A DNA stretch of 64,000 nucleotides from Nannocystis bainbridge (lineage in GTDB: Bacteria > Myxococcota_A > Polyangia > Nannocystales > Nannocystaceae). This document shows, piece after piece, positions 1 through 64,000 of this stretch (positions within the stretch are counted from its first letter, which is position 1; each line of letters begins with the position of its first letter). The translations under genes and the position numbers were made by a program. Below the pieces are notes generated by a model, which saw only the letters and a program-made list of their open reading frames with translations, searched no databases and was not told where the DNA came from. The DNA is taken from the NCBI RefSeq assembly GCF_028368995.1, contig NZ_JAQNDL010000001.1, positions 3,072,001 through 3,136,000 on the forward strand, given 5' to 3'.

Positions 1-170
1 AGAAGGACCGCGCCCTGCCCCGTCCCTGGGTCCACGTCGGTCGATCGTCCGCCGAGCTCGCGCATCGCCGACCCGGCTCTACCTTGCAGGCGCGTGAGGC
101 TGAGAAAGCTCGCTCGCCTCGCACCACCCCGCGGCGCTCGGTCGCCCGGCTTTCCGCTACCCTCCCGGCG

Positions 171-1736
171 ATGTCGAAGCTCTCCTATCGTCTTGGATTC
201 GCGCTCCTTGTCCTTCCTGCTTGTAGCAATCCGGCCCCGGCCGACACCGACGGTGACACCGACACGTCGACCAGCACGTCGACCACCGACGGCACCCAGA
301 CCACCGCCGGGCCGACCACCGACACGCCGACCACCTCGACCACCGTCGACCCGACCGTCTCGACCACTGACTCCTCCACCACCGAGTCGGTGACCTCGAC
401 GACCACGACGACCGAGACCACCGACACGACCGACACCGCGTCGACCACCGACTCCACGTCGACCACCGACTCCACGTCGACCACCGAAACGACCTCGACC
501 ACCGACGCCCCGGACCAGTGCGGCGACGGCGAGAAGAACGGCGACGAGACCGACACCGACTGCGGCGGCCCGACCTGCTCGCCCTGCACCGACGGCGGCA
601 CCTGCCAGGTCGACACCGACTGCGACAGCAACAGCTGCATCAACGAAGTCTGCGGCCTGCCGCCCGCGGCCTGCCTCGACGGCCAGCAGAACAACCTCGA
701 GACCGACATCGACTGCGGCGGCGGCGAGTGTCCCGCCTGCGCCGACGACCAGATCTGCGCCGTGCCCGAGGACTGCGTCTCGAAGGTCTGCACCGACGAG
801 GTCTGCGTGGCCGCCAGCTGCGAGGACCAGATCGTCAACGGCGAGGAGTCCGACGTCGACTGCGGCGGCCTCACCTGCGACAAGTGCGTCGACGGCGACA
901 CCTGCAACGGCGGCAACGACTGCGAGAGCGGCGTCTGCGACAACAGCGTGTGCTCGCCCGCGACCTGCGAGGACACCGAGAAGAACGGCAGCGAGACCGA
1001 CGTCGACTGCGGCGGCCCCGACTGCGACCCGTGCGAGGGCGGCCTGGCCTGCGAGACCAACGACGACTGCGCCGAGAACAACTGCACCAACAACGTGTGC
1101 GTCGGCGTCTCGTGCCAGGACGGCATCCAGAACGGCGGGGAGACCGGCGTCGACTGCGGCGGCCCCGACTGCGGCTCCTGCCCGATCCTCGGCCTCATCA
1201 TCAACGAGATCGACTACGACCAGGTCGACAGCGACTCCGAGGAGTTCATCGAGCTCCTCAACACGACCGCCGCGCCGATCGACCTCGCGGACCACAAGGT
1301 CCTCCTGATCAACGGCAGCAACAACAACCCGTACGCGACCATCGACATCTCCGGCGCCGGCTCGATCCAGCCGAACCAGTACCTGGTCATCGCCAAGGCC
1401 GCGTTCGTCGCCCCCAACGGCGCGCTCAAGGTCAACTTCGCCGGCAGCGTCGACCAGATCCAGAACGGCTCGCCCGACGGTATCGCCCTCGTGTCCGGCA
1501 CGACCCTCGTCGACGCCCTCAGCTACGAGGGTCCCATCACCATGGCCAACACCAACATCGTCGGCCTCGGGGTCGTCAGCCTGGTCGAGGGCACCGTCCT
1601 GCCGATGAACATCCAGGACTCGAACACCGAGAAGCGCTCGCTCGTGCGCCTGCCCAACGGCAACGACACCAACAACGCCGCCACCGACTGGAAGCTGTCG
1701 GCCAACCCCACCCCCGGCGCTGCCAACGTCCCCTGA
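171..1736 (+). CDS. Secreted lipoprotein: Thr-rich stalk, ~5 Cys-rich repeats (CxDGxxNGxETDxDCGG) and C-terminal lamin-tail-like domain
   Basis: Signal peptide with lipobox-like LPAC; Thr/Ser/Asp tract; repeated CxDGxxNGxETD motif; LIINEIDY...EFIEL and terminal PTPG typical of lamin tail domains. ATG 171 preferred over ORF-track start 84. Confidence 0.8.
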   Translation: MSKLSYRLGFALLVLPACSNPAPADTDGDTDTSTSTSTTDGTQTTAGPTTDTPTTSTTVDPTVSTTDSSTTESVTSTTTTTETTDTTDTASTTDSTSTTDSTSTTETTSTTDAPDQCGDGEKNGDETDTDCGGPTCSPCTDGGTCQVDTDCDSNSCINEVCGLPPAACLDGQQNNLETDIDCGGGECPACADDQICAVPEDCVSKVCTDEVCVAASCEDQIVNGEESDVDCGGLTCDKCVDGDTCNGGNDCESGVCDNSVCSPATCEDTEKNGSETDVDCGGPDCDPCEGGLACETNDDCAENNCTNNVCVGVSCQDGIQNGGETGVDCGGPDCGSCPILGLIINEIDYDQVDSDSEEFIELLNTTAAPIDLADHKVLLINGSNNNPYATIDISGAGSIQPNQYLVIAKAAFVAPNGALKVNFAGSVDQIQNGSPDGIALVSGTTLVDALSYEGPITMANTNIVGLGVVSLVEGTVLPMNIQDSNTEKRSLVRLPNGNDTNNAATDWKLSANPTPGAANVP

Positions 1737-1754
1737 ACCCGCTATGCTCGGCGC

Positions 1755-3248
1755 ATGATCGCCGAGTATGAGGACCTCGACGGCCTCGCCCTCGCCGCCC
1801 TCGTGCGCGCGGGCGAGGTCTCGCCGCTCGAGCTGGTGGACGAGGCCATTCACCGCTGCGAGACCGACGGCGTCGCGCTCGGCGCCGTGGTCGCGCCGAT
1901 GTACGAGCGCGCCCGCGACCTGGCCCAGAGGACATTGCCCGAAGGGCCGTTTCGCGGCGTGCCGACGCTGCTCAAGGACCTGGTCTCCGGGGCCGAGGGC
2001 GCGCCGCTGCAGGGCGGCAGCCGGTTCCTGCGCGGCGTGGTGTCGCCGGCCGACTCGGAGATCGTGCGCCGCTACCGAGCCGCGGGCCTGATCCCGGTGG
2101 CCAAGTCCGCGACCTCCGAGTTCGGCATCGTCCCGACGGTCGAGACCCTGGCCCACGGCGCGTGCAGGAACCCGTGGGACCTGTCGCGCTCGGCCGGCGG
2201 CAGCAGCGGTGGTTCGGGCGCCGCCGTGGCCGCGCGCATCGTCCCGCTCGCCAGCGGCAGCGACGGCGGCGGCTCGATCCGGATCCCCGCCTCGTGCTGC
2301 GGATTGTTCGGCCTCAAGCCCACCCGCGGCCGCACCCCGATCGGCCCCGAGCGCGGCGAGGGCTGGCAGGGCTTCGCCGTCCTCCACGCGCTGACCCGCT
2401 CCGTCCGCGACAGCGCCGCCCTGCTCGACGCCACCTGCCTCCCGGAGCCTGGCGCCGCCTACTTCCCGGCCTCGCCGGCCCGCCCTTACCTCAGCGAGGT
2501 CTCGACCCCGCCGGGCCAGCTGCGCATCGCCGTCACCACCCGGCCGATGCTCGGCGGCCAGGTCCACGACGACTGCGTCGCCGCCGTCACGTCCGCCGCC
2601 GCCCTCCTGCGCGACCTCGGCCACCAGGTCGACGAGGCCGCGCCCGCGGTCGACGGCCCGGCCTTCTCGCGCGCCTTCTTCGCCATCCTCTGCGGCGAGG
2701 TCGCGGCCGACATCGACGAGGCCGCGCGCCTGACCGGCCGACGCCCGCGCGCCGGCGAGTTCGAGTTTGTCACCTGGACTTTGGGACAGATCGGCAAGGC
2801 CCTCGGCGCCGCCGACTTCGTGGCCGCCAAGCGCCACCTGCAGCGGGCCGCGCTGCAGATCGGCCCGTTCTTCGCCGACTATGACGTGCTCGTCACCCCG
2901 ACCCTGGCCCAGCCGCCCGCGCCGCTCGGCAGCCTCGGCCCGCAGGGCCTGTCCGCCTCGCTGATGAAGCTGCTCGGCCGCGCCCGCGCCGGCGGCCTGC
3001 TGCGCCGCCTCATGGCCCACGACCCCAGCGCCGACGACGTCTACGCCTACCTGCCGTGGACCCCCGTGTTCAACGTCACCGGCCAGCCTGCCATGTCGGT
3101 GCCGCTGCACTGGAGCCCCGCCGGCCTGCCGATCGGCGTCCAGTTCGTCGGCCGCTGGGGCGACGAGGCGACCCTGTTCCGCCTCGCCGGCGAGCTCGAG
3201 CGCGCGCGCCCGTGGGCCGGCCGTCGCCCGCCGCGCTTCACCGCCTGA
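1755..3248 (+). CDS. Amidase-signature family amidase
   Basis: LLKDL, GGSSGGSGAAVA and GSDGGGSIRIPASCCGLFGLKPTRGR signature (Lys-Ser-Ser triad). Confidence 0.93.
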   Translation: MIAEYEDLDGLALAALVRAGEVSPLELVDEAIHRCETDGVALGAVVAPMYERARDLAQRTLPEGPFRGVPTLLKDLVSGAEGAPLQGGSRFLRGVVSPADSEIVRRYRAAGLIPVAKSATSEFGIVPTVETLAHGACRNPWDLSRSAGGSSGGSGAAVAARIVPLASGSDGGGSIRIPASCCGLFGLKPTRGRTPIGPERGEGWQGFAVLHALTRSVRDSAALLDATCLPEPGAAYFPASPARPYLSEVSTPPGQLRIAVTTRPMLGGQVHDDCVAAVTSAAALLRDLGHQVDEAAPAVDGPAFSRAFFAILCGEVAADIDEAARLTGRRPRAGEFEFVTWTLGQIGKALGAADFVAAKRHLQRAALQIGPFFADYDVLVTPTLAQPPAPLGSLGPQGLSASLMKLLGRARAGGLLRRLMAHDPSADDVYAYLPWTPVFNVTGQPAMSVPLHWSPAGLPIGVQFVGRWGDEATLFRLAGELERARPWAGRRPPRFTA

Positions 3249-3286
3249 CCCGTGCGACCTGTCCTTCAGGACCTATCCTCTCCGAC

Positions 3287-3829
3287 ATGACCGATGAGAC
3301 ACCCTTGTGGTTGTTCGGCTACGGCTCGCTGATCTGGCGGCCGGCGATCCCCTACGCCGAGCGCTTGCCGGCCCGCGCCACCGGCTACGAGCGCCGCTTC
3401 TACCAGGGCTCGACCGACCACCGCGGCGTGCCCGAGGCCCCGGGTCGGGTCGTCACCCTCGTGCCCAGCGCGGCGGCCATCTGCGGCGGCGTCGCCTACC
3501 GCGTGGCCCCGGCCGACGTGCCCGCCGTGCTGCACACCCTCGACGTGCGCGAGCAGGGCGGCTACACCCGCCTCGAGCTGTCGGTGCAGGTCCTGGGAGC
3601 CGCGCCCGCCGAGGTCACCGCCCTCACCTACGTCGCCGCGCCCGGCAACCCCAACTGGCTCGGCCCCGCCTCCGCCGCCGCGATCGCCCGCCAGATCGCC
3701 CTCAGCCGCGGCCCCAGCGGCATGAACCGCGAGTACCTGGTCCGCCTCGCCGCCGCCCTGCGCGAGCTCGCCGTCGACGACCCCCACGTGTTCGAGCTCG
3801 AGCGCGAGGTCGGCGTCCACGACGATTGA
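3287..3829 (+). CDS. chaC: Glutathione-specific gamma-glutamylcyclotransferase (ChaC family)
   Basis: WLFGYGSLIW, QGSTDHRGVPEAPGRVVTL, LDVRE, GPSGxNxEY motifs; ATG at 3287. Confidence 0.9.
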   Translation: MTDETPLWLFGYGSLIWRPAIPYAERLPARATGYERRFYQGSTDHRGVPEAPGRVVTLVPSAAAICGGVAYRVAPADVPAVLHTLDVREQGGYTRLELSVQVLGAAPAEVTALTYVAAPGNPNWLGPASAAAIARQIALSRGPSGMNREYLVRLAAALRELAVDDPHVFELEREVGVHDD

Positions 3830-4003
3830 TTTTTCTTCAAGAGACCGGGCCGCACCGGGATGCGCGTCGTAAGCACGAACGAGATGTCCCTCGGGACATC
3901 TTCTTACACATGCTCCTTGGGACATGTCCCCGAGGACATTCGATTCGCCCCGACGCAGTCACCCTCGCGGTGCTCCGCCGCCGGACGGTGCTATCCTCGC
4001 CGC

Positions 4004-4951
4004 ATGCGCCTCGCCGTCGGCGTCCCTCTCGCGCTCTGCGCCCTCGCAGCCTGCTTCTCCGACAGCCCGCCGCAGCTGTCCACCGGCGGAGCCACGACCA
4101 CCGGCGACCTACCCCCCACGACCTCGACCGCGACGGGCGCGAACTCGACCTCGAGCTCGAGCACGAGCGAGCCCACGACCACCGACGCGCTCACCACCGA
4201 AGCGCCCACCACCGGCGGCTGTCCCATGGGCCAGCCCGAGACGCCCTGGTACCTCGACGGCGACGGCGACGGCTTCGGCGCCGGCGATCCGGCCGGGGTC
4301 GCCTGCGAGCCGCCGCCCGGCGCGGTCCTGGTCGCCGGCGACTGCGACGACACCGCGATCGCCATCAACCCCGACGCCGACGAGCTCTGCAACGCCGGCG
4401 TCGACGACGACTGCGACGGCCTCGTCGACGAGCACTCGCCCGCCAACCTCGAGTGCGACGGCTGCAGCCTGTCGGCGCTCGGCGACGCCACCTTCTGGGT
4501 CTGCAGCCAGCCGCTCGCCTTCAGCCCCGGCGAGGCCTTCTGCCAGCAGTACGGCGCCGCGGTCCACCTGGTCCACCCGCGCAACCCCACCGAGCTGGCC
4601 TTCGTCCGCGACCGCGTCCTCGACCACCTCGGCCAGCAGCCGGCCGAGCTGGGCTTCTGGACCGGGCTGCACCGCCGCGAGGCGCTGTGGGACGCCTGCA
4701 CCGTCAACCCGGACGCCATCGACTGGGTCGCGCTCGACGGCGCGCCCGTCGACTACCTGCCGTGGCGCCTCGGCGAGCCCAACAACGAGGACTGCTCCCC
4801 GCTGTGCACCACGGACGTCCTCGATGACCCCGAGTGCCCGCGCGAGAATTGCATCGAGCTCGCCGAGACCGCCACCGGCGCCTTCAACGACCGCGCCTGC
4901 AGCACCGCCGCCGCCGGCCTGGTCTGCCAGGCCCGTATCGTCGACCCCTGA
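4004..4951 (+). CDS. Lipoprotein with DxDGDG/GDCDD metal-binding-type motif and C-type-lectin-like C-terminal domain
   Basis: Lipobox LAAC; WYLDGDGDGFG...GDCDD...INPDADELCN.GVDDDCDGLVDE; FWTGL, W..GEPNN, ENCIEL, FNDRAC of C-type lectin folds. Confidence 0.75.
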   Translation: MRLAVGVPLALCALAACFSDSPPQLSTGGATTTGDLPPTTSTATGANSTSSSSTSEPTTTDALTTEAPTTGGCPMGQPETPWYLDGDGDGFGAGDPAGVACEPPPGAVLVAGDCDDTAIAINPDADELCNAGVDDDCDGLVDEHSPANLECDGCSLSALGDATFWVCSQPLAFSPGEAFCQQYGAAVHLVHPRNPTELAFVRDRVLDHLGQQPAELGFWTGLHRREALWDACTVNPDAIDWVALDGAPVDYLPWRLGEPNNEDCSPLCTTDVLDDPECPRENCIELAETATGAFNDRACSTAAAGLVCQARIVDP

Positions 4952-5183
4952 CACTGACATGTCCTTGAGGACATGTAGTTCCACACACCCGAGCGTCACT
5001 TCCTGCGTACGGCCCGAAGAACATGTTCCGAAAGACATGTAGGTCACCGCTCGGGCCGGCCTCACGCCGCCCACCCGATCTACCGCGGCCCACGCCCAGG
5101 AGCCCACCCCACCGGGCGACATGTCCCCGAGACCGCGTCCGGCCACTCCCGCGCCTCCTCGCCCCTGACCTGCCAGCCCCGCG

Positions 5184-5214
5184 ACCGTTCGACCGCCGCC
5201 CGCGACCGTTCGCC
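5184..5214 (+). promoter_or_regulatory. Tandem LytTR-type binding boxes (ACCGTTCGAC, ACCGTTCGCC), 21 bp apart
   Basis: Direct repeat at 5184 and 5205 resembling the AlgR-type LytTR site ACCGTTCGTC, upstream of an operon encoding a LytTR regulator. Confidence 0.7.
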
Positions 5215-5269
5215 CGCCCGGCCGCGCCCGCGCGGACGACCGCGTGCCACCTTGCGCGTCGAGCCCTCG

Positions 5270-5386
5270 ATGTTCGCCCTCTTGCACAGCGTCTTCGCCC
5301 TCCTCCTCTCCCTCTTGCCGCTCGCGCTCGCGGCCGCGGCCTTCTTGCCGCTGCTCGACCTCGCCGCGCTGGAGGACCGGCGATGA
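5270..5386 (+). CDS. 38-aa hydrophobic small protein (MFALLHSVFALLLSLLPLALAAAAFLPLLDLAALEDRR)
   Basis: Below ORF-track cutoff; GC3-rich codons; TGA overlaps next ATG (ATGA 5383-5386); contains GGAGG before the next start. Confidence 0.55.
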   Translation: MFALLHSVFALLLSLLPLALAAAAFLPLLDLAALEDRR

Positions 5387-5985
5387 GCGCCCTCGCCCGC
5401 AAGCGCGCCTTTGACCTCGCGCTGCTGCTCCCGCTGGTCCCGCTGTTCGCCGTCGCCGTCGCCGCCCTCGCCTGCGGCGTGCTGCTGTGCGACGGTCGGC
5501 CGATCTTCTTCGCCCAGCCGCGCATCGGTCGCGACCGGCGGGTCTTCCACATCCTCAAGCTGCGCACCATGACCTGCGAGCCCGACCCCGCCGCGCGCCG
5601 CCCGACCCGCTTCGGCCGGTTCTTGCGCCTGCGCGGCCTCGACGAGCTGCCGCAGCTGTTGGTCAACGTCCTGCGCGGCGACATGAGCCTCGTCGGGCCG
5701 CGTCCGCTCACCGCCGCCGACGCCGAGCGGCTGATCGCCGAGCACCCGCCGTTCGCCCGCCGCTTCGACGTCCCGCCCGGGCTCACCGGCCTGGCCCAGG
5801 TCTACCTGGCCCAAGGGTCAGCCTTGACCGCCGCGCTCGACGCCGCCTACGCTGAGCAGCGCACCGCCCTGCTCGACCTCCGGATCCTCCTGCGCACCGC
5901 CTGGATGAACCTCGTCGGCAAGCGCCGCGGCGCCCTCCGCACCACGCTCCCGATCGGCCGCCCTCGCCACCTCTCATGGCCCTGA
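5383..5985 (+). CDS. Small monotopic phosphoglycosyl transferase (bacterial sugar transferase, PglC/WcaJ-like)
   Basis: KRAFD, FFAQPRIG, KLRTM, GLDELPQL, GDMSLVGPRP, PGLTGLAQV motifs. Confidence 0.9.
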   Translation: MSALARKRAFDLALLLPLVPLFAVAVAALACGVLLCDGRPIFFAQPRIGRDRRVFHILKLRTMTCEPDPAARRPTRFGRFLRLRGLDELPQLLVNVLRGDMSLVGPRPLTAADAERLIAEHPPFARRFDVPPGLTGLAQVYLAQGSALTAALDAAYAEQRTALLDLRILLRTAWMNLVGKRRGALRTTLPIGRPRHLSWP

Positions 5986-6992
5986 TCGTCTCCACGCTGC
6001 AGGCCCTGCTCGCCCCCCGGCGGCTGGTCCCGATCGTGCTCGTCAGCGTCCCGCTGGTCGTCGCCCAGTACCGCTACTCGCCCGCACGCGACCCTGGCGC
6101 GGTCGTCGTCGGCCTCGCCATGTGCCTCGTGTTCGCGCTGATCGCCCCGTGGCTGTGGCGCGCCACGGCCACCCGCGGCTGGCTCGGCCTCGCGCTCTAC
6201 GGCCTCGTCGGCGCCGCCTTCGTCGCCGTCCTCGGCGTCCTCCTCCCGGCCGTGTTCGGCGTCGGCCGCACCTTCCTCACCGAGGACGCCAGCTTGCTGG
6301 TCGCCCTCGCCCTGTTCCTCGTCGGCGGCTGGGGTCTCGGCCGCGACATCGACCTCGAGGCCAGCCTCGACCGCGAGCGTGCCCGCGTCGGGGCGCTCGC
6401 CCGCGAAGCCGAGCGCGCCCAGCTGCTCGCCCTGCGCAGCCACCTCGACCCGCACTTCCTCTTCAACACCCTCAACGCCATCGCCGAGTGGTGCCGCACC
6501 GACGGCGAAGTCGCCGAGCGCGCCGTCCTGCGCCTGTCCGCCATGCTGCGCACGATCCTCGACGGCGTCCGCCTGCCCGCCTGGTCGCTGCGCCGCGAGC
6601 TCGACCTCTGCCGCGACCTGTTCGCCCTCCACGCCGTGCGCGACCCCGGCCGCTTCGACTGCACCGTCGACGGCGACCCCGGCGACATCGCCGTCCCCCC
6701 GCTGCTGCTGCTGCCGCTGGCCGAGAACGCGATCAAGCACGGCCCGGCCGCCGGCCACCGCGGGCCGGTCCGCATCCACCTGTCCTTGGGGCCATCCGGC
6801 CTGCAGATCGTGATCGACAACCCCGGCCCGTTCACCGGCCCGCGCCCCGGCGGCGAGGGCCTGCACATGGCCCGCCGCCGCCTCGACCTCGCCTACGACG
6901 GCCGCGCCGACCTCGTCATCGGCCCCGCCGACCACGGCACCCGCGCCGTCGTCACCATCCCCACCGGCCCCCCGCCCACGGTGGTCACATGA
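5976..6992 (+). CDS. Membrane sensor histidine kinase, LytS/YehU family
   Basis: About 4 TM helices, LDPHFLFNTLNAI H-box, ENAIKHG N-box, GxGL G-box. Confidence 0.9.
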   Translation: MALIVSTLQALLAPRRLVPIVLVSVPLVVAQYRYSPARDPGAVVVGLAMCLVFALIAPWLWRATATRGWLGLALYGLVGAAFVAVLGVLLPAVFGVGRTFLTEDASLLVALALFLVGGWGLGRDIDLEASLDRERARVGALAREAERAQLLALRSHLDPHFLFNTLNAIAEWCRTDGEVAERAVLRLSAMLRTILDGVRLPAWSLRRELDLCRDLFALHAVRDPGRFDCTVDGDPGDIAVPPLLLLPLAENAIKHGPAAGHRGPVRIHLSLGPSGLQIVIDNPGPFTGPRPGGEGLHMARRRLDLAYDGRADLVIGPADHGTRAVVTIPTGPPPTVVT

Positions 6993-7134
6993 GCCGCAGA
7001 ATCAACCTGTCCCTTCAGACACCCACCTATCTTCACCAGGCGCAGCGCCGCCGTGCACAAAGGACATGTCCCCTCGGACATGCGTAACCGCAGCACCTGC
7101 CGACCCGCCGCTCAACCGCCTTCACCACGTCCCG

Positions 7135-7863
7135 ATGACCTCCCTTTTATTAAAAATTCTCGTCGTCGATGACGAGGAGCTGGCGCGGCGGCGGCTGGTC
7201 CGGCTGCTCGCCGACCTCCCTGGCGTCGAGCTCGCGGGCGAGTGTGACGCCGGCCAGGCAGCGCTCGCGCGCCTGCGCGACCCGGAGGCCGAGGTCGACG
7301 TCGTATTGCTCGACATCCGCATGCCCGGCCTCACCGGCCTCGAGACCGCGGCCCTCCTCGGCGACGACGGCCCCTACGTCATCTTCACCACCGCGCACGA
7401 CGAGCACGCCGTCGACGCCTTCGACCTCGGCGTCGTCGACTATCTGTTGAAGCCGATCGAGGCCGTGCGGCTGCACCGCGCGCTCGAGCGGGCGCGTCAG
7501 CGCCTCGGCGGCCAGCGTGGCGGCCCGCGCGAGCTCGTGCGCCTGCCGGTCACCACCCGCGAGGGCATCCTCCTCGTCGACCCGCAGGCCCTGAGCCACG
7601 CCGTGTTCGACGGCGCCCTCGTCACCCTCCACCTCGACGGCCGCACCCTGCTCACCGACCAGAGCTTGCAGGACCTCGAGGACAGGCTGCCCGCCGCCGC
7701 CTTCGAGCGCGTCCACCGGCGCGCCCTCGTCAACCTCGAGAAGATCGAGCGCCTCGAGCCGCTCGACACCGGCGGCTACAACGCCCGCATGCCCGGCGGC
7801 GACCTCGTCCCGATCTCCCGCCAGGCCGCCCGCCGCCTGCGCCGCCGCCTCGGCCTGTCCTGA
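7135..7863 (+). CDS. LytTR family response regulator
   Basis: VVDDE, LLDIRMPG, FTTA, DYLLKP receiver; FERVHRRALVN and VPISR LytTR motifs. Confidence 0.92.
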   Translation: MTSLLLKILVVDDEELARRRLVRLLADLPGVELAGECDAGQAALARLRDPEAEVDVVLLDIRMPGLTGLETAALLGDDGPYVIFTTAHDEHAVDAFDLGVVDYLLKPIEAVRLHRALERARQRLGGQRGGPRELVRLPVTTREGILLVDPQALSHAVFDGALVTLHLDGRTLLTDQSLQDLEDRLPAAAFERVHRRALVNLEKIERLEPLDTGGYNARMPGGDLVPISRQAARRLRRRLGLS

Positions 7864-7920
7864 AGGACAGCCCGCCGACCGCCGCCGCCTCGGCGGGTCC
7901 TGAAGGACAGCCCGCCGACC
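7856..7920. repeat. 40-bp-spaced direct repeat GTCCTGAAGGACAGCCCGCCGACCGC carrying the 14-bp palindrome
   Basis: Copies begin near 7857 and 7897; the first overlaps the LytTR stop codon. Confidence 0.8.
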
Positions 7921-8075
7921 GCTCGCGCGGACGCCCGGCCCCGCGAGCTCCGTCGCGCCGCGGACCCGACGCGCTCGCAGGGTCGCCACGGCTGCTCCTT
8001 CGCATGTCCCAACGGACATGTCCATCAGGACATCGACCGCCGCCGTTCACCCCAGTCCGCGCGCAGCCGACCCTG

Positions 8076-8999
8076 TCACGCCGGCACCGGGCCGAACTTG
8101 CCGAGCTCGAAGTCGCGGACCGCGGCCGCCAGCTCGCTGCGGGTGTTCATCACGAACGGCCCGTACGACGCGATCGGCTCGTCGATGGGCTCACCGGCCA
8201 GGACCACCAGATGCGCGTCGTCCTTGGCCACCAGCTCGACGAACGCCCCCGAGTTCTCGAACACCAGCAGCTCGCCGTCGCGGGCGTGCTCGCTGCCCGA
8301 CTTCGCGTGGCCCGACTCGACCAGCACCAGCGCGTTGTGGTGCTCCGGCAGCGGCACGCGCACGCGGTGCCTCGCCCGCAGCTCGACGTCGAGCAGCGTG
8401 ATCGGCGTGTGCGTGCGCGCCGGTCCGCGGGCCCCCGCGAACTCGCCGGCGATCACCCGCACGCGGCCCGCGTCGTCGTCGAGTTCGACGCTCGGGATGT
8501 CGGCCGCGGTGATCGGTTGATACCCCGGCTCGCTCATCTTCAGCCGCGCCGGCAGGTTGACCCACAGCTGCAAGAAGCGCACGGCACCGCCGCGGCGGGC
8601 GAACTCCTGCTCGTGATACTCCTCGTGCAGGATGCCCCCGGCCGCCGTCATCCACTGGACATCACCGGGCCCGATGATCCCCGAATGCCCGGCCGTGTCG
8701 CGGTGCGCGATCGTGCCTTCCCACGCCAGGCTCACCGTCTCGAACCCGCGATGCGGATGCCAGCCGACGCCGCGCCGCCCCTGCGTCAGCGCCGGATAGG
8801 CCTGCCGCGGGTGATGGTCGAGCAACAGGAACGGGCTCACCCGCTCCATCGGCAAGCTGCGGCTCGGGAACACCCCGCGCACTTGAAATCCATCGCCGAC
8901 CCAGTGCATCGGGCCGCCGCGGTGCACGGCCTCGACGCGGCGGGCTCGCCCCGGGAGTTCGAGGCCAGGAAGGGTCGGAGTCGTGATCGTCGTGTCCAT
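8076..8999 (-). CDS. Pirin family protein
   Basis: SPFLLLD, HPHRGFETV, VQWMTAAGGILHEE, QLWVNLP, GPFVMN motifs. Confidence 0.95.
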   Translation of the reverse strand: MDTTITTPTLPGLELPGRARRVEAVHRGGPMHWVGDGFQVRGVFPSRSLPMERVSPFLLLDHHPRQAYPALTQGRRGVGWHPHRGFETVSLAWEGTIAHRDTAGHSGIIGPGDVQWMTAAGGILHEEYHEQEFARRGGAVRFLQLWVNLPARLKMSEPGYQPITAADIPSVELDDDAGRVRVIAGEFAGARGPARTHTPITLLDVELRARHRVRVPLPEHHNALVLVESGHAKSGSEHARDGELLVFENSGAFVELVAKDDAHLVVLAGEPIDEPIASYGPFVMNTRSELAAAVRDFELGKFGPVPA

Positions 9000-9058
9000 G
9001 GTCCGACATCATGACGCCGCGCCTCGCCAGCGGAACTGCGCCGCAGGTGATGCCCGCC

Positions 9059-9073
9059 ATCACCCGAGGTGAT
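9059..9073. promoter_or_regulatory. LysR-type box ATC-N9-GAT upstream of pirin
   Basis: ATCACCCGAGGTGAT is palindromic, contains T-N11-A and lies between the lysR and pirin genes. Confidence 0.55.
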
Positions 9074-9145
9074 GCCCCGAATTCACGCCACAACCCCCGC
9101 GCTGCCGCAGTGGCACGAATCGACGGATCGCCAGCACACGCGGCT

Positions 9146-10072
9146 TCACGCCGCGGCCGTCGATCCACGCAGCGCCAGGCGACACAGATCGGTCAGCCGA
9201 TCGACCGCCCAGCCCGCGACCGGCCCGAGCGGCGACCGCTTGCGTCGCACCAGCGTCAGCTGTCGCAGCGGCGGCGCGTCGCCCCACGCGGCCAGGTTCA
9301 GCGCCACCAGCTCCCCGCGACCCATCGCCTCGCGCACCAGGTGCTCGGGCTCGTGACCCCAACCGAGCCCGCCGACGATCAGCGCGTGCTTCGTCGAGAG
9401 ATCGGCCACGCGCCACGTCCGCGCCGACAGCACCCCGCGATTGGCCGAACCGCGCCCGTCGGCCGCGCGCTCGCTGAGCACGATCTGCACCGCCGACCCC
9501 AGCGCCGCGTCGTCGATCGGCCCCACGATCGCGGCCAGCGGGTGCGACGGCGCCGCGACGGCGATCATCTTCAAATCGGCCAGCTGGCGCTGCTCGAGCC
9601 CCCTGAGGTCCGCGTCGATGCCGGCGATCCCCAGCGTCGCCCGGCGCTCGCGCACCATCGCCGTCACGGCGTCGAGCATCTCGGTGGCGATCGTCAGCTC
9701 GACCCCCGGGTGCGCCGCCGCGAACTCGCGGGCGAAGCCGACCAGCGCCGCGCTCGGGAACATGGCGTCGACCACCAGCGAGAGCCGCGTCTCCTCGCCC
9801 CGCTGCAGCCGCGCCACCACGGCCTCGACGGCCTCGAAGTCGGCGTGGATCTGCTCGGCGGCCGCCACCAGCGCCGCCCCGTGCTCGGTCAGCACCGGCA
9901 CGCGCCCCGTCCTGTCGAACAACTTCAGCTGGAGCTGCGCCTCGAGCCGCTGGATCGACTGACTGACCGCCGCCTGCACCCGCCCGAGCTGGCGCGCCGC
10001 CGCGGTGAAGCTGCCGGCCTCGGCGACGGCGCGGAGGGTGCGGAGCTGGTCGATGCTGATCGCCTCGAGCAC
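9146..10072 (-). CDS. LysR family transcriptional regulator
   Basis: QLRTLRAVAEAGSFTAAARQLGRVQAAVSQSIQRLE HTH followed by substrate-binding domain. Confidence 0.93.
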   Translation of the reverse strand: MLEAISIDQLRTLRAVAEAGSFTAAARQLGRVQAAVSQSIQRLEAQLQLKLFDRTGRVPVLTEHGAALVAAAEQIHADFEAVEAVVARLQRGEETRLSLVVDAMFPSAALVGFAREFAAAHPGVELTIATEMLDAVTAMVRERRATLGIAGIDADLRGLEQRQLADLKMIAVAAPSHPLAAIVGPIDDAALGSAVQIVLSERAADGRGSANRGVLSARTWRVADLSTKHALIVGGLGWGHEPEHLVREAMGRGELVALNLAAWGDAPPLRQLTLVRRKRSPLGPVAGWAVDRLTDLCRLALRGSTAAA

Positions 10073-10220
10073 GATCCGCAGTGCACCACATCTTGCGCCG
10101 TTTTACACGCGCCGCCGGGCCCAGGGCGCGAGCGCCCCGGCAAAAATCAAATGTCCCGGCGGACATGTCGCTCGGGACCCGCGGGCCCTGGACAATCAAC
10201 ATGTCCGTTCGGACATGTCC

Positions 10221-10592
10221 TCAGATACTGCCCGCGAGCACCGCCTTGCAGCTGCCCGCCTCGCACGCGCAGTGGCCCCCGCAGTCCATCGTGTTCGGCG
10301 CGCACTGCATCGTGCACATCACGTCGGTGCAGTCCGGCTTCTGCGCCGCGGGCACGCAGCTCGCGGGGTGGCAGCACGAGGCCGGCACGCAGTCCGCGTC
10401 GACCTTGCAGGTGCCCTCGACCTCGCCGCCCTCGGCGCCCGCGGTCACCGGCTTCGGCGGCTCGCTGACGGGCGGAGGCTCGGTCGCCGGCTCGGCCGCG
10501 GGCTTCGGCTGGCAGGCCGCGACCAGGGCGAGCAACGCCGCCCCGAGGCAGCGGGACGGCACGGAGAGGTCCTTCGAGAGACGGGCAAGCAT
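10221..10592 (-). CDS. Small Cys-rich lipoprotein
   Basis: Lipobox VAAC, Pro-rich linker, compact C-terminal domain with many Cys (CxxDADC...CC...). Confidence 0.7.
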   Translation of the reverse strand: MLARLSKDLSVPSRCLGAALLALVAACQPKPAAEPATEPPPVSEPPKPVTAGAEGGEVEGTCKVDADCVPASCCHPASCVPAAQKPDCTDVMCTMQCAPNTMDCGGHCACEAGSCKAVLAGSI

Positions 10593-10742
10593 GCGCCCCT
10601 GTATGCCGCCGAACCCGGCCGCGTTCCACCACCGACTCGCCCGATCGGGCGTGCCGGGCTCGACCGCAGCCGGCCGCGGTCGAGCCCGGCGCGCCCGCGC
10701 AGCCCCTCGCGGAGGACGCGCGGGCCCACCCGGACGCGCCGC

Positions 10743-12185
10743 CTACTGCCCGCCGAACACCGCCAGCGCAGCCGCGGCCTTGCGCACCGCGTCCCGGTCC
10801 GGCGTCTCCGCGAACATCTCACGCAGCGGCAGGTCGACCAGCGTCAGTGTCTGCCTGTCCAAAATCAACGTGCACTCCCCGTGCGCCGCCTCGACCTTGT
10901 GCGCCAGCTCGGAGGTGATGACCCACCCGTGCGCCTCGAGCCGCGACACGCACTGCGCCGGCACGCAGCCCGCACGCAGCGCGAACGTGATGCGCTCCGG
11001 TCGGAGTTGCAGGCACTCGAGCAGATCGGCCACGAGCCCCGGCGCGTCGAGCCAGGCCGGCCGCAGCGACAGGTCCTCGACCAGGACCCCGCGCAGCTTC
11101 TCCGTCGCCTCGTAGCGGACGCTGTAGTGGCCGTCGGGGAAGCTGACGCCGCTGCCCTCGACGGACACCGCCGACGACGCCCACTTGAAGCGCGCGCGCA
11201 GCCGGCTGACCACGCGCCCGAGCTCCTCCTCCAGGTGCTCGCCGAGCGCCGCGTTCGCGCGCGTCTCGAGGTACGCCTGCGAATAATGGGTGCGCGACAG
11301 CCCGGTCAAGACCTCCTTGACGAGGATCTGCCGCGCGCCGACCGACATCTCCACCGTGTCGAACAGTCGACCATCGATGCCGAGCGCGCCCTGGCTCAAG
11401 ATCGGGCCGCTGAAGTCCGCGAGCACCAGCGCCTCGTCGGACGCGTCATGCAGTGACAGCACCGAGCGCGTCGAGGGGGCCCATCGGTGGATCTGCGCCG
11501 CCAAGAATTCGTGGAGGCGCGAGACGGTCAACATCCGCTCGACCAGCGCCCCCGGCTCCTCGCCGCGCAGGGCCGGCAGCAACAGCGCGGTGAACAGGCC
11601 GTGCTGCGGGTTCGGCGATCGCGTCGGCGCGCTCTCGGCCGACATCGCCAGGATCGTCACCCCCTCGAGGGTGCGCAGCGACGCGTCGAACGCCTCGGGG
11701 GCCGTCGGGCGCGCATCGAGCACGATGAGCTTCTGCTCGGCGGGCGAGCTGGCGAGGATCTCCGCGACCACGGACAGCGACACCAGGCAGCTCGCATCGT
11801 CGTCCGCGAAAGCGTCCTGCGGCACCAGATAGGCCGCGGGATCGCCGACGAGGTGGTGCCCGCGACCGCTGAAGTAGAAGATCACCCGGTCACCCGCGGC
11901 GCTCGACCGGACCAGCTCTCGCAGCGCCTTGACGATCGCGCCGCGCGACGGCGTCGCCCCTCGCCCCGACACCAGCGCCTTGACGCCCTCGAGGTCGGCC
12001 TCGAGCTGCGGCACGTCGCGGAAGCAGTCCGCGAACCCGAGCGCGTCGTTGCGGCAGGTCGTCAGCGGCTCGAAGCCGCAGTCGCGGTCGTAATCGTCGA
12101 TCCCGACGGCGAGCACCCTGGCCCGTCCGGGCGCGGCCTGCCCGCTCAGGGCCTCGCGCTGCCGCTGGGAGAGTCCGCCCGGCAT
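10743..12185 (-). CDS. Caspase-like (peptidase C14) domain protein, catalytic dyad altered
   Basis: LAVGIDDY, NDA, DRVIFYFSG, YLVPQD, LIVLDA, HGLFT motifs of metacaspases; H and C positions are Arg. Confidence 0.8.
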   Translation of the reverse strand: MPGGLSQRQREALSGQAAPGRARVLAVGIDDYDRDCGFEPLTTCRNDALGFADCFRDVPQLEADLEGVKALVSGRGATPSRGAIVKALRELVRSSAAGDRVIFYFSGRGHHLVGDPAAYLVPQDAFADDDASCLVSLSVVAEILASSPAEQKLIVLDARPTAPEAFDASLRTLEGVTILAMSAESAPTRSPNPQHGLFTALLLPALRGEEPGALVERMLTVSRLHEFLAAQIHRWAPSTRSVLSLHDASDEALVLADFSGPILSQGALGIDGRLFDTVEMSVGARQILVKEVLTGLSRTHYSQAYLETRANAALGEHLEEELGRVVSRLRARFKWASSAVSVEGSGVSFPDGHYSVRYEATEKLRGVLVEDLSLRPAWLDAPGLVADLLECLQLRPERITFALRAGCVPAQCVSRLEAHGWVITSELAHKVEAAHGECTLILDRQTLTLVDLPLREMFAETPDRDAVRKAAAALAVFGGQ

Positions 12186-12332
12186 GGGAGCGGGCTGCCT
12201 AGCACGGCGCCCAACCGCGAGCAACCACGCGGCCCGGGGCTCGCGTGGCGTGCCGTGCGCCCGGCGCGAGCCCGGCCGTCCGCAGACCGCTCGCACCTGA
12301 GTTTCCGAGATGTCTCAAAAGACAGCTTGTGT

Positions 12333-12764
12333 TCACACGCCGGTGCGCACCAGCGCCGGCCGCTCGGGGTCAGCCCCCGGCAGCGTCGCCGCCTCGGCCA
12401 GCGCCGCCGTCACCTCGTCCGCCCGCGCCCCGCCGAACTCCGCGTCGGCCAGCAGGCGCACCAGCGGATGCGTCGCCCCGCGAGCGGCCGCCCGCCACGC
12501 CTGCGTGCTCGCGCCCACCGTCACCGCGTCGATCGTGCCCGCCGCCTGCAGCGCGCGCAGGTGAGCCACCACCAGCCCGCGGACCTCGTCGCACAGCCAG
12601 TCCCAGTCGACCTCCCAGTCGCGGACCAGCGCGCGCAGCTCGGGCTCGGGCAGCGGCACCGCGTAGAGCTCGAAGCCCCGCGGGTACGCCGACACGTGGG
12701 CCTCGGCCGCTGCAGAGGCGAGCGCGCGCAGCGGCGCGGCGAGGGCATCGAGCAGGTCCTGCAC
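12333..12764 (-). CDS. Hypothetical protein
   Basis: Codon usage and co-orientation with flanking minus-strand genes; no motif recognised. Confidence 0.55.
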   Translation of the reverse strand: MQDLLDALAAPLRALASAAAEAHVSAYPRGFELYAVPLPEPELRALVRDWEVDWDWLCDEVRGLVVAHLRALQAAGTIDAVTVGASTQAWRAAARGATHPLVRLLADAEFGGARADEVTAALAEAATLPGADPERPALVRTGV

Positions 12765-12805
12765 GCGCGAAGGTTACCCGATCGGGAACACGAGCCTTCC
12801 CCAGT

Positions 12806-13207
12806 TCACAGCGGCGCGTACACGTCCGCCTCGATCTCGATCAGCATCGCCGGATCGATCAGCCGCCGCACCTCGACCATCGTCGTCGTCGGTCGGTCCT
12901 CTTTAAAAAATTCCGCGTGGGCGCGCCCGTACTCGGCCCAGCGGTCGATCTCCGTCACGAACATCCGCGTCCGCACGATCCGTGTCCGGTCCGTCCCGAA
13001 CGGTCGCAGCGCCTGCTCGATCAGCTCCAGGCAGCGGCGAGCCTGCGCGTACGCGTCGCCCGGCGCGAACACCCCCGCGCCGCTCGCGTCGATCGGCGCC
13101 GTGCCTGTCACGAAGATCAGGTCGCCGGCTCGCAGCGCCCGGCAGTAGCCGACTTGCTGCTCCCACGGCGCCTGCGAGTAGACCCGCTCGAAGTCCTTCT
13201 GGCTCAC
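12806..13207 (-). CDS. RidA/YjgF family protein
   Basis: PWE..VGY.RA, FVTGT, VRTRMFVT, RPTTTMVEV, LIEIEA. Confidence 0.9.
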   Translation of the reverse strand: MSQKDFERVYSQAPWEQQVGYCRALRAGDLIFVTGTAPIDASGAGVFAPGDAYAQARRCLELIEQALRPFGTDRTRIVRTRMFVTEIDRWAEYGRAHAEFFKEDRPTTTMVEVRRLIDPAMLIEIEADVYAPL

Positions 13208-13211
13208 GCGC

Positions 13212-13922
13212 TCACGCTAACACGGGCGCGGCGGCCTGGGTCTCGCACACCCGTCGCCGCACCCCGGTGACGAGGCTCCACAGCCGCCGCGGCGCCCCCT
13301 CGATCGCCAGCGCGCGCAGCGTCGCTCGGTGATCGATCAGCACCAGCGTGCACGCGGCCGCGGCCACCACGAACCACACCGCGCTGAAGATCGCCCGCCG
13401 CCACGGCGACGCCGTCTGTTGGCGGAAGAATCCGCAGTGGAACTCGAGGTGGGCCTCCTCGTCGCCGCAGATCTCCCGCAGCACCTGTCCCATCGAACAG
13501 GTCCCCAATCGCTCCGCGATCATCCCGTAGAAGCCGATGCCGATGACCTCGGCCACCAGCAGCACCAGCAGCTTGAGTCGCAGCCCCAGCAGCCGGCGCC
13601 CGTGCACGAACAGGCGGTCGGTCCACGCCGAGCCGCGCAGCGATCCTCCCAGGGCGCGCACCATCGCCGCCAGGATCCGCGCATGCCGGCCCTCTTCCTT
13701 GACGAACAGCTTCAGCGCCGCCCGATAGTCGGCGTCGACGCCTGCCAGGTGCGAGCGCTCGATCTCGCGGACGATCCGCCCCTCACCGCTCTCGCCGACC
13801 TGGAAGATCGCCAGCGACCGGCACAGCGGCGCCTGCCAGCGCGGCGGCACCCCTGCGGCCTCGACCACCGGCAACGGCCTGCGCGCGTTCTCTTCGAAGT
13901 GCTGTCTCCACGGGCTCCACAT
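13212..13922 (-). CDS. Ferritin-like (di-iron) domain protein
   Basis: FQVGE, EEGRH, AE, DEEAH: two ExxH motifs; GGAGG upstream. Confidence 0.75.
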   Translation of the reverse strand: MWSPWRQHFEENARRPLPVVEAAGVPPRWQAPLCRSLAIFQVGESGEGRIVREIERSHLAGVDADYRAALKLFVKEEGRHARILAAMVRALGGSLRGSAWTDRLFVHGRRLLGLRLKLLVLLVAEVIGIGFYGMIAERLGTCSMGQVLREICGDEEAHLEFHCGFFRQQTASPWRRAIFSAVWFVVAAAACTLVLIDHRATLRALAIEGAPRRLWSLVTGVRRRVCETQAAAPVLA

Positions 13923-13983
13923 GCGAGCGCCTCCTGCGCTCGCTCATACGCCCGGGCTTGGGTGCATCGTGCCCGTCAACCCA

Positions 13984-14054
13984 GCGAACGGTCGCAACCG
14001 CGGGGCGAACGGTCGCCTCGCCGCGGCCTCCACTTCACCACCCGCAGCGAACGG
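13984..14054 (-). promoter_or_regulatory. Tandem LytTR-type boxes (GCGACCGTTCGC on minus strand), 21 bp apart, third partial box 42 bp further
   Basis: GCGAACGGTCGC at 13984 and 14005, GCGAACGG at 14047; same motif as 5181-5214; TTGACG follows on the minus strand. Confidence 0.7.
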
Positions 14055-14169
14055 CCCGCCGCGCTCGCCACCGCGACCTCCGCTTCACTCACCCCTCGCA
14101 TCATCGCGCCCCGCGACCTGCCGACATCCCCGCGAAGGTGCCGGCCCGTCGCTCGCGGTCACCCGCCGC

Positions 14170-15033
14170 TCACCACTTGTAAAAACCTTCGCCCGACTTC
14201 TTCCCGAGCTTGCCTGCCGCCACCATCTCGCGGAGCAGCGCCGGCGGGCGGAAGTGGTCGCCCTGTTGCAGGTTGGCCGCCAGGTACTCGGCAATGTTGA
14301 GGCGCACGTCGAGCCCGACCAGGTCGGTCAGCTTGAGCGGGCCCATCGGGAAGCCGTAGCCGAGGCACATCGCCTTGTCGATGTCCTCTGCCGACGCCAC
14401 CTGCTCCTCGACCATGCGGATCGCCTCGAGCCCGATCACCAGGCCCAGGCGGCTGGTCGCGAAGCCGGGCGAGTCGCGGACCACGATGCAGTCCTTGCCG
14501 AGCTTCGCGCCCCAGCCTTGCACCGCCGCCAGCACCTCCGGCGCGGTCTGCTGCCCGACCACGATCTCGAGCAGCTTCATCACGTGCACCGGGTTGAAGA
14601 AATGCGTCCCGATCACCCGCTCCGGGTGGGGCAGCCCGGCCGCGATCGCCGTCACGCTGAGCGAGCTGGTGTTGGTCGCCAGCACCGCCGTCGACGCCAC
14701 GTGCGCCGCCACCTTCGTGAACAGCTCCTGCTTCAGCGCCAGCTTCTCGGGCACCGCCTCGACCACGAGATCGGCGCCGGTGACGGCCGCCGCCAGCTCG
14801 GTCTCGCCGCGCAGGGCCGCCAGCGTGGCCGTCCGCTGGGCCTCGGTGACCTTGCCCTTGGCCACCCCGCCGTCGAGGTTGGCGCGGATCTTCGTCAGCC
14901 CGGTCTCGACCAGGTCGGCGCGCACGTCGTAGAGGCGGGTCTCGAAGCCGGCGGCGGCGGCGACCTGGGCGATCCCGTGGCCCATGGTGCCGGCGCCGAT
15001 CACGGCGACCGTGGAGATTGCGGACGCAGTCAT
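14170..15033 (-). CDS. 3-hydroxyacyl-CoA (3-hydroxybutyryl-CoA) dehydrogenase
   Basis: GAGTMGHGIA Rossmann motif, VEAVPE, NTSS, HFFNP, PMGPL.LTDLVGLD. Confidence 0.93.
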   Translation of the reverse strand: MTASAISTVAVIGAGTMGHGIAQVAAAAGFETRLYDVRADLVETGLTKIRANLDGGVAKGKVTEAQRTATLAALRGETELAAAVTGADLVVEAVPEKLALKQELFTKVAAHVASTAVLATNTSSLSVTAIAAGLPHPERVIGTHFFNPVHVMKLLEIVVGQQTAPEVLAAVQGWGAKLGKDCIVVRDSPGFATSRLGLVIGLEAIRMVEEQVASAEDIDKAMCLGYGFPMGPLKLTDLVGLDVRLNIAEYLAANLQQGDHFRPPALLREMVAAGKLGKKSGEGFYKW

Positions 15034-15122
15034 GGCGCGGGTTATAGCCCGACCGCGCCGCCCGCGAACCCGCGAAACTCGCCGGCTCGCGTGAGGCGCG
15101 GCGACCTGCGGGTCGCGCGACC

Positions 15123-15156
15123 AAAACAAAAACGCCGAGGAGAGCGTCCTCGGCGT
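15123..15156 (-). terminator. Rho-independent terminator after the tRNA
   Basis: Stem ACGCCGAGGA/TCCTCGGCGT followed by a T-rich run on the minus strand. Confidence 0.8.
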
Positions 15157-15240
15157 GGTGCGAAGGGAGGGACTCGAACCCTCACAGGTTACCCCACCAG
15201 ATCCTTAGTCTGGCGCGTCTACCAATTCCGCCACCTTCGC
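15156..15240 (-). tRNA. tRNA-Leu, anticodon AAG
   Basis: GCGAAGG acceptor stem, D-loop AATTGGTAGA, anticodon arm CCAGA-CTAAGGA-TCTGG, long variable arm, GTTCGAGTC T-loop, A73 and encoded CCA. Confidence 0.93.
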
Positions 15241-15285
15241 GTGCGTGGCCTCCCCATGGGCTTCCCCAAGGGGAGGCGGTGTGTA

Positions 15286-16737
15286 TCACAGGTTCGGCGG
15301 GGGAGGCAAGCTCTCCCCGACCACGTGGAGCTTGAGCAGGTTCACGGACTTGTGATCTTTCACCGGGTACCCGAGGGTGATCACGACGCGGTCCCCGCGC
15401 GCCAGCATTCCGCGGCTGAGGATGAGCCTTTCGATGTCGACGAAGATGCTGTTGCCGTGCGGGCTCGACACCGTGAAGAGCACCGGGACCACGCCCCAGT
15501 ACACGGCGAGCGCCTGGTAGGTCGCCGGGTTCGGCGTGAACGCGAAGATCGGCACGCGCGGGCGGTAGTCGCTGACGAGGCGGGCGATCCCGCCGGACAC
15601 CGTGTACGTCACGATCGCCTTGGTGTCGGGCAGCGACTTGCAGCAGACGACCGCGGCGCGGGCGATCGCGTTGGTCGAGTGGCCGAGGTCGAGGTCGGAC
15701 GGCTCTCGCCAGTAGCGCTCCTGGCGCTCGATCGAGCGCACGATCTTGTCCATCGTGTGCACCGCCTGCAGCGGGTACGCGCCCGAGGCTGTCTCTCCGG
15801 ACAGCATCACCGCGTCGGACCCGTCGAGCACCGCGTTGGCGACGTCGGACGCCTCGGCGCGGGTCGGCCGCGGGTTGCGGATCATCGAGTCGAGCATCTG
15901 CGTCGCCGTGATCACCAGCTTGCCGACGCGGTTGGCCAGCTCGATGCCCTGCTTCTGGATCACCGGCACCTCCTCGGGCCCGATCTCCACCCCGAGGTCG
16001 CCGCGGGCGATCATGATCCCGTTCGACACCTCGAGGATCGACTTCAGGTTGGTGACCGCCTCGGGCTTCTCGATCTTGGCCACGATCGGCACCACCCGCC
16101 CGTACTCCTCCATCATCGTCCGCACCGCCAGCACGTCCTCCGGCTGACGCACGAACGAGATCGCCACCAGGTCGACGCCCAGCTCGAGCGCGAACCGCAG
16201 GTCCTCCTTGTCCTTCTCCGTGATCGACGGCAGCGACAGGTGGACCCCCGGCAGGTTGACGCCCTTGCGCGACGTCAGCAGGCCGCCGGTCACCACCTGC
16301 GTCTTGATGTCTGGGCCCTCGACGCCGGTCACGCGCACCTCGAGCGCCCCGTCGTCCATCAAGATGCGGTCGCCCGGCTTCACCTCGCCGGCCAGGTGCG
16401 GGTAGTCGATCGCCACGCGACCCGCCTCGACCTTGGCCTCGGGGTCGACGCTGAGGATGAACTCTTCGTTGGCCTTGAGCTCGAGGCCCGGCGCGGGGAT
16501 CTTGCCGACGCGGATCTTGGGCCCCTGCAGGTCGGCGAGCACCGCCACGGCGATGTCGCGCGCCGACGCCTCGCTCCGGATCGTCTGGAACACCCGCGTG
16601 TGGTCCTCGTGCGACCCGTGCGAGAAGTTGAGGCGGGCGACGTTCATGCCGGCCGAGATGAGCGCGCCGATCTGGTCCTGGCTCGAGGGACCGATCGTGC
16701 AGACGATCTTGGCGCGGCGAAGAGGCGGAAGCGACAT
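15286..16737 (-). CDS. pyk: Pyruvate kinase
   Basis: KIVCTIGP, ARLNFSHG, DLQGPKIR, AKIEK, ARGDLGVE, ATQMLDSM, MLSGETA. Confidence 0.97.
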   Translation of the reverse strand: MSLPPLRRAKIVCTIGPSSQDQIGALISAGMNVARLNFSHGSHEDHTRVFQTIRSEASARDIAVAVLADLQGPKIRVGKIPAPGLELKANEEFILSVDPEAKVEAGRVAIDYPHLAGEVKPGDRILMDDGALEVRVTGVEGPDIKTQVVTGGLLTSRKGVNLPGVHLSLPSITEKDKEDLRFALELGVDLVAISFVRQPEDVLAVRTMMEEYGRVVPIVAKIEKPEAVTNLKSILEVSNGIMIARGDLGVEIGPEEVPVIQKQGIELANRVGKLVITATQMLDSMIRNPRPTRAEASDVANAVLDGSDAVMLSGETASGAYPLQAVHTMDKIVRSIERQERYWREPSDLDLGHSTNAIARAAVVCCKSLPDTKAIVTYTVSGGIARLVSDYRPRVPIFAFTPNPATYQALAVYWGVVPVLFTVSSPHGNSIFVDIERLILSRGMLARGDRVVITLGYPVKDHKSVNLLKLHVVGESLPPPPNL

Positions 16738-16932
16738 GGCGCGCATCATGCCATGACGCCCCGGCCCCGCCATATCCCGCCGCGGTGACGCGTTTGCCAC
16801 GACGCACACTTCGTCCGCGCACCGCGCGCGTTCGTTCACGTGCTCGCTTCAGCCTGCCAATTCACGCGCCCAGCCCGGGCATGCACGATTTGTCTGCGAC
16901 TGCGCCGAGCTGCGGGCAACGGACCAGCCCGC

Positions 16933-17343
16933 TCACCAGCGCGAGTAGAGCGTCCCGAGATCGACCGGGGTATGCACGCCAAAGGCGTTGCCGATCGAAG
17001 TGATGCACACGCGCTTGTGATCCGCCGGGTCGACGATGACCTCGCACGGGGCCCCGGCGAGCAGCAGCGATTGCAACATCTCCGGCACCACGATCGCGGC
17101 CTCGATCTGCGCCTCGCCGCCCGGCAGCGCGACCTTCAGCGTCACCGGCCGCGTGTAGATCTGCAGCGACCCCTGACGCGACGTGACCCGGCCGGCGCCG
17201 ACCGCCAGGATCGTCCCCGTCGCCTTCGTCCCGCTCGCGCGCAGTTGGTCGTGCGCAGCCTGTGCGATCGGCCCCTGCGTGACGAGGGCGATGACAAGCC
17301 AGCCGATCATACCCATCCCGACGAGCGCGATCACGAAGTACAC
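16933..17343 (-). CDS. Hypothetical membrane-anchored protein
   Basis: N-terminal TM helix followed by a beta-rich domain ending VIVDP.D. Confidence 0.6.
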   Translation of the reverse strand: MYFVIALVGMGMIGWLVIALVTQGPIAQAAHDQLRASGTKATGTILAVGAGRVTSRQGSLQIYTRPVTLKVALPGGEAQIEAAIVVPEMLQSLLLAGAPCEVIVDPADHKRVCITSIGNAFGVHTPVDLGTLYSRW

Positions 17344-17508
17344 GCTCCGAGTCTACTCGCTCGCGCGCGCGACATGGCCGCACCCGCGGCGAGGGCACGC
17401 TCGCGCGCCCGCGCTCTCGAGGCCGCGAGGCTTCCGGCATGGACACGCGCGCCCCCACGCCGCCCCAGCCCGCGCCTGCTATGGTCGCTCTCGCTTTACG
17501 GAGGCCTC

Positions 17509-18234
17509 ATGCGCAATTACGTCTCGCTGATCCTGCTCGCCCCGCTGTGTCTCACCGCCTGCTCCGACCCCAAGGATCCGCTCGACGGCCTCACCGCGGC
17601 GCCGACCGACGGCAGCAGCAGCGACGGCAGCGACGGCTCCGCGACCACCGGCAACGACGCCGCCACCAATTCGATGAGCGGCACCAGCGACGGCCCCGGC
17701 GCGACCACCGACGACGAAGAGCCGCCGAACCCGACCAGCACCAGCGCCACCACCACCGGCGCCGATCCTTCCGCCGGTCCGACCAGCGATCCCTCCGCCG
17801 GCCCGACCAGCGATCCGAGCTCGGCCTCCGACACCACCGGCGACCCCGCCGATCCGTACGAGCAGGCGCGACAGCTGTGCGTCGACACCATCAACATGTA
17901 CCGCGCCACGCTGGGCCTGCCGGCCTATCAGCGGTGGACCGACGCCGAGAGCTGCTCCGACGCCGAGGCCGCGGCTGACGGCCAGAGCGGCACCCCGCAC
18001 GGCGCCTTCGGCATGTGCGGCGAGTCCGCCCAGAACGAGTGCCCCGGGTGGCCGAGCCCGGCCGAGCAGTCGCTCCCGGGCTGCCTCGAGCAGATGTGGG
18101 CCGAGGGACCGGGCGAGGACTTCCAGATGCACGGCCACTACATCAACATGTCGAGCGAGCAGTACAGCATGGTCGCCTGCGGCTTCGCCGACGCCGGCGG
18201 CGGCAGCATGTGGATGGTGCAGAACTTCAAGTGA
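17509..18234 (+). CDS. Lipoprotein with Ser/Thr-rich linker and CAP/SCP-like domain
   Basis: GGAGG RBS; lipobox LTAC; INMYRA.LGL, MWAEG, GHYINM, VACG typical of CAP domains. Confidence 0.7.
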   Translation: MRNYVSLILLAPLCLTACSDPKDPLDGLTAAPTDGSSSDGSDGSATTGNDAATNSMSGTSDGPGATTDDEEPPNPTSTSATTTGADPSAGPTSDPSAGPTSDPSSASDTTGDPADPYEQARQLCVDTINMYRATLGLPAYQRWTDAESCSDAEAAADGQSGTPHGAFGMCGESAQNECPGWPSPAEQSLPGCLEQMWAEGPGEDFQMHGHYINMSSEQYSMVACGFADAGGGSMWMVQNFK

Positions 18235-18327
18235 CGGAGCCCGGCGCGGCGGGGGCGGCGACGCGGGACTTCTGCTTCGACAGCGCCGCGTTGTGATCGA
18301 CGTCGCAGTCGCGCTAGACTGGGCTCG

Positions 18328-19503
18328 ATGCGCGAGTTGTTCGCCGTGGCCCTGCCCGGGCTGGAGCCGCTGGTCGCCGCCGAGCTCGACGCCCTCGGCC
18401 TCGGCCCCGGGAAGGTCGTGCCGGGCGGCGTCGGTTTTCGCGGCGACTGGGCGGCGCTGATCGCCGCCAACCTGCACTTAAGGACAGCCACCCGCGTGCT
18501 CGTGCGCCTGGCCGAGTTCCCGGCCCACAGCTTCGCCCTGCTGTCCAAGCGGATGACCGACATCGCCTGGGAGGACCTGTTTCCCCCGCACGCGCCGGTG
18601 CGCCTGGCCGTGCGCGCCACCGCCCACAAGTCGCGCCTCTACCACACCGGCGCGATCGCCGAGCGCGTCCACCTCGCCGTCGCCGCGCGCCTCGGCGCCC
18701 ACGTCGAGCTCGCGCACCCCCACGACGACGGCGAGGATGACCCCGAGGCCAGCTCGACCCATTCGACCGTGCTGCTGGTGATCCGCCTCGAGCGCGACCG
18801 CTGCACCGTCAGCGTCGACAGCTCCGGCGACCCGCTGCACCGCCGCGGCTACCGGCTCGCCACCGCCAAGGCCCCGCTGCGCCCGACCCTCGCCGCCGCC
18901 TTGCTCGCCGCCGTCGGCTGGCGCCCCGGCGAGCCGCTGCTCGACCCGTTCTGCGGCTCCGGCACGATCGCCATCGAGGCCGCCCTCATCGCCCACGGCA
19001 AGCCCGCCGGGGCCCTGCGCGACTTCTCGTGCGCCCGCTGGCCCGCCCTCGCCGCCGCCTACCCGGCCCTGCGCAAGGCCGCCGCGAGCCTGACCCAAGA
19101 GCCATGTCCCTACGCGCCGATCGTCGCCTCCGATCGCGACGAGGGCGCCGTCGCGGCCGCGCGCGCCAACGCCCAGCGCGCCGGGGTCGACGGCGCGATC
19201 GCCTTCGCCGTGCGCCCGTTCGCCGCCTGCGAGCCGTTCAGCGCCCGCGGCCTGCTGCTCACCAACCCGCCCTACGGCCTCCGGGTCGGCCGCGCCCGGA
19301 CCTTGCGCGACCTCTACGCCCACATCGGACACGTCCTTCGGGACAGGTTCCCCGCCTGGCGCGCCGCGCTGCTGTGTCCGCCGGACCTGCGGGTCACCGT
19401 CGGCGTCGCCCTGCGCCCTGTGCTGAGCACGCGGACTGGCGGGCTCGCGGTCGAGCTCGCGCTGGCCGAGCAGACGCGGGCCGACGTCCGGGCGCGCGGC
19501 TGA
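18328..19503 (+). CDS. THUMP-domain RNA methyltransferase (RlmL-like)
   Basis: DSSG..LHRRGYR, APLR.TLAA, DPFCGSGTI.IEAA, TNPPYG. Confidence 0.88.
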   Translation: MRELFAVALPGLEPLVAAELDALGLGPGKVVPGGVGFRGDWAALIAANLHLRTATRVLVRLAEFPAHSFALLSKRMTDIAWEDLFPPHAPVRLAVRATAHKSRLYHTGAIAERVHLAVAARLGAHVELAHPHDDGEDDPEASSTHSTVLLVIRLERDRCTVSVDSSGDPLHRRGYRLATAKAPLRPTLAAALLAAVGWRPGEPLLDPFCGSGTIAIEAALIAHGKPAGALRDFSCARWPALAAAYPALRKAAASLTQEPCPYAPIVASDRDEGAVAAARANAQRAGVDGAIAFAVRPFAACEPFSARGLLLTNPPYGLRVGRARTLRDLYAHIGHVLRDRFPAWRAALLCPPDLRVTVGVALRPVLSTRTGGLAVELALAEQTRADVRARG

Positions 19504-19533
19504 GGCTCGCGGCGCGCGTGGTACCCTCGGCGG

Positions 19534-20514
19534 GTGTTCACGCTGCACGCCTTTCACCCGACGCGCGGCCACTGGAACGAGACCGAGCTCGGGGCCCTGA
19601 CGCGGCTGCTCGCGGACCCCGAGATCACGCTCTGGCTCGACCTCCAGGACCCGACCGACGACGAGGCGCGCGTGCTCGCCGACGTGTTCCATTTCCATCC
19701 GCTGGCCATCGAGGACATGCTCCACGACTACGGCCACCCCAAGCTCGACGTCTACGACGACTACGTGTTTCTCATCGTCCACGGCGTCGACTTTCACAGC
19801 CTCGACCTCGACACCGGCTTCGTCGTCAACACCCTCGAGCTCGACATCTTCGCCGGCCCGCGCTACGTCGTCACCCACCACGCGGACAACACCTTGCGCT
19901 CGGTCAGCGAGCTCCACCGTGACGTGTGCGACCCCTGTCATCGCCCGTGGATCAGCGTGCGCGTGCTGCACCGCCTGCTCGACCGGCTCGTCGACAATTA
20001 CTTGCCGGTCATGGACAAGATCGGCGCCCGGCTCGACGTGCTCGAGGACCTCATCATCCACCGGCCCGAGCCGGAGCAGCTCGAGCTCGTGCTCGACGCC
20101 AAGAAGACGATCAACCGCCTGCGCCGGATCACCGGTCACCAGCGACTGATCTTGGAGTCGCTCGCGCGCGGCCACATCGACCTCATCCCGCGCGACAGCA
20201 TCGCCTTCTTCCGCGACATCTACGACCACTTCGTGCGCGTCGCCGACATCTCCGAGGCCAACCGCGAGGGCGTGCAGGCGGCGGTCGAGGCCTATCTCTC
20301 GGTCTCGGCCAACAAGACCAACGAGATCATGAAGGTCCTGACCCAGATCTCGACCGTCATGCTGCCCCTGACCTTCATCGCCGGCATCTACGGCATGAAT
20401 TTCGACATCATGCCGGAGCTGCGGTGGACCATGGGATATCCTTTCGCCCTCGGCCTGATGGCGCTGACTGCTGCCGGGCTCATCGTCTGGTTCCGGCGGC
20501 GGCACTGGCTGTGA
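19534..20514 (+). CDS. corA: Magnesium transporter CorA family
   Basis: HPLAIED, N..MKVLT, PLTFIAGIYGMNF (GMN motif), MPEL, two C-terminal TMs. Confidence 0.95.
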   Translation: MFTLHAFHPTRGHWNETELGALTRLLADPEITLWLDLQDPTDDEARVLADVFHFHPLAIEDMLHDYGHPKLDVYDDYVFLIVHGVDFHSLDLDTGFVVNTLELDIFAGPRYVVTHHADNTLRSVSELHRDVCDPCHRPWISVRVLHRLLDRLVDNYLPVMDKIGARLDVLEDLIIHRPEPEQLELVLDAKKTINRLRRITGHQRLILESLARGHIDLIPRDSIAFFRDIYDHFVRVADISEANREGVQAAVEAYLSVSANKTNEIMKVLTQISTVMLPLTFIAGIYGMNFDIMPELRWTMGYPFALGLMALTAAGLIVWFRRRHWL

Positions 20515-20614
20515 TGCGAGCCCTGCTGCGTGGACGGGCCCGGAGGTGGCCATCCTGCCGCGATGTTGATCTCGCCACCCGGGCGGTGGTACATGACCGG
20601 AGGGAGGGCCCTGT

Positions 20615-21877
20615 ATGGTCTTCGAGCCGCGTCTTCGTGAACTCACTCGAACCGCGCTGACCCTCGTGTTGGCCGGTGGGCGTGGCAGTCGCCTCGCCGC
20701 TCTCACCGATCGCCGGGCCAAGCCGGCCGTCTACTTCGGCGGCAAGTTCCGCATCATCGACTTCGCGCTGTCGAACGCGATCAACTCGGGGTTCCGCAAG
20801 ATCTCCGTGCTGACGCAGTACAAGTCGCACAGCCTCCTGCGCCACTTGCAGCGCGGCTGGAGCTTCCTGCGCGGCGAGATGGACGAGTTCGTCGACCTCC
20901 TCCCGGCCCAGCAGCGGCTCAACGAGGAGGACTGGTACCGCGGCACGGCCGACGCCGTGTGGCAGAACCTCGACATCTTCCAGAGCCTGCAGCCGTCGCA
21001 CGTCATCGTCCTCGCCGGAGATCACATCTACAAGATGGACTACGGCAAGATGCTCTGGCAGCACGTGACCCGCGGCGCCGACGTCACGGTCGCCTGCTTC
21101 GAGGTCCCGCGCAAGGAGGCCAGCGCGTTCGGGGTCATGGCGGTCGACCCTGGCGGTCGCGTGGTCCGCTTCGTCGAGAAGCCGGCCGACCCGCCGCCCA
21201 TCGTCGGCAACCCCGAGATGTCGCTGGCGAGCATGGGCATCTACGTGTTCAACGGCAACTTCCTGTTCGACCAGCTGCGGCGCGACGCCGAGGATCCGAA
21301 CTCGAACCACGACTTCGGCAAGGACATCATCCCGTACCTCGTGCAGGGCCGGGCCAGCGTGTTCGCGCACCGCTTCCAGGAGAGCTGCGTCGTCAGCGAG
21401 TCGGGCGGCTCGCCGTACTGGCGGGACGTCGGCACCGTCGATGCCTACTGGGAGGCCAACATCGACCTCACCAACATCATCCCGCCGTTCGACCTCTACG
21501 ACCCGCAGTGGCGGATCTGGACCTACCAGGAGCAGCTCCCGCCGGCCAAGTTCGTCCACGACGAGGACAACCGGCGCGGCCACTGCCTCGGCAGCATGGT
21601 CTCGGGCGGGTGCATCATCTCCGGCTCGCTCGTGAAGCGCAGCCTCCTGTTCTCCAACGTCCGCTGTCACTCCTACTCGCGGCTCGAGGGCGCCGTGATC
21701 TTGCCCGACGTCGTGGTGAACCGCAGCGCGCGGCTCAGCAAGGTCGTCGTCGACCGCGGCGTCGAGATCCCCGAGGGCCTGGTGGTCGGCGAGGATCCGG
21801 AGGAGGACGCGCGTCGGTTCCACCGCACCGCCGGCGGCGTCACCCTGATCACGCGTGAGATGATCGACCGCCTGTAG
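20615..21877 (+). CDS. glgC: Glucose-1-phosphate adenylyltransferase
   Basis: [52 protein letters not shown]. Confidence 0.97.
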
Positions 21878-21894
21878 CGCCCCCGGGTTTTCAC

Positions 21895-23343
21895 ATGCGC
21901 GTCCTGTTCGTCGCCTCCGAAGTCTATCCCCTGGTCAAGACCGGCGGCCTGGCCGACGTCGTCGGCGCCTTGCCGCTCGCGCTCGCCGAGCTCGGCGTCG
22001 ACGTGCGCGTCCTCGTGCCCGGCTACCCCAAGGTCTTGGCCGGCCTGCAGACGCGCGGCCGCGAGGTCGACCTGCACGGCCTCGTCGGCGGCGGTCCGGC
22101 CAAGCTGATGTACGGCCGCGTCGGTCGGCTCGAGCTGCTCGTGCTCGACGCCCCTCACCTGTACAATCGGCCAGGTAACCCCTACGTCGACGAGCACGGG
22201 CGCGACTTCGGCGACAACCACCTGCGCTTCGGCGCCCTGTGCGACGCCGCCGTGTGGCTCGCCGGGCCCGAGGGCGGCCAGCGCTGGCGGCCCGACCTGA
22301 TCCACGGCCACGACTGGCAGGCCGGCCTCGTGCCCGCCTACGTCGCCATGATGCCGCCGCAGCAGCGCGTGGCCACCGTCACCACCATCCACAACCTCGC
22401 CTACCAGGGCGTGTTCCGCTCCGAGGCCATGGGCGCGCTGCGGCTGCCCGCCTCGATGTTCGACATCCACGGCGTCGAGTTCCACGGCCACCTCGGCTTC
22501 CTCAAGGCCGGCCTCTGGTACAGCGACAAGATCACCACCGTCAGCCCGACCTACGCCAGCCAGATCCAGACCGAGACCTACGGCCACGGTCTCCACGGCC
22601 TGCTGCGGCGGCGCGACGCCGACCTCTACGGGATCCTCAACGGCATCGACACCGCGGTCTGGGACCCGGCCACCGACGCCCACCTGCCCGCGCCGTACAG
22701 CGTCGACGACCTCGCCGGCAAGCGCCACGGCAAGCGCGCGCTGCAGCTCGAGCTCGGCCTCCACCCTGACCCCGACGCGCCGCTGTTCGTGGTCGTCAGC
22801 CGGCTCGTGACCATGAAGGGCCTCGACCTGCTGCTCAGCGCCGGCCGCTCGATCCTCGAGCGCGGCGGCCAGCTCGCCGTCCTCGGCTCCGGCGAGGAGC
22901 GCCTCGTCGAGGGCTTCCAGCAGGCCGCGCGCCTCAACCCCGGCCGCGTCGCCTACCGCGGCGGCTACGACGAGCCGCTCGCCCACCGCATGCAGGCCGG
23001 CGGCGACGCCATCATCATCCCCTCGCGCACCGAGCCGTGCGGCCTCACCCAGCTGTACGGCCTGCGCTACGGCACCGTCCCGGTCGTGCGCCGGACCGGC
23101 GGCCTGGCCGACAGCGTCGTCGACACCACCCCCGAGAGCCTGAGCGCCGGCCAGGCCACCGGCGTCCTGTTCAACGACATCGACGCCTCCGCCCTCGCCT
23201 GGGCCCTCGGCCGCACGATCGCGCTCTACCACAACCGCCCGGTGTGGCAGCAGATCGTCCGCAACGGCATGCAGCAGGACTTCAGCTGGCGCCGCAGCGC
23301 CGCCCGCTACCTCGACCTCTACCGCCGGGCCCTCAGCCGCTGA
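21895..23343 (+). CDS. glgA: Glycogen synthase
   Basis: KTGGLADV, HGHDWQ, TIHNLAYQG, PSR.EPCGLTQL, TGGLAD. Confidence 0.97.
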   Translation: MRVLFVASEVYPLVKTGGLADVVGALPLALAELGVDVRVLVPGYPKVLAGLQTRGREVDLHGLVGGGPAKLMYGRVGRLELLVLDAPHLYNRPGNPYVDEHGRDFGDNHLRFGALCDAAVWLAGPEGGQRWRPDLIHGHDWQAGLVPAYVAMMPPQQRVATVTTIHNLAYQGVFRSEAMGALRLPASMFDIHGVEFHGHLGFLKAGLWYSDKITTVSPTYASQIQTETYGHGLHGLLRRRDADLYGILNGIDTAVWDPATDAHLPAPYSVDDLAGKRHGKRALQLELGLHPDPDAPLFVVVSRLVTMKGLDLLLSAGRSILERGGQLAVLGSGEERLVEGFQQAARLNPGRVAYRGGYDEPLAHRMQAGGDAIIIPSRTEPCGLTQLYGLRYGTVPVVRRTGGLADSVVDTTPESLSAGQATGVLFNDIDASALAWALGRTIALYHNRPVWQQIVRNGMQQDFSWRRSAARYLDLYRRALSR

Positions 23344-23354
23344 GCGGGCGGGCC

Positions 23355-23424
23355 TGTCTGATGCGACATGCTCTCTCGAGCATGTCCGAGCGGCCATGCT
23401 CCATCGAGCATGTCTGAATAGACA
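23355..23424. repeat. Array of five 14-bp palindromic units
   Basis: TGTCT-gatg-CGACA, TGCTC-tctc-GAGCA, TGTCC-gagc-GGCCA, TGCTC-catc-GAGCA, TGTCT-gaat-AGACA in exact register. Confidence 0.9.
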
Positions 23425-23494
23425 TGTCCGGATCGGCGACTGGGGCGCCGCTCCCGCGGCTGCAAGCGGCCCGCGGTTCGGCTATCCTGCGCGC

Positions 23495-23716
23495 GTGGCC
23501 GAACTCCAGCTCGACCCCGAGGCGCTGCAGGACCTGATCGACGCCCGCATGCCGTTCGGCAAGTACCAGGGCCTCGCGCTGCTCGACCTGCCCGAGCCGT
23601 ACCTGGTGTGGTTCTCGCGCCAGGGCTTCCCGTCGAGCAAGCTCGGCCGCCAGCTCGCGCTCACCCTCGAGATCAAGATCAACGGCCTCGAGCGCATGCT
23701 GAAGCCGCTGCGCTGA
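23495..23716 (+). CDS. DUF3820 family protein
   Basis: MPFGKY.G..L.DLPEPYLVWF...GFP...LG......EIK.NGLE. Confidence 0.85.
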   Translation: MAELQLDPEALQDLIDARMPFGKYQGLALLDLPEPYLVWFSRQGFPSSKLGRQLALTLEIKINGLERMLKPLR

Positions 23717-23807
23717 AGCCTGTCCCCTCCGCGCGCCTGCGCTGCGGCAGAGACGAGCGGGCGGGCCGCTGACGCCTGTCCCTTCCGCCAGGTTCACTGC
23801 GCGCCTC

Positions 23808-24179
23808 TCAGCGCCCTGCGTCTTCCAACTCGTCGAGCCAGGCCAGCGCCTCGGCCTCGGCGGAGAACGAGCGGAAATCGCGGGCTCCGCCGGCCAGGCG
23901 GATCATCACGTTGATCGCCGCGCGCACGATCGGGTTCGTCACCACCGCGGCGATGGCGAGGTAGTTGCCCTGCGTCGTCGGGAAGTACTTGCGCGCGTCC
24001 GGGGCGTACTCGATCCCCTTCTCCGTCAACAGCAGCACGCGCCAGCGGTGGTTCGGCCCGCCCGGCCCGACCAGGGCCCCGAACGCCTCGGCGTCCGACA
24101 GCGCCACGTGGCCGCTGGAGTGGATGATGAGCAGCGGCGCGCCCTTGGGTGTGCGGGCCTCTTCGAAGCGGAGCGGCAT
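23808..24179 (-). CDS. Small STAS/SEC14-like hypothetical protein
   Basis: AAVVTNPIVRAAIN...F.AEAEALAWL ending typical of this family; ATG at 24179. Confidence 0.6.
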   Translation of the reverse strand: MPLRFEEARTPKGAPLLIIHSSGHVALSDAEAFGALVGPGGPNHRWRVLLLTEKGIEYAPDARKYFPTTQGNYLAIAAVVTNPIVRAAINVMIRLAGGARDFRSFSAEAEALAWLDELEDAGR

Positions 24180-24469
24180 GACGACCGAGATCGTCCTGAG
24201 GGTAGACCGGCGCGCGCGGGAGTCAACGCTCCGCAAGTGTATGCCGGCGACGCCACCGCCGCGCCCCGGATGGCCCTCGCCGCGGGCGCCAAAACCGCCG
24301 TCCTGGCTATTGACTGCCCGCCCTTTACGACATGTCTCATAAAACATGTTCAAAGGACCAGGACGATGCCGCTCGCCGCCGCGCCCGAGCCTGCCCGCAC
24401 GCGTGCTACCCTCCGCCTTCCGCCCATGCCTCCCGCGCTCGCCATGCCGCGTCATCTCCTCGAGGTCGC

Positions 24470-25330
24470 ATGACCGGCGCCCGCCAGCTCGCCGAGCTCG
24501 CCCGCGCCGACACCAAGTGGACCGCGATCGAGGCCATCTGCGAGGGTCCCGCCGACGACCTGCTCGCTGCGGCGCGGACCCAGTTCGCGACCACCCCGAA
24601 TCGCCGCGCCGACCTGATCGCGCTGCTCCGGCGGCTACCCGGTGGCCCGGCCGAACAGCTGCTCGTCGAGTGGCTCGACGATGCTTTTTCCACCCAACAC
24701 GCCGCGGTCCTCCGCGTCCTGGCCGAGCGCCGGGCCAGCGTGCCGAGCGCGATCCTGGAGCGCATCCTCGCCGCCGCCACGCCGCGCACACCGAAGGCCG
24801 CGGCAAAAATCGCTGAAAAAACCCGCCGCGATTTCGAGCAATTGCTCGCGGCCGTCGGCTGCCTCGGCGACGCCTCGATCGCGCCGCTCGTCGCCCGTCA
24901 CCTCGACGCCCACCCCGCCACCGCGGCGCTCGCCCTCGGCCGCCTCGGCGCGCGCGATCACATCCCCGCGCTGCTCGACCGTCTCCCGCGGGTCGAAGCC
25001 GCAGCGCAGTCCGCCATCGTCGCCGCCTTCGAGCTGCTGGACGACGCCTCCGTCGCGCCCGCCTTGCTCGCGTGGCTGCGCGCGAGCGCTGGTTCGACGA
25101 GGCGCTGCGATCCAGATGACCGCAAACACATGCTCCATCGGACATGCTCCATCGAGCATGTCCGAAAAGTCATCTCTCTCGTTCACCCCGTCCGCGCGCG
25201 CAGGATCTCCAGCCATTTGCGCCCGCTCATCGCCAGGATCGCCACCACGCACGCCAGCAGCGTCCCCGTCACGATCGTGTTGACGATCCCCATCGTCGCC
25301 GTCGCCGGGTCGCGGGTCATCGGCACGTAG
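24470..25330 (+). pseudogene. HEAT-repeat-like protein, probably truncated near 25100
   Basis: Helical repeats (AALALGRLG, LGDASI.PL); the frame then runs through a 14-bp array and overlaps the convergent cstA end by ~148 bp. Confidence 0.5.
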
Positions 25331-27252
25331 ACCTCGACCAGCGAGCGGAACCCGGCCGTCAGGGTCGTCGTGCCGACGAACAGCAGCGGCCCGAGGGTCA
25401 CCCACGCGTAGGCCGGGCGGCGGCCCTCCTTGAGCACGATCGTCGTCCCGACCGCCAGCGCCACCGCGGCCAGCAGCTGGTTGGCGATGCCGAACATCGG
25501 CCAGATCGTGGCGATCGATCCGGTCAGGATGAAGTAGCTCCACCCGGCCACGATCACCAGCGACGACAGCACCGCCCCCGGCGGCCACGACGGATCGCCG
25601 AGCTTGCGGTGGAACCGCCCCATGAACTCCTGCAGCAGGAACCGGCCCACCCGCGTCCCCGTGTCGATCGTCGTCAGGATGAACAACGCCTCGAACATGA
25701 TGGCGAAGTGGTACCAATAGTCGAGCAGCGCGCGCATGCCGGGCAGGCCCGAGAACACCCGCGCCATCCCGACCGCCAGCGACACTGCCCCGCCCGTGCG
25801 TGCCGCGATCACCTCGTCGGTCGCCTCCGCCAGCTTCGGCAGGTCCTCGACCTTCACCCCGAGGCGCTTGAAGTCACCCGTGCTCAGCTCCGACGCGTGC
25901 AGCGAGCCCGCTTCGGCGTGGTAGCCCAATGCTGCGAGTGACCCATTGGAAAGCCGCAGCACCTCCGACAGCTTCAGCGAGCGCTCCGCCGCCGCCGTCG
26001 CCGACTGCCCCTCTGCCAACCCGAGCCGTCGGCGATCGTCCGCCGTCATCACCGGGTCGAGCGCCGCCAGGGCCTCGCGCGTCGGCGCCAGCCCGCCCTT
26101 CGCGTCGGCGACCACCGCGATCTTCGGGTCGGTGTTGATCGCGAAGTAATCGGCGGGTGGCAGCGCCGTCGCGGCCAGCAGCGCCGTGATCCCGACCAGC
26201 CCCTCCATCAGCATCGCCCCGTAGCCGATCGGCCGGATGTCGGACTCCTTGTCGACCATCTTCGGCGTCGTGCCCGAGGCGATCAGCGCGTGGAAGCCCG
26301 AGATCGCCCCGCAGGCGATGGTGATGAACACGAACGGGAACAGCGACCCGCGGACCACCGCCGGGAACACCTCGCCGTCGACCGCGATCGTGCCCGCCCC
26401 GACCGTGTTCAGCAGCGGCATCTCGATCACCGGGTTGACCAGCACGATCCCCAGGACGAGCAGCGCGATCGTCCCGATCTTCATGTACGACGACAGATAG
26501 TCGCGCGGGCACAGCAGCATCCACACCGGCAGCACGCTGGCGACGAACCCATAGGCCGCGATCAGCAGCGTGATCGTCGTCTCCGACAATTGCAGCAGCT
26601 GGCCCAGGCTCGAGTCCTGGACCTGCTTGCCGAACACCACACACAGTAATAATAACAGCACCCCGACCGCGGTCGCCTCGCGCACGCCCTGGGCGCTGCC
26701 GCGGCGCACCTTGTAGATATAGAGGCCCATCGCCAGCGCGATCGGGATCGACGCGCCGATCGTGAACACTCCCCACGCGCTCTCGGCCAGCGCGCCGACG
26801 ACCACCCGGCCGAGGCCGGCGAGGGCGATGACGACGATGAAGAGGATCGCCACGCCCGCGACCGCGCCGACGCCGGGTCCGAGCTCGTCGCGGGCGATCT
26901 CCGCCAGCGAGCGGCCGCCGCGGCGCACCGAGGCCGTCAGCATCACCAGGTCGTGGACCGCCCCGCCGAGCACCACGCCGATCAAGATCCACGAGTAACC
27001 GGGCAAAAAGCCGAACTGGGCCGCCAGCACCGGGCCGACCAGGGGACCGGCGCCGGTGATGGCCGCGAAGTGGTGGCCGAACAGCACCCAGCGCGACGTC
27101 GGGTGGTAGTTCTGGCCGTCGTTGCGCACGTGCGCCGGCGTGATGCGGGCGTCGTCGAGCGCCAGCACCTTCGCCGCCAGGAACGCCGAGTAGTAGCGGT
27201 AGGCGATCGCCAGCACCGCCAGAGCCAGGATCATGAACCACAGCGCGTGCAT
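25183..27252 (-). CDS. cstA: Carbon starvation protein A (peptide/pyruvate transporter family)
   Basis: [62 protein letters not shown]. Confidence 0.95.
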
Positions 27253-27300
27253 GGACGGGGCGACAGGCTACCACGCCCCGCACCCGCCGCGCCGACCGGC

Positions 27301-28104
27301 TCAGGCGCGGCGCTTGTGGGCCGACGCGAGGGCGTGCGCCACCCCGGCCTTGAGGTCACCGAGCACGACCACCTGGCCGAAATCCACGCCCAGCCGCACG
27401 ATCGCCTGCGCCACCGTCGGGCCCACGCCCGTCACCACCGCCGCCGCCCCGAGCAGGCGCACGCCCGCGGCCGCCCGCGCCAGCGCCTCGATCGCCGTGG
27501 TGTCCATGCGCCGCACGCCGGTGACATCGAGGATCGCCGTGTGGGCGCGGTACTGCGTCACCCCTGTCAGCAGCGTCTCGGACATCTGCGCCGCCCGCTG
27601 GGCGTCGAGCTTGCCGATCAGCGGCATCACCAGCACGCCGTCGGCCACCGGCAGCAGCGGCGTCGCCATCTCGAGCGTCGCCTCGAGCTGCGCCTGCGCC
27701 TCGGCGTCCTCGGCGTTCTTCCTGGTGGTCACGTCCTCGAACCACCCGATCACGCCGGCGATCGCCCCGCTGGGGTCGCGCAGCGGGATGCGGTGGCGAT
27801 CGATCCAGATCGTGCTGCCGCCCTCTCCGGGGAACGGCAGGCGCACGTAGAGCCGCTGCTGGCCTGACTGGATCACGTCGAGGTCGTCGGCCCGGTACGA
27901 GGCGGCGTCGTCTCGCCACCACAGGTCCGTGTCGCTGAGCCCCACCAGGTCATCCGGTGAAGCGAAGCCGCACAACTTCGCCATCGCCTGATTGCCGCCG
28001 AGGTAGCGCGAGTCGAGGTCCTTCCAGAAGACGGCCCACGGCAACGAGTCGACCACTGCCTTGAACTGCGCCAGCTGCCCTGCGAGATCGAGACCCTGAG
28101 TCAT
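27301..28104 (-). CDS. PAS + STAS domain protein (RsbR-like)
   Basis: VFWKD...RYLGGN PAS; TPLLPV..GVLVMPLIG.LD, ILDVTGV, TGV.P.VA STAS. Confidence 0.88.
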   Translation of the reverse strand: MTQGLDLAGQLAQFKAVVDSLPWAVFWKDLDSRYLGGNQAMAKLCGFASPDDLVGLSDTDLWWRDDAASYRADDLDVIQSGQQRLYVRLPFPGEGGSTIWIDRHRIPLRDPSGAIAGVIGWFEDVTTRKNAEDAEAQAQLEATLEMATPLLPVADGVLVMPLIGKLDAQRAAQMSETLLTGVTQYRAHTAILDVTGVRRMDTTAIEALARAAAGVRLLGAAAVVTGVGPTVAQAIVRLGVDFGQVVVLGDLKAGVAHALASAHKRRA

Positions 28105-28148
28105 GCGCGGCGACCGTATCACGCCGCAAAACGGCGTAAAGGGGGTCC

Positions 28149-29048
28149 TCAGACGGCGCGTGCGGCCGACGGAGACGCCTGCGTCGTCGGGAACGCATGC
28201 TCCAGAGCGGCGAGGTCGTCGTGCGAGAGTGTGAGCGCCCCGGCCGCCGCGCTGTCGATGGCGCTGGGGATCTTGCTCGCGCCCGGGATGGGGATGACGA
28301 CCGGCGAGCGGGCCACGAGCCACGCGAGGGCGATCTGGAACGGGGACACGCCGTGGTCGGCGGCGACGCGGCGCAACGTCGGATCCTCGGCGACACGGTG
28401 CTTGCCGCGGGAGCCACCGACCGGGCTGTAGGCGAGGTAGGCGATCTTCTCCGCCTCGCACAGCGAGATCACTCCGTTGCCGAAGTCGCGGCGGTCGAAC
28501 ACGCTGCAGCGATTCTGCACGCTGACGATCGGCGCGACCTGCTGGGCCCGGCGGATCTGCGCGGCTGTCACATTGGAGAGGCCGATGTGCACGATCTTGC
28601 CGGCGCGGCGCAGCTCCGCCAGAGCGCCGACGCTGTCCTCGAGCGGGACCGCGTCGTCGACCGAGTGCAGCTGATAGAGCGTGATCGCCGGGACCTTGAG
28701 CGCCTTGAGGCTGGCCTCGCAGGCGGCCTTGAGGCGGCGCGGGTGGGCGTCGGTGACCCATGCGCCGCCGGGTCGGGTCAGCCCGCCCTTGGTCGCCACC
28801 ACCACCGACTCCGGGTCTTGCCACTGCTCGAGCGCCGCCTCGATCAGCTTCTCGTTGTGCCCGATCTCCGCCTGGTCGAGGCAGTACACGTCGGCCGTGT
28901 CGATGAGCGTCACGCCGGCTCGCAGCGACGCGTGGATCACCTTGATCGCCTCCGACTTGGCCGGCCTCCCTTCGAGCGAGAGCGGCATGCCGCCGAGACC
29001 GATAGAGGACACTTGAAGGCCGGTGGAGCCGAGCGGTCGGAGGTTCAT
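28149..29048 (-). CDS. Aldo/keto reductase
   Basis: IGLGGM, IDTADVY, VATKGG, LYQLH, IGLSN, AYSPVGG, PIPG. Confidence 0.93.
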   Translation of the reverse strand: MNLRPLGSTGLQVSSIGLGGMPLSLEGRPAKSEAIKVIHASLRAGVTLIDTADVYCLDQAEIGHNEKLIEAALEQWQDPESVVVATKGGLTRPGGAWVTDAHPRRLKAACEASLKALKVPAITLYQLHSVDDAVPLEDSVGALAELRRAGKIVHIGLSNVTAAQIRRAQQVAPIVSVQNRCSVFDRRDFGNGVISLCEAEKIAYLAYSPVGGSRGKHRVAEDPTLRRVAADHGVSPFQIALAWLVARSPVVIPIPGASKIPSAIDSAAAGALTLSHDDLAALEHAFPTTQASPSAARAV

Positions 29049-29975
29049 GGTGGGCGTCCTCGCAGGTGCGAACCGACCACTTAGCACAGAACCAAGAACA
29101 TCGGACACGGGCACTTCTGCCCGCCTCGGTGACCACTGCGCGTTCTCGCACGAGACCGCCGCGACGCGGCTCCACCGCCGCAGTTTCGCGTGAAGTCGAT
29201 TTCATCTCACCGGGGTTTTTGCGGGCCCTCGATCGAAGGATGCTCCGCGTGTTGCAGCGACGTCATCGAAGCGACGCGCGCACATGCGCCGCGCGTCGCA
29301 TCACCGCGACGAATTCTTTGCGACTGACTTGCTCGTGGTCGTCGCCGTCGCCGAGACCTCGGCGAGCATCACCGTCGCCCGCACCAATCATACCGCGGGG
29401 ACGTCCGACGTGCCGTCCAACAGCTTCTGGCCGCTCGAGCTGTCGTGGGTCACCGGGCTGCTTGCGGTCAACAGCGTCGTCTCCCTCGACGAGGCGACGT
29501 GCTTCAGGTCGTGTCGGCCAGCAACGGCGTCCGCGCCCCGCGGCAAGAGCCAGTGCTCGGCATCCAGGATGGTGGAGCCAGGGACACCGGGCATCGGGCT
29601 CTTCGCGCAGCAACCCGAAGCAGTGGCGAGGACGCGCGCTGTGGGGCAGGATCGACGCGTCGAGCGGCGGCATCCTGGCGGCCGGGGACGGAGAGGACGA
29701 GACGGGCCCCGCCGTGTGCGCCCTGTCGTTCGCGGCGTTCACCGGCGCCTTCGCTGCGCCGACGATCGGGGTGGCCGTCGGGCGCTGGCACCACCGCACG
29801 CCGTTGCGCCGCTACGAATTGCAGCTCCGCGCCACTGGCCTGCAAGTACGCTTCTGACGCGCACCGTCCATTGCCGCCGAGGCCGCGAGCGCGGCGAAGC
29901 GCCGACCCGTATCGATCTACTCGTCGCAGGGTCGAGCCTTTGCACGCCCACCCGCGACCTCTCGCAGTCACTGTC

Positions 29976-30500
29976 TCAAAGACCGCGGCGCTCGAGCGCG
30001 CGGAACAGGTCGTCGAGGAATTGCACCTCGTCGGTCGTCGCGTGCAGGTCGCGGCCGAGCGTCAATGCTGCCACCGAGATCAGCATCGCCACCACCTTCG
30101 AGCGCACCAGGTACTCCACCTGCTCGAACGCGCCGTTGTGCAGCTTGCCCCACCGCTTGAGCTCGTCGCGCGCCGCGGGCGAGTAGCCGGCCATCTCGGC
30201 CCACTCGTGGAACACCGTCAGGCGGCCGAGGCTCATCTCGCGCTCGGCCCGTCCGGTGTAGAACTGCAGCGCCCCGAGCGTCGCCTGTCCTTTGAGCCTG
30301 GTGATCAGGAACCGCTCGGCCGGGCGCCACAGCAGCACCTCGGTGCCGCCCACCTGATAGACCTCCGCGTCTGCGTCGTTCCAGGCGAAGGACACCACCG
30401 CAGGTGTGCCTGAAACCCCACGCGGTGGGAAGTGCGCAAACGGCGAGCGGACATTATCGCCCGCCGCGCGCCGGTGCGAGGCGACCCCACGAGTCACCAT
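29976..30500 (-). CDS. Hypothetical protein (start uncertain)
   Basis: Good coding bias from ~30400 downward (FH.W..M.GY...AR...W...LVRSK.VAM); no function recognised. Confidence 0.55.
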   Translation of the reverse strand: MVTRGVASHRRAAGDNVRSPFAHFPPRGVSGTPAVVSFAWNDADAEVYQVGGTEVLLWRPAERFLITRLKGQATLGALQFYTGRAEREMSLGRLTVFHEWAEMAGYSPAARDELKRWGKLHNGAFEQVEYLVRSKVVAMLISVAALTLGRDLHATTDEVQFLDDLFRALERRGL

Positions 30501-33476
30501 TCACGGCGGCGCCCCGGTGGTGACCTCGAGCGTCGCGCCGCGCTCGAGCCCGAGGCGCAGCGTCGTGCCGACTGGCGCGCGCGTCAGCTGCTCGTAGAGG
30601 TAGCGCCGCTCGCCGGTCACGTCCTCGCCGTCGACGCTGACGATCACGTCGCCCGCTCGCAGGCCTGCCGCCGCCGCCGGCGACCCGGGGCGCACCAGCG
30701 CGACCTCGAACTTGCGCTGCGCCGGGTCGGCCGCGGGTGCCCCGAGCTTGATCGCGTAGCCGAGGTCTCCGCTCGCCTCGCCCGACTTGAGGCGCTGCTT
30801 GGCGACCCGGATCGGCGGCAGCTCGACCTCGGGCCCGCCGGCGATCGTGGTGGTCCACGTCGTCTGGCTGTAATCCACCGCCGTACCGCGCGGCGCCGCC
30901 ACCAGCACCGTCACCAGGCCGACCGGCGCTCCCTCGACCTCGAAGCGGCCCTGCGCGTCGGTCCGCGGGGTGTGGCGGTCGTCGATCGTGTAGCCCTGGC
31001 CCTGGCTGACCCGCACCGCCGCGCCGACCACCGGCGCCCCCTCGAGGTCGACCACCGTCCCGCGCAGCTTGACCTTCGCCGCCAGCTCGACCCGCACCCC
31101 GGCCCGCTCCTCACCTGTCCCGAGAGACACCTCGGCGTCCTGCGTGCCCTCCGGCGCGCTGACCGACAGCTTGTACTCGCCCGCCGGCAGCTCCGCGAAG
31201 CTCCACGCGCCACCCGTGCGAAAGAACTGGTCGGTGCGCTGATACCCGGTGCGCGGGTCCGCCAGCGTCGCCGAGAACTCCTGCGGCGAACCGCCGCCCT
31301 TGAGCGCCACCGTCCCCGCCAAGCGGCCGGTCGGCGCGATCGTCAGCGTCACCTCGGCGCCGAGCGCCACGTGCTCGACCGTCGTCTCGCCGCCGCCGCG
31401 GCGGAACGCGCGGACCGTGTACTTGCCGGGGAACAGCTCCTCGACCGCGAAGCGGCCCTCGGCGTCGGTCAGGTGCGGCTTGCTGTTCAGGCTGAAGAAC
31501 CGCGGCGCCGCCCCGCCCGACCCGCGCGCGCTCTCCGACTCGCGCGTCGCCTCGACGAACGCGTCGCCCACGACCGCGCCGCCGGCGTCGCGCACGACCC
31601 CGACGATCTTCCCGTTGCCGGTCTCGACGGTCAGCTTGACGGTCGCCACCGCGTCGGCCTCGACCATCAACTTCACGCCCTGCACGTCGTCGTCGCCGGT
31701 CCCCGGCGCGCGCAGCTTGACGCCGTCGCGCGTGGCCGCCACGCGGTACTCGCCGGCCGCCGCCTCGGGCACGTGGAAGCTCCCGTCGTCGGCCGTCATC
31801 GCCGACGCGCGCCGCCCCGGCGCCTGCAGCGACACCTGGGCCCGCGCGACCGGGTTGCCGTGCACGTCACGGACCTCGCCGCGGACCTGCCCCGACGCCA
31901 GCAGCGTGACGCGGATGTCCTCGAGGTCCTGTCCTTCGGGCAATGTCACTTCGATCGGCTTGTCCCCGGTCGGCCGCGGCGTCCCCTTCGAGAACGCCCG
32001 CACCTCGTACGCGCCGGGTTGCAGCCCCGCCAGCTCGAAGCGCCCGCTCGCGTCGGAGTCGACGAACGCCGGGCCGCTCGCGCGCGGGGCCGCTTGCCCG
32101 GCCTCGGCCTTGACCCGCGCCATCACGCTGACCGCCGCCGCCGGCTCGCCCTTCGCCGTCGTCACCGTGCCGCGGATCGCCCGCCCCGGCGCCACGTCCC
32201 ACCGCAGGTCCTCGATCGGCCGCTCGGTAACCGTCACCGGCGCGTACTTCTCGGCCGACACGAACCCCTCGCAACGCACCGTCACCTCGTAGGTGCCCGG
32301 CAGCAGGCCCGGGACGCGCACCCGCCCGTCGGCCTCGATCTCCGCCCCGAAGTCGCGCTCGCCCGCGCCCTGCAGCCCCACATGTCCCGAGGGACAGGAT
32401 GCTCCGCCGGGCGTCACCACCACCGCGCCCGCGATCGTCGTCGCCGGGTGGGCCTCGATCACGATCGCCTCCGACGTCTCGCCGAGCCCGAGCACCACCT
32501 GCTCGGCCGCCATGCCGAACGCGTCGTCGGCCGCCACGCTCGGCTTGTACGCGCCGGGCGAAAGTTGAGCGATGCGGAAGTTGCCGCCGGCATCGGTGAC
32601 CGACACACCGCCGCCGCCGCCGAAGAACGTGTCGCCGCGCGTCGCCGTGACCTTCGCGCCCTCGACCGGCGAGCCGTCGCCCGCGCGCACCACCTTGCCG
32701 ACCAGCACCGACTCGGGCGTCAAGAACAGCTCGAACCGGTGCCCCGGCGCCGCTCCGCGGTCGCTGCCGGGCGCGTAGCCCTCGGCGCGCGCGTGCACCT
32801 GCGGCTGGCCGGGCGCGAGCCACAACGAGAACGCTCCCTCCGCGCCCGACGTGGCGAACGCCATGCCCGTGCCGAGGTACACCCCGCCCGCGCTGACGAT
32901 CGCGCCCTCGACCGCGCCGCCGCTCAGGTCCGTGACGACGCCGTGGATCTCCACGCCCCCGCCGCGCAGCGTGATGTCGACGCCGAGCGCCTCGCCGCCG
33001 GGCGCCAGCGCCACCATGTCGAGGTTCGACGGCCGCTCGCCGCGGGTGTGAAACGCCGGCACGTACCCCGGCGCCGACGCGCTCACCGAGTGCCGCACCG
33101 CCCACAGGCCGTCGACGCGGTAGTGCCCGTCGCGCTCGCTGACGGCGCACGGCGGCGTGAAGGTGTCGCGCGCGTCGAGCAGCCCGCCCATGGCGATCGC
33201 ACACACCTGCGCGCCGGCGATCGGCTGGCCCTTGTCGTCGCGCACGGTCCCGGCGATCGCCGCCTTCGCCAGCTTGCGCGGGTCGATGTCCGGCTGCGAC
33301 GCCGCAGCGATCACCGGCGCGATCACGGGCGCCTCGTCCGGCGCCGCCGCTGCCGGCGTCTCTTCAACCTGTCTCTTCAGACATGTCGCCCAGGCCACCC
33401 CGGCGACGCCGAGCCCGAGCGGCAGAAACCACAAGATCCGCGACCGACCCTCGCGCGCGCCGTTCCGACTGGTCAT
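30501..33476 (-). CDS. Membrane-anchored protein with multiple carboxypeptidase-regulatory-like repeats and C-terminal PDZ domain
   Basis: N-terminal TM; repeated I.G.V.D..G.P..GA.V and T.D..G.F...L.PG.Y; V.PGSPAA.AGL..GD.IV.VDG PDZ. Confidence 0.88.
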   Translation of the reverse strand: MTSRNGAREGRSRILWFLPLGLGVAGVAWATCLKRQVEETPAAAAPDEAPVIAPVIAAASQPDIDPRKLAKAAIAGTVRDDKGQPIAGAQVCAIAMGGLLDARDTFTPPCAVSERDGHYRVDGLWAVRHSVSASAPGYVPAFHTRGERPSNLDMVALAPGGEALGVDITLRGGGVEIHGVVTDLSGGAVEGAIVSAGGVYLGTGMAFATSGAEGAFSLWLAPGQPQVHARAEGYAPGSDRGAAPGHRFELFLTPESVLVGKVVRAGDGSPVEGAKVTATRGDTFFGGGGGVSVTDAGGNFRIAQLSPGAYKPSVAADDAFGMAAEQVVLGLGETSEAIVIEAHPATTIAGAVVVTPGGASCPSGHVGLQGAGERDFGAEIEADGRVRVPGLLPGTYEVTVRCEGFVSAEKYAPVTVTERPIEDLRWDVAPGRAIRGTVTTAKGEPAAAVSVMARVKAEAGQAAPRASGPAFVDSDASGRFELAGLQPGAYEVRAFSKGTPRPTGDKPIEVTLPEGQDLEDIRVTLLASGQVRGEVRDVHGNPVARAQVSLQAPGRRASAMTADDGSFHVPEAAAGEYRVAATRDGVKLRAPGTGDDDVQGVKLMVEADAVATVKLTVETGNGKIVGVVRDAGGAVVGDAFVEATRESESARGSGGAAPRFFSLNSKPHLTDAEGRFAVEELFPGKYTVRAFRRGGGETTVEHVALGAEVTLTIAPTGRLAGTVALKGGGSPQEFSATLADPRTGYQRTDQFFRTGGAWSFAELPAGEYKLSVSAPEGTQDAEVSLGTGEERAGVRVELAAKVKLRGTVVDLEGAPVVGAAVRVSQGQGYTIDDRHTPRTDAQGRFEVEGAPVGLVTVLVAAPRGTAVDYSQTTWTTTIAGGPEVELPPIRVAKQRLKSGEASGDLGYAIKLGAPAADPAQRKFEVALVRPGSPAAAAGLRAGDVIVSVDGEDVTGERRYLYEQLTRAPVGTTLRLGLERGATLEVTTGAPP

Positions 33477-33955
33477 GCGCCTCCTGTCTAGGCCGCCGGG
33501 CCGGCGATCGTCAAGGCGCCACCACCCCGCGACCGGTCACGGCTCGAGCTCGCCGCGTCACCGGCGGCCGCCGCGGTCCAAAACATGTCCCCGAGGACAT
33601 GTCACTGCGTCAGCCGGGATCTCGACCACGCCCCGGCCGGACCGCGAGGGGTCGCCCGTGCGCGCGGACGGCCGCCGCGATCGCGGCGCGACGCGTGGTC
33701 GAGATCCCGCACCGACGCCGCATTTCATCGTACCTCGCGGGTGGTGGCGGCCGCGACATCGGGGGCGACCAGGGCGGACAGGGCGGCGATCGAGCCGCCG
33801 ACGACGAGGACCCCGAGCAAATAGAGGGCACCGGGGCCGCGAGGACGATAGCGAGGACGCGTCATGATCGGGGTCAACGACGCCCGCCGCCCCGCGGTCT
33901 GCCCCCGCTGTCACACTTCTCGCGCCGGGCGACCTCGGGTACTCTGGACGTCGGC

Positions 33956-34860
33956 TTGGCCACCTCATCGACTTTCTTGCGCGACGCGTGGTTGATCGCC
34001 GGCTTCGACCTCCGCGAATCGATCCGCACCCGCCGCGCCCTCGTCCTCGCGCTCCTCTATCTGCTCGTCGCCTCGATCACGAGCTACATCTACGTCGAGG
34101 TCGTGAAGCTCGCCCAGGAGGCGGCCTCCGAGGTCATCGGCGGCATGGGCGACGCCAACGAGCAGCTCGCCGCGACCGCCGCCGCCGGAGCCGCCCAGGA
34201 CGCCGGCTACACCGGCCTCCTCTACGTCATCGCCGGCGGCGACAACGTCATCGCCGGCCACCTCGCGACCTACCCGGCGATGGTCCTCGTGTTCGCGTGG
34301 TTCTCGCTCGGCGCCTTGCCGTGGCTGATCTCGCTCACCAGCTACGACCTCGTCGCCGGCGACCTCCACCAGCGCACCGTCCGGTTCGTCGCCCTGCGGA
34401 CCAGCCGCGGCGCGTTCGTCCTCGGCAAGCTGCTGTCGCAGGTGCTGCTGGTCGCCATGATCGCCGGCCTCGGCATGATCCCCGTGCTGGTGATCGGCGG
34501 CGCCTTCCTGCCGCGCTTCGACTTCCTCGGCAGCTTCCTCGCCCTGCTGGCGACCTGGCCGATCCTGGCGTTGTTCGCGTTCGCGGTGCTCGGCCCGGTC
34601 GCGTGCGCCTCGCAGCTGGTGCGCGGGCCCGGGGCCGCGCGCGCCCTGGCGCTCTTCTTCCTGTTCGTGCTGTGGATCCTCGGGGTGTGGGCGGCATTCA
34701 CCCCCGGCCTGTCGGCGCTGCAGTACTTGACCCCGTTCGCCTACAAGACCTTGTTCTTCCACCCTGACCTTTCGTACAGGTTGCTCAACGCGGCCGGCTG
34801 CGCCGCCCTGTGCGCCGGCTACACCTGGCTCGGCTTTCAAGTGTTTCGTCGGAGGGACCT

Positions 34861-34864
<4 letters not shown>
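33956..34864 (+). CDS. ABC-2 type transporter permease
   Basis: About 6 TMs, GD....T.R....R.SR..F.LGK motif; overlaps the ATPase start (GTGA); TTG start estimated. Confidence 0.8.
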
Positions 34865-35784
<920 letters not shown>

Positions 35785-35836
35785 GCTGTGACGCCATCCA
35801 CCGTCCTCGGCGCCTGGTCGGCGCTAAGGAATCGGC

Positions 35837-36991
35837 ATGGCTCGCTCGATGTCGCATCCTGTCCACCTGTGGTTGGCGTGGACGCTCGTGGTCGCGTGTA
35901 ACGGCGAGGACCACCTGCGTGGGAGCGCCACGGACGGTTCCCCACCGTCCGCGATCCCGACCTCGGTGACCTTGCCGCCGGGCATCTTCGCCAGCGAGAG
36001 CGAAGGCGAGGCCACCAGCGCCGGCGCGACCGACAAGCTCGACCTCGCGGACGAGCCCACCGGCGGCGAGGTGCTGATGCCCCCGGGCTGCGACAAGGTC
36101 GATTTCCTGTTCGTCATCGACAACTCCAACTCGATGGCCGACGAGCAGAGCAGCCTGATCGCCTCGTTCCCCGGGTTCATCGCGGCGATCGAGCAGACCC
36201 TCGAGGCCGACGACTACCACCTCATGACGATCTCGACCGACGACGGCGACGCCGGCAACGGCGACGAGGACTGCGACTTCCAGCAGTGCATCTGCGCCCC
36301 CGCGCCGACCTGCTGCCAGGACGTGTGCGACACGATCTTCAAGGGCACCACCTGCAACGGCGACCCGTGCGACCAGATCAGCATCGACGCCTGCGAGTTC
36401 CAGTACGGCAGCGGCCGCCAGTTCGACCAGTACGGCGCCCGCTGCCCGATCGCCGACGAGCGCCGCTACATGCTCGCCTCGCAGCCGGACCTCGTCTCGA
36501 CCTTCGCCTGCACCGCCGGCATCGGCGCGTTCGGCAGCGGCGACGAGCGGCCGATCCACGCCGCCCTGAGCGCGCTCGGAGACGTGCAGAACGGGCCCGG
36601 CGGCTGCAACGAGGGCTTCTTGCGCGACGACGCGATCCTCGTGCTCGTCATCATCACCGACGAAGAGGACGACAACATCGAGGTGAACGAGGGCTCGCCC
36701 GGCGAGCCGGCCGCGTGGTACGAGGCGGTCGTGGCCGCCAAGCACGGGGTCCCCGACGCCGCGGTGGTGCTCGGCCTGGTCGGCGACAGCAACCTCCCGG
36801 GCGGCCTGTGCCCGCCGGTGTGGGACCCCGACGAGGACGGCGGCGAGGCGGCCCCGCGCCTGCAGTCGTTCGTCGACATGTTCTCCGGCGGCGTGATCGG
36901 CAGCGTCTGCGCGGCCGACTACACGCCCTTCTTCGTCGAGGCCGTCAGCGTCATCGACACCGCCTGCGACATCTTCGTCCCGGTCGGCTGA
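35837..36991 (+). CDS. Cys-rich vWA-like lipoprotein
   Basis: Lipobox VVAC; KVDFLFVIDNSNSM (MIDAS DxSxS); FLRDDAILVLVIITDEED. Confidence 0.75.
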   Translation: MARSMSHPVHLWLAWTLVVACNGEDHLRGSATDGSPPSAIPTSVTLPPGIFASESEGEATSAGATDKLDLADEPTGGEVLMPPGCDKVDFLFVIDNSNSMADEQSSLIASFPGFIAAIEQTLEADDYHLMTISTDDGDAGNGDEDCDFQQCICAPAPTCCQDVCDTIFKGTTCNGDPCDQISIDACEFQYGSGRQFDQYGARCPIADERRYMLASQPDLVSTFACTAGIGAFGSGDERPIHAALSALGDVQNGPGGCNEGFLRDDAILVLVIITDEEDDNIEVNEGSPGEPAAWYEAVVAAKHGVPDAAVVLGLVGDSNLPGGLCPPVWDPDEDGGEAAPRLQSFVDMFSGGVIGSVCAADYTPFFVEAVSVIDTACDIFVPVG

Positions 36992-37200
36992 GCGCCGCCG
37001 CGATCGCTCCACTTTGCGCCCTCGCGCCGCGCGCCGGCTCGGGGGCGCGCGACGTCCGGCGCGCGGCTCGCCGCGGGCGCGCGCGGCGGCCCCTATGATC
37101 ATAGCGCGCGCCGACGCGACGATGATGGTCGTCACGCCTCACCACATTCACGAGCCGCCCTCGATCGCCCGAATCGGCCCTCCGAACGGCGTTACAACGG

Positions 37201-37217
37201 GTCACACCCTGTGTGAC
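37201..37217. promoter_or_regulatory. Perfect inverted repeat GTCACAC-N3-GTGTGAC, candidate operator
   Basis: Intergenic, about 70 bp upstream of ATG 37289. Confidence 0.4.
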
Positions 37218-37288
37218 GATTGCCGCCGCCGGTGATGGTACCCACGCACCAGGCACCTGTTCGCACGGGCGGGGCTAAATAGTTGGGC

Positions 37289-38497
37289 ATGACCCGCACT
37301 ACGAAGACCGTTCTTGGCAGGTGGCTGATGTGCGCCTCGGCCCTCACCGCCTGCGTCGAAAACGACCCGCAAGCGGTGGGCACCGACACCGACTCTCCCG
37401 GCGGCGCCGCCACGGCTGCGCCGCCGACCGGGGTCGCAGGCACCGACGCGACCCCGGGCGACACCGAGACGGATCCGCCGGACGACTCGGGCGGCGGCAC
37501 CGGGGCCGCGAGCGCCGGCAGCGGCGCGGACACCTCGACGCCCGAGACCACCGGGATCGACGGCACCACCGGCGCGCCCGCGGCCGGCTGCGAGAAGGTC
37601 GACCTGCTGTTCGTGATCGACAACGACACGACCATGAAGGCCGAGCAGGAGGGGCTCATCGCCGCGTTCCCGGCCTTTTACGACGGCATCAAGACCACGC
37701 TCGGCATGCAGGACACGCACGTGATGGCGGTCGGGGCCGACGACGGCAAGGCGCTCTCCAACTCGAGCCAGTGCCTGGGCGGCGGCAAGTGCTACTGCGG
37801 CCCGGCCCCGGTGTGCTGCCTCAACACGTGCGAGGGCGGCAACGCCGAGACCTGCAACGGCCTGCCGTGCGCCGGCCTGCAGGTCAGCGAGTGCGCCTCG
37901 CAGTACGGCGCCGGGCGCGACTACAGCAACTCCGGCGCGTTCTGCAACCTCGCCGACAACCGCCGCTACATGCTCGACAGCCAGCCCGAGCTGCACGCCA
38001 CCTTCGGCTGCACCGCCGCGGTCGGCCAGTACCAGACGGTCGCCGACAAGCGGCCGATGTTCGCCGCGACCGAGGCGGTCAGCCCGGCGATGAACGGCGC
38101 CGGCGGCTGTGACGAGGGCTTCCTCCGCAGCGACGCGCTGCTGGTGGTGGTGTTCGTGTCCGACAAGGACGACGCCAACGAGAACGGCGCCACCGGCTCT
38201 CCCGGCGGCCCGCAGGAGTGGTACGACGCGCTCGTGGCGGCCAAGGGCGGCAGCTCGGACTCGGTCGTGGTGCTCGGCCTGGTCGGCGACGGCAACATGA
38301 CCGGCGGCGGCTGCGATCCCAACATGGGCCCCGACATGCAGGCCCTCGCCGGCGGCCCGGCGCCACGCCTGCAGGAGTTCGTCAGCAAGTTCAGCCACGG
38401 CGCGATCGGCAGCATCTGCGCCGCCGACTACACGCCGTTCTTCACCAACGGCATCGACCTGGTCCACCAGGCCTGCGGCGCCTTCACCCCGGGCTGA
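37289..38497 (+). CDS. Cys-rich vWA-like lipoprotein (paralog of 35837-36991)
   Basis: Lipobox LTAC; KVDLLFVIDNDTTM; FLRSDALLVVVFVSDKDD; shared GS.CAADYTPFF end. Confidence 0.75.
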   Translation: MTRTTKTVLGRWLMCASALTACVENDPQAVGTDTDSPGGAATAAPPTGVAGTDATPGDTETDPPDDSGGGTGAASAGSGADTSTPETTGIDGTTGAPAAGCEKVDLLFVIDNDTTMKAEQEGLIAAFPAFYDGIKTTLGMQDTHVMAVGADDGKALSNSSQCLGGGKCYCGPAPVCCLNTCEGGNAETCNGLPCAGLQVSECASQYGAGRDYSNSGAFCNLADNRRYMLDSQPELHATFGCTAAVGQYQTVADKRPMFAATEAVSPAMNGAGGCDEGFLRSDALLVVVFVSDKDDANENGATGSPGGPQEWYDALVAAKGGSSDSVVVLGLVGDGNMTGGGCDPNMGPDMQALAGGPAPRLQEFVSKFSHGAIGSICAADYTPFFTNGIDLVHQACGAFTPG

Positions 38498-38515
38498 CGC
38501 TCGCGCGGGCCGCCG

Positions 38516-39112
38516 TCACTGCCCGGCGGCCTGCGGCGTCTGCAGCTGCGCGAGCGCCAGCCGCGTCACCGCGCGCAGCACATCGAACACCCCCTCGCCG
38601 CGGGTGGCCACCGTCTCGAACTCGGGCCAGCCCGCGGGGTTGAGCGCCGCGCGCAGCTCCGCCAGCGGCAGCGCGTCCGGCGTGTCGCGCTTGTTGTACT
38701 GGATGACATAAGCGTCGCCGAGGTCGAGTCGATGCTCGGCGACGTCGCGGTGCAGGTTGTCGAGGCTCTCGCAGTTGGCGTCCATGCGCATCGCCTGCGA
38801 GTCGGCCACGAACACCACCCCGTCGGCCGAGCGCATCACCAGCTTGCGCGTCGCCGCGTAGTGGATCTGCCCCGGCACCGTGTACACGTGCAGGCGCACG
38901 CGCAGCCCGCCGAGGGTCCCGAGCGTCAGCGGCATGAAGTCGAAGAACAGCGTGCGCTCGCTGTCGGTGTTGAGCCGCAGCAGCGCGCCGCGCCGCGACG
39001 GATCGGTCTTCCGGTGGATCCACTGCGCACACTCGGTCTTGCCCGACAGACCTGGCCCGTAATACACGAGCTTCAGGTTGATCTCCTTGGCCGCGTAATT
39101 GAAAAACGGCAT
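38516..39112 (-). CDS. mglA: MglA-like small GTPase
   Basis: INLKLVYYGPGLSGKT, ERTLFFDF, YTVPGQ, DGVVFVADS, QYNKRD. Confidence 0.88.
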   Translation of the reverse strand: MPFFNYAAKEINLKLVYYGPGLSGKTECAQWIHRKTDPSRRGALLRLNTDSERTLFFDFMPLTLGTLGGLRVRLHVYTVPGQIHYAATRKLVMRSADGVVFVADSQAMRMDANCESLDNLHRDVAEHRLDLGDAYVIQYNKRDTPDALPLAELRAALNPAGWPEFETVATRGEGVFDVLRAVTRLALAQLQTPQAAGQ

Positions 39113-39211
39113 GACGATCCCTCCCCGGGCCCGGCCCGGAACAAATTTTCACCCGCAACAACATGTCCTTCGGGCCATATCGACCCGAACCCACCGCTCA
39201 CCCGCCGGCGA

Positions 39212-39823
39212 TCACGAAGCCAGCACGGACAGCCCGACGTCGATCATCTGCCGCAGCGCCGCGCGCCCCGCTCCGGCCCGGCTCATGATCCCGAGGCCGT
39301 AGAGCGTATTGACCAGGTGGCGCGCCAGCGCCCGCGGCTCGCTGCCCGGTCGCAGCTCGCCGGCCTCGTGCGCGCGCTCCAGGGCCGCGTGCAGCGCCTC
39401 CTCGACCCGCCCGAAGTAAGCGCGCACCACCGCCTGGATCTCCGGGTCGGCCGGCCCGACCTCGATCGCGGTGTTCGCCATCAGACACGAGCCGCGTTCG
39501 CGGTCGAGCACGACCTCGGCGAGGAACAGCTCGAAGAACCCGCGGATCGCCACCAGCGCCGTCAGCGGCCGCTCGATCGGCCGGCTCCAGCCGGTCCGCG
39601 TCAGCGTGTCGAGCATGCCCTCGACCGCCAGCGCCTCGTAGCGCGCGAGCACCTTCAAAAACAGCGAGCGCTTGTCGCCGAACGTGTCGTACAGGCTCTG
39701 GCGCGAGATCTCCATGTGCTCGAGCAGGTCGCGCAACGAGGCGCCCTCGTAGCCGCGCCGCCAGAACATGTCGAGCGCGCGGTCGAGCGCCTCCTCCGGG
39801 TCGAACTCCTTGACGCGAGGCAT
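39212..39823 (-). CDS. TetR family regulator (NemR/ComR-like)
   Basis: MPRVKEFD...FWRRGY...SLYDTFGDKRSLF HTH; GSCLMANTA. Confidence 0.9.
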   Translation of the reverse strand: MPRVKEFDPEEALDRALDMFWRRGYEGASLRDLLEHMEISRQSLYDTFGDKRSLFLKVLARYEALAVEGMLDTLTRTGWSRPIERPLTALVAIRGFFELFLAEVVLDRERGSCLMANTAIEVGPADPEIQAVVRAYFGRVEEALHAALERAHEAGELRPGSEPRALARHLVNTLYGLGIMSRAGAGRAALRQMIDVGLSVLAS

Positions 39824-39881
39824 CGCCTGTAAGTGCTGGTAGTAGGCCCGCGGCCGGGCACTTTCTTGAGCGTAGAAATTC

Positions 39882-39924
39882 TGGACCACCCAGTCAAGAT
39901 AGTGGTACCAGACCGGTCGGTCAA
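39882..39924. promoter_or_regulatory. Two NemR-like TetR operator boxes
   Basis: TGGACCACCCAGTCAA (39882) and CAGACCGGTCGGTCAA (39909), GACC-N4-GGTC type, upstream of the tetR start. Confidence 0.5.
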
Positions 39925-40004
39925 GACGATTTGCGGCGTAGCCCGGTCTACGTCCCCGCTCCCGAGGTGGCCCGCGGCCGATCTCGCAGGGCTCGGCGGA
40001 GCCA

Positions 40005-40060
40005 TGTCCGAACGGACATGGCCTCTTGGACATTACCAAAAAGACATGTCCTCACGGACA
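40005..40060. repeat. Array of four 14-bp palindromic units
   Basis: TGTCC-gaac-GGACA, TGGCC-tctt-GGACA, TTACC-aaaa-AGACA, TGTCC-tcac-GGACA. Confidence 0.85.
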
Positions 40061-40086
40061 TGCACGTGCGCAGCCCGCGTCGCCCC

Positions 40087-41124
40087 TCAGGCGGGCCCGA
40101 CGGTCACGCGGCGGGTGTCGCCGGGCGCGTCGATCACCTCGAACTTCACCGGCAGGAAGCGGCTGACGATGCCCATGTTGGTGATCGTGTGCTGCGTCAG
40201 CGCGTGCGAGCGGAAGCTGCCGCCGCCGGCGAGGGCCAGCGGGATGAGCAGTTGGTCGGCGAGGTGCGGGCCGACGGGCGCGTCGGAGCCGAGGTGTTCG
40301 CCGAGCTCCTTGACCACGCGCGCGGCCACCTGCTCGGCGGAGATCCGCTTCTCGCCGAACGCCGAGAACAGCTCGCTGCCGTGCTCGAACTCGACCGACA
40401 GCAGCAGCGCGTTGCCGGGCCCTGCGCTCTCGACCTCGATCGTGCGCATCTCGGAGCGCTCCCAGCCCAGCAGGTTCTGCACTGCCCGCAGCTCGCGGTC
40501 GGCGATCGACTTCGGCAGGTTGGCGTAGATGGCCCGCGCCTGGCGGCGGATGACCTGGCCGCGCTCGTGCCACTGCAGCGGCTGCAGCGGCTCGCCGCCG
40601 GTGATGGTGGCGGTGAAGCGCCCGCCGCCGGCCGGATAGAAGCCGACGCGCTCGAGGTTGGCCTGCACCTGCGCGCCCATGCGGCGCAGCAGCGGCAGGA
40701 ACACCTCGGCGATGAACTCGAACGGCGGCGCCATCGGGTTGTGCGTCCCGCCCTCGAAGCTCAGCGTCGACGTGCCCGGCGCGTGCAGCAGCGGCCAGAT
40801 CACCGTCTGCAGCACCAGCGTCACGCTGCCGGCGCTGCCGACCGAGAACGCGTACTCGCCGTGCTTGACCGGACCTGGCTGAAAGACCAGCTCCTGCGAA
40901 CCGAGCGCGTCGCCCTGGACCTTGGCCGCGCCGACGCTGGTGGCGGCGCGCACGGCCGTGAGGTGCTGGCGCAGCAGCCCCGGCTTGTGCCGGCGGGCCC
41001 GCAGCTTGATCAGGTGGAAGGGCCGCCCCGTGATGAGCGACAGGGCCAGCGAGGTGCGGAGGATCTGGCCTCCGCCCTCGCCCTCCGAGCCGTCGATCAC
41101 GATCGCGTCCTTCGGCGCCTGCAT
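40087..41124 (-). CDS. rtcA: RNA 3'-terminal phosphate cyclase
   Basis: DGSEGEGGGQILRTSL, PGL.RQHL, GGTHN..AP, GFYPAGGG, HLADQL, HT.TN. Confidence 0.96.
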   Translation of the reverse strand: MQAPKDAIVIDGSEGEGGGQILRTSLALSLITGRPFHLIKLRARRHKPGLLRQHLTAVRAATSVGAAKVQGDALGSQELVFQPGPVKHGEYAFSVGSAGSVTLVLQTVIWPLLHAPGTSTLSFEGGTHNPMAPPFEFIAEVFLPLLRRMGAQVQANLERVGFYPAGGGRFTATITGGEPLQPLQWHERGQVIRRQARAIYANLPKSIADRELRAVQNLLGWERSEMRTIEVESAGPGNALLLSVEFEHGSELFSAFGEKRISAEQVAARVVKELGEHLGSDAPVGPHLADQLLIPLALAGGGSFRSHALTQHTITNMGIVSRFLPVKFEVIDAPGDTRRVTVGPA

Positions 41125-41125
41125 C

Positions 41126-42361
41126 CTATCCCTTCACGCAGACGACCTGGCGCAGCGTGTGGACGACCTCGACCAGGTCGCGCTGCGCCTCCATCACCGC
41201 GTCGATGTCCTTGTATGCCATCGGCGTCTCGTCGATCACGTCCTCGTCCTTGCGGCACTCGACGCCCGCGGTCGCCTTGCGGTGGTCGGCCACCGTGAAC
41301 CGCTTGCGCGCCTCGGTCCGCGACATCGCCCGCCCCGCCCCGTGGCTGCACGAGTCGAAGCTCTCGGCGTTGCCCTTGCCGCGGACGATGTACGAGCGGG
41401 TCCCCATGCTGCCCGGGATGATCCCCAGGTCGCCCGTGCGGGCCCGTACCGCCCCCTTGCGGGTCACGAGCACGTCCTTGCCGTAGTGGTGCTCGCGCGC
41501 GACGTAGTTGTGGTGGCAGTTGACCGCCGTCGCCCCGAAGGTGAACGGCGGGATGCCCTTGCAACCCGCGACCGCCTGGACCGTCGCCTGCATCATCAGC
41601 TCGCGGTTGTGCCGCGCGAAGTCCTGGGCCCACTCGACCGCCTCGACGTAGTCGTCGAAGTATTTGGTCCCCTCGGACAGGTACGCCAGGTTGTGGTCGG
41701 GCAGGCTGACGAACCACCGCTTCATCTCCTCCTTGGCGAGGGCGATGAAGTGCGAGCCGATGCGGTTACCGACCCCGCGCGAGCCCGAGTGCAGCATGAA
41801 CCACACCCGGTCGCGCTCGTCGAGGCAGACCTCGATGAAGTGGTTGCCGGTCCCGAGCGTACCGAGGTGGACCGCCGTGTTGCTCTTCTCGATCGCCTTG
41901 TGCTTGTCGACGATCGTCTCGAAGCGCGACGCGAGCTGCTTCCACACCGTCGCCACCGGCGCCGGCGGCGAATGCCAGGCGCCCTTGTCGCGGCCGTGAT
42001 TGGTGGTGCGGCCGTGCGGCACGGCCCTCTCGATCGCCGAGCGGACCTCGCTCAGGTTGTCGGGCAGGTCCGACGCCTTGAGGCTGGTCTCGACCGCCAT
42101 CATCCCGCAGCCGATGTCGACGCCGACGGCTGCCGGGATCACCGCGCCGACGGTCGGGACCACGCTGCCGACCGTCGCGCCGATGCCGAGGTGCACATCC
42201 GGCATCGCGGCCACCCAGCGGTGGATGAAGGGCATCTGCGCGATCCGCTCGAGCTGCGCGATCGCGGCCTCTTCTACCTGCACCCCACGCGTCCACCGCT
42301 TGATCGGGACTCCGCCCGTGGGCTGATGGACCTCGTAGTTTTGCGCGTCACGGTTGGACAT
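41126..42361 (-). CDS. rtcB: RNA ligase RtcB
   Basis: MPDVH.G.GATVG, GVDIGCGM, GTLGTGNHF.E, HSGSRG, HNY, PGSMG, SHGAGR, DE.P.AYK. Confidence 0.97.
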   Translation of the reverse strand: MSNRDAQNYEVHQPTGGVPIKRWTRGVQVEEAAIAQLERIAQMPFIHRWVAAMPDVHLGIGATVGSVVPTVGAVIPAAVGVDIGCGMMAVETSLKASDLPDNLSEVRSAIERAVPHGRTTNHGRDKGAWHSPPAPVATVWKQLASRFETIVDKHKAIEKSNTAVHLGTLGTGNHFIEVCLDERDRVWFMLHSGSRGVGNRIGSHFIALAKEEMKRWFVSLPDHNLAYLSEGTKYFDDYVEAVEWAQDFARHNRELMMQATVQAVAGCKGIPPFTFGATAVNCHHNYVAREHHYGKDVLVTRKGAVRARTGDLGIIPGSMGTRSYIVRGKGNAESFDSCSHGAGRAMSRTEARKRFTVADHRKATAGVECRKDEDVIDETPMAYKDIDAVMEAQRDLVEVVHTLRQVVCVKG

Positions 42362-42385
42362 CGGCGTTCTCCTGAAGCCCGGTAT

Positions 42386-42402
42386 CGCAGGGAACGTGCC
42401 TG
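42386..42402 (-). promoter_or_regulatory. Sigma54 (-24/-12) promoter of rtcBA
   Basis: Minus strand AGGCACGTTCCCTGC matches GG-N10-GC, ~25 bp before the rtcB start and adjacent to rtcR. Confidence 0.75.
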
Positions 42403-42517
42403 GCGGCCCCGACTCAGGGATTAACGAGTAAGTTTCAAGATCTTACCGAAGGGCACGGAGCCTTGGCCAGCATTCTTTTCTATCCGAACCTATAATCTCT
42501 GATAACTTGATAGCCGC

Positions 42518-44119
<1,602 letters not shown>

Positions 44120-44163
44120 GCCCGCGCCCTCGTGGCACCCATCGCCCTTGCGACTGCACGTCT

Positions 44164-44218
44164 TGTCCTTCGAACATGTCCTCATGCACATGTTTTTAAG
44201 GACATGTTCTTTCGAACA
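44164..44218. repeat. Array of four 13-14-bp palindromic units
   Basis: TGTCC-ttc-GAACA, TGTCC-tcat-GCACA, TGTTT-ttaa-GGACA, TGTTC-tttc-GAACA. Confidence 0.8.
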
Positions 44219-44472
44219 TAGACATAGAGTGATGTAGCGCTGCCAGCCGCGCGCAGCAGGTCCGTGTCGCATCTGCGTCCGCCGGCCGTGCACGCGCCCG
44301 CGGTCCTGCACAGGCGAGCGCGAGCCCGCGATCGAGCCGCCGCGCGCCATGCGAACGCGGACCCCTCATCCTCCGCCTCGCGCCCGCGAGCGCCCCGCGC
44401 AAACTCGCCCGCGCCGCCCGCTGTAAGCGCCGGCGCCCGGCCGCGTTTCGGTCGCACCTCCGGACGAACGCC

Positions 44473-45342
44473 ATGCCCCGCACCACCGTCGTCGCCTCGC
44501 TCCTCCTCGCCTCCGTCGCCGCCCTCGCCGCTTGCAGCAAGCACTCCGACGTGGCCAGCCTGAACGCCCCCGAGTCGTCCGGCTACACGCCCGCGGGCGC
44601 CCAGTTCGAGGCAGCCAACGCGGCCGACGCCCCCGCCCCGATGGCCCCGAGCAAGGGCGAGGCGAGCGTGAGCGGCGAGCTCGCCGAACGCGAGCGGTCG
44701 CGCGGCATCGGCACCGCTTATGGCGAGCAACGCTCGAGCTCGGTGCGCGGCACCCGGTTCGAACGCGCCGACGCCTACAACCCCGATCTGGTGCTCAGCC
44801 TGCGCTACAACGACGCCGCGGGGGTCCAGCAGATCGCCCAGCACAAGACCGGCTCGCCCTACCTCTTGCCGGCGAGCCGCCAGAGCGACGCCGTCAGCGT
44901 CGTCCTGCGCGACGAGTCCGGCTCGCCGCTGTCGGCCGCGCAGGTCGGCAGCGATGTCTACGCGATCGGGGAGATCGGTGCACGCTACTCGATCGGCGTC
45001 GAGAACCACACGGGCCAGCGCCTGGAGGTCGTGGCCTCGGTCGACGGCCTCGACGTGCTCGACGGCGCCGAGGCTGATTTCCACAAGCGCGGCTACGTGG
45101 TCGCCCCATACACCAGCTTCGCCATCGAGGGCTGGCGGACCTCCGACGACACGGTCGCCGCCTTCCGCTTCAGCGACACCGACGCCGGCTACGCGGCGCA
45201 GATGGGCAAGCCCCGCAACATCGGCGTCATCGGCGTCGCCTTCTTCCGCGAGTCCGGCCACGACGATCTGCTACGCCGCGACTCCGCCGACCCGTTCCCC
45301 AACCGCTACGCGCCGCCGCCGCCGTCCTACCGCGGCTACTGA
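44473..45342 (+). CDS. Hypothetical lipoprotein
   Basis: Lipobox LAAC; G.RY.I.V.N...R.EVV.SVDGLDV, I.GWR......AFRF, N.GVIGVA.F.E blocks; function unknown. Confidence 0.75.
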   Translation: MPRTTVVASLLLASVAALAACSKHSDVASLNAPESSGYTPAGAQFEAANAADAPAPMAPSKGEASVSGELAERERSRGIGTAYGEQRSSSVRGTRFERADAYNPDLVLSLRYNDAAGVQQIAQHKTGSPYLLPASRQSDAVSVVLRDESGSPLSAAQVGSDVYAIGEIGARYSIGVENHTGQRLEVVASVDGLDVLDGAEADFHKRGYVVAPYTSFAIEGWRTSDDTVAAFRFSDTDAGYAAQMGKPRNIGVIGVAFFRESGHDDLLRRDSADPFPNRYAPPPPSYRGY

Positions 45343-45362
45343 TCTTCCCGTGCAGGCGCCGA

Positions 45363-45397
45363 CGACGCGCAGCCGCGAGGCGCGCGTCGATTTTTTT
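45363..45397 (+). terminator. Rho-independent terminator
   Basis: CGACGCGC/GCGCGTCG stem followed by T7. Confidence 0.6.
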
Positions 45398-45458
45398 CCC
45401 GCGCACCTGTAACGGCGACAGCGAAGCGGGAACTCGAGCGGTGAAGGACGCACGCCTC

Positions 45459-47297
<1,839 letters not shown>

Positions 47298-47565
47298 GAC
47301 ATACTCACAGTTTCTCCTGGTCCTCCCAGGTGCACGCAAAAAGAGACCCTCGGGGTCCGCACCCGAAAGATCCCGTACCTTCAATGCATCACATGTCCAT
47401 TCGGACATACGCAGCATTGAGATCCCACGCGAAGATCCCGCCCGTCACCGGCGACCGCCGGCGTGAACGAATCACGCCGGGCGCCGGCGCTCAGGCGCCG
47501 AAAACCTCGCAGACCGGGTCTGCCACCCGATCAAAGCGTCCTGCAGCTCGCCCGGAGCCGCCGCC

Positions 47566-47643
47566 TCAGGCGCACGACAAGTCCAGGAGCTGCGGCTGCG
47601 AGAGCGCGAGCTGCGACTGGACGATGCGGGTGGCGCGAAGCAT
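47566..47643 (-). CDS. Candidate 25-aa leader peptide (MLRATRIVQSQLALSQPQLLDLSCA) upstream of the tuf paralog
   Basis: Short ATG-TGA ORF with GC3-rich codons in the ~440-bp leader, followed by GC-rich inverted repeats. Confidence 0.4.
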   Translation of the reverse strand: MLRATRIVQSQLALSQPQLLDLSCA

Positions 47644-47741
47644 GACGTCGCTCGAATAGCACGACCCCGCCGGGTCGTCAACTATCACCATAGCCGAATA
47701 CGACGACCGCGGAATCGCGCGGTCGCCCTGACGATCGGCGC

Positions 47742-48797
<1,056 letters not shown>

Positions 48798-48969
48798 CGG
48801 GGCCCAAACGTCGCACGGGATGCGCCGCCAGGGAAGAGGCCCGCGTCATCAGGCCCCCGCGGACGGCCGCGGCCGCCGGACCGCGCCCACGGTTTTTTCC
48901 CGCCGACCCGGGCCTTCCCCTCGCCTTGCCGGTTTTGCCGGCCGCGCCGACGCGGCATCATCGCCGCGC

Positions 48970-50580
48970 GTGCCCCTCAGGCTCCCCCCACCGCCAGCTC
49001 CGCCGCTGCGCCTGCGCCACAGCCTCGCCGCGCGAATCACCGCCCTCGTGGTCCTCGTGGTCATCACCAGCGGCGTCACCTCGCTGCTGATCATCCGCGA
49101 GCTCCGCGCCCTCAAGGTCAGCTTCGACCTCCTCACCATCATCTACGTCAAGTTCAACCAGGACCTCACCACCGCCTATCGCCAGTCGGTCCGCATCAGC
49201 ACCCACGCCCGCGAGCGCCGCGGCAGCGAGGTCCAGCGCCTCAGCTCCGGCCTCGAGGCCACCCTCGCCGAGGCCTTCGAGATGCGCGCCGAACAGGTCC
49301 AGCAGGCCCGCTCCGTGCTCGACAGCGCGATCGCCCACCCCGAGCGGCTCGGCGGCGAAGAGGCCGTCCGCACCCTCCGCGAATTCCGCGAGGTCCTGAG
49401 CCGGCTCGAGGACCTGGCAGCGGCCGCCGCCAACCAGAACCCGGCCGAGGCGCTGGCCGACGTGCGCACGCAGAACGAGATCAGCGAGCTGTTCCGTCGC
49501 CTCGACGAGCAGGTCTCGCGCGCGATCATCGACCTGCAGATCCAGGTCAGCGAGCGCGAGCGCGAAACCGAGCGGACCATCGCCCTGCTCGCCGCCGCCA
49601 CCGCCGTCATGGCCCTCCTCGCGGCCCTCGGCGTGATCTGGACCCTGCGGCCGCTGCGGCGCCTGGCGATCAGCGTGCGCCAGCTCGGCGAGGGCGACTG
49701 GGCCCAGCGGGTCGCCGCCCCCGGGGCCCTGCGCGGCGACGAGGTCGGCCGCCTCGCGCTCGAGTTCAACCACATGGCCGAGGCGCTGCAGGAGCGCGAG
49801 CGCCGGCTGATCCGCGGCGAGCGCCTGGCCGCCGTGGGCCAGCTCGCGGCCCAGGTCACGCACGAGATCCGCAACCCGCTGTCGAGCGTGGCCCTCAACG
49901 TCGAGCTGCTCGACGACGAGATCGCCTCGGCCAGCCCCGAGGCGCAGCAGCTCCTGCGCAAGATCACCGCCGAGATCGATCGCCTCACCGCGATCACCGA
50001 GGACTACCTCGGCCTGGCCCGCCGCAAGCCGCCCGAGCGCGTGCCGACCGACCTCGCGGCCGAGCTCCACAGCCTGGTCGACTTCATGGCCGAGGAGCTG
50101 GCCAGCGTCGGCGTCGAGGTCGTCGTCGAGGCGCCCGCGCCGGCGTGGGTGCTGGGCGACGCCGGCCAGCTGCGGCAGCTTTTCATGAACCTGCTGCGCA
50201 ACGCCCAGGAGGCGCTGGTCGGCAGCCGCGGCGGGTCCGCCGGCGATCTGGGCGACCTCGGCGATCTCCCCTCGGACCTCGCGCGGACCCCGAGGATCGC
50301 CGTGCGCCTGCGTCAGGGCCCGGAGGTCGTCCGCGTCCTCATCGAGGACAACGGCCCCGGCCTGCCGGTCGCCGACGTCGACAAGGTGTTCGAGGCCTTC
50401 TTCACGGCCAAGCCGCAAGGCACCGGCCTCGGGCTCTCGATCGTCCAGCAGCTCGCGCAGGACCACGAGGGCAGCGTGCGCGTGGCCGCCACCGGCCCCG
50501 AGGGCACCACCTTCGAGGTCCAGATCCCGGCTTGCGCTCCTCCGCCCCCCTCCGTATCCTCGGCGGGCGTACCCGTCTGA
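48970..50580 (+). CDS. HAMP-containing sensor histidine kinase (NtrB-like)
   Basis: Two TMs, DEVGRLA..FN.M HAMP, HEIRNPL, NLLRNA, DNGPG, FFTAK..GTGLGL; GTG start estimated. Confidence 0.9.
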   Translation: MPLRLPPPPAPPLRLRHSLAARITALVVLVVITSGVTSLLIIRELRALKVSFDLLTIIYVKFNQDLTTAYRQSVRISTHARERRGSEVQRLSSGLEATLAEAFEMRAEQVQQARSVLDSAIAHPERLGGEEAVRTLREFREVLSRLEDLAAAAANQNPAEALADVRTQNEISELFRRLDEQVSRAIIDLQIQVSERERETERTIALLAAATAVMALLAALGVIWTLRPLRRLAISVRQLGEGDWAQRVAAPGALRGDEVGRLALEFNHMAEALQERERRLIRGERLAAVGQLAAQVTHEIRNPLSSVALNVELLDDEIASASPEAQQLLRKITAEIDRLTAITEDYLGLARRKPPERVPTDLAAELHSLVDFMAEELASVGVEVVVEAPAPAWVLGDAGQLRQLFMNLLRNAQEALVGSRGGSAGDLGDLGDLPSDLARTPRIAVRLRQGPEVVRVLIEDNGPGLPVADVDKVFEAFFTAKPQGTGLGLSIVQQLAQDHEGSVRVAATGPEGTTFEVQIPACAPPPPSVSSAGVPV

Positions 50581-50597
50581 GGTCGCACACCCGCCCC

Positions 50598-51386
50598 ATG
50601 CCCATCCGCTCGCTCGTCGCCTCCGCCCTGTTCGCCGTGGTCGCCTCGCTCGGCTGCAACTTCATCATGAACCCCGACGGCGACGGGATCTTCCGCTGCG
50701 ACAACGCGGACGACTGCGACGTCCCCCTGGCCGAGCACCTCTCCGACAAGCGCGGGCAGTCGAGCTGCGCCGCGGCCGGCGGCGGCGGCGGCGGCTTCAC
50801 CCAGAGCCAGGACAACAAGGTCTGCAGCATCCTCGACAAAGAGGACGTGAGCTGCAACCCGGCGCCCTACCTCGACGACGACAGCGTCCCGGTCGCCAAG
50901 ACCTACAACGACGCCCTCGACGAGGCCGCCGCGTACTCGTGCGCCCCCGAGCAGTACGGCAGCGCCGGCTGTCCGCCCAACGGCAGCGCCTGCAACGCCG
51001 GCCTGCAGGTCCGCACCTACGAGTCGCTGAGCGGCGACGCCGGCAACCCGGAGCAGACCGAGGTCAAGGTGTGCGCGCCCGAGGGCACCGCCGCCGTGAT
51101 CGGCAACAGCGCCCTGCGCGGCTTCGACGTGCTCGACCAGCACTGCCGCTCGTACTTCTGCGACGAGGACTTCGTGTGCAACCGCGGCAGCGGCACCAGC
51201 AGCGGCTGGCGCTGCGTCCGCTGCGACCCCGACCGCGCCTACGGCAACGGCGGCTGCGGCACCATGTACCTGCAGGGCGCCCCCTCGACGGTCTACACCG
51301 ACCCCAGCAAGTCCTGCGAGAGCGTCGCCGCCGCCGACAAGACCGACTTCGGCCCCGCCGTCCTCGCGCCGCCCCCGGCCCCCTGA
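50598..51386 (+). CDS. Cys-rich lipoprotein
   Basis: Lipobox SLGC; multiple paired Cys; strong coding bias. Confidence 0.75.
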   Translation: MPIRSLVASALFAVVASLGCNFIMNPDGDGIFRCDNADDCDVPLAEHLSDKRGQSSCAAAGGGGGGFTQSQDNKVCSILDKEDVSCNPAPYLDDDSVPVAKTYNDALDEAAAYSCAPEQYGSAGCPPNGSACNAGLQVRTYESLSGDAGNPEQTEVKVCAPEGTAAVIGNSALRGFDVLDQHCRSYFCDEDFVCNRGSGTSSGWRCVRCDPDRAYGNGGCGTMYLQGAPSTVYTDPSKSCESVAAADKTDFGPAVLAPPPAP

Positions 51387-51403
51387 GCCGTCGGCTCCGC
51401 TGC

Positions 51404-51487
51404 TGTCCCTGCGGACATGCCCCTCCGGGCATGTCCCTGCGAGCATGCCCCCGCGAGCATGTTCCTGCGAACATGTCCCTCCGGACA
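51404..51487. repeat. Array of six 14-bp palindromic units upstream of iadA
   Basis: TGTCC-ctgc-GGACA, TGCCC-ctcc-GGGCA, TGTCC-ctgc-GAGCA, TGCCC-ccgc-GAGCA, TGTTC-ctgc-GAACA, TGTCC-ctcc-GGACA. Confidence 0.92.
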
Positions 51488-51570
51488 TGCCCTTCGCGGC
51501 CCGTCCTGGCGCCCGCTCCGCGCGCCGCGGGCTTCCCGGCACGGACGAGCTCGGCTAGACTCGCCGGTCG

Positions 51571-52791
51571 ATGGCGGGCTCCTCTGGCGCTTCCGGACAT
51601 GTCCCTTCGGCCAGCCCGCCGCTGCTGCTGCTGCGCGGCGCCGAGGTGTTCGCCCCCGCCGCGCTCGGCGTCTGCGACGTCCTGCTCGCCGGCGGCAAGA
51701 TCGCCGCGATCGCCCCCGAGCTGCCGGCCCTCCCGCCCGAGCTCGCGGCCGTGCACGACCTCCGCGGCCACCGGCTGATCCCCGGCCTCATCGACGCCCA
51801 CGTCCACCTCATCGGCGGCGGCGGCGAGGCCGGCCCGAGCACCCGCGTCCCGCCGATCACCCTCAGCCAGCTCACCCGCGCCGGCATCACCTCCGTCGTC
51901 GGCGTCCTCGGCACTGACGGCACCACCCGCACCGTCGCCGACCTCGTCGCCCGCACCCTCGGCCTGCGCGACGAGGGCCTGTCCGCCTGGTGCTACACCG
52001 GCAGCTACGAGCTGCCCGTGCCCACGCTCACCGGCAGCGTGCGCCGCGACCTCGTGTTCGTCGACCCGATCATCGGCGTCGGCGAGCTGGCCCTGTCCGA
52101 CCACCGCTCCTCCCAGCCGACCCTCGACGAGCTGCTGCGGGTCGCCGCCGACGTCCACGTCGGCGGCATGATGGCGGGCAAGGCCGGCATCGTGCACCTG
52201 CACATGGGCGACGGCCTGCGCGGCCTCGACCTCGTGCGTCGGGCCCTCGACGTGAGCGAGCTGCCGCCGCGGGTGTTCCACCCGACCCACGTCAACCGCA
52301 ACCGGCGGCTGTTCATCGAGGCGGGCGAGCTCGTCGCGCGCGGCTGCAGCGTCGACGTCACCGCCTTCCCGCCCGAAGATGACCCCGGGGACAGCCTCTA
52401 CGCCGCCGACGCGATCGACCGCTGGATCGCGCAGGGCCTGCCGGTAAGCCGGCTCACGTGCTCCTCCGACGGGGCCGGCTGCATGCCGGTGTTCGACGGC
52501 CACGGGCACATCTGCGCCATGGACGTCGGCCGTCCGACCACCCTCAGCGACACCCTGACCGAGCTCCTGGCCCGCGGGCGGGACCTCGCCGAGGTCCTCC
52601 CGATCTTCACGGTCAACGTCGCCGACCTCCTGCGCCTCGGGCACAAGGGCCGGCTCGCCGCGGGGGCCGACGCCGACCTCGTCGCCCTCGACGACCACGG
52701 TCACATCGCCGGCGTGATCGCCCGGGGCAGGTGGCTGATCCAGGGCGGTCAAACAGTGGTATGCGGGCCCTTCGAGAGGTCTGCCTCGTGA
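51571..52791 (+). CDS. iadA: Isoaspartyl dipeptidase (beta-aspartyl peptidase)
   Basis: PGLIDAHVHLIGGGGEAG, VGVLGTDG, TGSY, GELALSDHRSS, HMGDG, PTH.NR, SSDG.G. Confidence 0.95.
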   Translation: MAGSSGASGHVPSASPPLLLLRGAEVFAPAALGVCDVLLAGGKIAAIAPELPALPPELAAVHDLRGHRLIPGLIDAHVHLIGGGGEAGPSTRVPPITLSQLTRAGITSVVGVLGTDGTTRTVADLVARTLGLRDEGLSAWCYTGSYELPVPTLTGSVRRDLVFVDPIIGVGELALSDHRSSQPTLDELLRVAADVHVGGMMAGKAGIVHLHMGDGLRGLDLVRRALDVSELPPRVFHPTHVNRNRRLFIEAGELVARGCSVDVTAFPPEDDPGDSLYAADAIDRWIAQGLPVSRLTCSSDGAGCMPVFDGHGHICAMDVGRPTTLSDTLTELLARGRDLAEVLPIFTVNVADLLRLGHKGRLAAGADADLVALDDHGHIAGVIARGRWLIQGGQTVVCGPFERSAS

Positions 52792-53633
52792 GCCCAGCAC
52801 GCATCGAAGAGCACCACAGCCGCGGGTGGATCGTCCCTGTCGGCGGCGCCGAAGAGAAGGAGCAGGACCCGGTCATCCTCCGCCGCTTCGTCGAGATCAG
52901 CGGCGGGGCGGGCGCCCGGATCGCCGTCATTCCGACCGCCTCGCGCCTCGCCGACACCGGCGTCCGCTACGAAAAGATCTTCCGCCAGTTGGGCGCCCAC
53001 AGCGCTCGCGCCTTGCCGTTCGAGACCCGCGCCGACGCCGAGCGCGAGGACTGGCTCGGCATCCTCGAGCAGGCCACCGGCGTCTTCTTCACCGGCGGCA
53101 ACCAGCTGCAGCTCAGCACGATCCTCGGCGGCACCTCCGTCGCCCGCTCGATCCGCAAGCTCAACGCCCGCGGCGTCACGGTCGGCGGCACGTCCGCCGG
53201 CGCCGCGATTCTCTCCGAGCACATGATCGCCTTTGGCCAGGGGGGCGCGACCCCCAAGGCGGGTCTCGCATCGCTGGCGCCGGGCTTCGGCCTGACCAAC
53301 CGCGTCGTCATCGACCAGCACTTCCGCCAGCGCGACCGGCTGGGCAGACTGCTGTCGGTCCTCGCCTTCAACCCCTTCGCCGTCGGCATCGGCCTCGACG
53401 AAGACACCGCCGCCTTCCTCGGCCCTGACGACGTCATGCACGTCGACGGCGCCGGCGCCATCACCCTCGTGGACGTCGCCAACCTCGAGCACTCCTCGAT
53501 GGCCTTCGCGAAACCCGGTCAACCCATCTGTTTGACCGGCATCAAGCTGCATATCCTCACCAAGGGCGCGCGCTACAATTTCGTCACCCGCGAGGCCGTC
53601 CCGCCGCTGCCGCCGCCCGACGACGACGACTGA
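52788..53633 (+). CDS. cphB: Cyanophycinase
   Basis: VGGAE, IPTAS, FFTGGNQ, GGTSAGAA, IDQHF.QR.R.GRL, GLDEDTA; GTGA overlap with iadA. Confidence 0.95.
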   Translation: MSPARIEEHHSRGWIVPVGGAEEKEQDPVILRRFVEISGGAGARIAVIPTASRLADTGVRYEKIFRQLGAHSARALPFETRADAEREDWLGILEQATGVFFTGGNQLQLSTILGGTSVARSIRKLNARGVTVGGTSAGAAILSEHMIAFGQGGATPKAGLASLAPGFGLTNRVVIDQHFRQRDRLGRLLSVLAFNPFAVGIGLDEDTAAFLGPDDVMHVDGAGAITLVDVANLEHSSMAFAKPGQPICLTGIKLHILTKGARYNFVTREAVPPLPPPDDDD

Positions 53634-53702
53634 TCGATACTCACCTCGCGGCCTGCTGCTCTCCGCCTCTCCGGTCCACGACAACCTGCCCCAAGGGACA
53701 TC

Positions 53703-56564
53703 ATGCAGATCCTCGAGCGTCGCGTCTACCGCGGTCCCAACCTCTACGCCCACTTCCCGGTCATCCGGATGAACCTCGACCTCGGCGAGCTCGAGCAGTG
53801 GCCGAGCGCGAAGATCCCGGGCTTCGTCGATGGGCTGCTCGAGGCGCTGCCGAGCCTGCAGCAGCACACCTGCTCGTATGGTGACGCGGGAGGGTTCGTC
53901 CGCCGCCTGCGCGAGGACAGCGGCACCTGGCTCGGCCACGTGCTCGAGCACGTCGCCATCGAGATCCAGGTGCTCACCGGGGCCAAGGTCAGCTTCGGCA
54001 AGACCCGCAGCACCGGCGCCACCGGCCAGTACTACGTCGTCTACGAGTACGAAGAGGAGCGCGTCGGCGAGGCCGCCAGCGACCTCGCGCTCGACCTCCT
54101 GCACTCGCTCCTGCCTGACGGTTTCGAGGGTCGCAAGGGCGTGCCCGAAGGCTTCGATTTCCCGTCGCGGCTCGAGGACCTGATCGCCTTCGCCCAGAAG
54201 CGCCAGTTCGGCCCCTCGACCGCCTCGCTGGTGCGGGCGGCCGAGCGGCGCGACATCCCGTGGATCCGCCTCAACGACCAGTCGCTGGTCCAGTTCGGCC
54301 ACGGCCGCTACCAGAAGCGCATCCGCGCCACCGTCACCTCCGAGACTCGCCACATCGCCGTCGAGATCGCCAGCGACAAAGAGGAGACCAACAAGATCCT
54401 CGGCGACCTCGGCCTCCCGGTCCCGCGCCAGCACCTCGTGCGCACCGCCGATCGGGCCGTCGCCGCCGCCACGCGGCTCGGCTTCCCCGTGGTCGTCAAG
54501 CCGCTCGACGCCAACCACGGCCGCGGCGTCTCGATCGACCTGCAGAGCGAGACCGCCGTGCGGGCCGCCTTCGAGAAGGCCCAGGAGCACTCCAACAGCG
54601 TCATCGTCGAGACCTACATCCCCGGCTTCGACCACCGCATGTTGGTCGTCGCCGGCGAGCTGATCGCCGTCGCCAAGCGCGTCCCGGGCCACGTCGTCGG
54701 CGACGGCGAGCGGACCATCACCCAGCTCATCGAGCACGTGAACAGCGACCCGCGGCGCGGCATCGGCCACGAGAAGGTCCTCACCCGCATCGAGCTCGAT
54801 TACCAGGCGCGGCGGCTGCTCGAGCTCAAGGGTTACACCGCCGACACCGTGCCGGCCGCCGGCGAAGAGGTCTACCTGCGCAGCACCGGCAACCTCAGCA
54901 CTGGCGGCACCGCGATCGACCTCACCGACGTCTGCCACCACGACAACCGCGAGATGGCGGTGCGCGCCGCCAAGGCGATCGGCCTCGACATCTGCGGCAT
55001 CGACTTCATCACCCCTGACATCACCCGCAGCCACCGCGAGGCCGGCGGCGGCATCTGCGAGGTCAACGCCGCCCCCGGCTTCCGCATGCACGTCGCGCCC
55101 ACCGAGGGCACCCCGCGCGACGTCGCCGGCCCGGTCATGGAGATGTTGTTCCCGCCCGGCACCCCGAGCCGGATCCCCATCGCCGCCGTCACCGGCACCA
55201 ACGGCAAGACCACCGTCTGCCGCATGATCGCCCACATCCACAAGATGTCCGGCGCCACCGTCGGCCTGTGCACCACTGACGGCGTCTACATCGACGGCGA
55301 GCGCACCGTCGTCGGCGACATGACCGGCCCCGTCGCCGCGCAGATGGTCTTGCGCGACCCGCTGGTCGACCTCGCCGTCCTCGAGACCGCGCGCGGCGGC
55401 CTGCTGCGCGCCGGCATGGGCTACCGCGCCTGCAACGTCGGCGCCGTCCTCAACGTCACCGCCGATCACCTCGGCCTCGGCGGCATCGACAACCTCGACC
55501 AGCTCGCCGAGCTCAAGCGCATCGTCGTCGAGGTCGCGCGCGACTGCGCCGTGCTCAACGCCGACGACGAGCACTGCCTGCGCATGGCCGACTACACCCA
55601 GGCCAACCGCATCGGCTACGTCACCACCAGCCCCAAGCACGACCTCGTGCGCCGGCACATCCGCGCCGGCGGCCTCGCGGTCGTGCTCGAGGAGGGCATC
55701 AACGGCGACATGATCACCGTCTACGACCGCGGCTCGCACATCCCGCTGCTGTGGACGCACCTCATCCCCGCCACCCTCGAGGGCAAGGCGCTGCACAACG
55801 TGCAGAACGCGATGTTCGCCACCTGCGTCGCCTACGCCATGGGCGTCAAGCTCGAGAACATCCGCCAGGGCCTGCGCACCTTCGACAGCACCTACTTCCA
55901 GGCGCCCGGCCGGCTCAACGTGTTCGAGGAGCTGCCGTTCAAGGTCATCCTCGACTACGGCCACAACCCCGCGGCCGTGCGCGCCATGGCCAGCCTGGTC
56001 TCGCGGCTCGACGTCAAGGGCAAGCGGGTCTGCGTGCTCGCGGCCCCCGGCGACCGCCGTGACGCCGACATCGCCGAGATCGCCCGCCACGCCGCGCCCG
56101 CCTTCGACCAGTTCATCATCCGCCAGGACGACGGCCTGCGCGGCCGCGCCTCCGGCGAGGTCGCCGACCTGCTGCGCACCGGCCTCCTGCAGCAGGGCGT
56201 CGCCGAGAGCAAGATCCAGATCATCCTCGACGAGCAGCGCTCGATCGACGCCGCCCTCGCCGCCTGCGATCAGGGCGACCTGCTGCTGATCTTCGGCGAC
56301 AACATCTCGCGCTGCTGGAAGCAGATCGTCCGCTTCCGCGAGGACCGGTTCGCCCCGGCCGCCCGCGCCGCCGCCACCTCGAGCGTCGGCCAGCTCGCCG
56401 TCGGCCTGCCGAGCAACCCCACCGGTCACCTCGCCGGCCAGCCCGTCGGCCTCACCGGCCCGGTCAACGACGACCGCCCGGTCGAGGACCGGACCACCCC
56501 GTCCGGCGTCGTCGAGGACGCCCGCGGCGTCCGCCTCGCCCGCGACGCCGGGCTCGACGACTGA
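53703..56564 (+). CDS. cphA: Cyanophycin synthetase (CphA1-type)
   Basis: N domain with C...HVLEH, GPSTASLV.AA, ATP-grasp (VVKPLD.NHGRGV, NLSTGG, EVNAAPG), Mur domain (VTGTNGKTT, ETARGG, DYGHN). Confidence 0.97.
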   Translation: MQILERRVYRGPNLYAHFPVIRMNLDLGELEQWPSAKIPGFVDGLLEALPSLQQHTCSYGDAGGFVRRLREDSGTWLGHVLEHVAIEIQVLTGAKVSFGKTRSTGATGQYYVVYEYEEERVGEAASDLALDLLHSLLPDGFEGRKGVPEGFDFPSRLEDLIAFAQKRQFGPSTASLVRAAERRDIPWIRLNDQSLVQFGHGRYQKRIRATVTSETRHIAVEIASDKEETNKILGDLGLPVPRQHLVRTADRAVAAATRLGFPVVVKPLDANHGRGVSIDLQSETAVRAAFEKAQEHSNSVIVETYIPGFDHRMLVVAGELIAVAKRVPGHVVGDGERTITQLIEHVNSDPRRGIGHEKVLTRIELDYQARRLLELKGYTADTVPAAGEEVYLRSTGNLSTGGTAIDLTDVCHHDNREMAVRAAKAIGLDICGIDFITPDITRSHREAGGGICEVNAAPGFRMHVAPTEGTPRDVAGPVMEMLFPPGTPSRIPIAAVTGTNGKTTVCRMIAHIHKMSGATVGLCTTDGVYIDGERTVVGDMTGPVAAQMVLRDPLVDLAVLETARGGLLRAGMGYRACNVGAVLNVTADHLGLGGIDNLDQLAELKRIVVEVARDCAVLNADDEHCLRMADYTQANRIGYVTTSPKHDLVRRHIRAGGLAVVLEEGINGDMITVYDRGSHIPLLWTHLIPATLEGKALHNVQNAMFATCVAYAMGVKLENIRQGLRTFDSTYFQAPGRLNVFEELPFKVILDYGHNPAAVRAMASLVSRLDVKGKRVCVLAAPGDRRDADIAEIARHAAPAFDQFIIRQDDGLRGRASGEVADLLRTGLLQQGVAESKIQIILDEQRSIDAALAACDQGDLLLIFGDNISRCWKQIVRFREDRFAPAARAAATSSVGQLAVGLPSNPTGHLAGQPVGLTGPVNDDRPVEDRTTPSGVVEDARGVRLARDAGLDD

Positions 56565-56585
56565 CCTGACCCGAAGGACAGGACC

Positions 56586-58469
56586 ATGCGACTCCTCGAC
56601 GCCCGCCGGCTGACCGGGGTCAACCTCGACCTCGACGGCCCGGGCGCGATCGCCGAGGTCGAGTTCGAGCCCGGCGACGACCTCGCGCGGGCCCTCGCCG
56701 CCTGGCGGGACGCGGTCGCCCGCGCGGCCGCGCGGCTCGGCTGGCACGCGCCGACGACCGTGCGTCGGTGGGCTGGCGATCACGGCGCGGCTCTGGTGTT
56801 CCCGGCCCCGCCCGACGCGCTCTACGTCGCCGTCGACGTCACCGAGTGGGCCGTCGAGTGCGCCCAGCGGGCGCTGACCGGCGAGCCCCCGCGCGACCTC
56901 GAAGCGCTCCTGCCCGACCTGCTGGCGGCCCGCGAGCGCGAGCGCCTCGCCGTCCTCCCCGAGCTGCAGGCCGCCGCCGCCGCCCGCGGCGTCCCGCTGC
57001 TGCTCGACGACGACAGCCTCTCGCTCGGCGAGGGCGCCAGCTCGCGCACCTGGCCGCGGATCCTCGCGCCCTTGCCCGCGGATGTCCCCTGGGACAGCTT
57101 GCGAGCGATCCCCGTCGCCATCATCACCGGCACCAACGGCAAGACCACCACCGCGCGCCTGCTGGCCCGGATCGCCCGCACCGCCGGCCATGTCCCCGGC
57201 AACACCTCCACCGACGGCCTCGCCGTCGCCGAGCAGGTGGTCGAGACCGGCGACTGGACCGGCCCCGGCGCCGCCCGCATCGTCCTCCGCGACCACCGCG
57301 TCACGCTCGCCGTGCTCGAGGTCGCCCGCGGCGGGATCCTCCGCCGCGGCCTCGCGGTCGACCGCTGCGACGCCGCCTGCATCACCAACGTCGCCGCCGA
57401 CCACCTCGGCGAGCACGGCATCGACGACCTCGCCGCCATGGCCCGCGTCAAGGCCGTGGTCGCCCGCGTGGTCGCTCCCCACGGCCGCGTCATCCTCGGC
57501 GCCGACGCCCCGGCCGGCGTGCCTGCCTCATCGGACATGTCCGAAGCGACCTTGCCGAAAGGCCATGTCCATGCAGACATGCCCCTTCGGACATCCGCGC
57601 CGACGAGCGCCGCGTCTGCCCCTTCGGACAGCGGCAATTTACCTGCTCTTTCAGCCAGCGCTGCCAACCCCCTGCTCGACCTCCCGCCCGAGGCCTTCTC
57701 GGCGCCGGTCGTGTGGTTCTCGCGCGACCCGCAGCACCCGCGCCTGCTGCGTCACCGCGCGGCTGGCGGCGAGGTGTGGTTCGTCTCGCCCGCGGGGACG
57801 CTCACGCGCGGCCGCGGGGCCGAGCCCGACGTCGCCATCGTGCCCGTCGCCGAGCTCCCGTTCTGCTTCGGCGGGGCCGCCACGCACAACGTCGCCAACG
57901 CCCTCGCCGCCGCCGCCCTGGCGACCGCGCTCGGCCTGCCCGACGCCGCCATCGCCGCCGGCCTGCGCAGCTTCGACGACAACCCCGGGCGCGCCCAGTT
58001 GGTCCAGGTCGGCCACGCCAAGCTGTTCCTCGACTTCGCCCACAACCCCGCCGGCATCGCCGGCCTCGCCCCGCTGCTCGGGCAGATCCGCGCCGGCGCG
58101 CGCTTATTGATCAGCCTCGGCATCGCCGGCGACCGCCGCGACGAAGACCTCCGCGACGTCGCCCGCGCCGTCGCCTCGCTGCGCCCCGACCTCGTGCTCA
58201 CCCGCGACCTCGATCACTACCTGCGCGGACGGGCCCCGGGCGAGGTCCCGGGGCTGCTGGAGCGCAACTTCGCCGCGCTCGGGATCGCGTGCGAGCGGAC
58301 CGCGAGCGAGGTCGCGGCGATCCGTCGCGGCCTGGAGTGGGCGCGGCCTGGCGACCTGATCGCGATCCTCGTGCACGTCGACCGCGACGAGGTCTGGGCT
58401 GAACTGCGCGCCCGCGGCGTCGCGACCGCGGCCGATGGAGACCGATCCGGGCGCCCCGGAGCGGCGTAA
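56586..58469 (+). CDS. CphA-related Mur-ligase-like protein lacking the ATP-grasp domain
   Basis: CphA-like N-terminus (RRLTG.NL), then ITGTNGKTT, EVARGGILRRGL, NVAADHLG, NPGR, DFAHN, GDR; no ATP-grasp motifs. Confidence 0.85.
   Translation: MRLLDARRLTGVNLDLDGPGAIAEVEFEPGDDLARALAAWRDAVARAAARLGWHAPTTVRRWAGDHGAALVFPAPPDALYVAVDVTEWAVECAQRALTGEPPRDLEALLPDLLAARERERLAVLPELQAAAAARGVPLLLDDDSLSLGEGASSRTWPRILAPLPADVPWDSLRAIPVAIITGTNGKTTTARLLARIARTAGHVPGNTSTDGLAVAEQVVETGDWTGPGAARIVLRDHRVTLAVLEVARGGILRRGLAVDRCDAACITNVAADHLGEHGIDDLAAMARVKAVVARVVAPHGRVILGADAPAGVPASSDMSEATLPKGHVHADMPLRTSAPTSAASAPSDSGNLPALSASAANPLLDLPPEAFSAPVVWFSRDPQHPRLLRHRAAGGEVWFVSPAGTLTRGRGAEPDVAIVPVAELPFCFGGAATHNVANALAAAALATALGLPDAAIAAGLRSFDDNPGRAQLVQVGHAKLFLDFAHNPAGIAGLAPLLGQIRAGARLLISLGIAGDRRDEDLRDVARAVASLRPDLVLTRDLDHYLRGRAPGEVPGLLERNFAALGIACERTASEVAAIRRGLEWARPGDLIAILVHVDRDEVWAELRARGVATAADGDRSGRPGAA
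57524..57657. repeat. In-frame array of 14-bp palindromic units inside the cphA-like gene
   Basis: Five units in register 57524-57593 plus units at 57617 and 57644. Confidence 0.85.
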
Positions 58470-58495
58470 GAGCGTGACGACCTCGCACGCTCACC

Positions 58496-59137
58496 ATGCT
58501 TGACGCGCACGCATACGGCCGCGCATATAGTCCAGCACCCGTGTCACGGCTGGGCCCAAACTCGCCGCCCGGGCCTTCGGGCCCCGAGCGCAGCGACGGC
58601 GAGCTCCTCGCCGCCATGGCCTCCGGCGACAGTGACGCGCTCGGCGACCTGCACGACCGCTACGCCGGCACCCTGCTGGCCACCGCGATCCGGATCCTCG
58701 GCAGCCGCCGCGAGGCCGAGGACCTCGTGCACGACGTGCTGATGGAGGTCTGGCAGAAGTCCGCCGACTACGACCCCGAGCGGGGCAGCGTGCGCACCTG
58801 GATCCTCATCCGCCTGCGCAGCCGGGCCCTCGACCGCTGCCGCCGGGCCGGTCGCTTCCGCGTCGAGACCCTCGAGGAGCGCGACCTCGACGACCTCGGG
58901 CTCGCCGGCGGCGACGATCCCGGCCACAGCCTCGACCACGAGCGCGTACGCCGCGCACTGCACGAACTGCCGCCCGCACAGCGCCAGGTGCTCGAATTGG
59001 CCTATTTCGAGGGTCTCTCGGCCACCGAGATCGCCGAGCGGCTCGCCGTTCCGGTCGGCACCGTCAAGTCGCGGACCGCTTCCGGCCTCGCCAAGCTGCG
59101 CGCCGCCCTTCATGCTGAAGACAGGGGGGACCGATGA
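58496..59137 (+). CDS. ECF sigma factor (SigK-like); start may be GTG 58541
   Basis: D..LL..MA.GD..A...L.DRY, AEDLVHD, YDP.RGS..TW, LAYFEGLS..EIA..L..P.GTVKSR. Confidence 0.92.
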   Translation: MLDAHAYGRAYSPAPVSRLGPNSPPGPSGPERSDGELLAAMASGDSDALGDLHDRYAGTLLATAIRILGSRREAEDLVHDVLMEVWQKSADYDPERGSVRTWILIRLRSRALDRCRRAGRFRVETLEERDLDDLGLAGGDDPGHSLDHERVRRALHELPPAQRQVLELAYFEGLSATEIAERLAVPVGTVKSRTASGLAKLRAALHAEDRGDR

Positions 59138-59763
59138 CCGGCCGCGACCGCGAAGCCCCGCCGCCGGACCCGCGCCACGCGTCCGCGCCGCACGAGGATG
59201 ATCTTCAGGACATGTCCATCAGGACAGGCGATGCTGATGCTGTCGACGGCGCCATCGCCGAGGCGTTCACCGCCCTCTCGCTCGCGCTGAAGCCGGTCCG
59301 CCCGACCGCCGCCATGCGTGCCCGCCTGCTCGCCGCCGTCACCGCGCCCGAGCGCCGCTTCAGCCCCTTCATCGGCCGCCTCGCCCGCCTCCTCGACCTC
59401 GCCGAGGCCCGCGTGCGCGAGCTGCTGGACCGCCTCACCGACCGCGCGGCGTGGGAGAACGTGCTGCCGGACGTCGAGCTGTTCCACCTCGAGGGCGGCC
59501 CGGCCACCGCGGGCGCCGACGTCGGGTTCGTGCGCGTCGCCGCCGGCGCCCGCTTCCCGCACCACAACCACCTCGGCGACGAGCACGTGCTGGTGCTGCA
59601 GGGCGGCTTCGTCGAGGACGACGGCACCGTCGTGCGCGCCGGCGCCAGCTCCCACTGCGGCCCCGGCAGCAGCCACAGCCTCACCGCCCTGCCCGACCAG
59701 GACCTGGTCTACGCCGTCGTCGTGTTCGGCGTCGAGTTCCCCGGCCTGCCGCCGCGGCCCTGA
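59134..59763 (+). CDS. Anti-sigma factor with ChrR-like cupin domain
   Basis: ATGA overlap with the sigma gene; P.P...RARLL; FP.H.H...E.VLVL.G.F.....G..H cupin. Confidence 0.8.
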   Translation: MTGRDREAPPPDPRHASAPHEDDLQDMSIRTGDADAVDGAIAEAFTALSLALKPVRPTAAMRARLLAAVTAPERRFSPFIGRLARLLDLAEARVRELLDRLTDRAAWENVLPDVELFHLEGGPATAGADVGFVRVAAGARFPHHNHLGDEHVLVLQGGFVEDDGTVVRAGASSHCGPGSSHSLTALPDQDLVYAVVVFGVEFPGLPPRP

Positions 59764-59769
59764 CTCGCC

Positions 59770-59811
59770 TGCCTCCCGGGACATGTCCGAGTGGACATGC
59801 CCCGAAAGACA
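59770..59811. repeat. Array of three 14-bp palindromic units
   Basis: TGCCT-cccg-GGACA, TGTCC-gagt-GGACA, TGCCC-cgaa-AGACA between convergent genes. Confidence 0.85.
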
Positions 59812-59875
59812 TGCCCGAAAGCACCCGCAGCCGGGGCTGCCCTCGCACCGCGCCGCACGCCGGCGCATCGGGGAG

Positions 59876-60262
59876 CTACCCGTGGTTCATCAGGAAGGTC
59901 GCGGTGTCGGCGAAGAACCCCCGCAGCGTCGCCGCCGCCCCCGGCTCGAGCTGGACCTCGGCGAGCGCCGCTTCCATCAGCGCCACCCAGCGATCGCGGG
60001 CGCGCAGGTCGAGCTTGAAGGGCATGTGCCTGGCCCGCAGCCGCGGATGGCCCCGCTGCGCGATGTAGCGCTGCGGACCGCCGAATCGGCCGACCAGGAA
60101 GTCGCGCAGGCGGACCTCGGCCCCGGTCATGTCGTCGCGCGGGTACATCGGCCCCAGGATGTCGTCGTCGACCACGCGGCGATAAAAGGCCGCTGCCAGC
60201 CGCGCAAAGCCCTCCTCGCCGATCCGGGCGTAGATCTCGTGTTCCGGCGCCTGCTCGCTCAT
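59876..60262 (-). CDS. Group II truncated hemoglobin (HbO-like)
   Basis: IY..IG, FY, MYP, FGGP..Y...RGHPRLRARH, RDRW, FLMN. Confidence 0.9.
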   Translation of the reverse strand: MSEQAPEHEIYARIGEEGFARLAAAFYRRVVDDDILGPMYPRDDMTGAEVRLRDFLVGRFGGPQRYIAQRGHPRLRARHMPFKLDLRARDRWVALMEAALAEVQLEPGAAATLRGFFADTATFLMNHG

Positions 60263-60532
60263 CGGCGTCAGTGTGCCACGGGGCCTCGGCGCAGCCGCCG
60301 TCGCGGGCCGTGAGACAGCCGGCGCCGCCGAGCCGATCGCCGTGATCGCCGCCGCCGCCCGCGTGAACAAACTTCGGGCCGCGCGCACCCGGAAGTCCGC
60401 CGGGTCCCGGTGTCACCGCCCGCCGGGCGCGACCTGTCCCAAGGTAGGGGGACCGGGTCCGCGGCGCCCGCCCCGCCCGTCCTGCGCCGAGTTCTCCCGC
60501 CCGCGGCGAGCCCCGTGGTAGCCTGGACGCAG

Positions 60533-61441
60533 GTGCAGAGCCTGGCGCAGGACGAAGAGGACACCCTCGAAGCGGGCACCCTCGTCGCGACCTACTTCCG
60601 CGTGCTCGAGTTCATCGGCCCCGCCAACTTCGGCGATCTGTACCGCGGCGAGCACATCCAGATGGGCAGCCGCTGCGCCGTGCGGGTGCTCAGCCCGCAG
60701 TGGAAGAGCCTCGTGCGCGGCGACGAGGACGTCGACCGCTTCCGCCGCATGGCCCGCGCCGCCAGCGACACCTCGCACCCCAACATCGCGCAGGTGTTCG
60801 ACGGCGGCCGGCTGGCCGACGGCCGGCTGTTCCTGGTCACCGAGCTGCTGGTCGGCAGCAGCCTGTTCGAGGCCGTCGCCGAGCGGCGCTACCTGCCGGT
60901 CCTGCGGGCCGCGCGGATCCTCCGCGACGTCGCCCGGGCCGTGCGCGCCGCCCACAACGCCGGCCAGGTCCACCGCGACCTCAAGGCCGAGAACGTCATG
61001 CTCGTGCCGCTGCCCGACGGCGACGGCGAGGCCGTGCAGGTGCTCGACTTCGGCATCGCCGCCTGGGCCGAGGCCGAGGCGCGCAAGCAGAACCCCGGCG
61101 CCTTCGTGGCCACGCCCGAGTACATGGCCCCCGAGCAGGTGCTGGGCAAGCCCGCCAGCCCGCTGTTCGACATCTACGCCATGGGCGTGATGCTGTTCGA
61201 GGCCCTCGTCGGCGAGACCCCGTTCTCCGGCAACCCGCAGGCGCTGATGAAGGCCAAGGTCGCCCGCCCCGCACCCTCGCTCGCCAGCAAGCTGCCCGGC
61301 ATGCCGCGCCGCCTCAGCGAGCTGGTCGACGACTGCCTCCACACGGACCCCGGCCTGCGGCCCCAGAGCGCCAACGAGTTCGTGGTCCGCATCGAGGAGA
61401 TCCTCCGCACCTTGAACCGGACCTCGGGCCCGCAGACATGA
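60533..61441 (+). CDS. Ser/Thr protein kinase-like protein (Hanks type), possibly pseudokinase
   Basis: HPNI, HRDLKAEN, LDFGIA, TPEYMAPE, DIYAMG; Gly loop GPANFG and AVR in place of AxK; start estimated. Confidence 0.85.
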   Translation: MQSLAQDEEDTLEAGTLVATYFRVLEFIGPANFGDLYRGEHIQMGSRCAVRVLSPQWKSLVRGDEDVDRFRRMARAASDTSHPNIAQVFDGGRLADGRLFLVTELLVGSSLFEAVAERRYLPVLRAARILRDVARAVRAAHNAGQVHRDLKAENVMLVPLPDGDGEAVQVLDFGIAAWAEAEARKQNPGAFVATPEYMAPEQVLGKPASPLFDIYAMGVMLFEALVGETPFSGNPQALMKAKVARPAPSLASKLPGMPRRLSELVDDCLHTDPGLRPQSANEFVVRIEEILRTLNRTSGPQT

Positions 61442-61462
61442 GCCCGCGGGCCGCCCCCGGCC

Positions 61463-61755
61463 TGTCCTGAAGCACATGTCCCCCGGAACCTGCCCTCGGG
61501 ACCCTGTCCTGAAGCACATGTCCCCCGGAGCCTGTCCTCGCGCACCTGTCCCGCCGGGCAGCCCAGCCCCCGCCGCGGCCTGTCCTCGCGCACCTGTCCC
61601 GCCGGGCAGCCCAGCCCCCGCCGCGACCCGCCTTCGAGCAACTGTCCCGCCGGGCAGCCCAGCTCCCACCGGGTCCGCGGCCTCGATCGCCGCCGCTCGG
61701 CTCGCCACGCTCCTGGCCTTTGGAGCATGTTCCTCGAGCCCTGTCCCTTCCGACA
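61463..61755. repeat. Expanded nested array of 14-bp units with 42- and 48-bp higher-order repeats
   Basis: Seven units in register 61463-61560; TGTCCTGAAGCACA at 61463 and 61505; TGTCCCGCCGGGCAGCCCAGC at 61547, 61595 and 61643. Confidence 0.88.
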
Positions 61756-62609
61756 GCCCCGGCCCGCCCCCGCCCGCGCTCGCCCCCGTCCCCCCGGCCG
61801 TCGAGTGCCCCGAGTTCGCCGTCGCCGCCAGCCCCGGCTCGCTCGCCCCGCCGGAGATCGTCGAGGCCTCGGGCCTGGCCGCCAGCCGTCAGAACCCGGG
61901 CGTGCTGTGGACCCACAACGACTCCGACGCCGGCGGCCCGCTCGTCTACGCGTTCGCCCGCGACGGCGCGCGCTACCTCGGCCGCTGGCGGCTGGGCGGC
62001 GCCGCGGTCCATGACTGGGAGGACATGGCCCTCGGGCCAGGCAAGGACGGCCGCGACGCGCTCTACGTCGGCGACATCGGCGACAACCAGCGCAAGCGCG
62101 CGCACGTGGTCGTCTACCGGGTCGCCGAGCCGACCGTCGACCTCGCCGCCGCGCCCGCCGAGCACCGCCTGTCCGGCGTCGAGCGCCTGGTCTTCACCTA
62201 CCCGGGCGGCCAGGCTCACAACGCCGAGACCTTGCTCGTCGACCCCGTGCGCGGCGACCTTTGCATCGTCACCAAGCGCCGCGGCGGCTCGGCCGTGTTC
62301 TGCGCCGCCGCCCCGCTGAGCTCCGGCGAGCTCGTCGCGGCCGGCGAGTCCGACGTGCTCGGCCTCGTCACCGGCGGCGCCGTCAGCCGCGACGGCACGC
62401 TGGTGGCCCTCCGCTCCTACCTGGCCGCCCGCGCCTGGCGCCGCGACCCCTCACGCCCGCTCGCCGAGGCCTTCCGCGGCCCCGACTGCCACCTCCCGCT
62501 CGCGCTCGAGCGCCAGGGCGAGGCGCTCACCTTCGCCAGCGACGGCCGCGGCTACTACACCGTCAGCGAAGGCCTCGCCCCGACGCTGCACGTCTACGCG
62601 CCCCGCTGA
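61476..62609 (+). CDS. Putative lipoprotein with beta-propeller-like domain; N-terminus repeat-derived, start uncertain
   Basis: LAFGAC lipobox; EASGL, WTHNDS, DWEDMA, LYVGDIGDN, NAE, QGEA, YTVSEG. Confidence 0.7.
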   Translation: MSPGTCPRDPVLKHMSPGACPRAPVPPGSPAPAAACPRAPVPPGSPAPAATRLRATVPPGSPAPTGSAASIAAARLATLLAFGACSSSPVPSDSPGPPPPALAPVPPAVECPEFAVAASPGSLAPPEIVEASGLAASRQNPGVLWTHNDSDAGGPLVYAFARDGARYLGRWRLGGAAVHDWEDMALGPGKDGRDALYVGDIGDNQRKRAHVVVYRVAEPTVDLAAAPAEHRLSGVERLVFTYPGGQAHNAETLLVDPVRGDLCIVTKRRGGSAVFCAAAPLSSGELVAAGESDVLGLVTGGAVSRDGTLVALRSYLAARAWRRDPSRPLAEAFRGPDCHLPLALERQGEALTFASDGRGYYTVSEGLAPTLHVYAPR

Positions 62610-62687
62610 TCCCGCGCGAACCGGTCCTGTTCCAAACCGCTCCCGCGCGCGCACGACCTCACCGGCGACCCGCGCGGCAAGAGAGAC

Positions 62688-63122
62688 TCAGAGATACTGG
62701 ATCGTCACGCGCTGGACCGTCCCGCCGGCCGCCACGCTGAATTTCGCGTCGCGGTACTTCGGCGGCCCGAACCGGCCCTTCGCGTTGTTCGAGGCGGCGA
62801 ACCCTTCCTTCGGGATCCCCACCCACGTCGTGTCCATCGCGTTGTTGCCGTTCTCGTCGTGGACCACGGCGAACGCGTACTCGCCGACCGGCGCCGCCAG
62901 GTCGACCTGCGCCTTTCCGTTCGCCACCTTCGCCACCGCCGTCTGCCACGCCTTGCCCGGGTCGCTCGGGAAGCCGTCAGGGCCGCGATACACCGCCACC
63001 AGCACCTGACCGGCGTCGCTGCGGAACCCGCTCATCCGGATCGACAGTCCGCCCTCGGCCTCGGCCGGCGCGGCGGTGGCGAGGAGCGCCAGGATGCTCG
63101 TGATCAAGCTTTGTGCCAGCAT
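62688..63122 (-). CDS. DUF2141 family exported protein
   Basis: Signal peptide; G.YA.AV.HDENGN..MD....GIPKEG...SNN......PP. Confidence 0.85.
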   Translation of the reverse strand: MLAQSLITSILALLATAAPAEAEGGLSIRMSGFRSDAGQVLVAVYRGPDGFPSDPGKAWQTAVAKVANGKAQVDLAAPVGEYAFAVVHDENGNNAMDTTWVGIPKEGFAASNNAKGRFGPPKYRDAKFSVAAGGTVQRVTIQYL

Positions 63123-63258
63123 GCGGGGTCGAGTCTCCAGCCGGGGATGGCGCCGCAAGCGGTTGCAGAGCGGCCTGGATCGCAGTATACAAGCTTTGCG
63201 GAGAGTTGCTCGCAACCTTTCGCAAGCCCTGAACCCTCTCCGTCGACCCGCGACCCCC

Positions 63259-64000
63259 GTGAGTACCGGACGATACCGCATCCAATCGGTGGCCGAGATG
63301 ACCGGCGTGTCGGCGGCCACCCTGCGCGCCTGGGAGCGTCGCTACGGCCTGCCCGCCCCCCGGCGCTCGTCGTCGGCCTACCGCCTCTACAGCGACCGTG
63401 ACGTCGAGCGGATCCGCCGCGTGCGCGAGCTGTGCGAGGCGGGCATGGCGCCGTCCGAAGCCGCACGCAGCGTGCTCGCCACCGACGACGAGAGCGCCGT
63501 GGCCGCCCGCGTCGAGGCCGACAACGACGAGCTCGCCGTCCAGCGGATCCTCGAGGCCGTCGACCACTTCGACCCCGACCGCATCGAGGCCGCCGTCAAG
63601 AGCTCGCTGTTCCTCGGCCCGGCCGTTACCCTGTTCGAGCGGGTGTTCAGCCCCGCCCTCGTGCAGCTCGGCGAGCGCTGGGCCCAGGGCACCGTCAGCG
63701 TCGCCCAGGAACACCTGGCCGCCGAGATCCTCGGCAACACCATGCGCTTCCTGCTGCGCCTCGTGCAGCCCGAGCGCGCGCGCCGGCAGGTCGTGCTGGC
63801 CTGCTTCGCCGACGAGGAGCACACCGGCCCGCTCTACGGCGTCGGCCTGCGCCTGGCCACCTGGGGCGTCAAGTCGATCGTGCTCGGGGCCCGCACCCCG
63901 CCCGAGGCCGTGCGCCACATGATCGACGAGCTGCGCCCCGACATCGTCGGCCTGTCCGCCACCGTCGTCCCCCCTCCCGAGCGCCTCCACGCCCTCCTCG
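63259..64000 (+). CDS. MerR family regulator with cobalamin-binding domain (CarH/CarA-like), runs off the window
   Basis: Not in ORF track. YRIQSVAEMTGVSAATLRAWERRYG...YRLYS HTH; GERWAQGTVSVAQEH (W-x9-EH); EEH; LGA.TP. Confidence 0.88.
   Translation, partial: MSTGRYRIQSVAEMTGVSAATLRAWERRYGLPAPRRSSSAYRLYSDRDVERIRRVRELCEAGMAPSEAARSVLATDDESAVAARVEADNDELAVQRILEAVDHFDPDRIEAAVKSSLFLGPAVTLFERVFSPALVQLGERWAQGTVSVAQEHLAAEILGNTMRFLLRLVQPERARRQVVLACFADEEHTGPLYGVGLRLATWGVKSIVLGARTPPEAVRHMIDELRPDIVGLSATVVPPPERLHALL

Follow-up and report, generated by a model that had tools for sequence, protein, structure and literature searches.

The region examined is a 64-kb stretch of Nannocystis DNA (the window) from an 11-Mb genome of 72% G+C. 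Copies of a 14-bp palindrome, TGTCC-N4-GGACA, occur throughout it as tandem arrays and as single units (Table 1). The distance from a stop codon to the start of an array is usually 6–43 nt in the window. Every pattern-fitting site listed by an earlier, sequence-only reading of this DNA is present. Those that it placed at 23355, 39164, 44164, 56567 and 61463 are only near-units, which depart from the pattern at one position or a few.

Table 1. Arrays and single units of the palindrome in the window
Feature	Position	Context
Units flanking an ORF	3885, 3911-3938, 4960, 5010-5037	ORF 3860/3924-4951 (start uncertain)
Two single units	7008..7080	15 and 74 nt after stop of ORF 5976-6992
Single unit	7856-7869	Centre holds TGA stop of ORF 7135-7863
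Two-unit array	8005-8032	Convergent gap
Two short arrays	10152..10229	Downstream of minus-strand ORF 10221-10592; last half-unit adjoins its stop codon
Single unit	12311..12324	8 nt after stop of minus-strand ORF 12333-12764
Six-unit array	23355..23438	Three units pattern-perfect; 11 nt after stop of starch-synthase-like gene 21895-23343
Three-unit array	24319-24360	Separate from 25117..25172 array
Four-unit array	25117..25172	10 nt after stop of minus-strand ORF 25183-27252
Single perfect unit	33586..33599	Divergent gap
Four-unit array	40005..40060	26 nt after stop of minus-strand ORF 40087-41124
Four-unit array	44163..44218	43 nt after stop of ORF 42518-44119
Single perfect unit	47394..47407	Divergent gap; one unit in same gap in all four relatives
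Longest clean array in window	51404..51501	Six pattern-perfect units and one degenerate; 17 nt after stop of ORF 50532-51386
In-gene array	57524..57630	Mur-ligase-like ORF 56586-58469; in-frame insertion of ~50 residues between M and C domains
Four-unit array	59770..59825	Convergent gap; 6 and 50 nt past the two stops
Degenerate array merging into unit-carrying 48-bp tandem repeats	61463..61656	21 nt after stop of ORF 60410-61441
Single units inside ORFs	13486, 15790, 31116, 32383, 33370, 35177, 57083, 59213	Most conserved in relatives

Abundance, phasing and variation of the unit

The loose form of the unit, TGYYYN4RRRCA, occurs 50 times in the window. In 100 dinucleotide shuffles the mean was 1.88 and the maximum 8. 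For the strict form, TGTCCN4GGACA, the count was 19 and the shuffled expectation 0.03. The repeat is real as a genome-wide feature: 5521 loose units are spread over all five contigs. The genome carries the palindrome chiefly in phased arrays close behind stop codons. Hence, the sequence-only reading was right to call the motif highly iterated and chromosome-wide. It had recognised no described element, and our full-text literature searches found no description of the repeat either. We conclude that it matches no described repeat family.

Successive units are separated by 14 bp (811 cases), 28 bp (271), 42 bp (128) or 56 bp (53), and genome-wide no spacing of 13 or 15 bp was found. The exact 14-bp register claimed earlier is thus borne out. 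A neighbour at +/-14 scores as a unit in 42% of cases, against 0.3–0.8% off register. Adjoining units are joined through a common CATG with zero spacer, and so abut in exact register, as boxes do in cooperative protein-binding arrays. The unit is symmetric (5-N4-5), and its flanks are likewise symmetric, with R-C-[A/C] on the left and [T/G]-G-Y on the right. Array length is bimodal. The second mode lies at 5–6 units (70–84 bp) and is stable across thresholds; arrays of 4, 5, 6 and 7 units number 181, 322, 226 and 69. Such a mode fits a complex of fixed size. This preferred length had escaped the sequence-only reading.

Within arrays, the outer TG and CA are 94–100% invariant and the inner positions variable. 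From unit to unit, and from array to array, the 4-nt centres show no relationship, and they differ as previously described: they are identical in only 43 of 811 adjoining pairs (8.6 expected) and complementary in 20 of 811 (8.5 expected). Nor are they oriented with respect to transcription (as in CGAA 86 versus TTCG 66). The earlier claim that arms co-vary within a unit fared poorly. Over all 5521 units, positions 2–11 gave a chi2 of 194 against 110–122 for unpaired control positions, and in arrayed units the value for paired arm positions fell to 0.8. Neither within-unit nor long-range compensatory covariation, nor centre complementarity, was found in 299 five-unit and 204 six-unit arrays. 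Base pairing is a poorer explanation of the weak arm covariation than a mixture of unit subtypes.

Arm variants differ by strand near stop codons. On the sense strand, 573 were of T.G type and 393 of C.A type (p 8e-9). In-gene units have no such asymmetry (479 versus 508), and background skew was only -0.02 to -0.03. The wobble-type excess forms a gradient: it weakens along an array and reverses across convergent ones.

Placement at gene ends and within genes

The share of motif-bearing gaps, by the rough GC3-based gene caller made for this analysis, on which all gene-context numbers rest, was 57% for convergent, 26% for co-oriented and 15% for divergent gaps. Motif density on the same rough calls was 5.47, 1.90 and 0.61 per kb, respectively. 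Gaps are therefore not marked regardless of orientation, as had been proposed. That reading missed how strongly the units favour the 3' ends of genes. Genes adjoining units have unrelated functions and Pfam families.

Among 4786 gene 3' ends with a downstream gap of at least 60 nt, 1771 carry an array, whereas 191 (~4%) have a canonical hairpin-plus-T terminator. Mutual exclusion between arrays and canonical terminators was not found in this set. A T-tract follows arrays no more often than in a mirror control (37/782 versus 39/782). Of two predicted RNA folds, one reached -64.8 kcal/mol (z -5.3), the other -47.7 kcal/mol (z -2.7). The mean folding z was -3.52 for array-bearing 3' regions, -1.06 for array-free 3' regions and -0.18 for 5' controls; 26% of array-free 3' regions and 9% of controls fell below -2.

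Units are also abundant inside genes, which the earlier reading overlooked. Interior coding DNA holds 635 strict units, compared with 4.2 in codon shuffles (roughly 150-fold), and 1375 loose units, compared with 87.8. The palindrome is hence over-represented in coding and non-coding DNA alike, as is HIP1. Coding-like flanks were found on both sides of 791 of 1332 in-gene arrays, so that coding-like DNA holds ~18% of all arrays (791/4280). Arrays of three or more units occur in 100 coding-like contexts. In-gene single units are kept across five species, and those at 13486 and 31116 arose by point change. The insertion in the Mur-ligase-like ORF is absent from one genome of the same genus and from three other genera. 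Read from the sequence, the consensus arms hold a stop codon in no frame.

Conservation, phyletic spread and candidate machinery

Arrays hold their position across five species. Comparison of orthologous loci for gain and loss of units, suggested at the outset, revealed that unit number varies at the same gaps. For instance, the gap at 51404 contains 2, 0, 3 and 2 units in four relatives, while the 23355 array has the same place and register in three of the four. One relative carries fresh tandem copies of a unit. Across species, identity was 0.89–0.98 at TG/CA positions and 0.56–0.67 in centres (90 unit-relative pairs), figures that are possibly too high, since the arms guide how repeats align. 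We queried 13 single-unit sites of the window. Three gave no alignment, and 12311 aligned only out of register; of the 10 that aligned, 9 have a unit in the relatives aligned, or a near-unit that differs at one base. In this window sample, sites are conserved between related genomes in a HIP1-like manner.

Every Nannocystis genome searched is rich in the motif. Genomes of two sister genera contain single sites (161 versus 1 for a control in G013; 87 versus 10 in G011), and neither has a double unit. This single-site form had not been noticed before. Most genera of the family are without enrichment.

We searched for machinery that might spread or use the repeat. RAYT (Y1 transposase, PF01797), a check proposed by the sequence-only reading, was found in 0 of 11 Nannocystis genomes, including the present one at 90% completeness; the same search matched 6 of 14 control genomes. 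A search for Vsr gave a match in 1 of the 11 and none in this genome. Non-self matches of 500 bp or longer number only 98 genome-wide. Three IS-like families were among the repeat families with at least two extra copies whose ends were read; their ends are unlike the unit, and no parent insertion sequence emerged. None of the viral contigs carries a double unit. A PadR-type operator, ATGT-N8-ACAT, resembles the motif in the available part of its description (PMC5050560). PadR, the one protein family tested by its motif, was rejected as partner: PF03551 had 0 matches in this genome, and matches in 4 of the 10 other genus genomes.

Interpretation of the arrays

Our working preference, held tentatively and with less than even confidence, is that a putative dimeric protein with sequence specificity binds the arrays cooperatively as duplex DNA, and that slippage alters their length. 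The unit would be the recognition site of a lineage-specific protein that binds as a symmetric dimer, with TGYCC and GGRCA as half-sites on either side of four unspecified bases. The ancestor that Nannocystis has in common with the two sister genera may have had roughly 100–160 scattered single copies. In Nannocystis, tandem duplication would then have multiplied the site into abutting arrays with common CATG junctions, placing neighbouring dimers exactly 14 bp apart. Selection would maintain the half-sites while the centres drift. Arrays may have settled at ~5–6 units just after genes, where tolerated, and could there block or bound transcription or supercoiling. The data establish how abundant the units are, their phasing and placement, how they are conserved, the modes of array length, the traces of duplication and the phyletic spread; we infer the protein partner, its binding to DNA rather than RNA, and the effect of binding. 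A cooperative dimer array was among the options first put forward; it now leads, with its partner still putative.

Several observations point this way. The anatomy of the unit (5-N4-5 palindrome, symmetric flanks, unoriented centres) is that of a dimer site, and half-sites vary independently, with no compensatory covariation. The exact register and the 5–6-unit mode also count for a protein dimer, as do the occurrence of single sites only in sister genera and the stronger conservation of TG/CA than of centres. The in-gene excess and the kept in-gene units suggest that the site is favoured away from 3' ends too. Identical adjoining centres, fresh tandem copies and variable unit number are traces of slippage. 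Conversely, the sense-strand T.G-type excess near stops is as RNA G-U pairing would allow, and argues against DNA–protein recognition. Post-stop placement and strong predicted folding are equally expected of an RNA element.

MetJ boxes, omega heptads and ParR iterons are short boxes repeated at an exact spacing that brings neighbouring protein units into contact. The Nannocystis arrays resemble such ribbon-helix-helix and partition operators. However, those number one or a few per genome, at promoters or centromeres, whereas the present arrays are genome-wide. Within the phylum, CdbA of Myxococcus offers a precedent. This sequence-biased, moderately specific nucleoid protein gave 569 ChIP peaks, and its more than 500 sites lie within genes as well as in gaps (PMC7156744). 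Its motif is directly repeated across a 4-bp gap (PMC7156744), whereas our unit is inverted.

The main rival reading, possible if on balance unlikely, is that the arrays work as RNA. Like REP/BIME elements, 3'-untranslated arrays would fold, and end transcripts or shield them from 3' exonucleases. They could form stacked mini-hairpins or, because neighbouring arms also pair, one long interrupted hairpin; between convergent genes these would act in both directions. The constant arm sequence would be a legacy of how the repeat spread. Arrays far outnumber canonical terminators, begin soon after stops, and are commonest in convergent and rarest in divergent gaps. Their folding, and the wobble-type gradient, fit as well. 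Yet transcription-linked mutation bias can also yield strand asymmetry, and could instead account for that gradient. Compensatory covariation and a T-tract excess are both lacking in the arrays, and the presence of an array does not exclude a canonical terminator. Nor does this reading explain why single units are roughly 150-fold in excess in genes, why longer arrays occur in coding-like contexts or why sister genera have single sites. Intrinsic (Rho-independent) terminators are similarly placed just after stop codons and have strong predicted hairpins; we rejected this identity on the T-tract counts, and the arrays differ further in a stem that is constant across thousands of sites and in their copies inside genes.

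REP sequences bind gyrase or IHF and protect mRNA. In extracts from the literature, REP and REPIN are short palindromes, with hundreds to thousands of copies clustered in gaps at gene 3' ends, positions kept, copy number varying between relatives, and RNA hairpins possible. The present repeat shares these traits, its RNA hairpins being predicted ones. In contrast, the Nannocystis unit is only 14 bp and itself a perfect palindrome. REPINs are inverted pairs with a spacer, whereas these units abut head to tail. REPs are extragenic, unlike the many units and arrays in coding DNA, and the RAYT of REPIN–RAYT systems was found in none of the 11 genus genomes. Hence, the REP-like option of the sequence-only reading survives only in the sense of working like REP.

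A selfish or neutral palindromic mini-satellite without function seems improbable. It would expand by slippage or some mobiliser and survive where insertions are harmless, and long palindromes would be too unstable for it to lengthen without limit. Unit number that differs at the same gap, fresh tandem copies, the array-bearing Mur-ligase-like insertion and arms that are stop-free in every frame are all as expected, and tolerance alone predicts depletion in promoter-bearing gaps. Against it, arrays keep their positions across five species, with arms conserved while centres diverge. Because the centres are unrelated, copies do not descend from one master sequence. The RAYT search found nothing in the genus, long non-self matches are few, and the IS-like ends that were read are unlike the unit. 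Simple insertion cannot account for in-frame single 14-bp units, two of which came about by point change. For the same unrelated centres and unmatched IS-like ends, we rejected MITEs and Rickettsia palindromic elements (RPEs). No terminal repeats, target duplication or parent insertion sequence typical of a MITE is evident. RPEs lie in-frame inside protein-coding genes (PMC10969869), as does the one ~50-residue insertion confirmed here. They are ~150 bp long and form sequence families, whereas Nannocystis copies are alike in only 10 arm bases per 14-bp unit.

Uptake-sequence dialects are lineage-specific, and so is this motif. A putative drive (methylation-linked repair, or biased uptake or recombination) might enrich it as it may HIP1, with arrays as a by-product. 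We consider this very unlikely. HIP1 (GCGATCGC) of cyanobacteria is, in the abstracts, a lineage-specific palindrome, 15–300-fold over-represented and conserved within and between reading frames, with a proposed role in chromosome structure (PMC5861425); it is also tied there to orphan methyltransferases (PMC4390886). The Nannocystis palindrome shares the lineage specificity, the abundance in coding and non-coding DNA and the conservation. HIP1 is an uninterrupted octamer, whereas our unit is interrupted by N4, and phased tandem arrays and stop-proximal placement are not mentioned for HIP1 in these abstracts. Drive predicts neither the phasing nor the 5–6-unit mode. CATG is not avoided (observed/expected 1.19–1.24), nor unusual once arrays are masked (1.19). 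Together with the missing Vsr and the viral contigs free of double units, this weakens the HIP1-like methylation or repair option raised at first, although enrichment and conservation do remain HIP1-like.

An operator for one ordinary transcription factor's regulon is scarcely credible. The site is palindromic and operator-sized, and a few single units stand in divergent gaps, that at 47394 being kept in all relatives. Copy number (5521), a density lowest in promoter-bearing gaps and functionally unrelated neighbours contradict it, as the sequence-only reading had already judged.

A bolder form of the protein-binding reading is a long shot. Five to six abutting dimer sites could be protein-based, sequence-coded gene-end marks, where a coat of lineage-specific DNA-binding protein stops or insulates transcription, or traps supercoils; roughly one gene end in three would be so marked. 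Bacteria would then have their own version of roadblock termination, derived from a scattered single site of the kind that two sister genera still carry. Should the arrays indeed mark the ends of transcripts or the boundaries of domains, that would account for how genes are delimited in so large and G+C-rich a genome with few classical terminators. For Nannocystis, whose members are mined for natural products, the arrays would also help annotation straight away. The series from unenriched family genera, through single sites in two sister genera, to thousands of units with arrays is a rare natural case of a short site becoming a genome-wide repeat without a transposase. Units also supply proteins with in-frame peptide segments.

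Abundance, register and anatomy of the unit

The 14-bp unit is an inverted repeat with the loose form TGYYYN4RRRCA and the strict form TGTCCN4GGACA. In the 64-kb window, the loose form occurs 50 times (mean 1.88 and largest count 8 in 100 dinucleotide shuffles) and the strict form 19 times (0.03 in shuffles). Hence, the over-representation claimed by the sequence-only reading was borne out. The window corresponds to C1:3072001-3136000 of the source genome (11.05 Mb in five contigs, 71.5% G+C). The whole genome contains 5521 loose and 1987 strict units, and TGTCC is the top arm among its 30,718 perfect 5-N4-5 palindromes. Units occur on every contig, at 58-176 per full 250-kb bin. Mapping density against the replication origin and terminus, as had been proposed, revealed no gap near GC-skew switches in these bins.

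Units abut to form arrays with CATG at the junctions. Across the genome, successive units are spaced by 14 bp (811 cases), 28 bp (271), 42 bp (128) or 56 bp (53). Spacings of 13 or 15 bp are absent, confirming the 14-bp register noticed in the window. Consistent with this, the 14-mer at +/-14 is unit-like in 42% of cases, compared to 0.3-0.8% off register and a genomic background of 0.6%. Arrays of one to eight units number 2204, 827, 423, 181, 322, 226, 69 and 21, respectively. Array length is therefore bimodal; its further peak, at 5-6 units (70-84 bp), persists at three score thresholds.

Within arrays, TG and CA at the outer ends are almost fixed (94-100%). T and C each make up about half of position 2, whose partner is A or G; the inner CC/GG is conserved at 65-87% and the four centre bases are nearly free. 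Symmetry extends into the flanks, with CATGT-N8-ACATG the top palindrome of a 200-kb sample. Centres are not oriented with respect to the gene upstream, nor do stable UUCG-type loops favour the sense strand. The arms had been said to co-vary within units. This proved weak: association of positions 2 and 11 over all units (chi2 194) compares with 110-122 for unpaired control positions, and chi2 fell to 0.8 in arrayed units. Among 299 five-unit and 204 six-unit arrays, neither left-right arms within a unit nor partner arms of a long hairpin were associated beyond chance, and no centre complementarity was found.

Placement relative to genes and RNA-level signals

Gene contexts were assigned using our own rough caller, which relies on G+C at third positions and covers about 80% of the genome; these contexts are provisional. 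By this measure, 67% of units lie in the 20% of DNA without a called gene. Convergent gaps carry 5.47 units per kb, with at least one unit in 651 of 1136 (57%). The density is 1.90 in co-oriented gaps (852 of 3225 unit-bearing, 26%) and 0.61 in divergent gaps (169 of 1157, 15%). The 548 arrays of 5-6 units are divided as follows: 285 in convergent, 195 in co-oriented and 14 in divergent gaps, with 54 in called genes. We considered 4786 gene 3' ends that are followed by a gap of 60 nt or more. Arrays were present at 1771 and hairpin-plus-T terminators at 191, with no mutual exclusion of the two. In the window, the first unit begins 6-43 nt after the stop codon, and one unit has a stop codon within its centre. 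A window tRNA gene, the sole Rfam match, is followed by a classical T-tract hairpin; hence, canonical intrinsic terminators are used at some sites.

Several smaller observations concern gene starts and open reading frames (ORFs). Two unit-like sequences immediately precede start codons, where they overlap the presumed ribosome-binding site (AAGGGA / AAGGA); they are probably chance or dual-use matches, not true units. A conserved GGACATGTCC occupies the annotated start region of an amidohydrolase-like gene, in the window and in orthologues; translation may actually begin at the ATG inside the junction. Junction ATGs give rise to numerous false ORF starts in the source genome. Elsewhere in the window, 48-bp tandem repeats with one unit each overlap a putative ORF.

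Coordinates of features in the window and, for the GST-like copies, on contigs C2 and C5 of the source genome
Feature	Position	Strand	Sequence
Mur-ligase-like gene (Mur_ligase_M, Mur_ligase_C)	56586-58469		window
Insertion in Mur-ligase-like gene	about 57520-57680		window
tRNA gene, then G+C-rich hairpin with T-tract	15127-15240	minus	window
Unit-like sequences upstream of start codons	53687-53700; 56567-56580		window
Conserved junction, amidohydrolase-like gene	51571-51620		window
48-bp tandem repeats (unit copies 61547, 61595, 61643)	61533-61660		window
Putative ORF overlapping 48-bp repeats	61476-62609		window
GST-like gene, three copies	C2:960-1937; C5:711337-712314; C5:715592-716569		source genome

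Units are also in excess inside genes. Interior coding DNA of the source genome contains 1375 loose and 635 strict units, compared to 87.8 and 4.2 in codon shuffles. Coding-like composition on both flanks was found for 791 of 1332 in-gene arrays (512 with one unit, 179 with two and 100 with three or more). Most of 13 single units of the window, aligned to relatives, are conserved and two were born by one point change. A five-unit array lies within a stretch of about 50 residues inserted in frame into a Mur-ligase-like protein, between its M and C domains. The insertion is low-complexity and built largely of repeat units. It is common to five species, with varying length, and missing from another genome of the genus and from three other genera.

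As RNA, arrays are predicted to fold strongly (-64.8 kcal/mol, z -5.3; -47.7 kcal/mol, z -2.7), in part through additional pairing of each arm with that of the neighbouring unit. The mean fold z of the 100 nt after stops, from 450 sampled regions in each class, was -3.52 with arrays and -1.06 without; 5' control regions gave -0.18. Near stops, arm variants able to form G-U pairs on the sense strand are more frequent than those of the mirror type (573 versus 393), with a background skew of only -0.02 to -0.03. No asymmetry was found far from stops (179 versus 171) or for in-gene units (479 versus 508). The wobble-type excess declines along co-oriented arrays (0.62, 0.58, 0.55) and, in convergent arrays, reverses sign from one side to the other (0.52, 0.45, 0.39, counted on the strand of the left gene). 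This gradient is consistent with transcripts running into arrays and dwindling there. Transcription-linked mutation bias would leave the same pattern. T-tracts were not in excess downstream of arrays (37 of 782, versus 39 of 782 in the mirror control).

Phyletic spread and rejected candidates

Double units were sought in one genome per species across about 185,000 species. They were found in 49 stretches: 32 titled Nannocystis, 14 Mesorhizobium and 3 single metagenome bins. Double units are present in nine of the ten other genomes of the genus; none was found in eight other genera of the family, in twelve other families or in viral contigs. We read one of the 14 Mesorhizobium records. Here, the double unit lies in a 42-bp perfect palindrome (L007, 4318-4359) between two ORFs that, translated, resemble glycosyltransferases by eye. 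We rejected the match in this record as an unrelated coincidence.

Each Nannocystis genome contains 114-2090 strict single units (controls 1-6). Enrichment extends to two sister genera, with 161 in genome G013 (control 1) and 87 in genome G011 (control 10), compared to 3-5 in the remaining six family genera and 0-7 in other families. The G013 sites inspected (16 distinct places in 15 overlapping loci) all stand alone, and 7 of the 16 are within long GC3-rich stop-to-stop ORFs. No different but analogous palindrome was found in 200 kb of G011 and 41 kb of G013. Two places in this genome (loci L099 and L102/L103 of G013) share an approximately 500-bp segment that carries one unit.

A search for a RAYT gene flanked by arrays had been suggested. 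Y1 transposases were found in none of the 11 genus genomes and RAYT-driven spread was rejected. Long repeats are very scarce in the source genome, with 98 non-self matches that span 500 bp or more at 92% identity or above. Its three insertion-sequence-like families (1416, 1785 and 2034 bp, about three copies each) lack fitting ends; hence, we rejected units as footprints or solo ends of a CATG-targeting transposon. Among 158 genes with arrays on both sides, no transposase-like family recurs. A GST-like gene occurs in three identical copies, each bordered by the longest pattern-perfect six-unit arrays of the genome. This triplet is a segmental duplication at contig ends. A Vsr-type repair drive was discarded because Vsr was not found in the source genome. 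CATG is not avoided there (observed/expected 1.24, or 1.19 with arrays masked). PadR, compared by the motif given in PMC5050560, was dismissed as the binder since its gene was not found in the source genome. A CdbA-type motif (PMC7156744) was rejected because it is a direct repeat, whereas the unit is inverted.

Readings of the element and turnover of arrays

Tentatively, and at less than even probability, we favour the unit as the site of a putative symmetric, sequence-specific protein on duplex DNA. Half-sites decaying independently around a fixed consensus, near-invariant outer dinucleotides, a free 4-bp centre, exact phasing with a preferred array size, the strong in-gene excess and the single-site stage in sister genera fit such a protein better than a structure-selected RNA. 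A REP-like RNA role of arrays comes close behind and is possible, if somewhat doubtful; array placement, strong folding and the sense-strand variant asymmetry speak for it. These two readings need not exclude each other. REP elements bind gyrase or IHF and protect mRNA. Comparison was also made with MetJ, omega and ParR arrays.

That arrays are a mini-satellite expanding without function appears unlikely. A HIP1- or uptake-like drive is less probable still, and an operator of a single regulon is barely credible. Uptake sequences and the instability of palindromes were points of comparison. HIP1 was considered using PMC5861425, and RPE and MITEs using PMC10969869. The sequence-only reading did not recognise the element as described. 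In agreement, full-text literature searches combining Nannocystis or myxobacteria with repeat, REP, palindrome and arm words found no description.

Gain and loss of whole units between orthologous loci had also been raised. In four same-genus genomes, unit number at orthologous gaps does differ; array place and register are kept. One gap has 6, 2, 0, 3 and 2 units. Fresh tandem copies of a unit (four) were seen in one relative, and one other genome lacks the orthologous gap entirely. In the source genome, 811 adjacent pairs include 43 with identical centres (8.6 expected) and 20 with reverse-complementary ones (8.5 expected); most neighbouring centres differ, as stated earlier. Over 90 unit-relative pairs, cross-species identity is 0.89-0.98 at TG/CA positions and 0.56-0.67 at centres, figures that may be overstated because repeats can align by their arms. 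The orthologue of window 51387-51570 in the relative G010 (locus L057) is a 620-bp gap with a few ordinary units, filled by a 21-bp repeat (about GCACGYCCCTTCCGGCTCCGR) in roughly 20 copies. This repeat has CACG where the unit has CATG and could represent a separate family related to the unit.

Follow-up and report, generated by a model that had tools for sequence, protein, structure and literature searches.

A leucine tRNA with the anticodon AAG appears to have replaced tRNA-Leu(GAG) in families of GC-rich myxobacteria and may be a second substrate of TadA

The pairing of tRNA-Arg(ACG) with the deaminase TadA, described by Wolf and colleagues in 2002, is reportedly the universal bacterial system for inosine at position 34 (I34). 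A stretch of 64,000 nucleotides (here called the window; G000:C1:3072001-3136000) from the assembly of Nannocystis bainbridge (G000; 11.05 Mb, 71.5% GC) holds a gene for a leucine tRNA that also has adenosine at this position, in the anticodon AAG. This locus raises the question of whether the gene is genuine, from which tRNA it descends, and what becomes of its A34 in a genome of such composition.

We analysed the structure of the gene and of its flanks (Table 1). ARAGORN made two tRNA calls in the window, one of them this gene, and Rfam RF00005 (gathering score 29 bits) matched it over the full model (positions 1-71) with 59.8 bits (E = 8e-12). As read on the minus strand, all 7 of 7 pairs of the acceptor stem are Watson-Crick, the D stem has 3 pairs, as is typical for class II tRNAs, the anticodon stem is CCAGA/TCTGG, the variable arm is long (a variable region of 13 nt), and the T arm, GAGGG-TTCGAGT-CCCTC, has the T-loop GGTTCGAGTCC. 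The discriminator, just before the CCA, is A; A73 is an identity element for LeuRS. The marks of a class II tRNA-Leu, namely a long variable arm, a leucine anticodon (NAG or YAA) and A73, are all present. The initial annotation had described a canonical class II tRNA-Leu with AAG, CCA and a terminator of its own, and this description proved right on every structural point, with ARAGORN, RF00005, the reading of the minus strand and the terminator scan in agreement.

Table 1. Features at the tRNA-Leu(AAG) locus (positions in the window)
Feature	Position	Strand	Basis
tRNA-Leu(AAG), class II, 85 nt including encoded CCA	15156..15240	-	ARAGORN, Rfam RF00005
Genome-encoded 3' CCA	15156..15158	-	Sequence reading
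Anticodon AAG: A34 = 15206 (T on + strand), A35 = 15205, G36 = 15204	15204..15206	-	ARAGORN: anticodon at position 35 of the 85-nt gene
Anticodon loop C32-U33-A34-A35-G36-G37-A38	15202..15208	-	Sequence reading
Intrinsic-terminator-like hairpin (10 pairs, 7 G-C), then TTTTGTTTTG; begins at the CCA	15122..15156	-	Terminator scan
Pyruvate kinase gene, same strand, 45 nt upstream of tRNA-Leu(AAG)	15286..16839	-	Pfam PF00224 409 bits, PF02887 97 bits

The terminator scan returned 2 sites where 0.3 were expected from shuffles. A scan for sigma-70-like promoters, which is not informative for this phylum, returned 0 sites at the locus. The pyruvate kinase gene is a conserved neighbour of the tRNA gene in the synteny comparison. 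A search for sequencing runs gave 21 from metagenomes or metatranscriptomes, with word shares of at most 0.20, and none from an isolate. In 4 metatranscriptome runs, 19 contig pieces align at the locus with 90-99% likeness, and these come from Leu tRNAs of other organisms; most cover just the conserved D-arm half and continue into unlike sequence. One contig, again from the Leu tRNA of another organism, spans 15158-15241 with 3 differences (not itemised); no difference is listed at 15206, and the pieces as a whole are silent on editing and expression.

The initial annotation had noted that an error in base calling could have produced the anticodon, and that TAG or GAG at this locus in relatives would speak against an AAG tRNA. 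We searched 40 relatives with the 85-nt gene by BLAST and obtained a match in every genome. ARAGORN read the anticodon at 30 best-match loci as AAG in 25, CAG in 4 and GAG in 1, and TAG did not occur among them; 23 of the 25 AAG loci lie in the window's own family (f1), 1 in f5 and 1 in f8. Across the genus the AAG gene is 98% identical. In the AAG copies of relatives, substitutions are compensatory both in the anticodon stem, where CCAGA/TCTGG alternates with CTAGA/TCTAG, and in the variable arm and T stem; the loop stays fixed, a pattern of purifying selection. Matches to a search pattern (GGYAGAC, 8 N, YTAAGR, gap, GTTCRANYC) occurred in 77 of the 301 genomes that represent the class, and a reversed control pattern matched 0; in a sample of the phylum the AAG pattern was found in 85 of 401 genomes. 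The chance that position 15206 is a sequencing or assembly error, the true anticodon being GAG or UAG, is thus negligible, since the same A stands in relatives and goes with linked changes at positions 32 and 38 of the loop (see below). Taken together, the stretch 15156-15240 is, as judged from its sequence, a genuine, conserved and functional-looking tRNA-Leu gene with the rare anticodon AAG.

We then compared the distribution of AAG with that of GAG by searching these 301 genomes with a version of the pattern that has G at position 34. The GAG pattern matched 190 of them, and neither pattern was found in 37. The two matched together in only 3 genomes (G000, G005 and G010), all of this genus, so that 74 of 77 AAG genomes are without a GAG match and 187 of 190 GAG genomes without an AAG match. 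The two states follow families. AAG prevails in f1 (AAG 42/46, GAG 3/46, with G000 left out), f19 (17/18, 0/18) and f22 (2/2, 0/2), and GAG in f2 (AAG 0/21, GAG 19/21), f7 (0/22, 21/22), f10 (0/46, 35/46) and f13 (0/14, 12/14). Both occur in f15 (AAG 9/44, GAG 33/44) and f29 (3/15, 10/15), where the state splits by genus, which implies more than one change of state, in either direction. Among 20 weaker BLAST matches in 13 AAG genomes, 0 had GAG (CAG 11, UAG 7, CAA 2). These patterns indicate that, throughout entire families of GC-rich myxobacteria, the AAG tRNA has taken over from the usual tRNA-Leu(GAG).

To see where the AAG gene came from, we compared 4-kb loci around 37 AAG and 38 GAG genes; a 38th AAG locus (L123) has no ARAGORN call. 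The pyruvate kinase that lies upstream of the AAG gene in the window has its direct match upstream of the GAG tRNAs of G212 (323 bits), G130, G097 and G050, and in f15 an upstream gene is common to AAG and GAG loci (up to 376 bits). With the loop removed, the body of the window tRNA shares 82-85% identity with the GAG tRNAs found in sister families, as against 68% with the UAG tRNA of its own genome and 71% with its chromosomal CAG tRNA. The view that the body resembles Leu(TAG) tRNAs, and with it the suggested U34-to-A34 switch, is accordingly not supported; the identity to GAG tRNAs and the common upstream gene argue for a switch from G34 to A34. tRNA-Leu(AAG) is, by these comparisons, best described as the positional counterpart of tRNA-Leu(GAG) and not as a mutated Leu(UAG).

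One of the three genomes with both patterns is that of N. bainbridge itself, which has an array of Leu tRNAs at G000:C2:2356727-2357382, adjoining tRNA-Pro(UGG) and called by ARAGORN as gag (two copies), cag (two) and caa (one). RF00005 gave them 43.8, 50.8, 47.5 and 30.5 bits and left one member under the threshold; in the tRNA body they share 71-81% identity with the AAG tRNA. The GAG copy that scores 43.8 bits means that the AAG tRNA need not be the sole reader of CUC in this genome. One may even suppose that the AAG gene is superfluous here or in decay and that the two GAG-type tRNAs on contig C2 do the work. We regard this as very unlikely, given that the AAG gene scores higher than they do, has no structural defect and is 98% identical across the genus, and that the array, seen in this genus only, has degenerate members, including the other GAG copy, with C33, a mismatched anticodon stem and 30.5 bits. 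The question put in the initial annotation, whether Leu-GAG or Leu-TAG is missing, is therefore answered in part: GAG had no match in any of the 41 members of the family outside this genus that were searched (0/41), but N. bainbridge has its two GAG-type copies, and Leu(UAG) is encoded in its genome (ARAGORN). A tRNA-Gly(acc) called by ARAGORN, which would have been a second unusual A34 tRNA, has no T-loop and was discarded as a false positive.

The anticodon loops differ between the two kinds of tRNA by more than position 34. All 37 AAG tRNAs of the compared loci have the loop YUAAGGA, with A38 in 37/37, C32 in 34/37 and U32 in 3/37; all 38 GAG tRNAs have UUGAGG(G/U), with U32 in 38/38 and C32 or A38 in 0/38. 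The loop of tRNA-Arg(ACG) is CUACGGA, less often CUACGAA, in 74 of 80 genomes of the class. In the window genome it is CUACGGA, identical to the Leu(AAG) loop, CUAAGGA, at 6 of 7 positions and different at position 35. The TadA of Streptococcus pyogenes is reported to edit tRNA-Arg(ACG) as well as tRNA-Leu(AAG), with the consensus YUAMGRA, which CUAAGGA fits exactly; according to the same source, the E. coli enzyme acts on UACG alone, within YUACGAA, and leaves the streptococcal tRNA-Leu(AAG) unedited, and the structure of S. aureus TadA with RNA has just one hydrogen bond from base 35 (bioRxiv 10.1101/2023.09.19.555891). The C31-G39 pair, typical of GAG tRNAs, is kept beside the new loop in genus g81 of f15, in genus g82 of f29 and in a second copy in G008, which suggests separate, more recent switches there. 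Loops of the form UUAAGGU occur in G495 and G562 and might be intermediates.

We next asked which codons the tRNA would serve. Counted over 3858 long open frames of high GC3 (2.03 million codons in all), CUC makes up 42.8% of Leu codons (44.5 per 1000 codons), CUG 51.2%, CUU 1.35% (1.4 per 1000) and CUA 0.4%, so that the dominance of CUC claimed at the outset holds, CUC being 32 times as frequent as CUU. Among Arg codons CGC accounts for 64.7%. These numbers bear on the possibility that A34 stays unmodified and would pair with CUU in Watson-Crick fashion and with the remaining CUN codons through loose wobble ('superwobble'), as in Mycoplasma tRNA-Thr(AGU), with CUC read poorly by the AAG tRNA or by tRNA-Leu(UAG). 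Unmodified A34 tRNAs are indeed reported to exist and to be tolerable in four-fold boxes (bioRxiv 10.64898/2026.05.15.725136; PMC11066159). Here, however, an unmodified A34 would match a nearly unused codon and mismatch the far commoner one, and with no GAG match in 74 of 77 AAG genomes this would leave a very common codon without a good reader. It would also leave unexplained the shift of positions 32 and 38 to the states of tRNA-Arg(ACG). We consider an unmodified A34 unlikely, although the comparison of TadA proteins described below offers it some room.

Editing of A34 would need a deaminase. The genome has one protein above the NCBIfam equivalog cut-off for TadA (NF008113, 150 bits). Its gene, G000:C2:631361-631864, lies downstream of tRNA-Arg(ACG) at a distance of 1.9 kb; the protein scores 159.8 bits and aligns end to end with the structures 7CPH, 2B3J and 1Z3A (E 1e-42 to 1e-38), of which 2B3J is S. 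aureus TadA with RNA. A search of 80 genomes gave an orthologue in 76. A second deaminase of the CDA fold, at G000:C1:167933-168409, has TadA as its best NCBIfam hit, at 68.5 bits, and it is conceivable that this or some enzyme other than the housekeeping TadA deaminates or otherwise modifies A34. We find this highly improbable: the second deaminase falls below the cut-off and occurs (E <= 1e-25) in only 3 of the 80 genomes, 2 of 32 with AAG and 1 of 48 others, and the mimicry of the Arg loop points to an enzyme that reads the loop of tRNA-Arg(ACG). As a dedicated editor it was rejected on the same distribution, which has no tie to the AAG state. The proposal to inspect tadA copies thus gave a single TadA above the cut-off, together with a more distant deaminase without link to AAG.

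We looked for TadA substitutions that go with AAG in 76 proteins (from 32 AAG and 44 GAG genomes) and found none that was consistent over five lineage contrasts; the most discriminating columns (positions 154, 69, 58 and 77 of the N. bainbridge protein) are lineage-specific. This absence of a TadA signature is what would be expected if A34 were left unmodified. Alternatively, the enzyme of the phylum may already be permissive, or each lineage may have found a separate solution. The idea of a TadA with a second substrate fits both the Arg-like loop and the single TadA orthologue.

The above results suggest the following course of events. The AAG gene would descend in place from an ordinary tRNA-Leu(GAG) gene by a G34-to-A34 change, and changes of U32 to C and of N38 to A alongside it would have made the loop a copy of the Arg(ACG) loop except at position 35. 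The single TadA of the cell, which necessarily edits tRNA-Arg(ACG) already, most likely deaminates A34 of this tRNA too, and the product, tRNA-Leu(IAG), would pair with CUC, CUU and CUA, making it a working tRNA for CUY codons. We infer in this scheme that the gene is transcribed, that A34 is edited to inosine and that TadA is the editor. The chain as a whole, from a real and conserved tRNA-Leu(AAG) that replaced GAG in place, through deamination of A34 by TadA, to the decoding of CUC by tRNA-Leu(IAG), seems to us probable. Of the interpretation from which we started, the gene structure and the dominance of CUC have stood, and the origin from Leu(UAG) and the base-call error have not.

We also estimated the number of switches. 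On the best tRNA tree (anticodon loop masked, 79 columns, unresolved) and on the best TadA tree there are 6 changes each between AAG and GAG, of which well-supported branches force only 1, and an AU test of all AAG genomes as one clade gave a borderline p = 0.049 on the TadA tree. GC content was considered as a driver and rejected, as local GC was no different between 37 AAG loci (0.660) and 38 GAG loci (0.653). With so few CUU and CUA codons to read, I34 offers no evident advantage over G34.

AAG is not confined to the class. In the sample of the phylum, the pattern was found outside it in f40 (32/34), f56 (9/9, rows counted by hand), f69 (3/3) and f72 (2/2); f43 (0/29), f47 (0/11) and f41 (0/9) gave no match. 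We also scanned a species-representative collection for the form GGTAGAC...CTAAGGA, which gave at least 120 stretches; the scan demanded the CUAAGGA loop, so it tells of presence only and is no test of frequency or of loop convergence. Among the matches listed, ARAGORN called tRNA-Leu(aag) in 119 of 120 stretches, and by their names the records with the loop-remodelled tRNA come from 12 phyla, foremost Verrucomicrobiota (66 stretches, many labelled Akkermansia or Akkermansiaceae). By record name, the other stretches among the matches listed belong to Pseudomonadota (20, mostly MAGs of Alphaproteobacteria), Myxococcota (8, with labels including Nannocystis and Haliangium), Bacillota/Clostridia, Planctomycetota and Gemmatimonadota (4 each), Actinomycetota and Deferribacterota (2 each), and Bacteroidota, Bdellovibrionota, Saccharimonadota and Thermodesulfobacteriota (1 each); 1 more is a Bradymonadales record whose name gives no phylum, and 5 are unnamed. 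The closest to the window tRNA among the matches listed (90-94% identity) are labelled Myxococcales, Deltaproteobacteria, Haliangium and, in one case, 'uncultured proteobacterium'.

From these observations we lean slightly towards a broader reading, in which replacement of GAG by an A34 tRNA is a recurrent, convergent switch and not a curiosity of lactic acid bacteria, having taken place several times in Myxococcota at the same locus, with positions 32 and 38 rebuilt each time into the Arg(ACG) loop and the existing TadA gaining a second substrate. On this reading the switch also took place in GC-rich genomes, in which inosine would add no useful decoding range; the gain must then be sought in something else, such as a difference in speed or accuracy between I:C and G:C pairs at a codon of such frequency, unless the switch is a neutral ratchet. 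The spread over 12 phyla among the matches listed further suggests that two-substrate TadA enzymes may be widespread in bacteria.

As for earlier reports, the literature searched places Leu(AAG) in Bacilli, Mycoplasma and Prochlorococcus (e.g. PMC13249217, bioRxiv 10.64898/2026.05.15.725136), and PMC13249217 assigns 'almost all' bacterial tRNA-Leu(AAG) genes to one class. Myxobacteria or Myxococcota, Sorangium and Deltaproteobacteria have no mention in the main text of PMC13249217, bioRxiv 10.64898/2026.05.15.725136, PMC8007984 and PMC6063277, though figures and supplements of the first two may list other phyla; Verrucomicrobia and Akkermansia have none in bioRxiv 10.64898/2026.05.15.725136, figures and supplements aside. 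With the same reservation about figures and supplements, tRNA-Leu(AAG) in Myxococcota has no earlier mention in the literature searched, where such editing had been shown only in lactic acid bacteria.

The interest of the myxobacterial tRNA lies in its GC-rich setting, in the clean convergence of its loop and in the AAG and GAG sister lineages that it offers for experiments. Whole families of soil bacteria with large, GC-rich genomes appear to depend on an AAG tRNA to read a codon that accounts for about 4.5% of the total, which has a bearing on codon optimisation and on the heterologous expression of myxobacterial natural-product genes. If A34 is indeed edited, the myxobacterial TadA would by nature serve two substrates, and the convergent changes of the loop would reveal its recognition rule; the sister genera of f15 and f29 would be natural pairs for studying the co-evolution of deaminase and tRNA. 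The recoding of Leu codons in AT-rich genomes, by which the switch in Lactobacillales is explained, could then not be its general cause.

The closest known system is the tRNA-Leu(AAG) of Lactobacillales, for which both in vivo and in vitro work has demonstrated editing to IAG by TadA, and in which the AAG and GAG families are mutually exclusive (PMC13249217; PMC11472039 = bioRxiv 10.1101/2023.09.19.555891); it is reported for Oenococcus oeni, Streptococcus pyogenes, S. mutans, Lactobacillus and Lactococcus (PMC13249217, PMC11472039). The myxobacterial tRNA shares with it the class II structure, A34, the YUAMGRA loop, a retained tRNA-Leu(UAG) and a single TadA of the homodimer type, and matches it in every feature that can be judged from sequence. 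As in Lactobacillales, AAG stands in place of GAG at the level of families and genera, with the exception of N. bainbridge and two congeners with GAG copies in the array. The hosts, however, are different: the myxobacterial ones are GC-rich (71.5% here), with CUC at 43% and CUU at 1.4% of Leu codons, whereas Lactobacillales are AT-rich with UUA dominant, and their switch is reported to go with a rise in CUU and CUC at the expense of UUA. The loops of the Leu and Arg tRNAs differ at position 35 alone here and at positions 35 and 37 in S. pyogenes, and the editing demonstrated in Lactobacillales is in our case predicted.

With tRNA-Arg(ACG) the myxobacterial tRNA shares the loop context C32-U33-A34-N35-G36-G37-A38 on a 5-bp stem and TadA as the presumed editor, and, as with CGC for the Arg tRNA, the main codon read would end in C. 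Unlike tRNA-Arg(ACG), it is a class II Leu tRNA with A35 instead of C35, and E. coli TadA is reported to refuse Leu(AAG). Eukaryotic tRNA-Leu(AAG), edited by ADAT2/ADAT3, has the same anticodon, with I34 for G34 in the CUN box; ADAT2/ADAT3 is described as a heterodimer, undemanding as to sequence but dependent on the entire tRNA, whereas here there is one TadA-type gene and a loop seemingly remodelled to fit. Finally, A34 in a four-fold box is also common to unmodified tRNAs such as Mycoplasma tRNA-Thr(AGU) and the engineered ANN tRNAs of E. coli (bioRxiv 10.64898/2026.05.15.725136), but the natural ones are reported from reduced, AT-rich genomes in which the U-ending codon is common, while in the genome studied here that codon is nearly unused.

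On contig C2 of the source genome, Nannocystis bainbridge (G000), several diverged tRNA genes form a tight array. Following the direction of transcription, the array comprises Pro(UGG), Leu(GAG), Leu(CAA), a 'Tyr(GTA)' that ARAGORN alone reports, two Leu(CAG) and a further Leu(GAG). The Leu(GAG) that directly follows Pro(UGG) has C33 and a mismatched stem. The Leu-type members scored 30.5-50.8 bits with Rfam, and two members of the array, Leu(CAA) and 'Tyr', fell below the Rfam gathering score. As to their relation to the tRNA-Leu(AAG) of the window, the array bodies are 71-81% identical to it, and its T arm is common to them. Matches to similar arrays that hold more copies were found in the congeners G001, G003, G005, G007 and G010.

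Features outside and inside the window
Feature	Location	Strand	Source or remark
Tight array of diverged tRNA genes	G000:C2:2356727-2357510 (= L169:4728-5510)	-	ARAGORN + Rfam; outside the window
tRNA-Arg(ACG), substrate gene	G000:C2:629423-629497		
tadA	G000:C2:631361-631864		
Second tRNA-Leu(AAG), array type	L166:1600-1683 (G008:C1065)		congener of G000
tRNA-Leu(AAG), loop UUAAGGU	G495:C146:1326-1381; G562:C74:6302-6357		two family f56 genomes
'tRNA-Arg(cct)', 90 nt	window 60796-60885	+	ARAGORN
Second tRNA-Arg(acg) call, atypical, 73 nt	G000:C2:2558231-2558303		ARAGORN

The congener G008 has a second tRNA-Leu(AAG), which adjoins tRNA-Pro(GGG) and combines the stem CGGGC/GCCCG with the loop CUAAGGA, the same as in the window tRNA. 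This copy is of the array type, indicating that the A34 loop was also acquired by an array-type tRNA. A different arrangement is seen in G495 and G562, where the loop UUAAGGU has A34 but retains the GAG-type bases U32 and U38. These tRNAs may represent intermediate stages of the switch, or else A34 tRNAs that are left unedited.

We also analysed the position of the tRNA-Arg(ACG) gene relative to tadA, the gene of the presumed A34 editor. By a hand tally of the coordinates of both genes, about 40 of the 76 genomes found to carry tadA have tRNA-Arg(ACG) immediately before it in the same orientation, at a distance of up to ~400 nt; the two genes are 1.9 kb apart in G000. ARAGORN made a second tRNA-Arg(acg) call in G000, which has the loop CUACGGA and unusual D and T arms. 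The 'tRNA-Arg(cct)' call in the window is without a GTTC-type T-loop and resembles GC-rich coding sequence; judging from these features, it is probably a false positive, as are several more ARAGORN calls in this genome.

The term 'Akkermansia' was absent from the literature searched, and one searched preprint contained neither 'Verrucomicrobia' nor 'Akkermansia'. Among the 120 matches listed from species-representative genomes (L190-L309), tRNA-Leu(AAG) with the CUAAGGA loop occurs, by record names, in at least 12 phyla. Verrucomicrobiota account for 66 of these 120 listed matches, some of them in records that bear the names Akkermansia muciniphila, Luteolibacter and Rubritalea.
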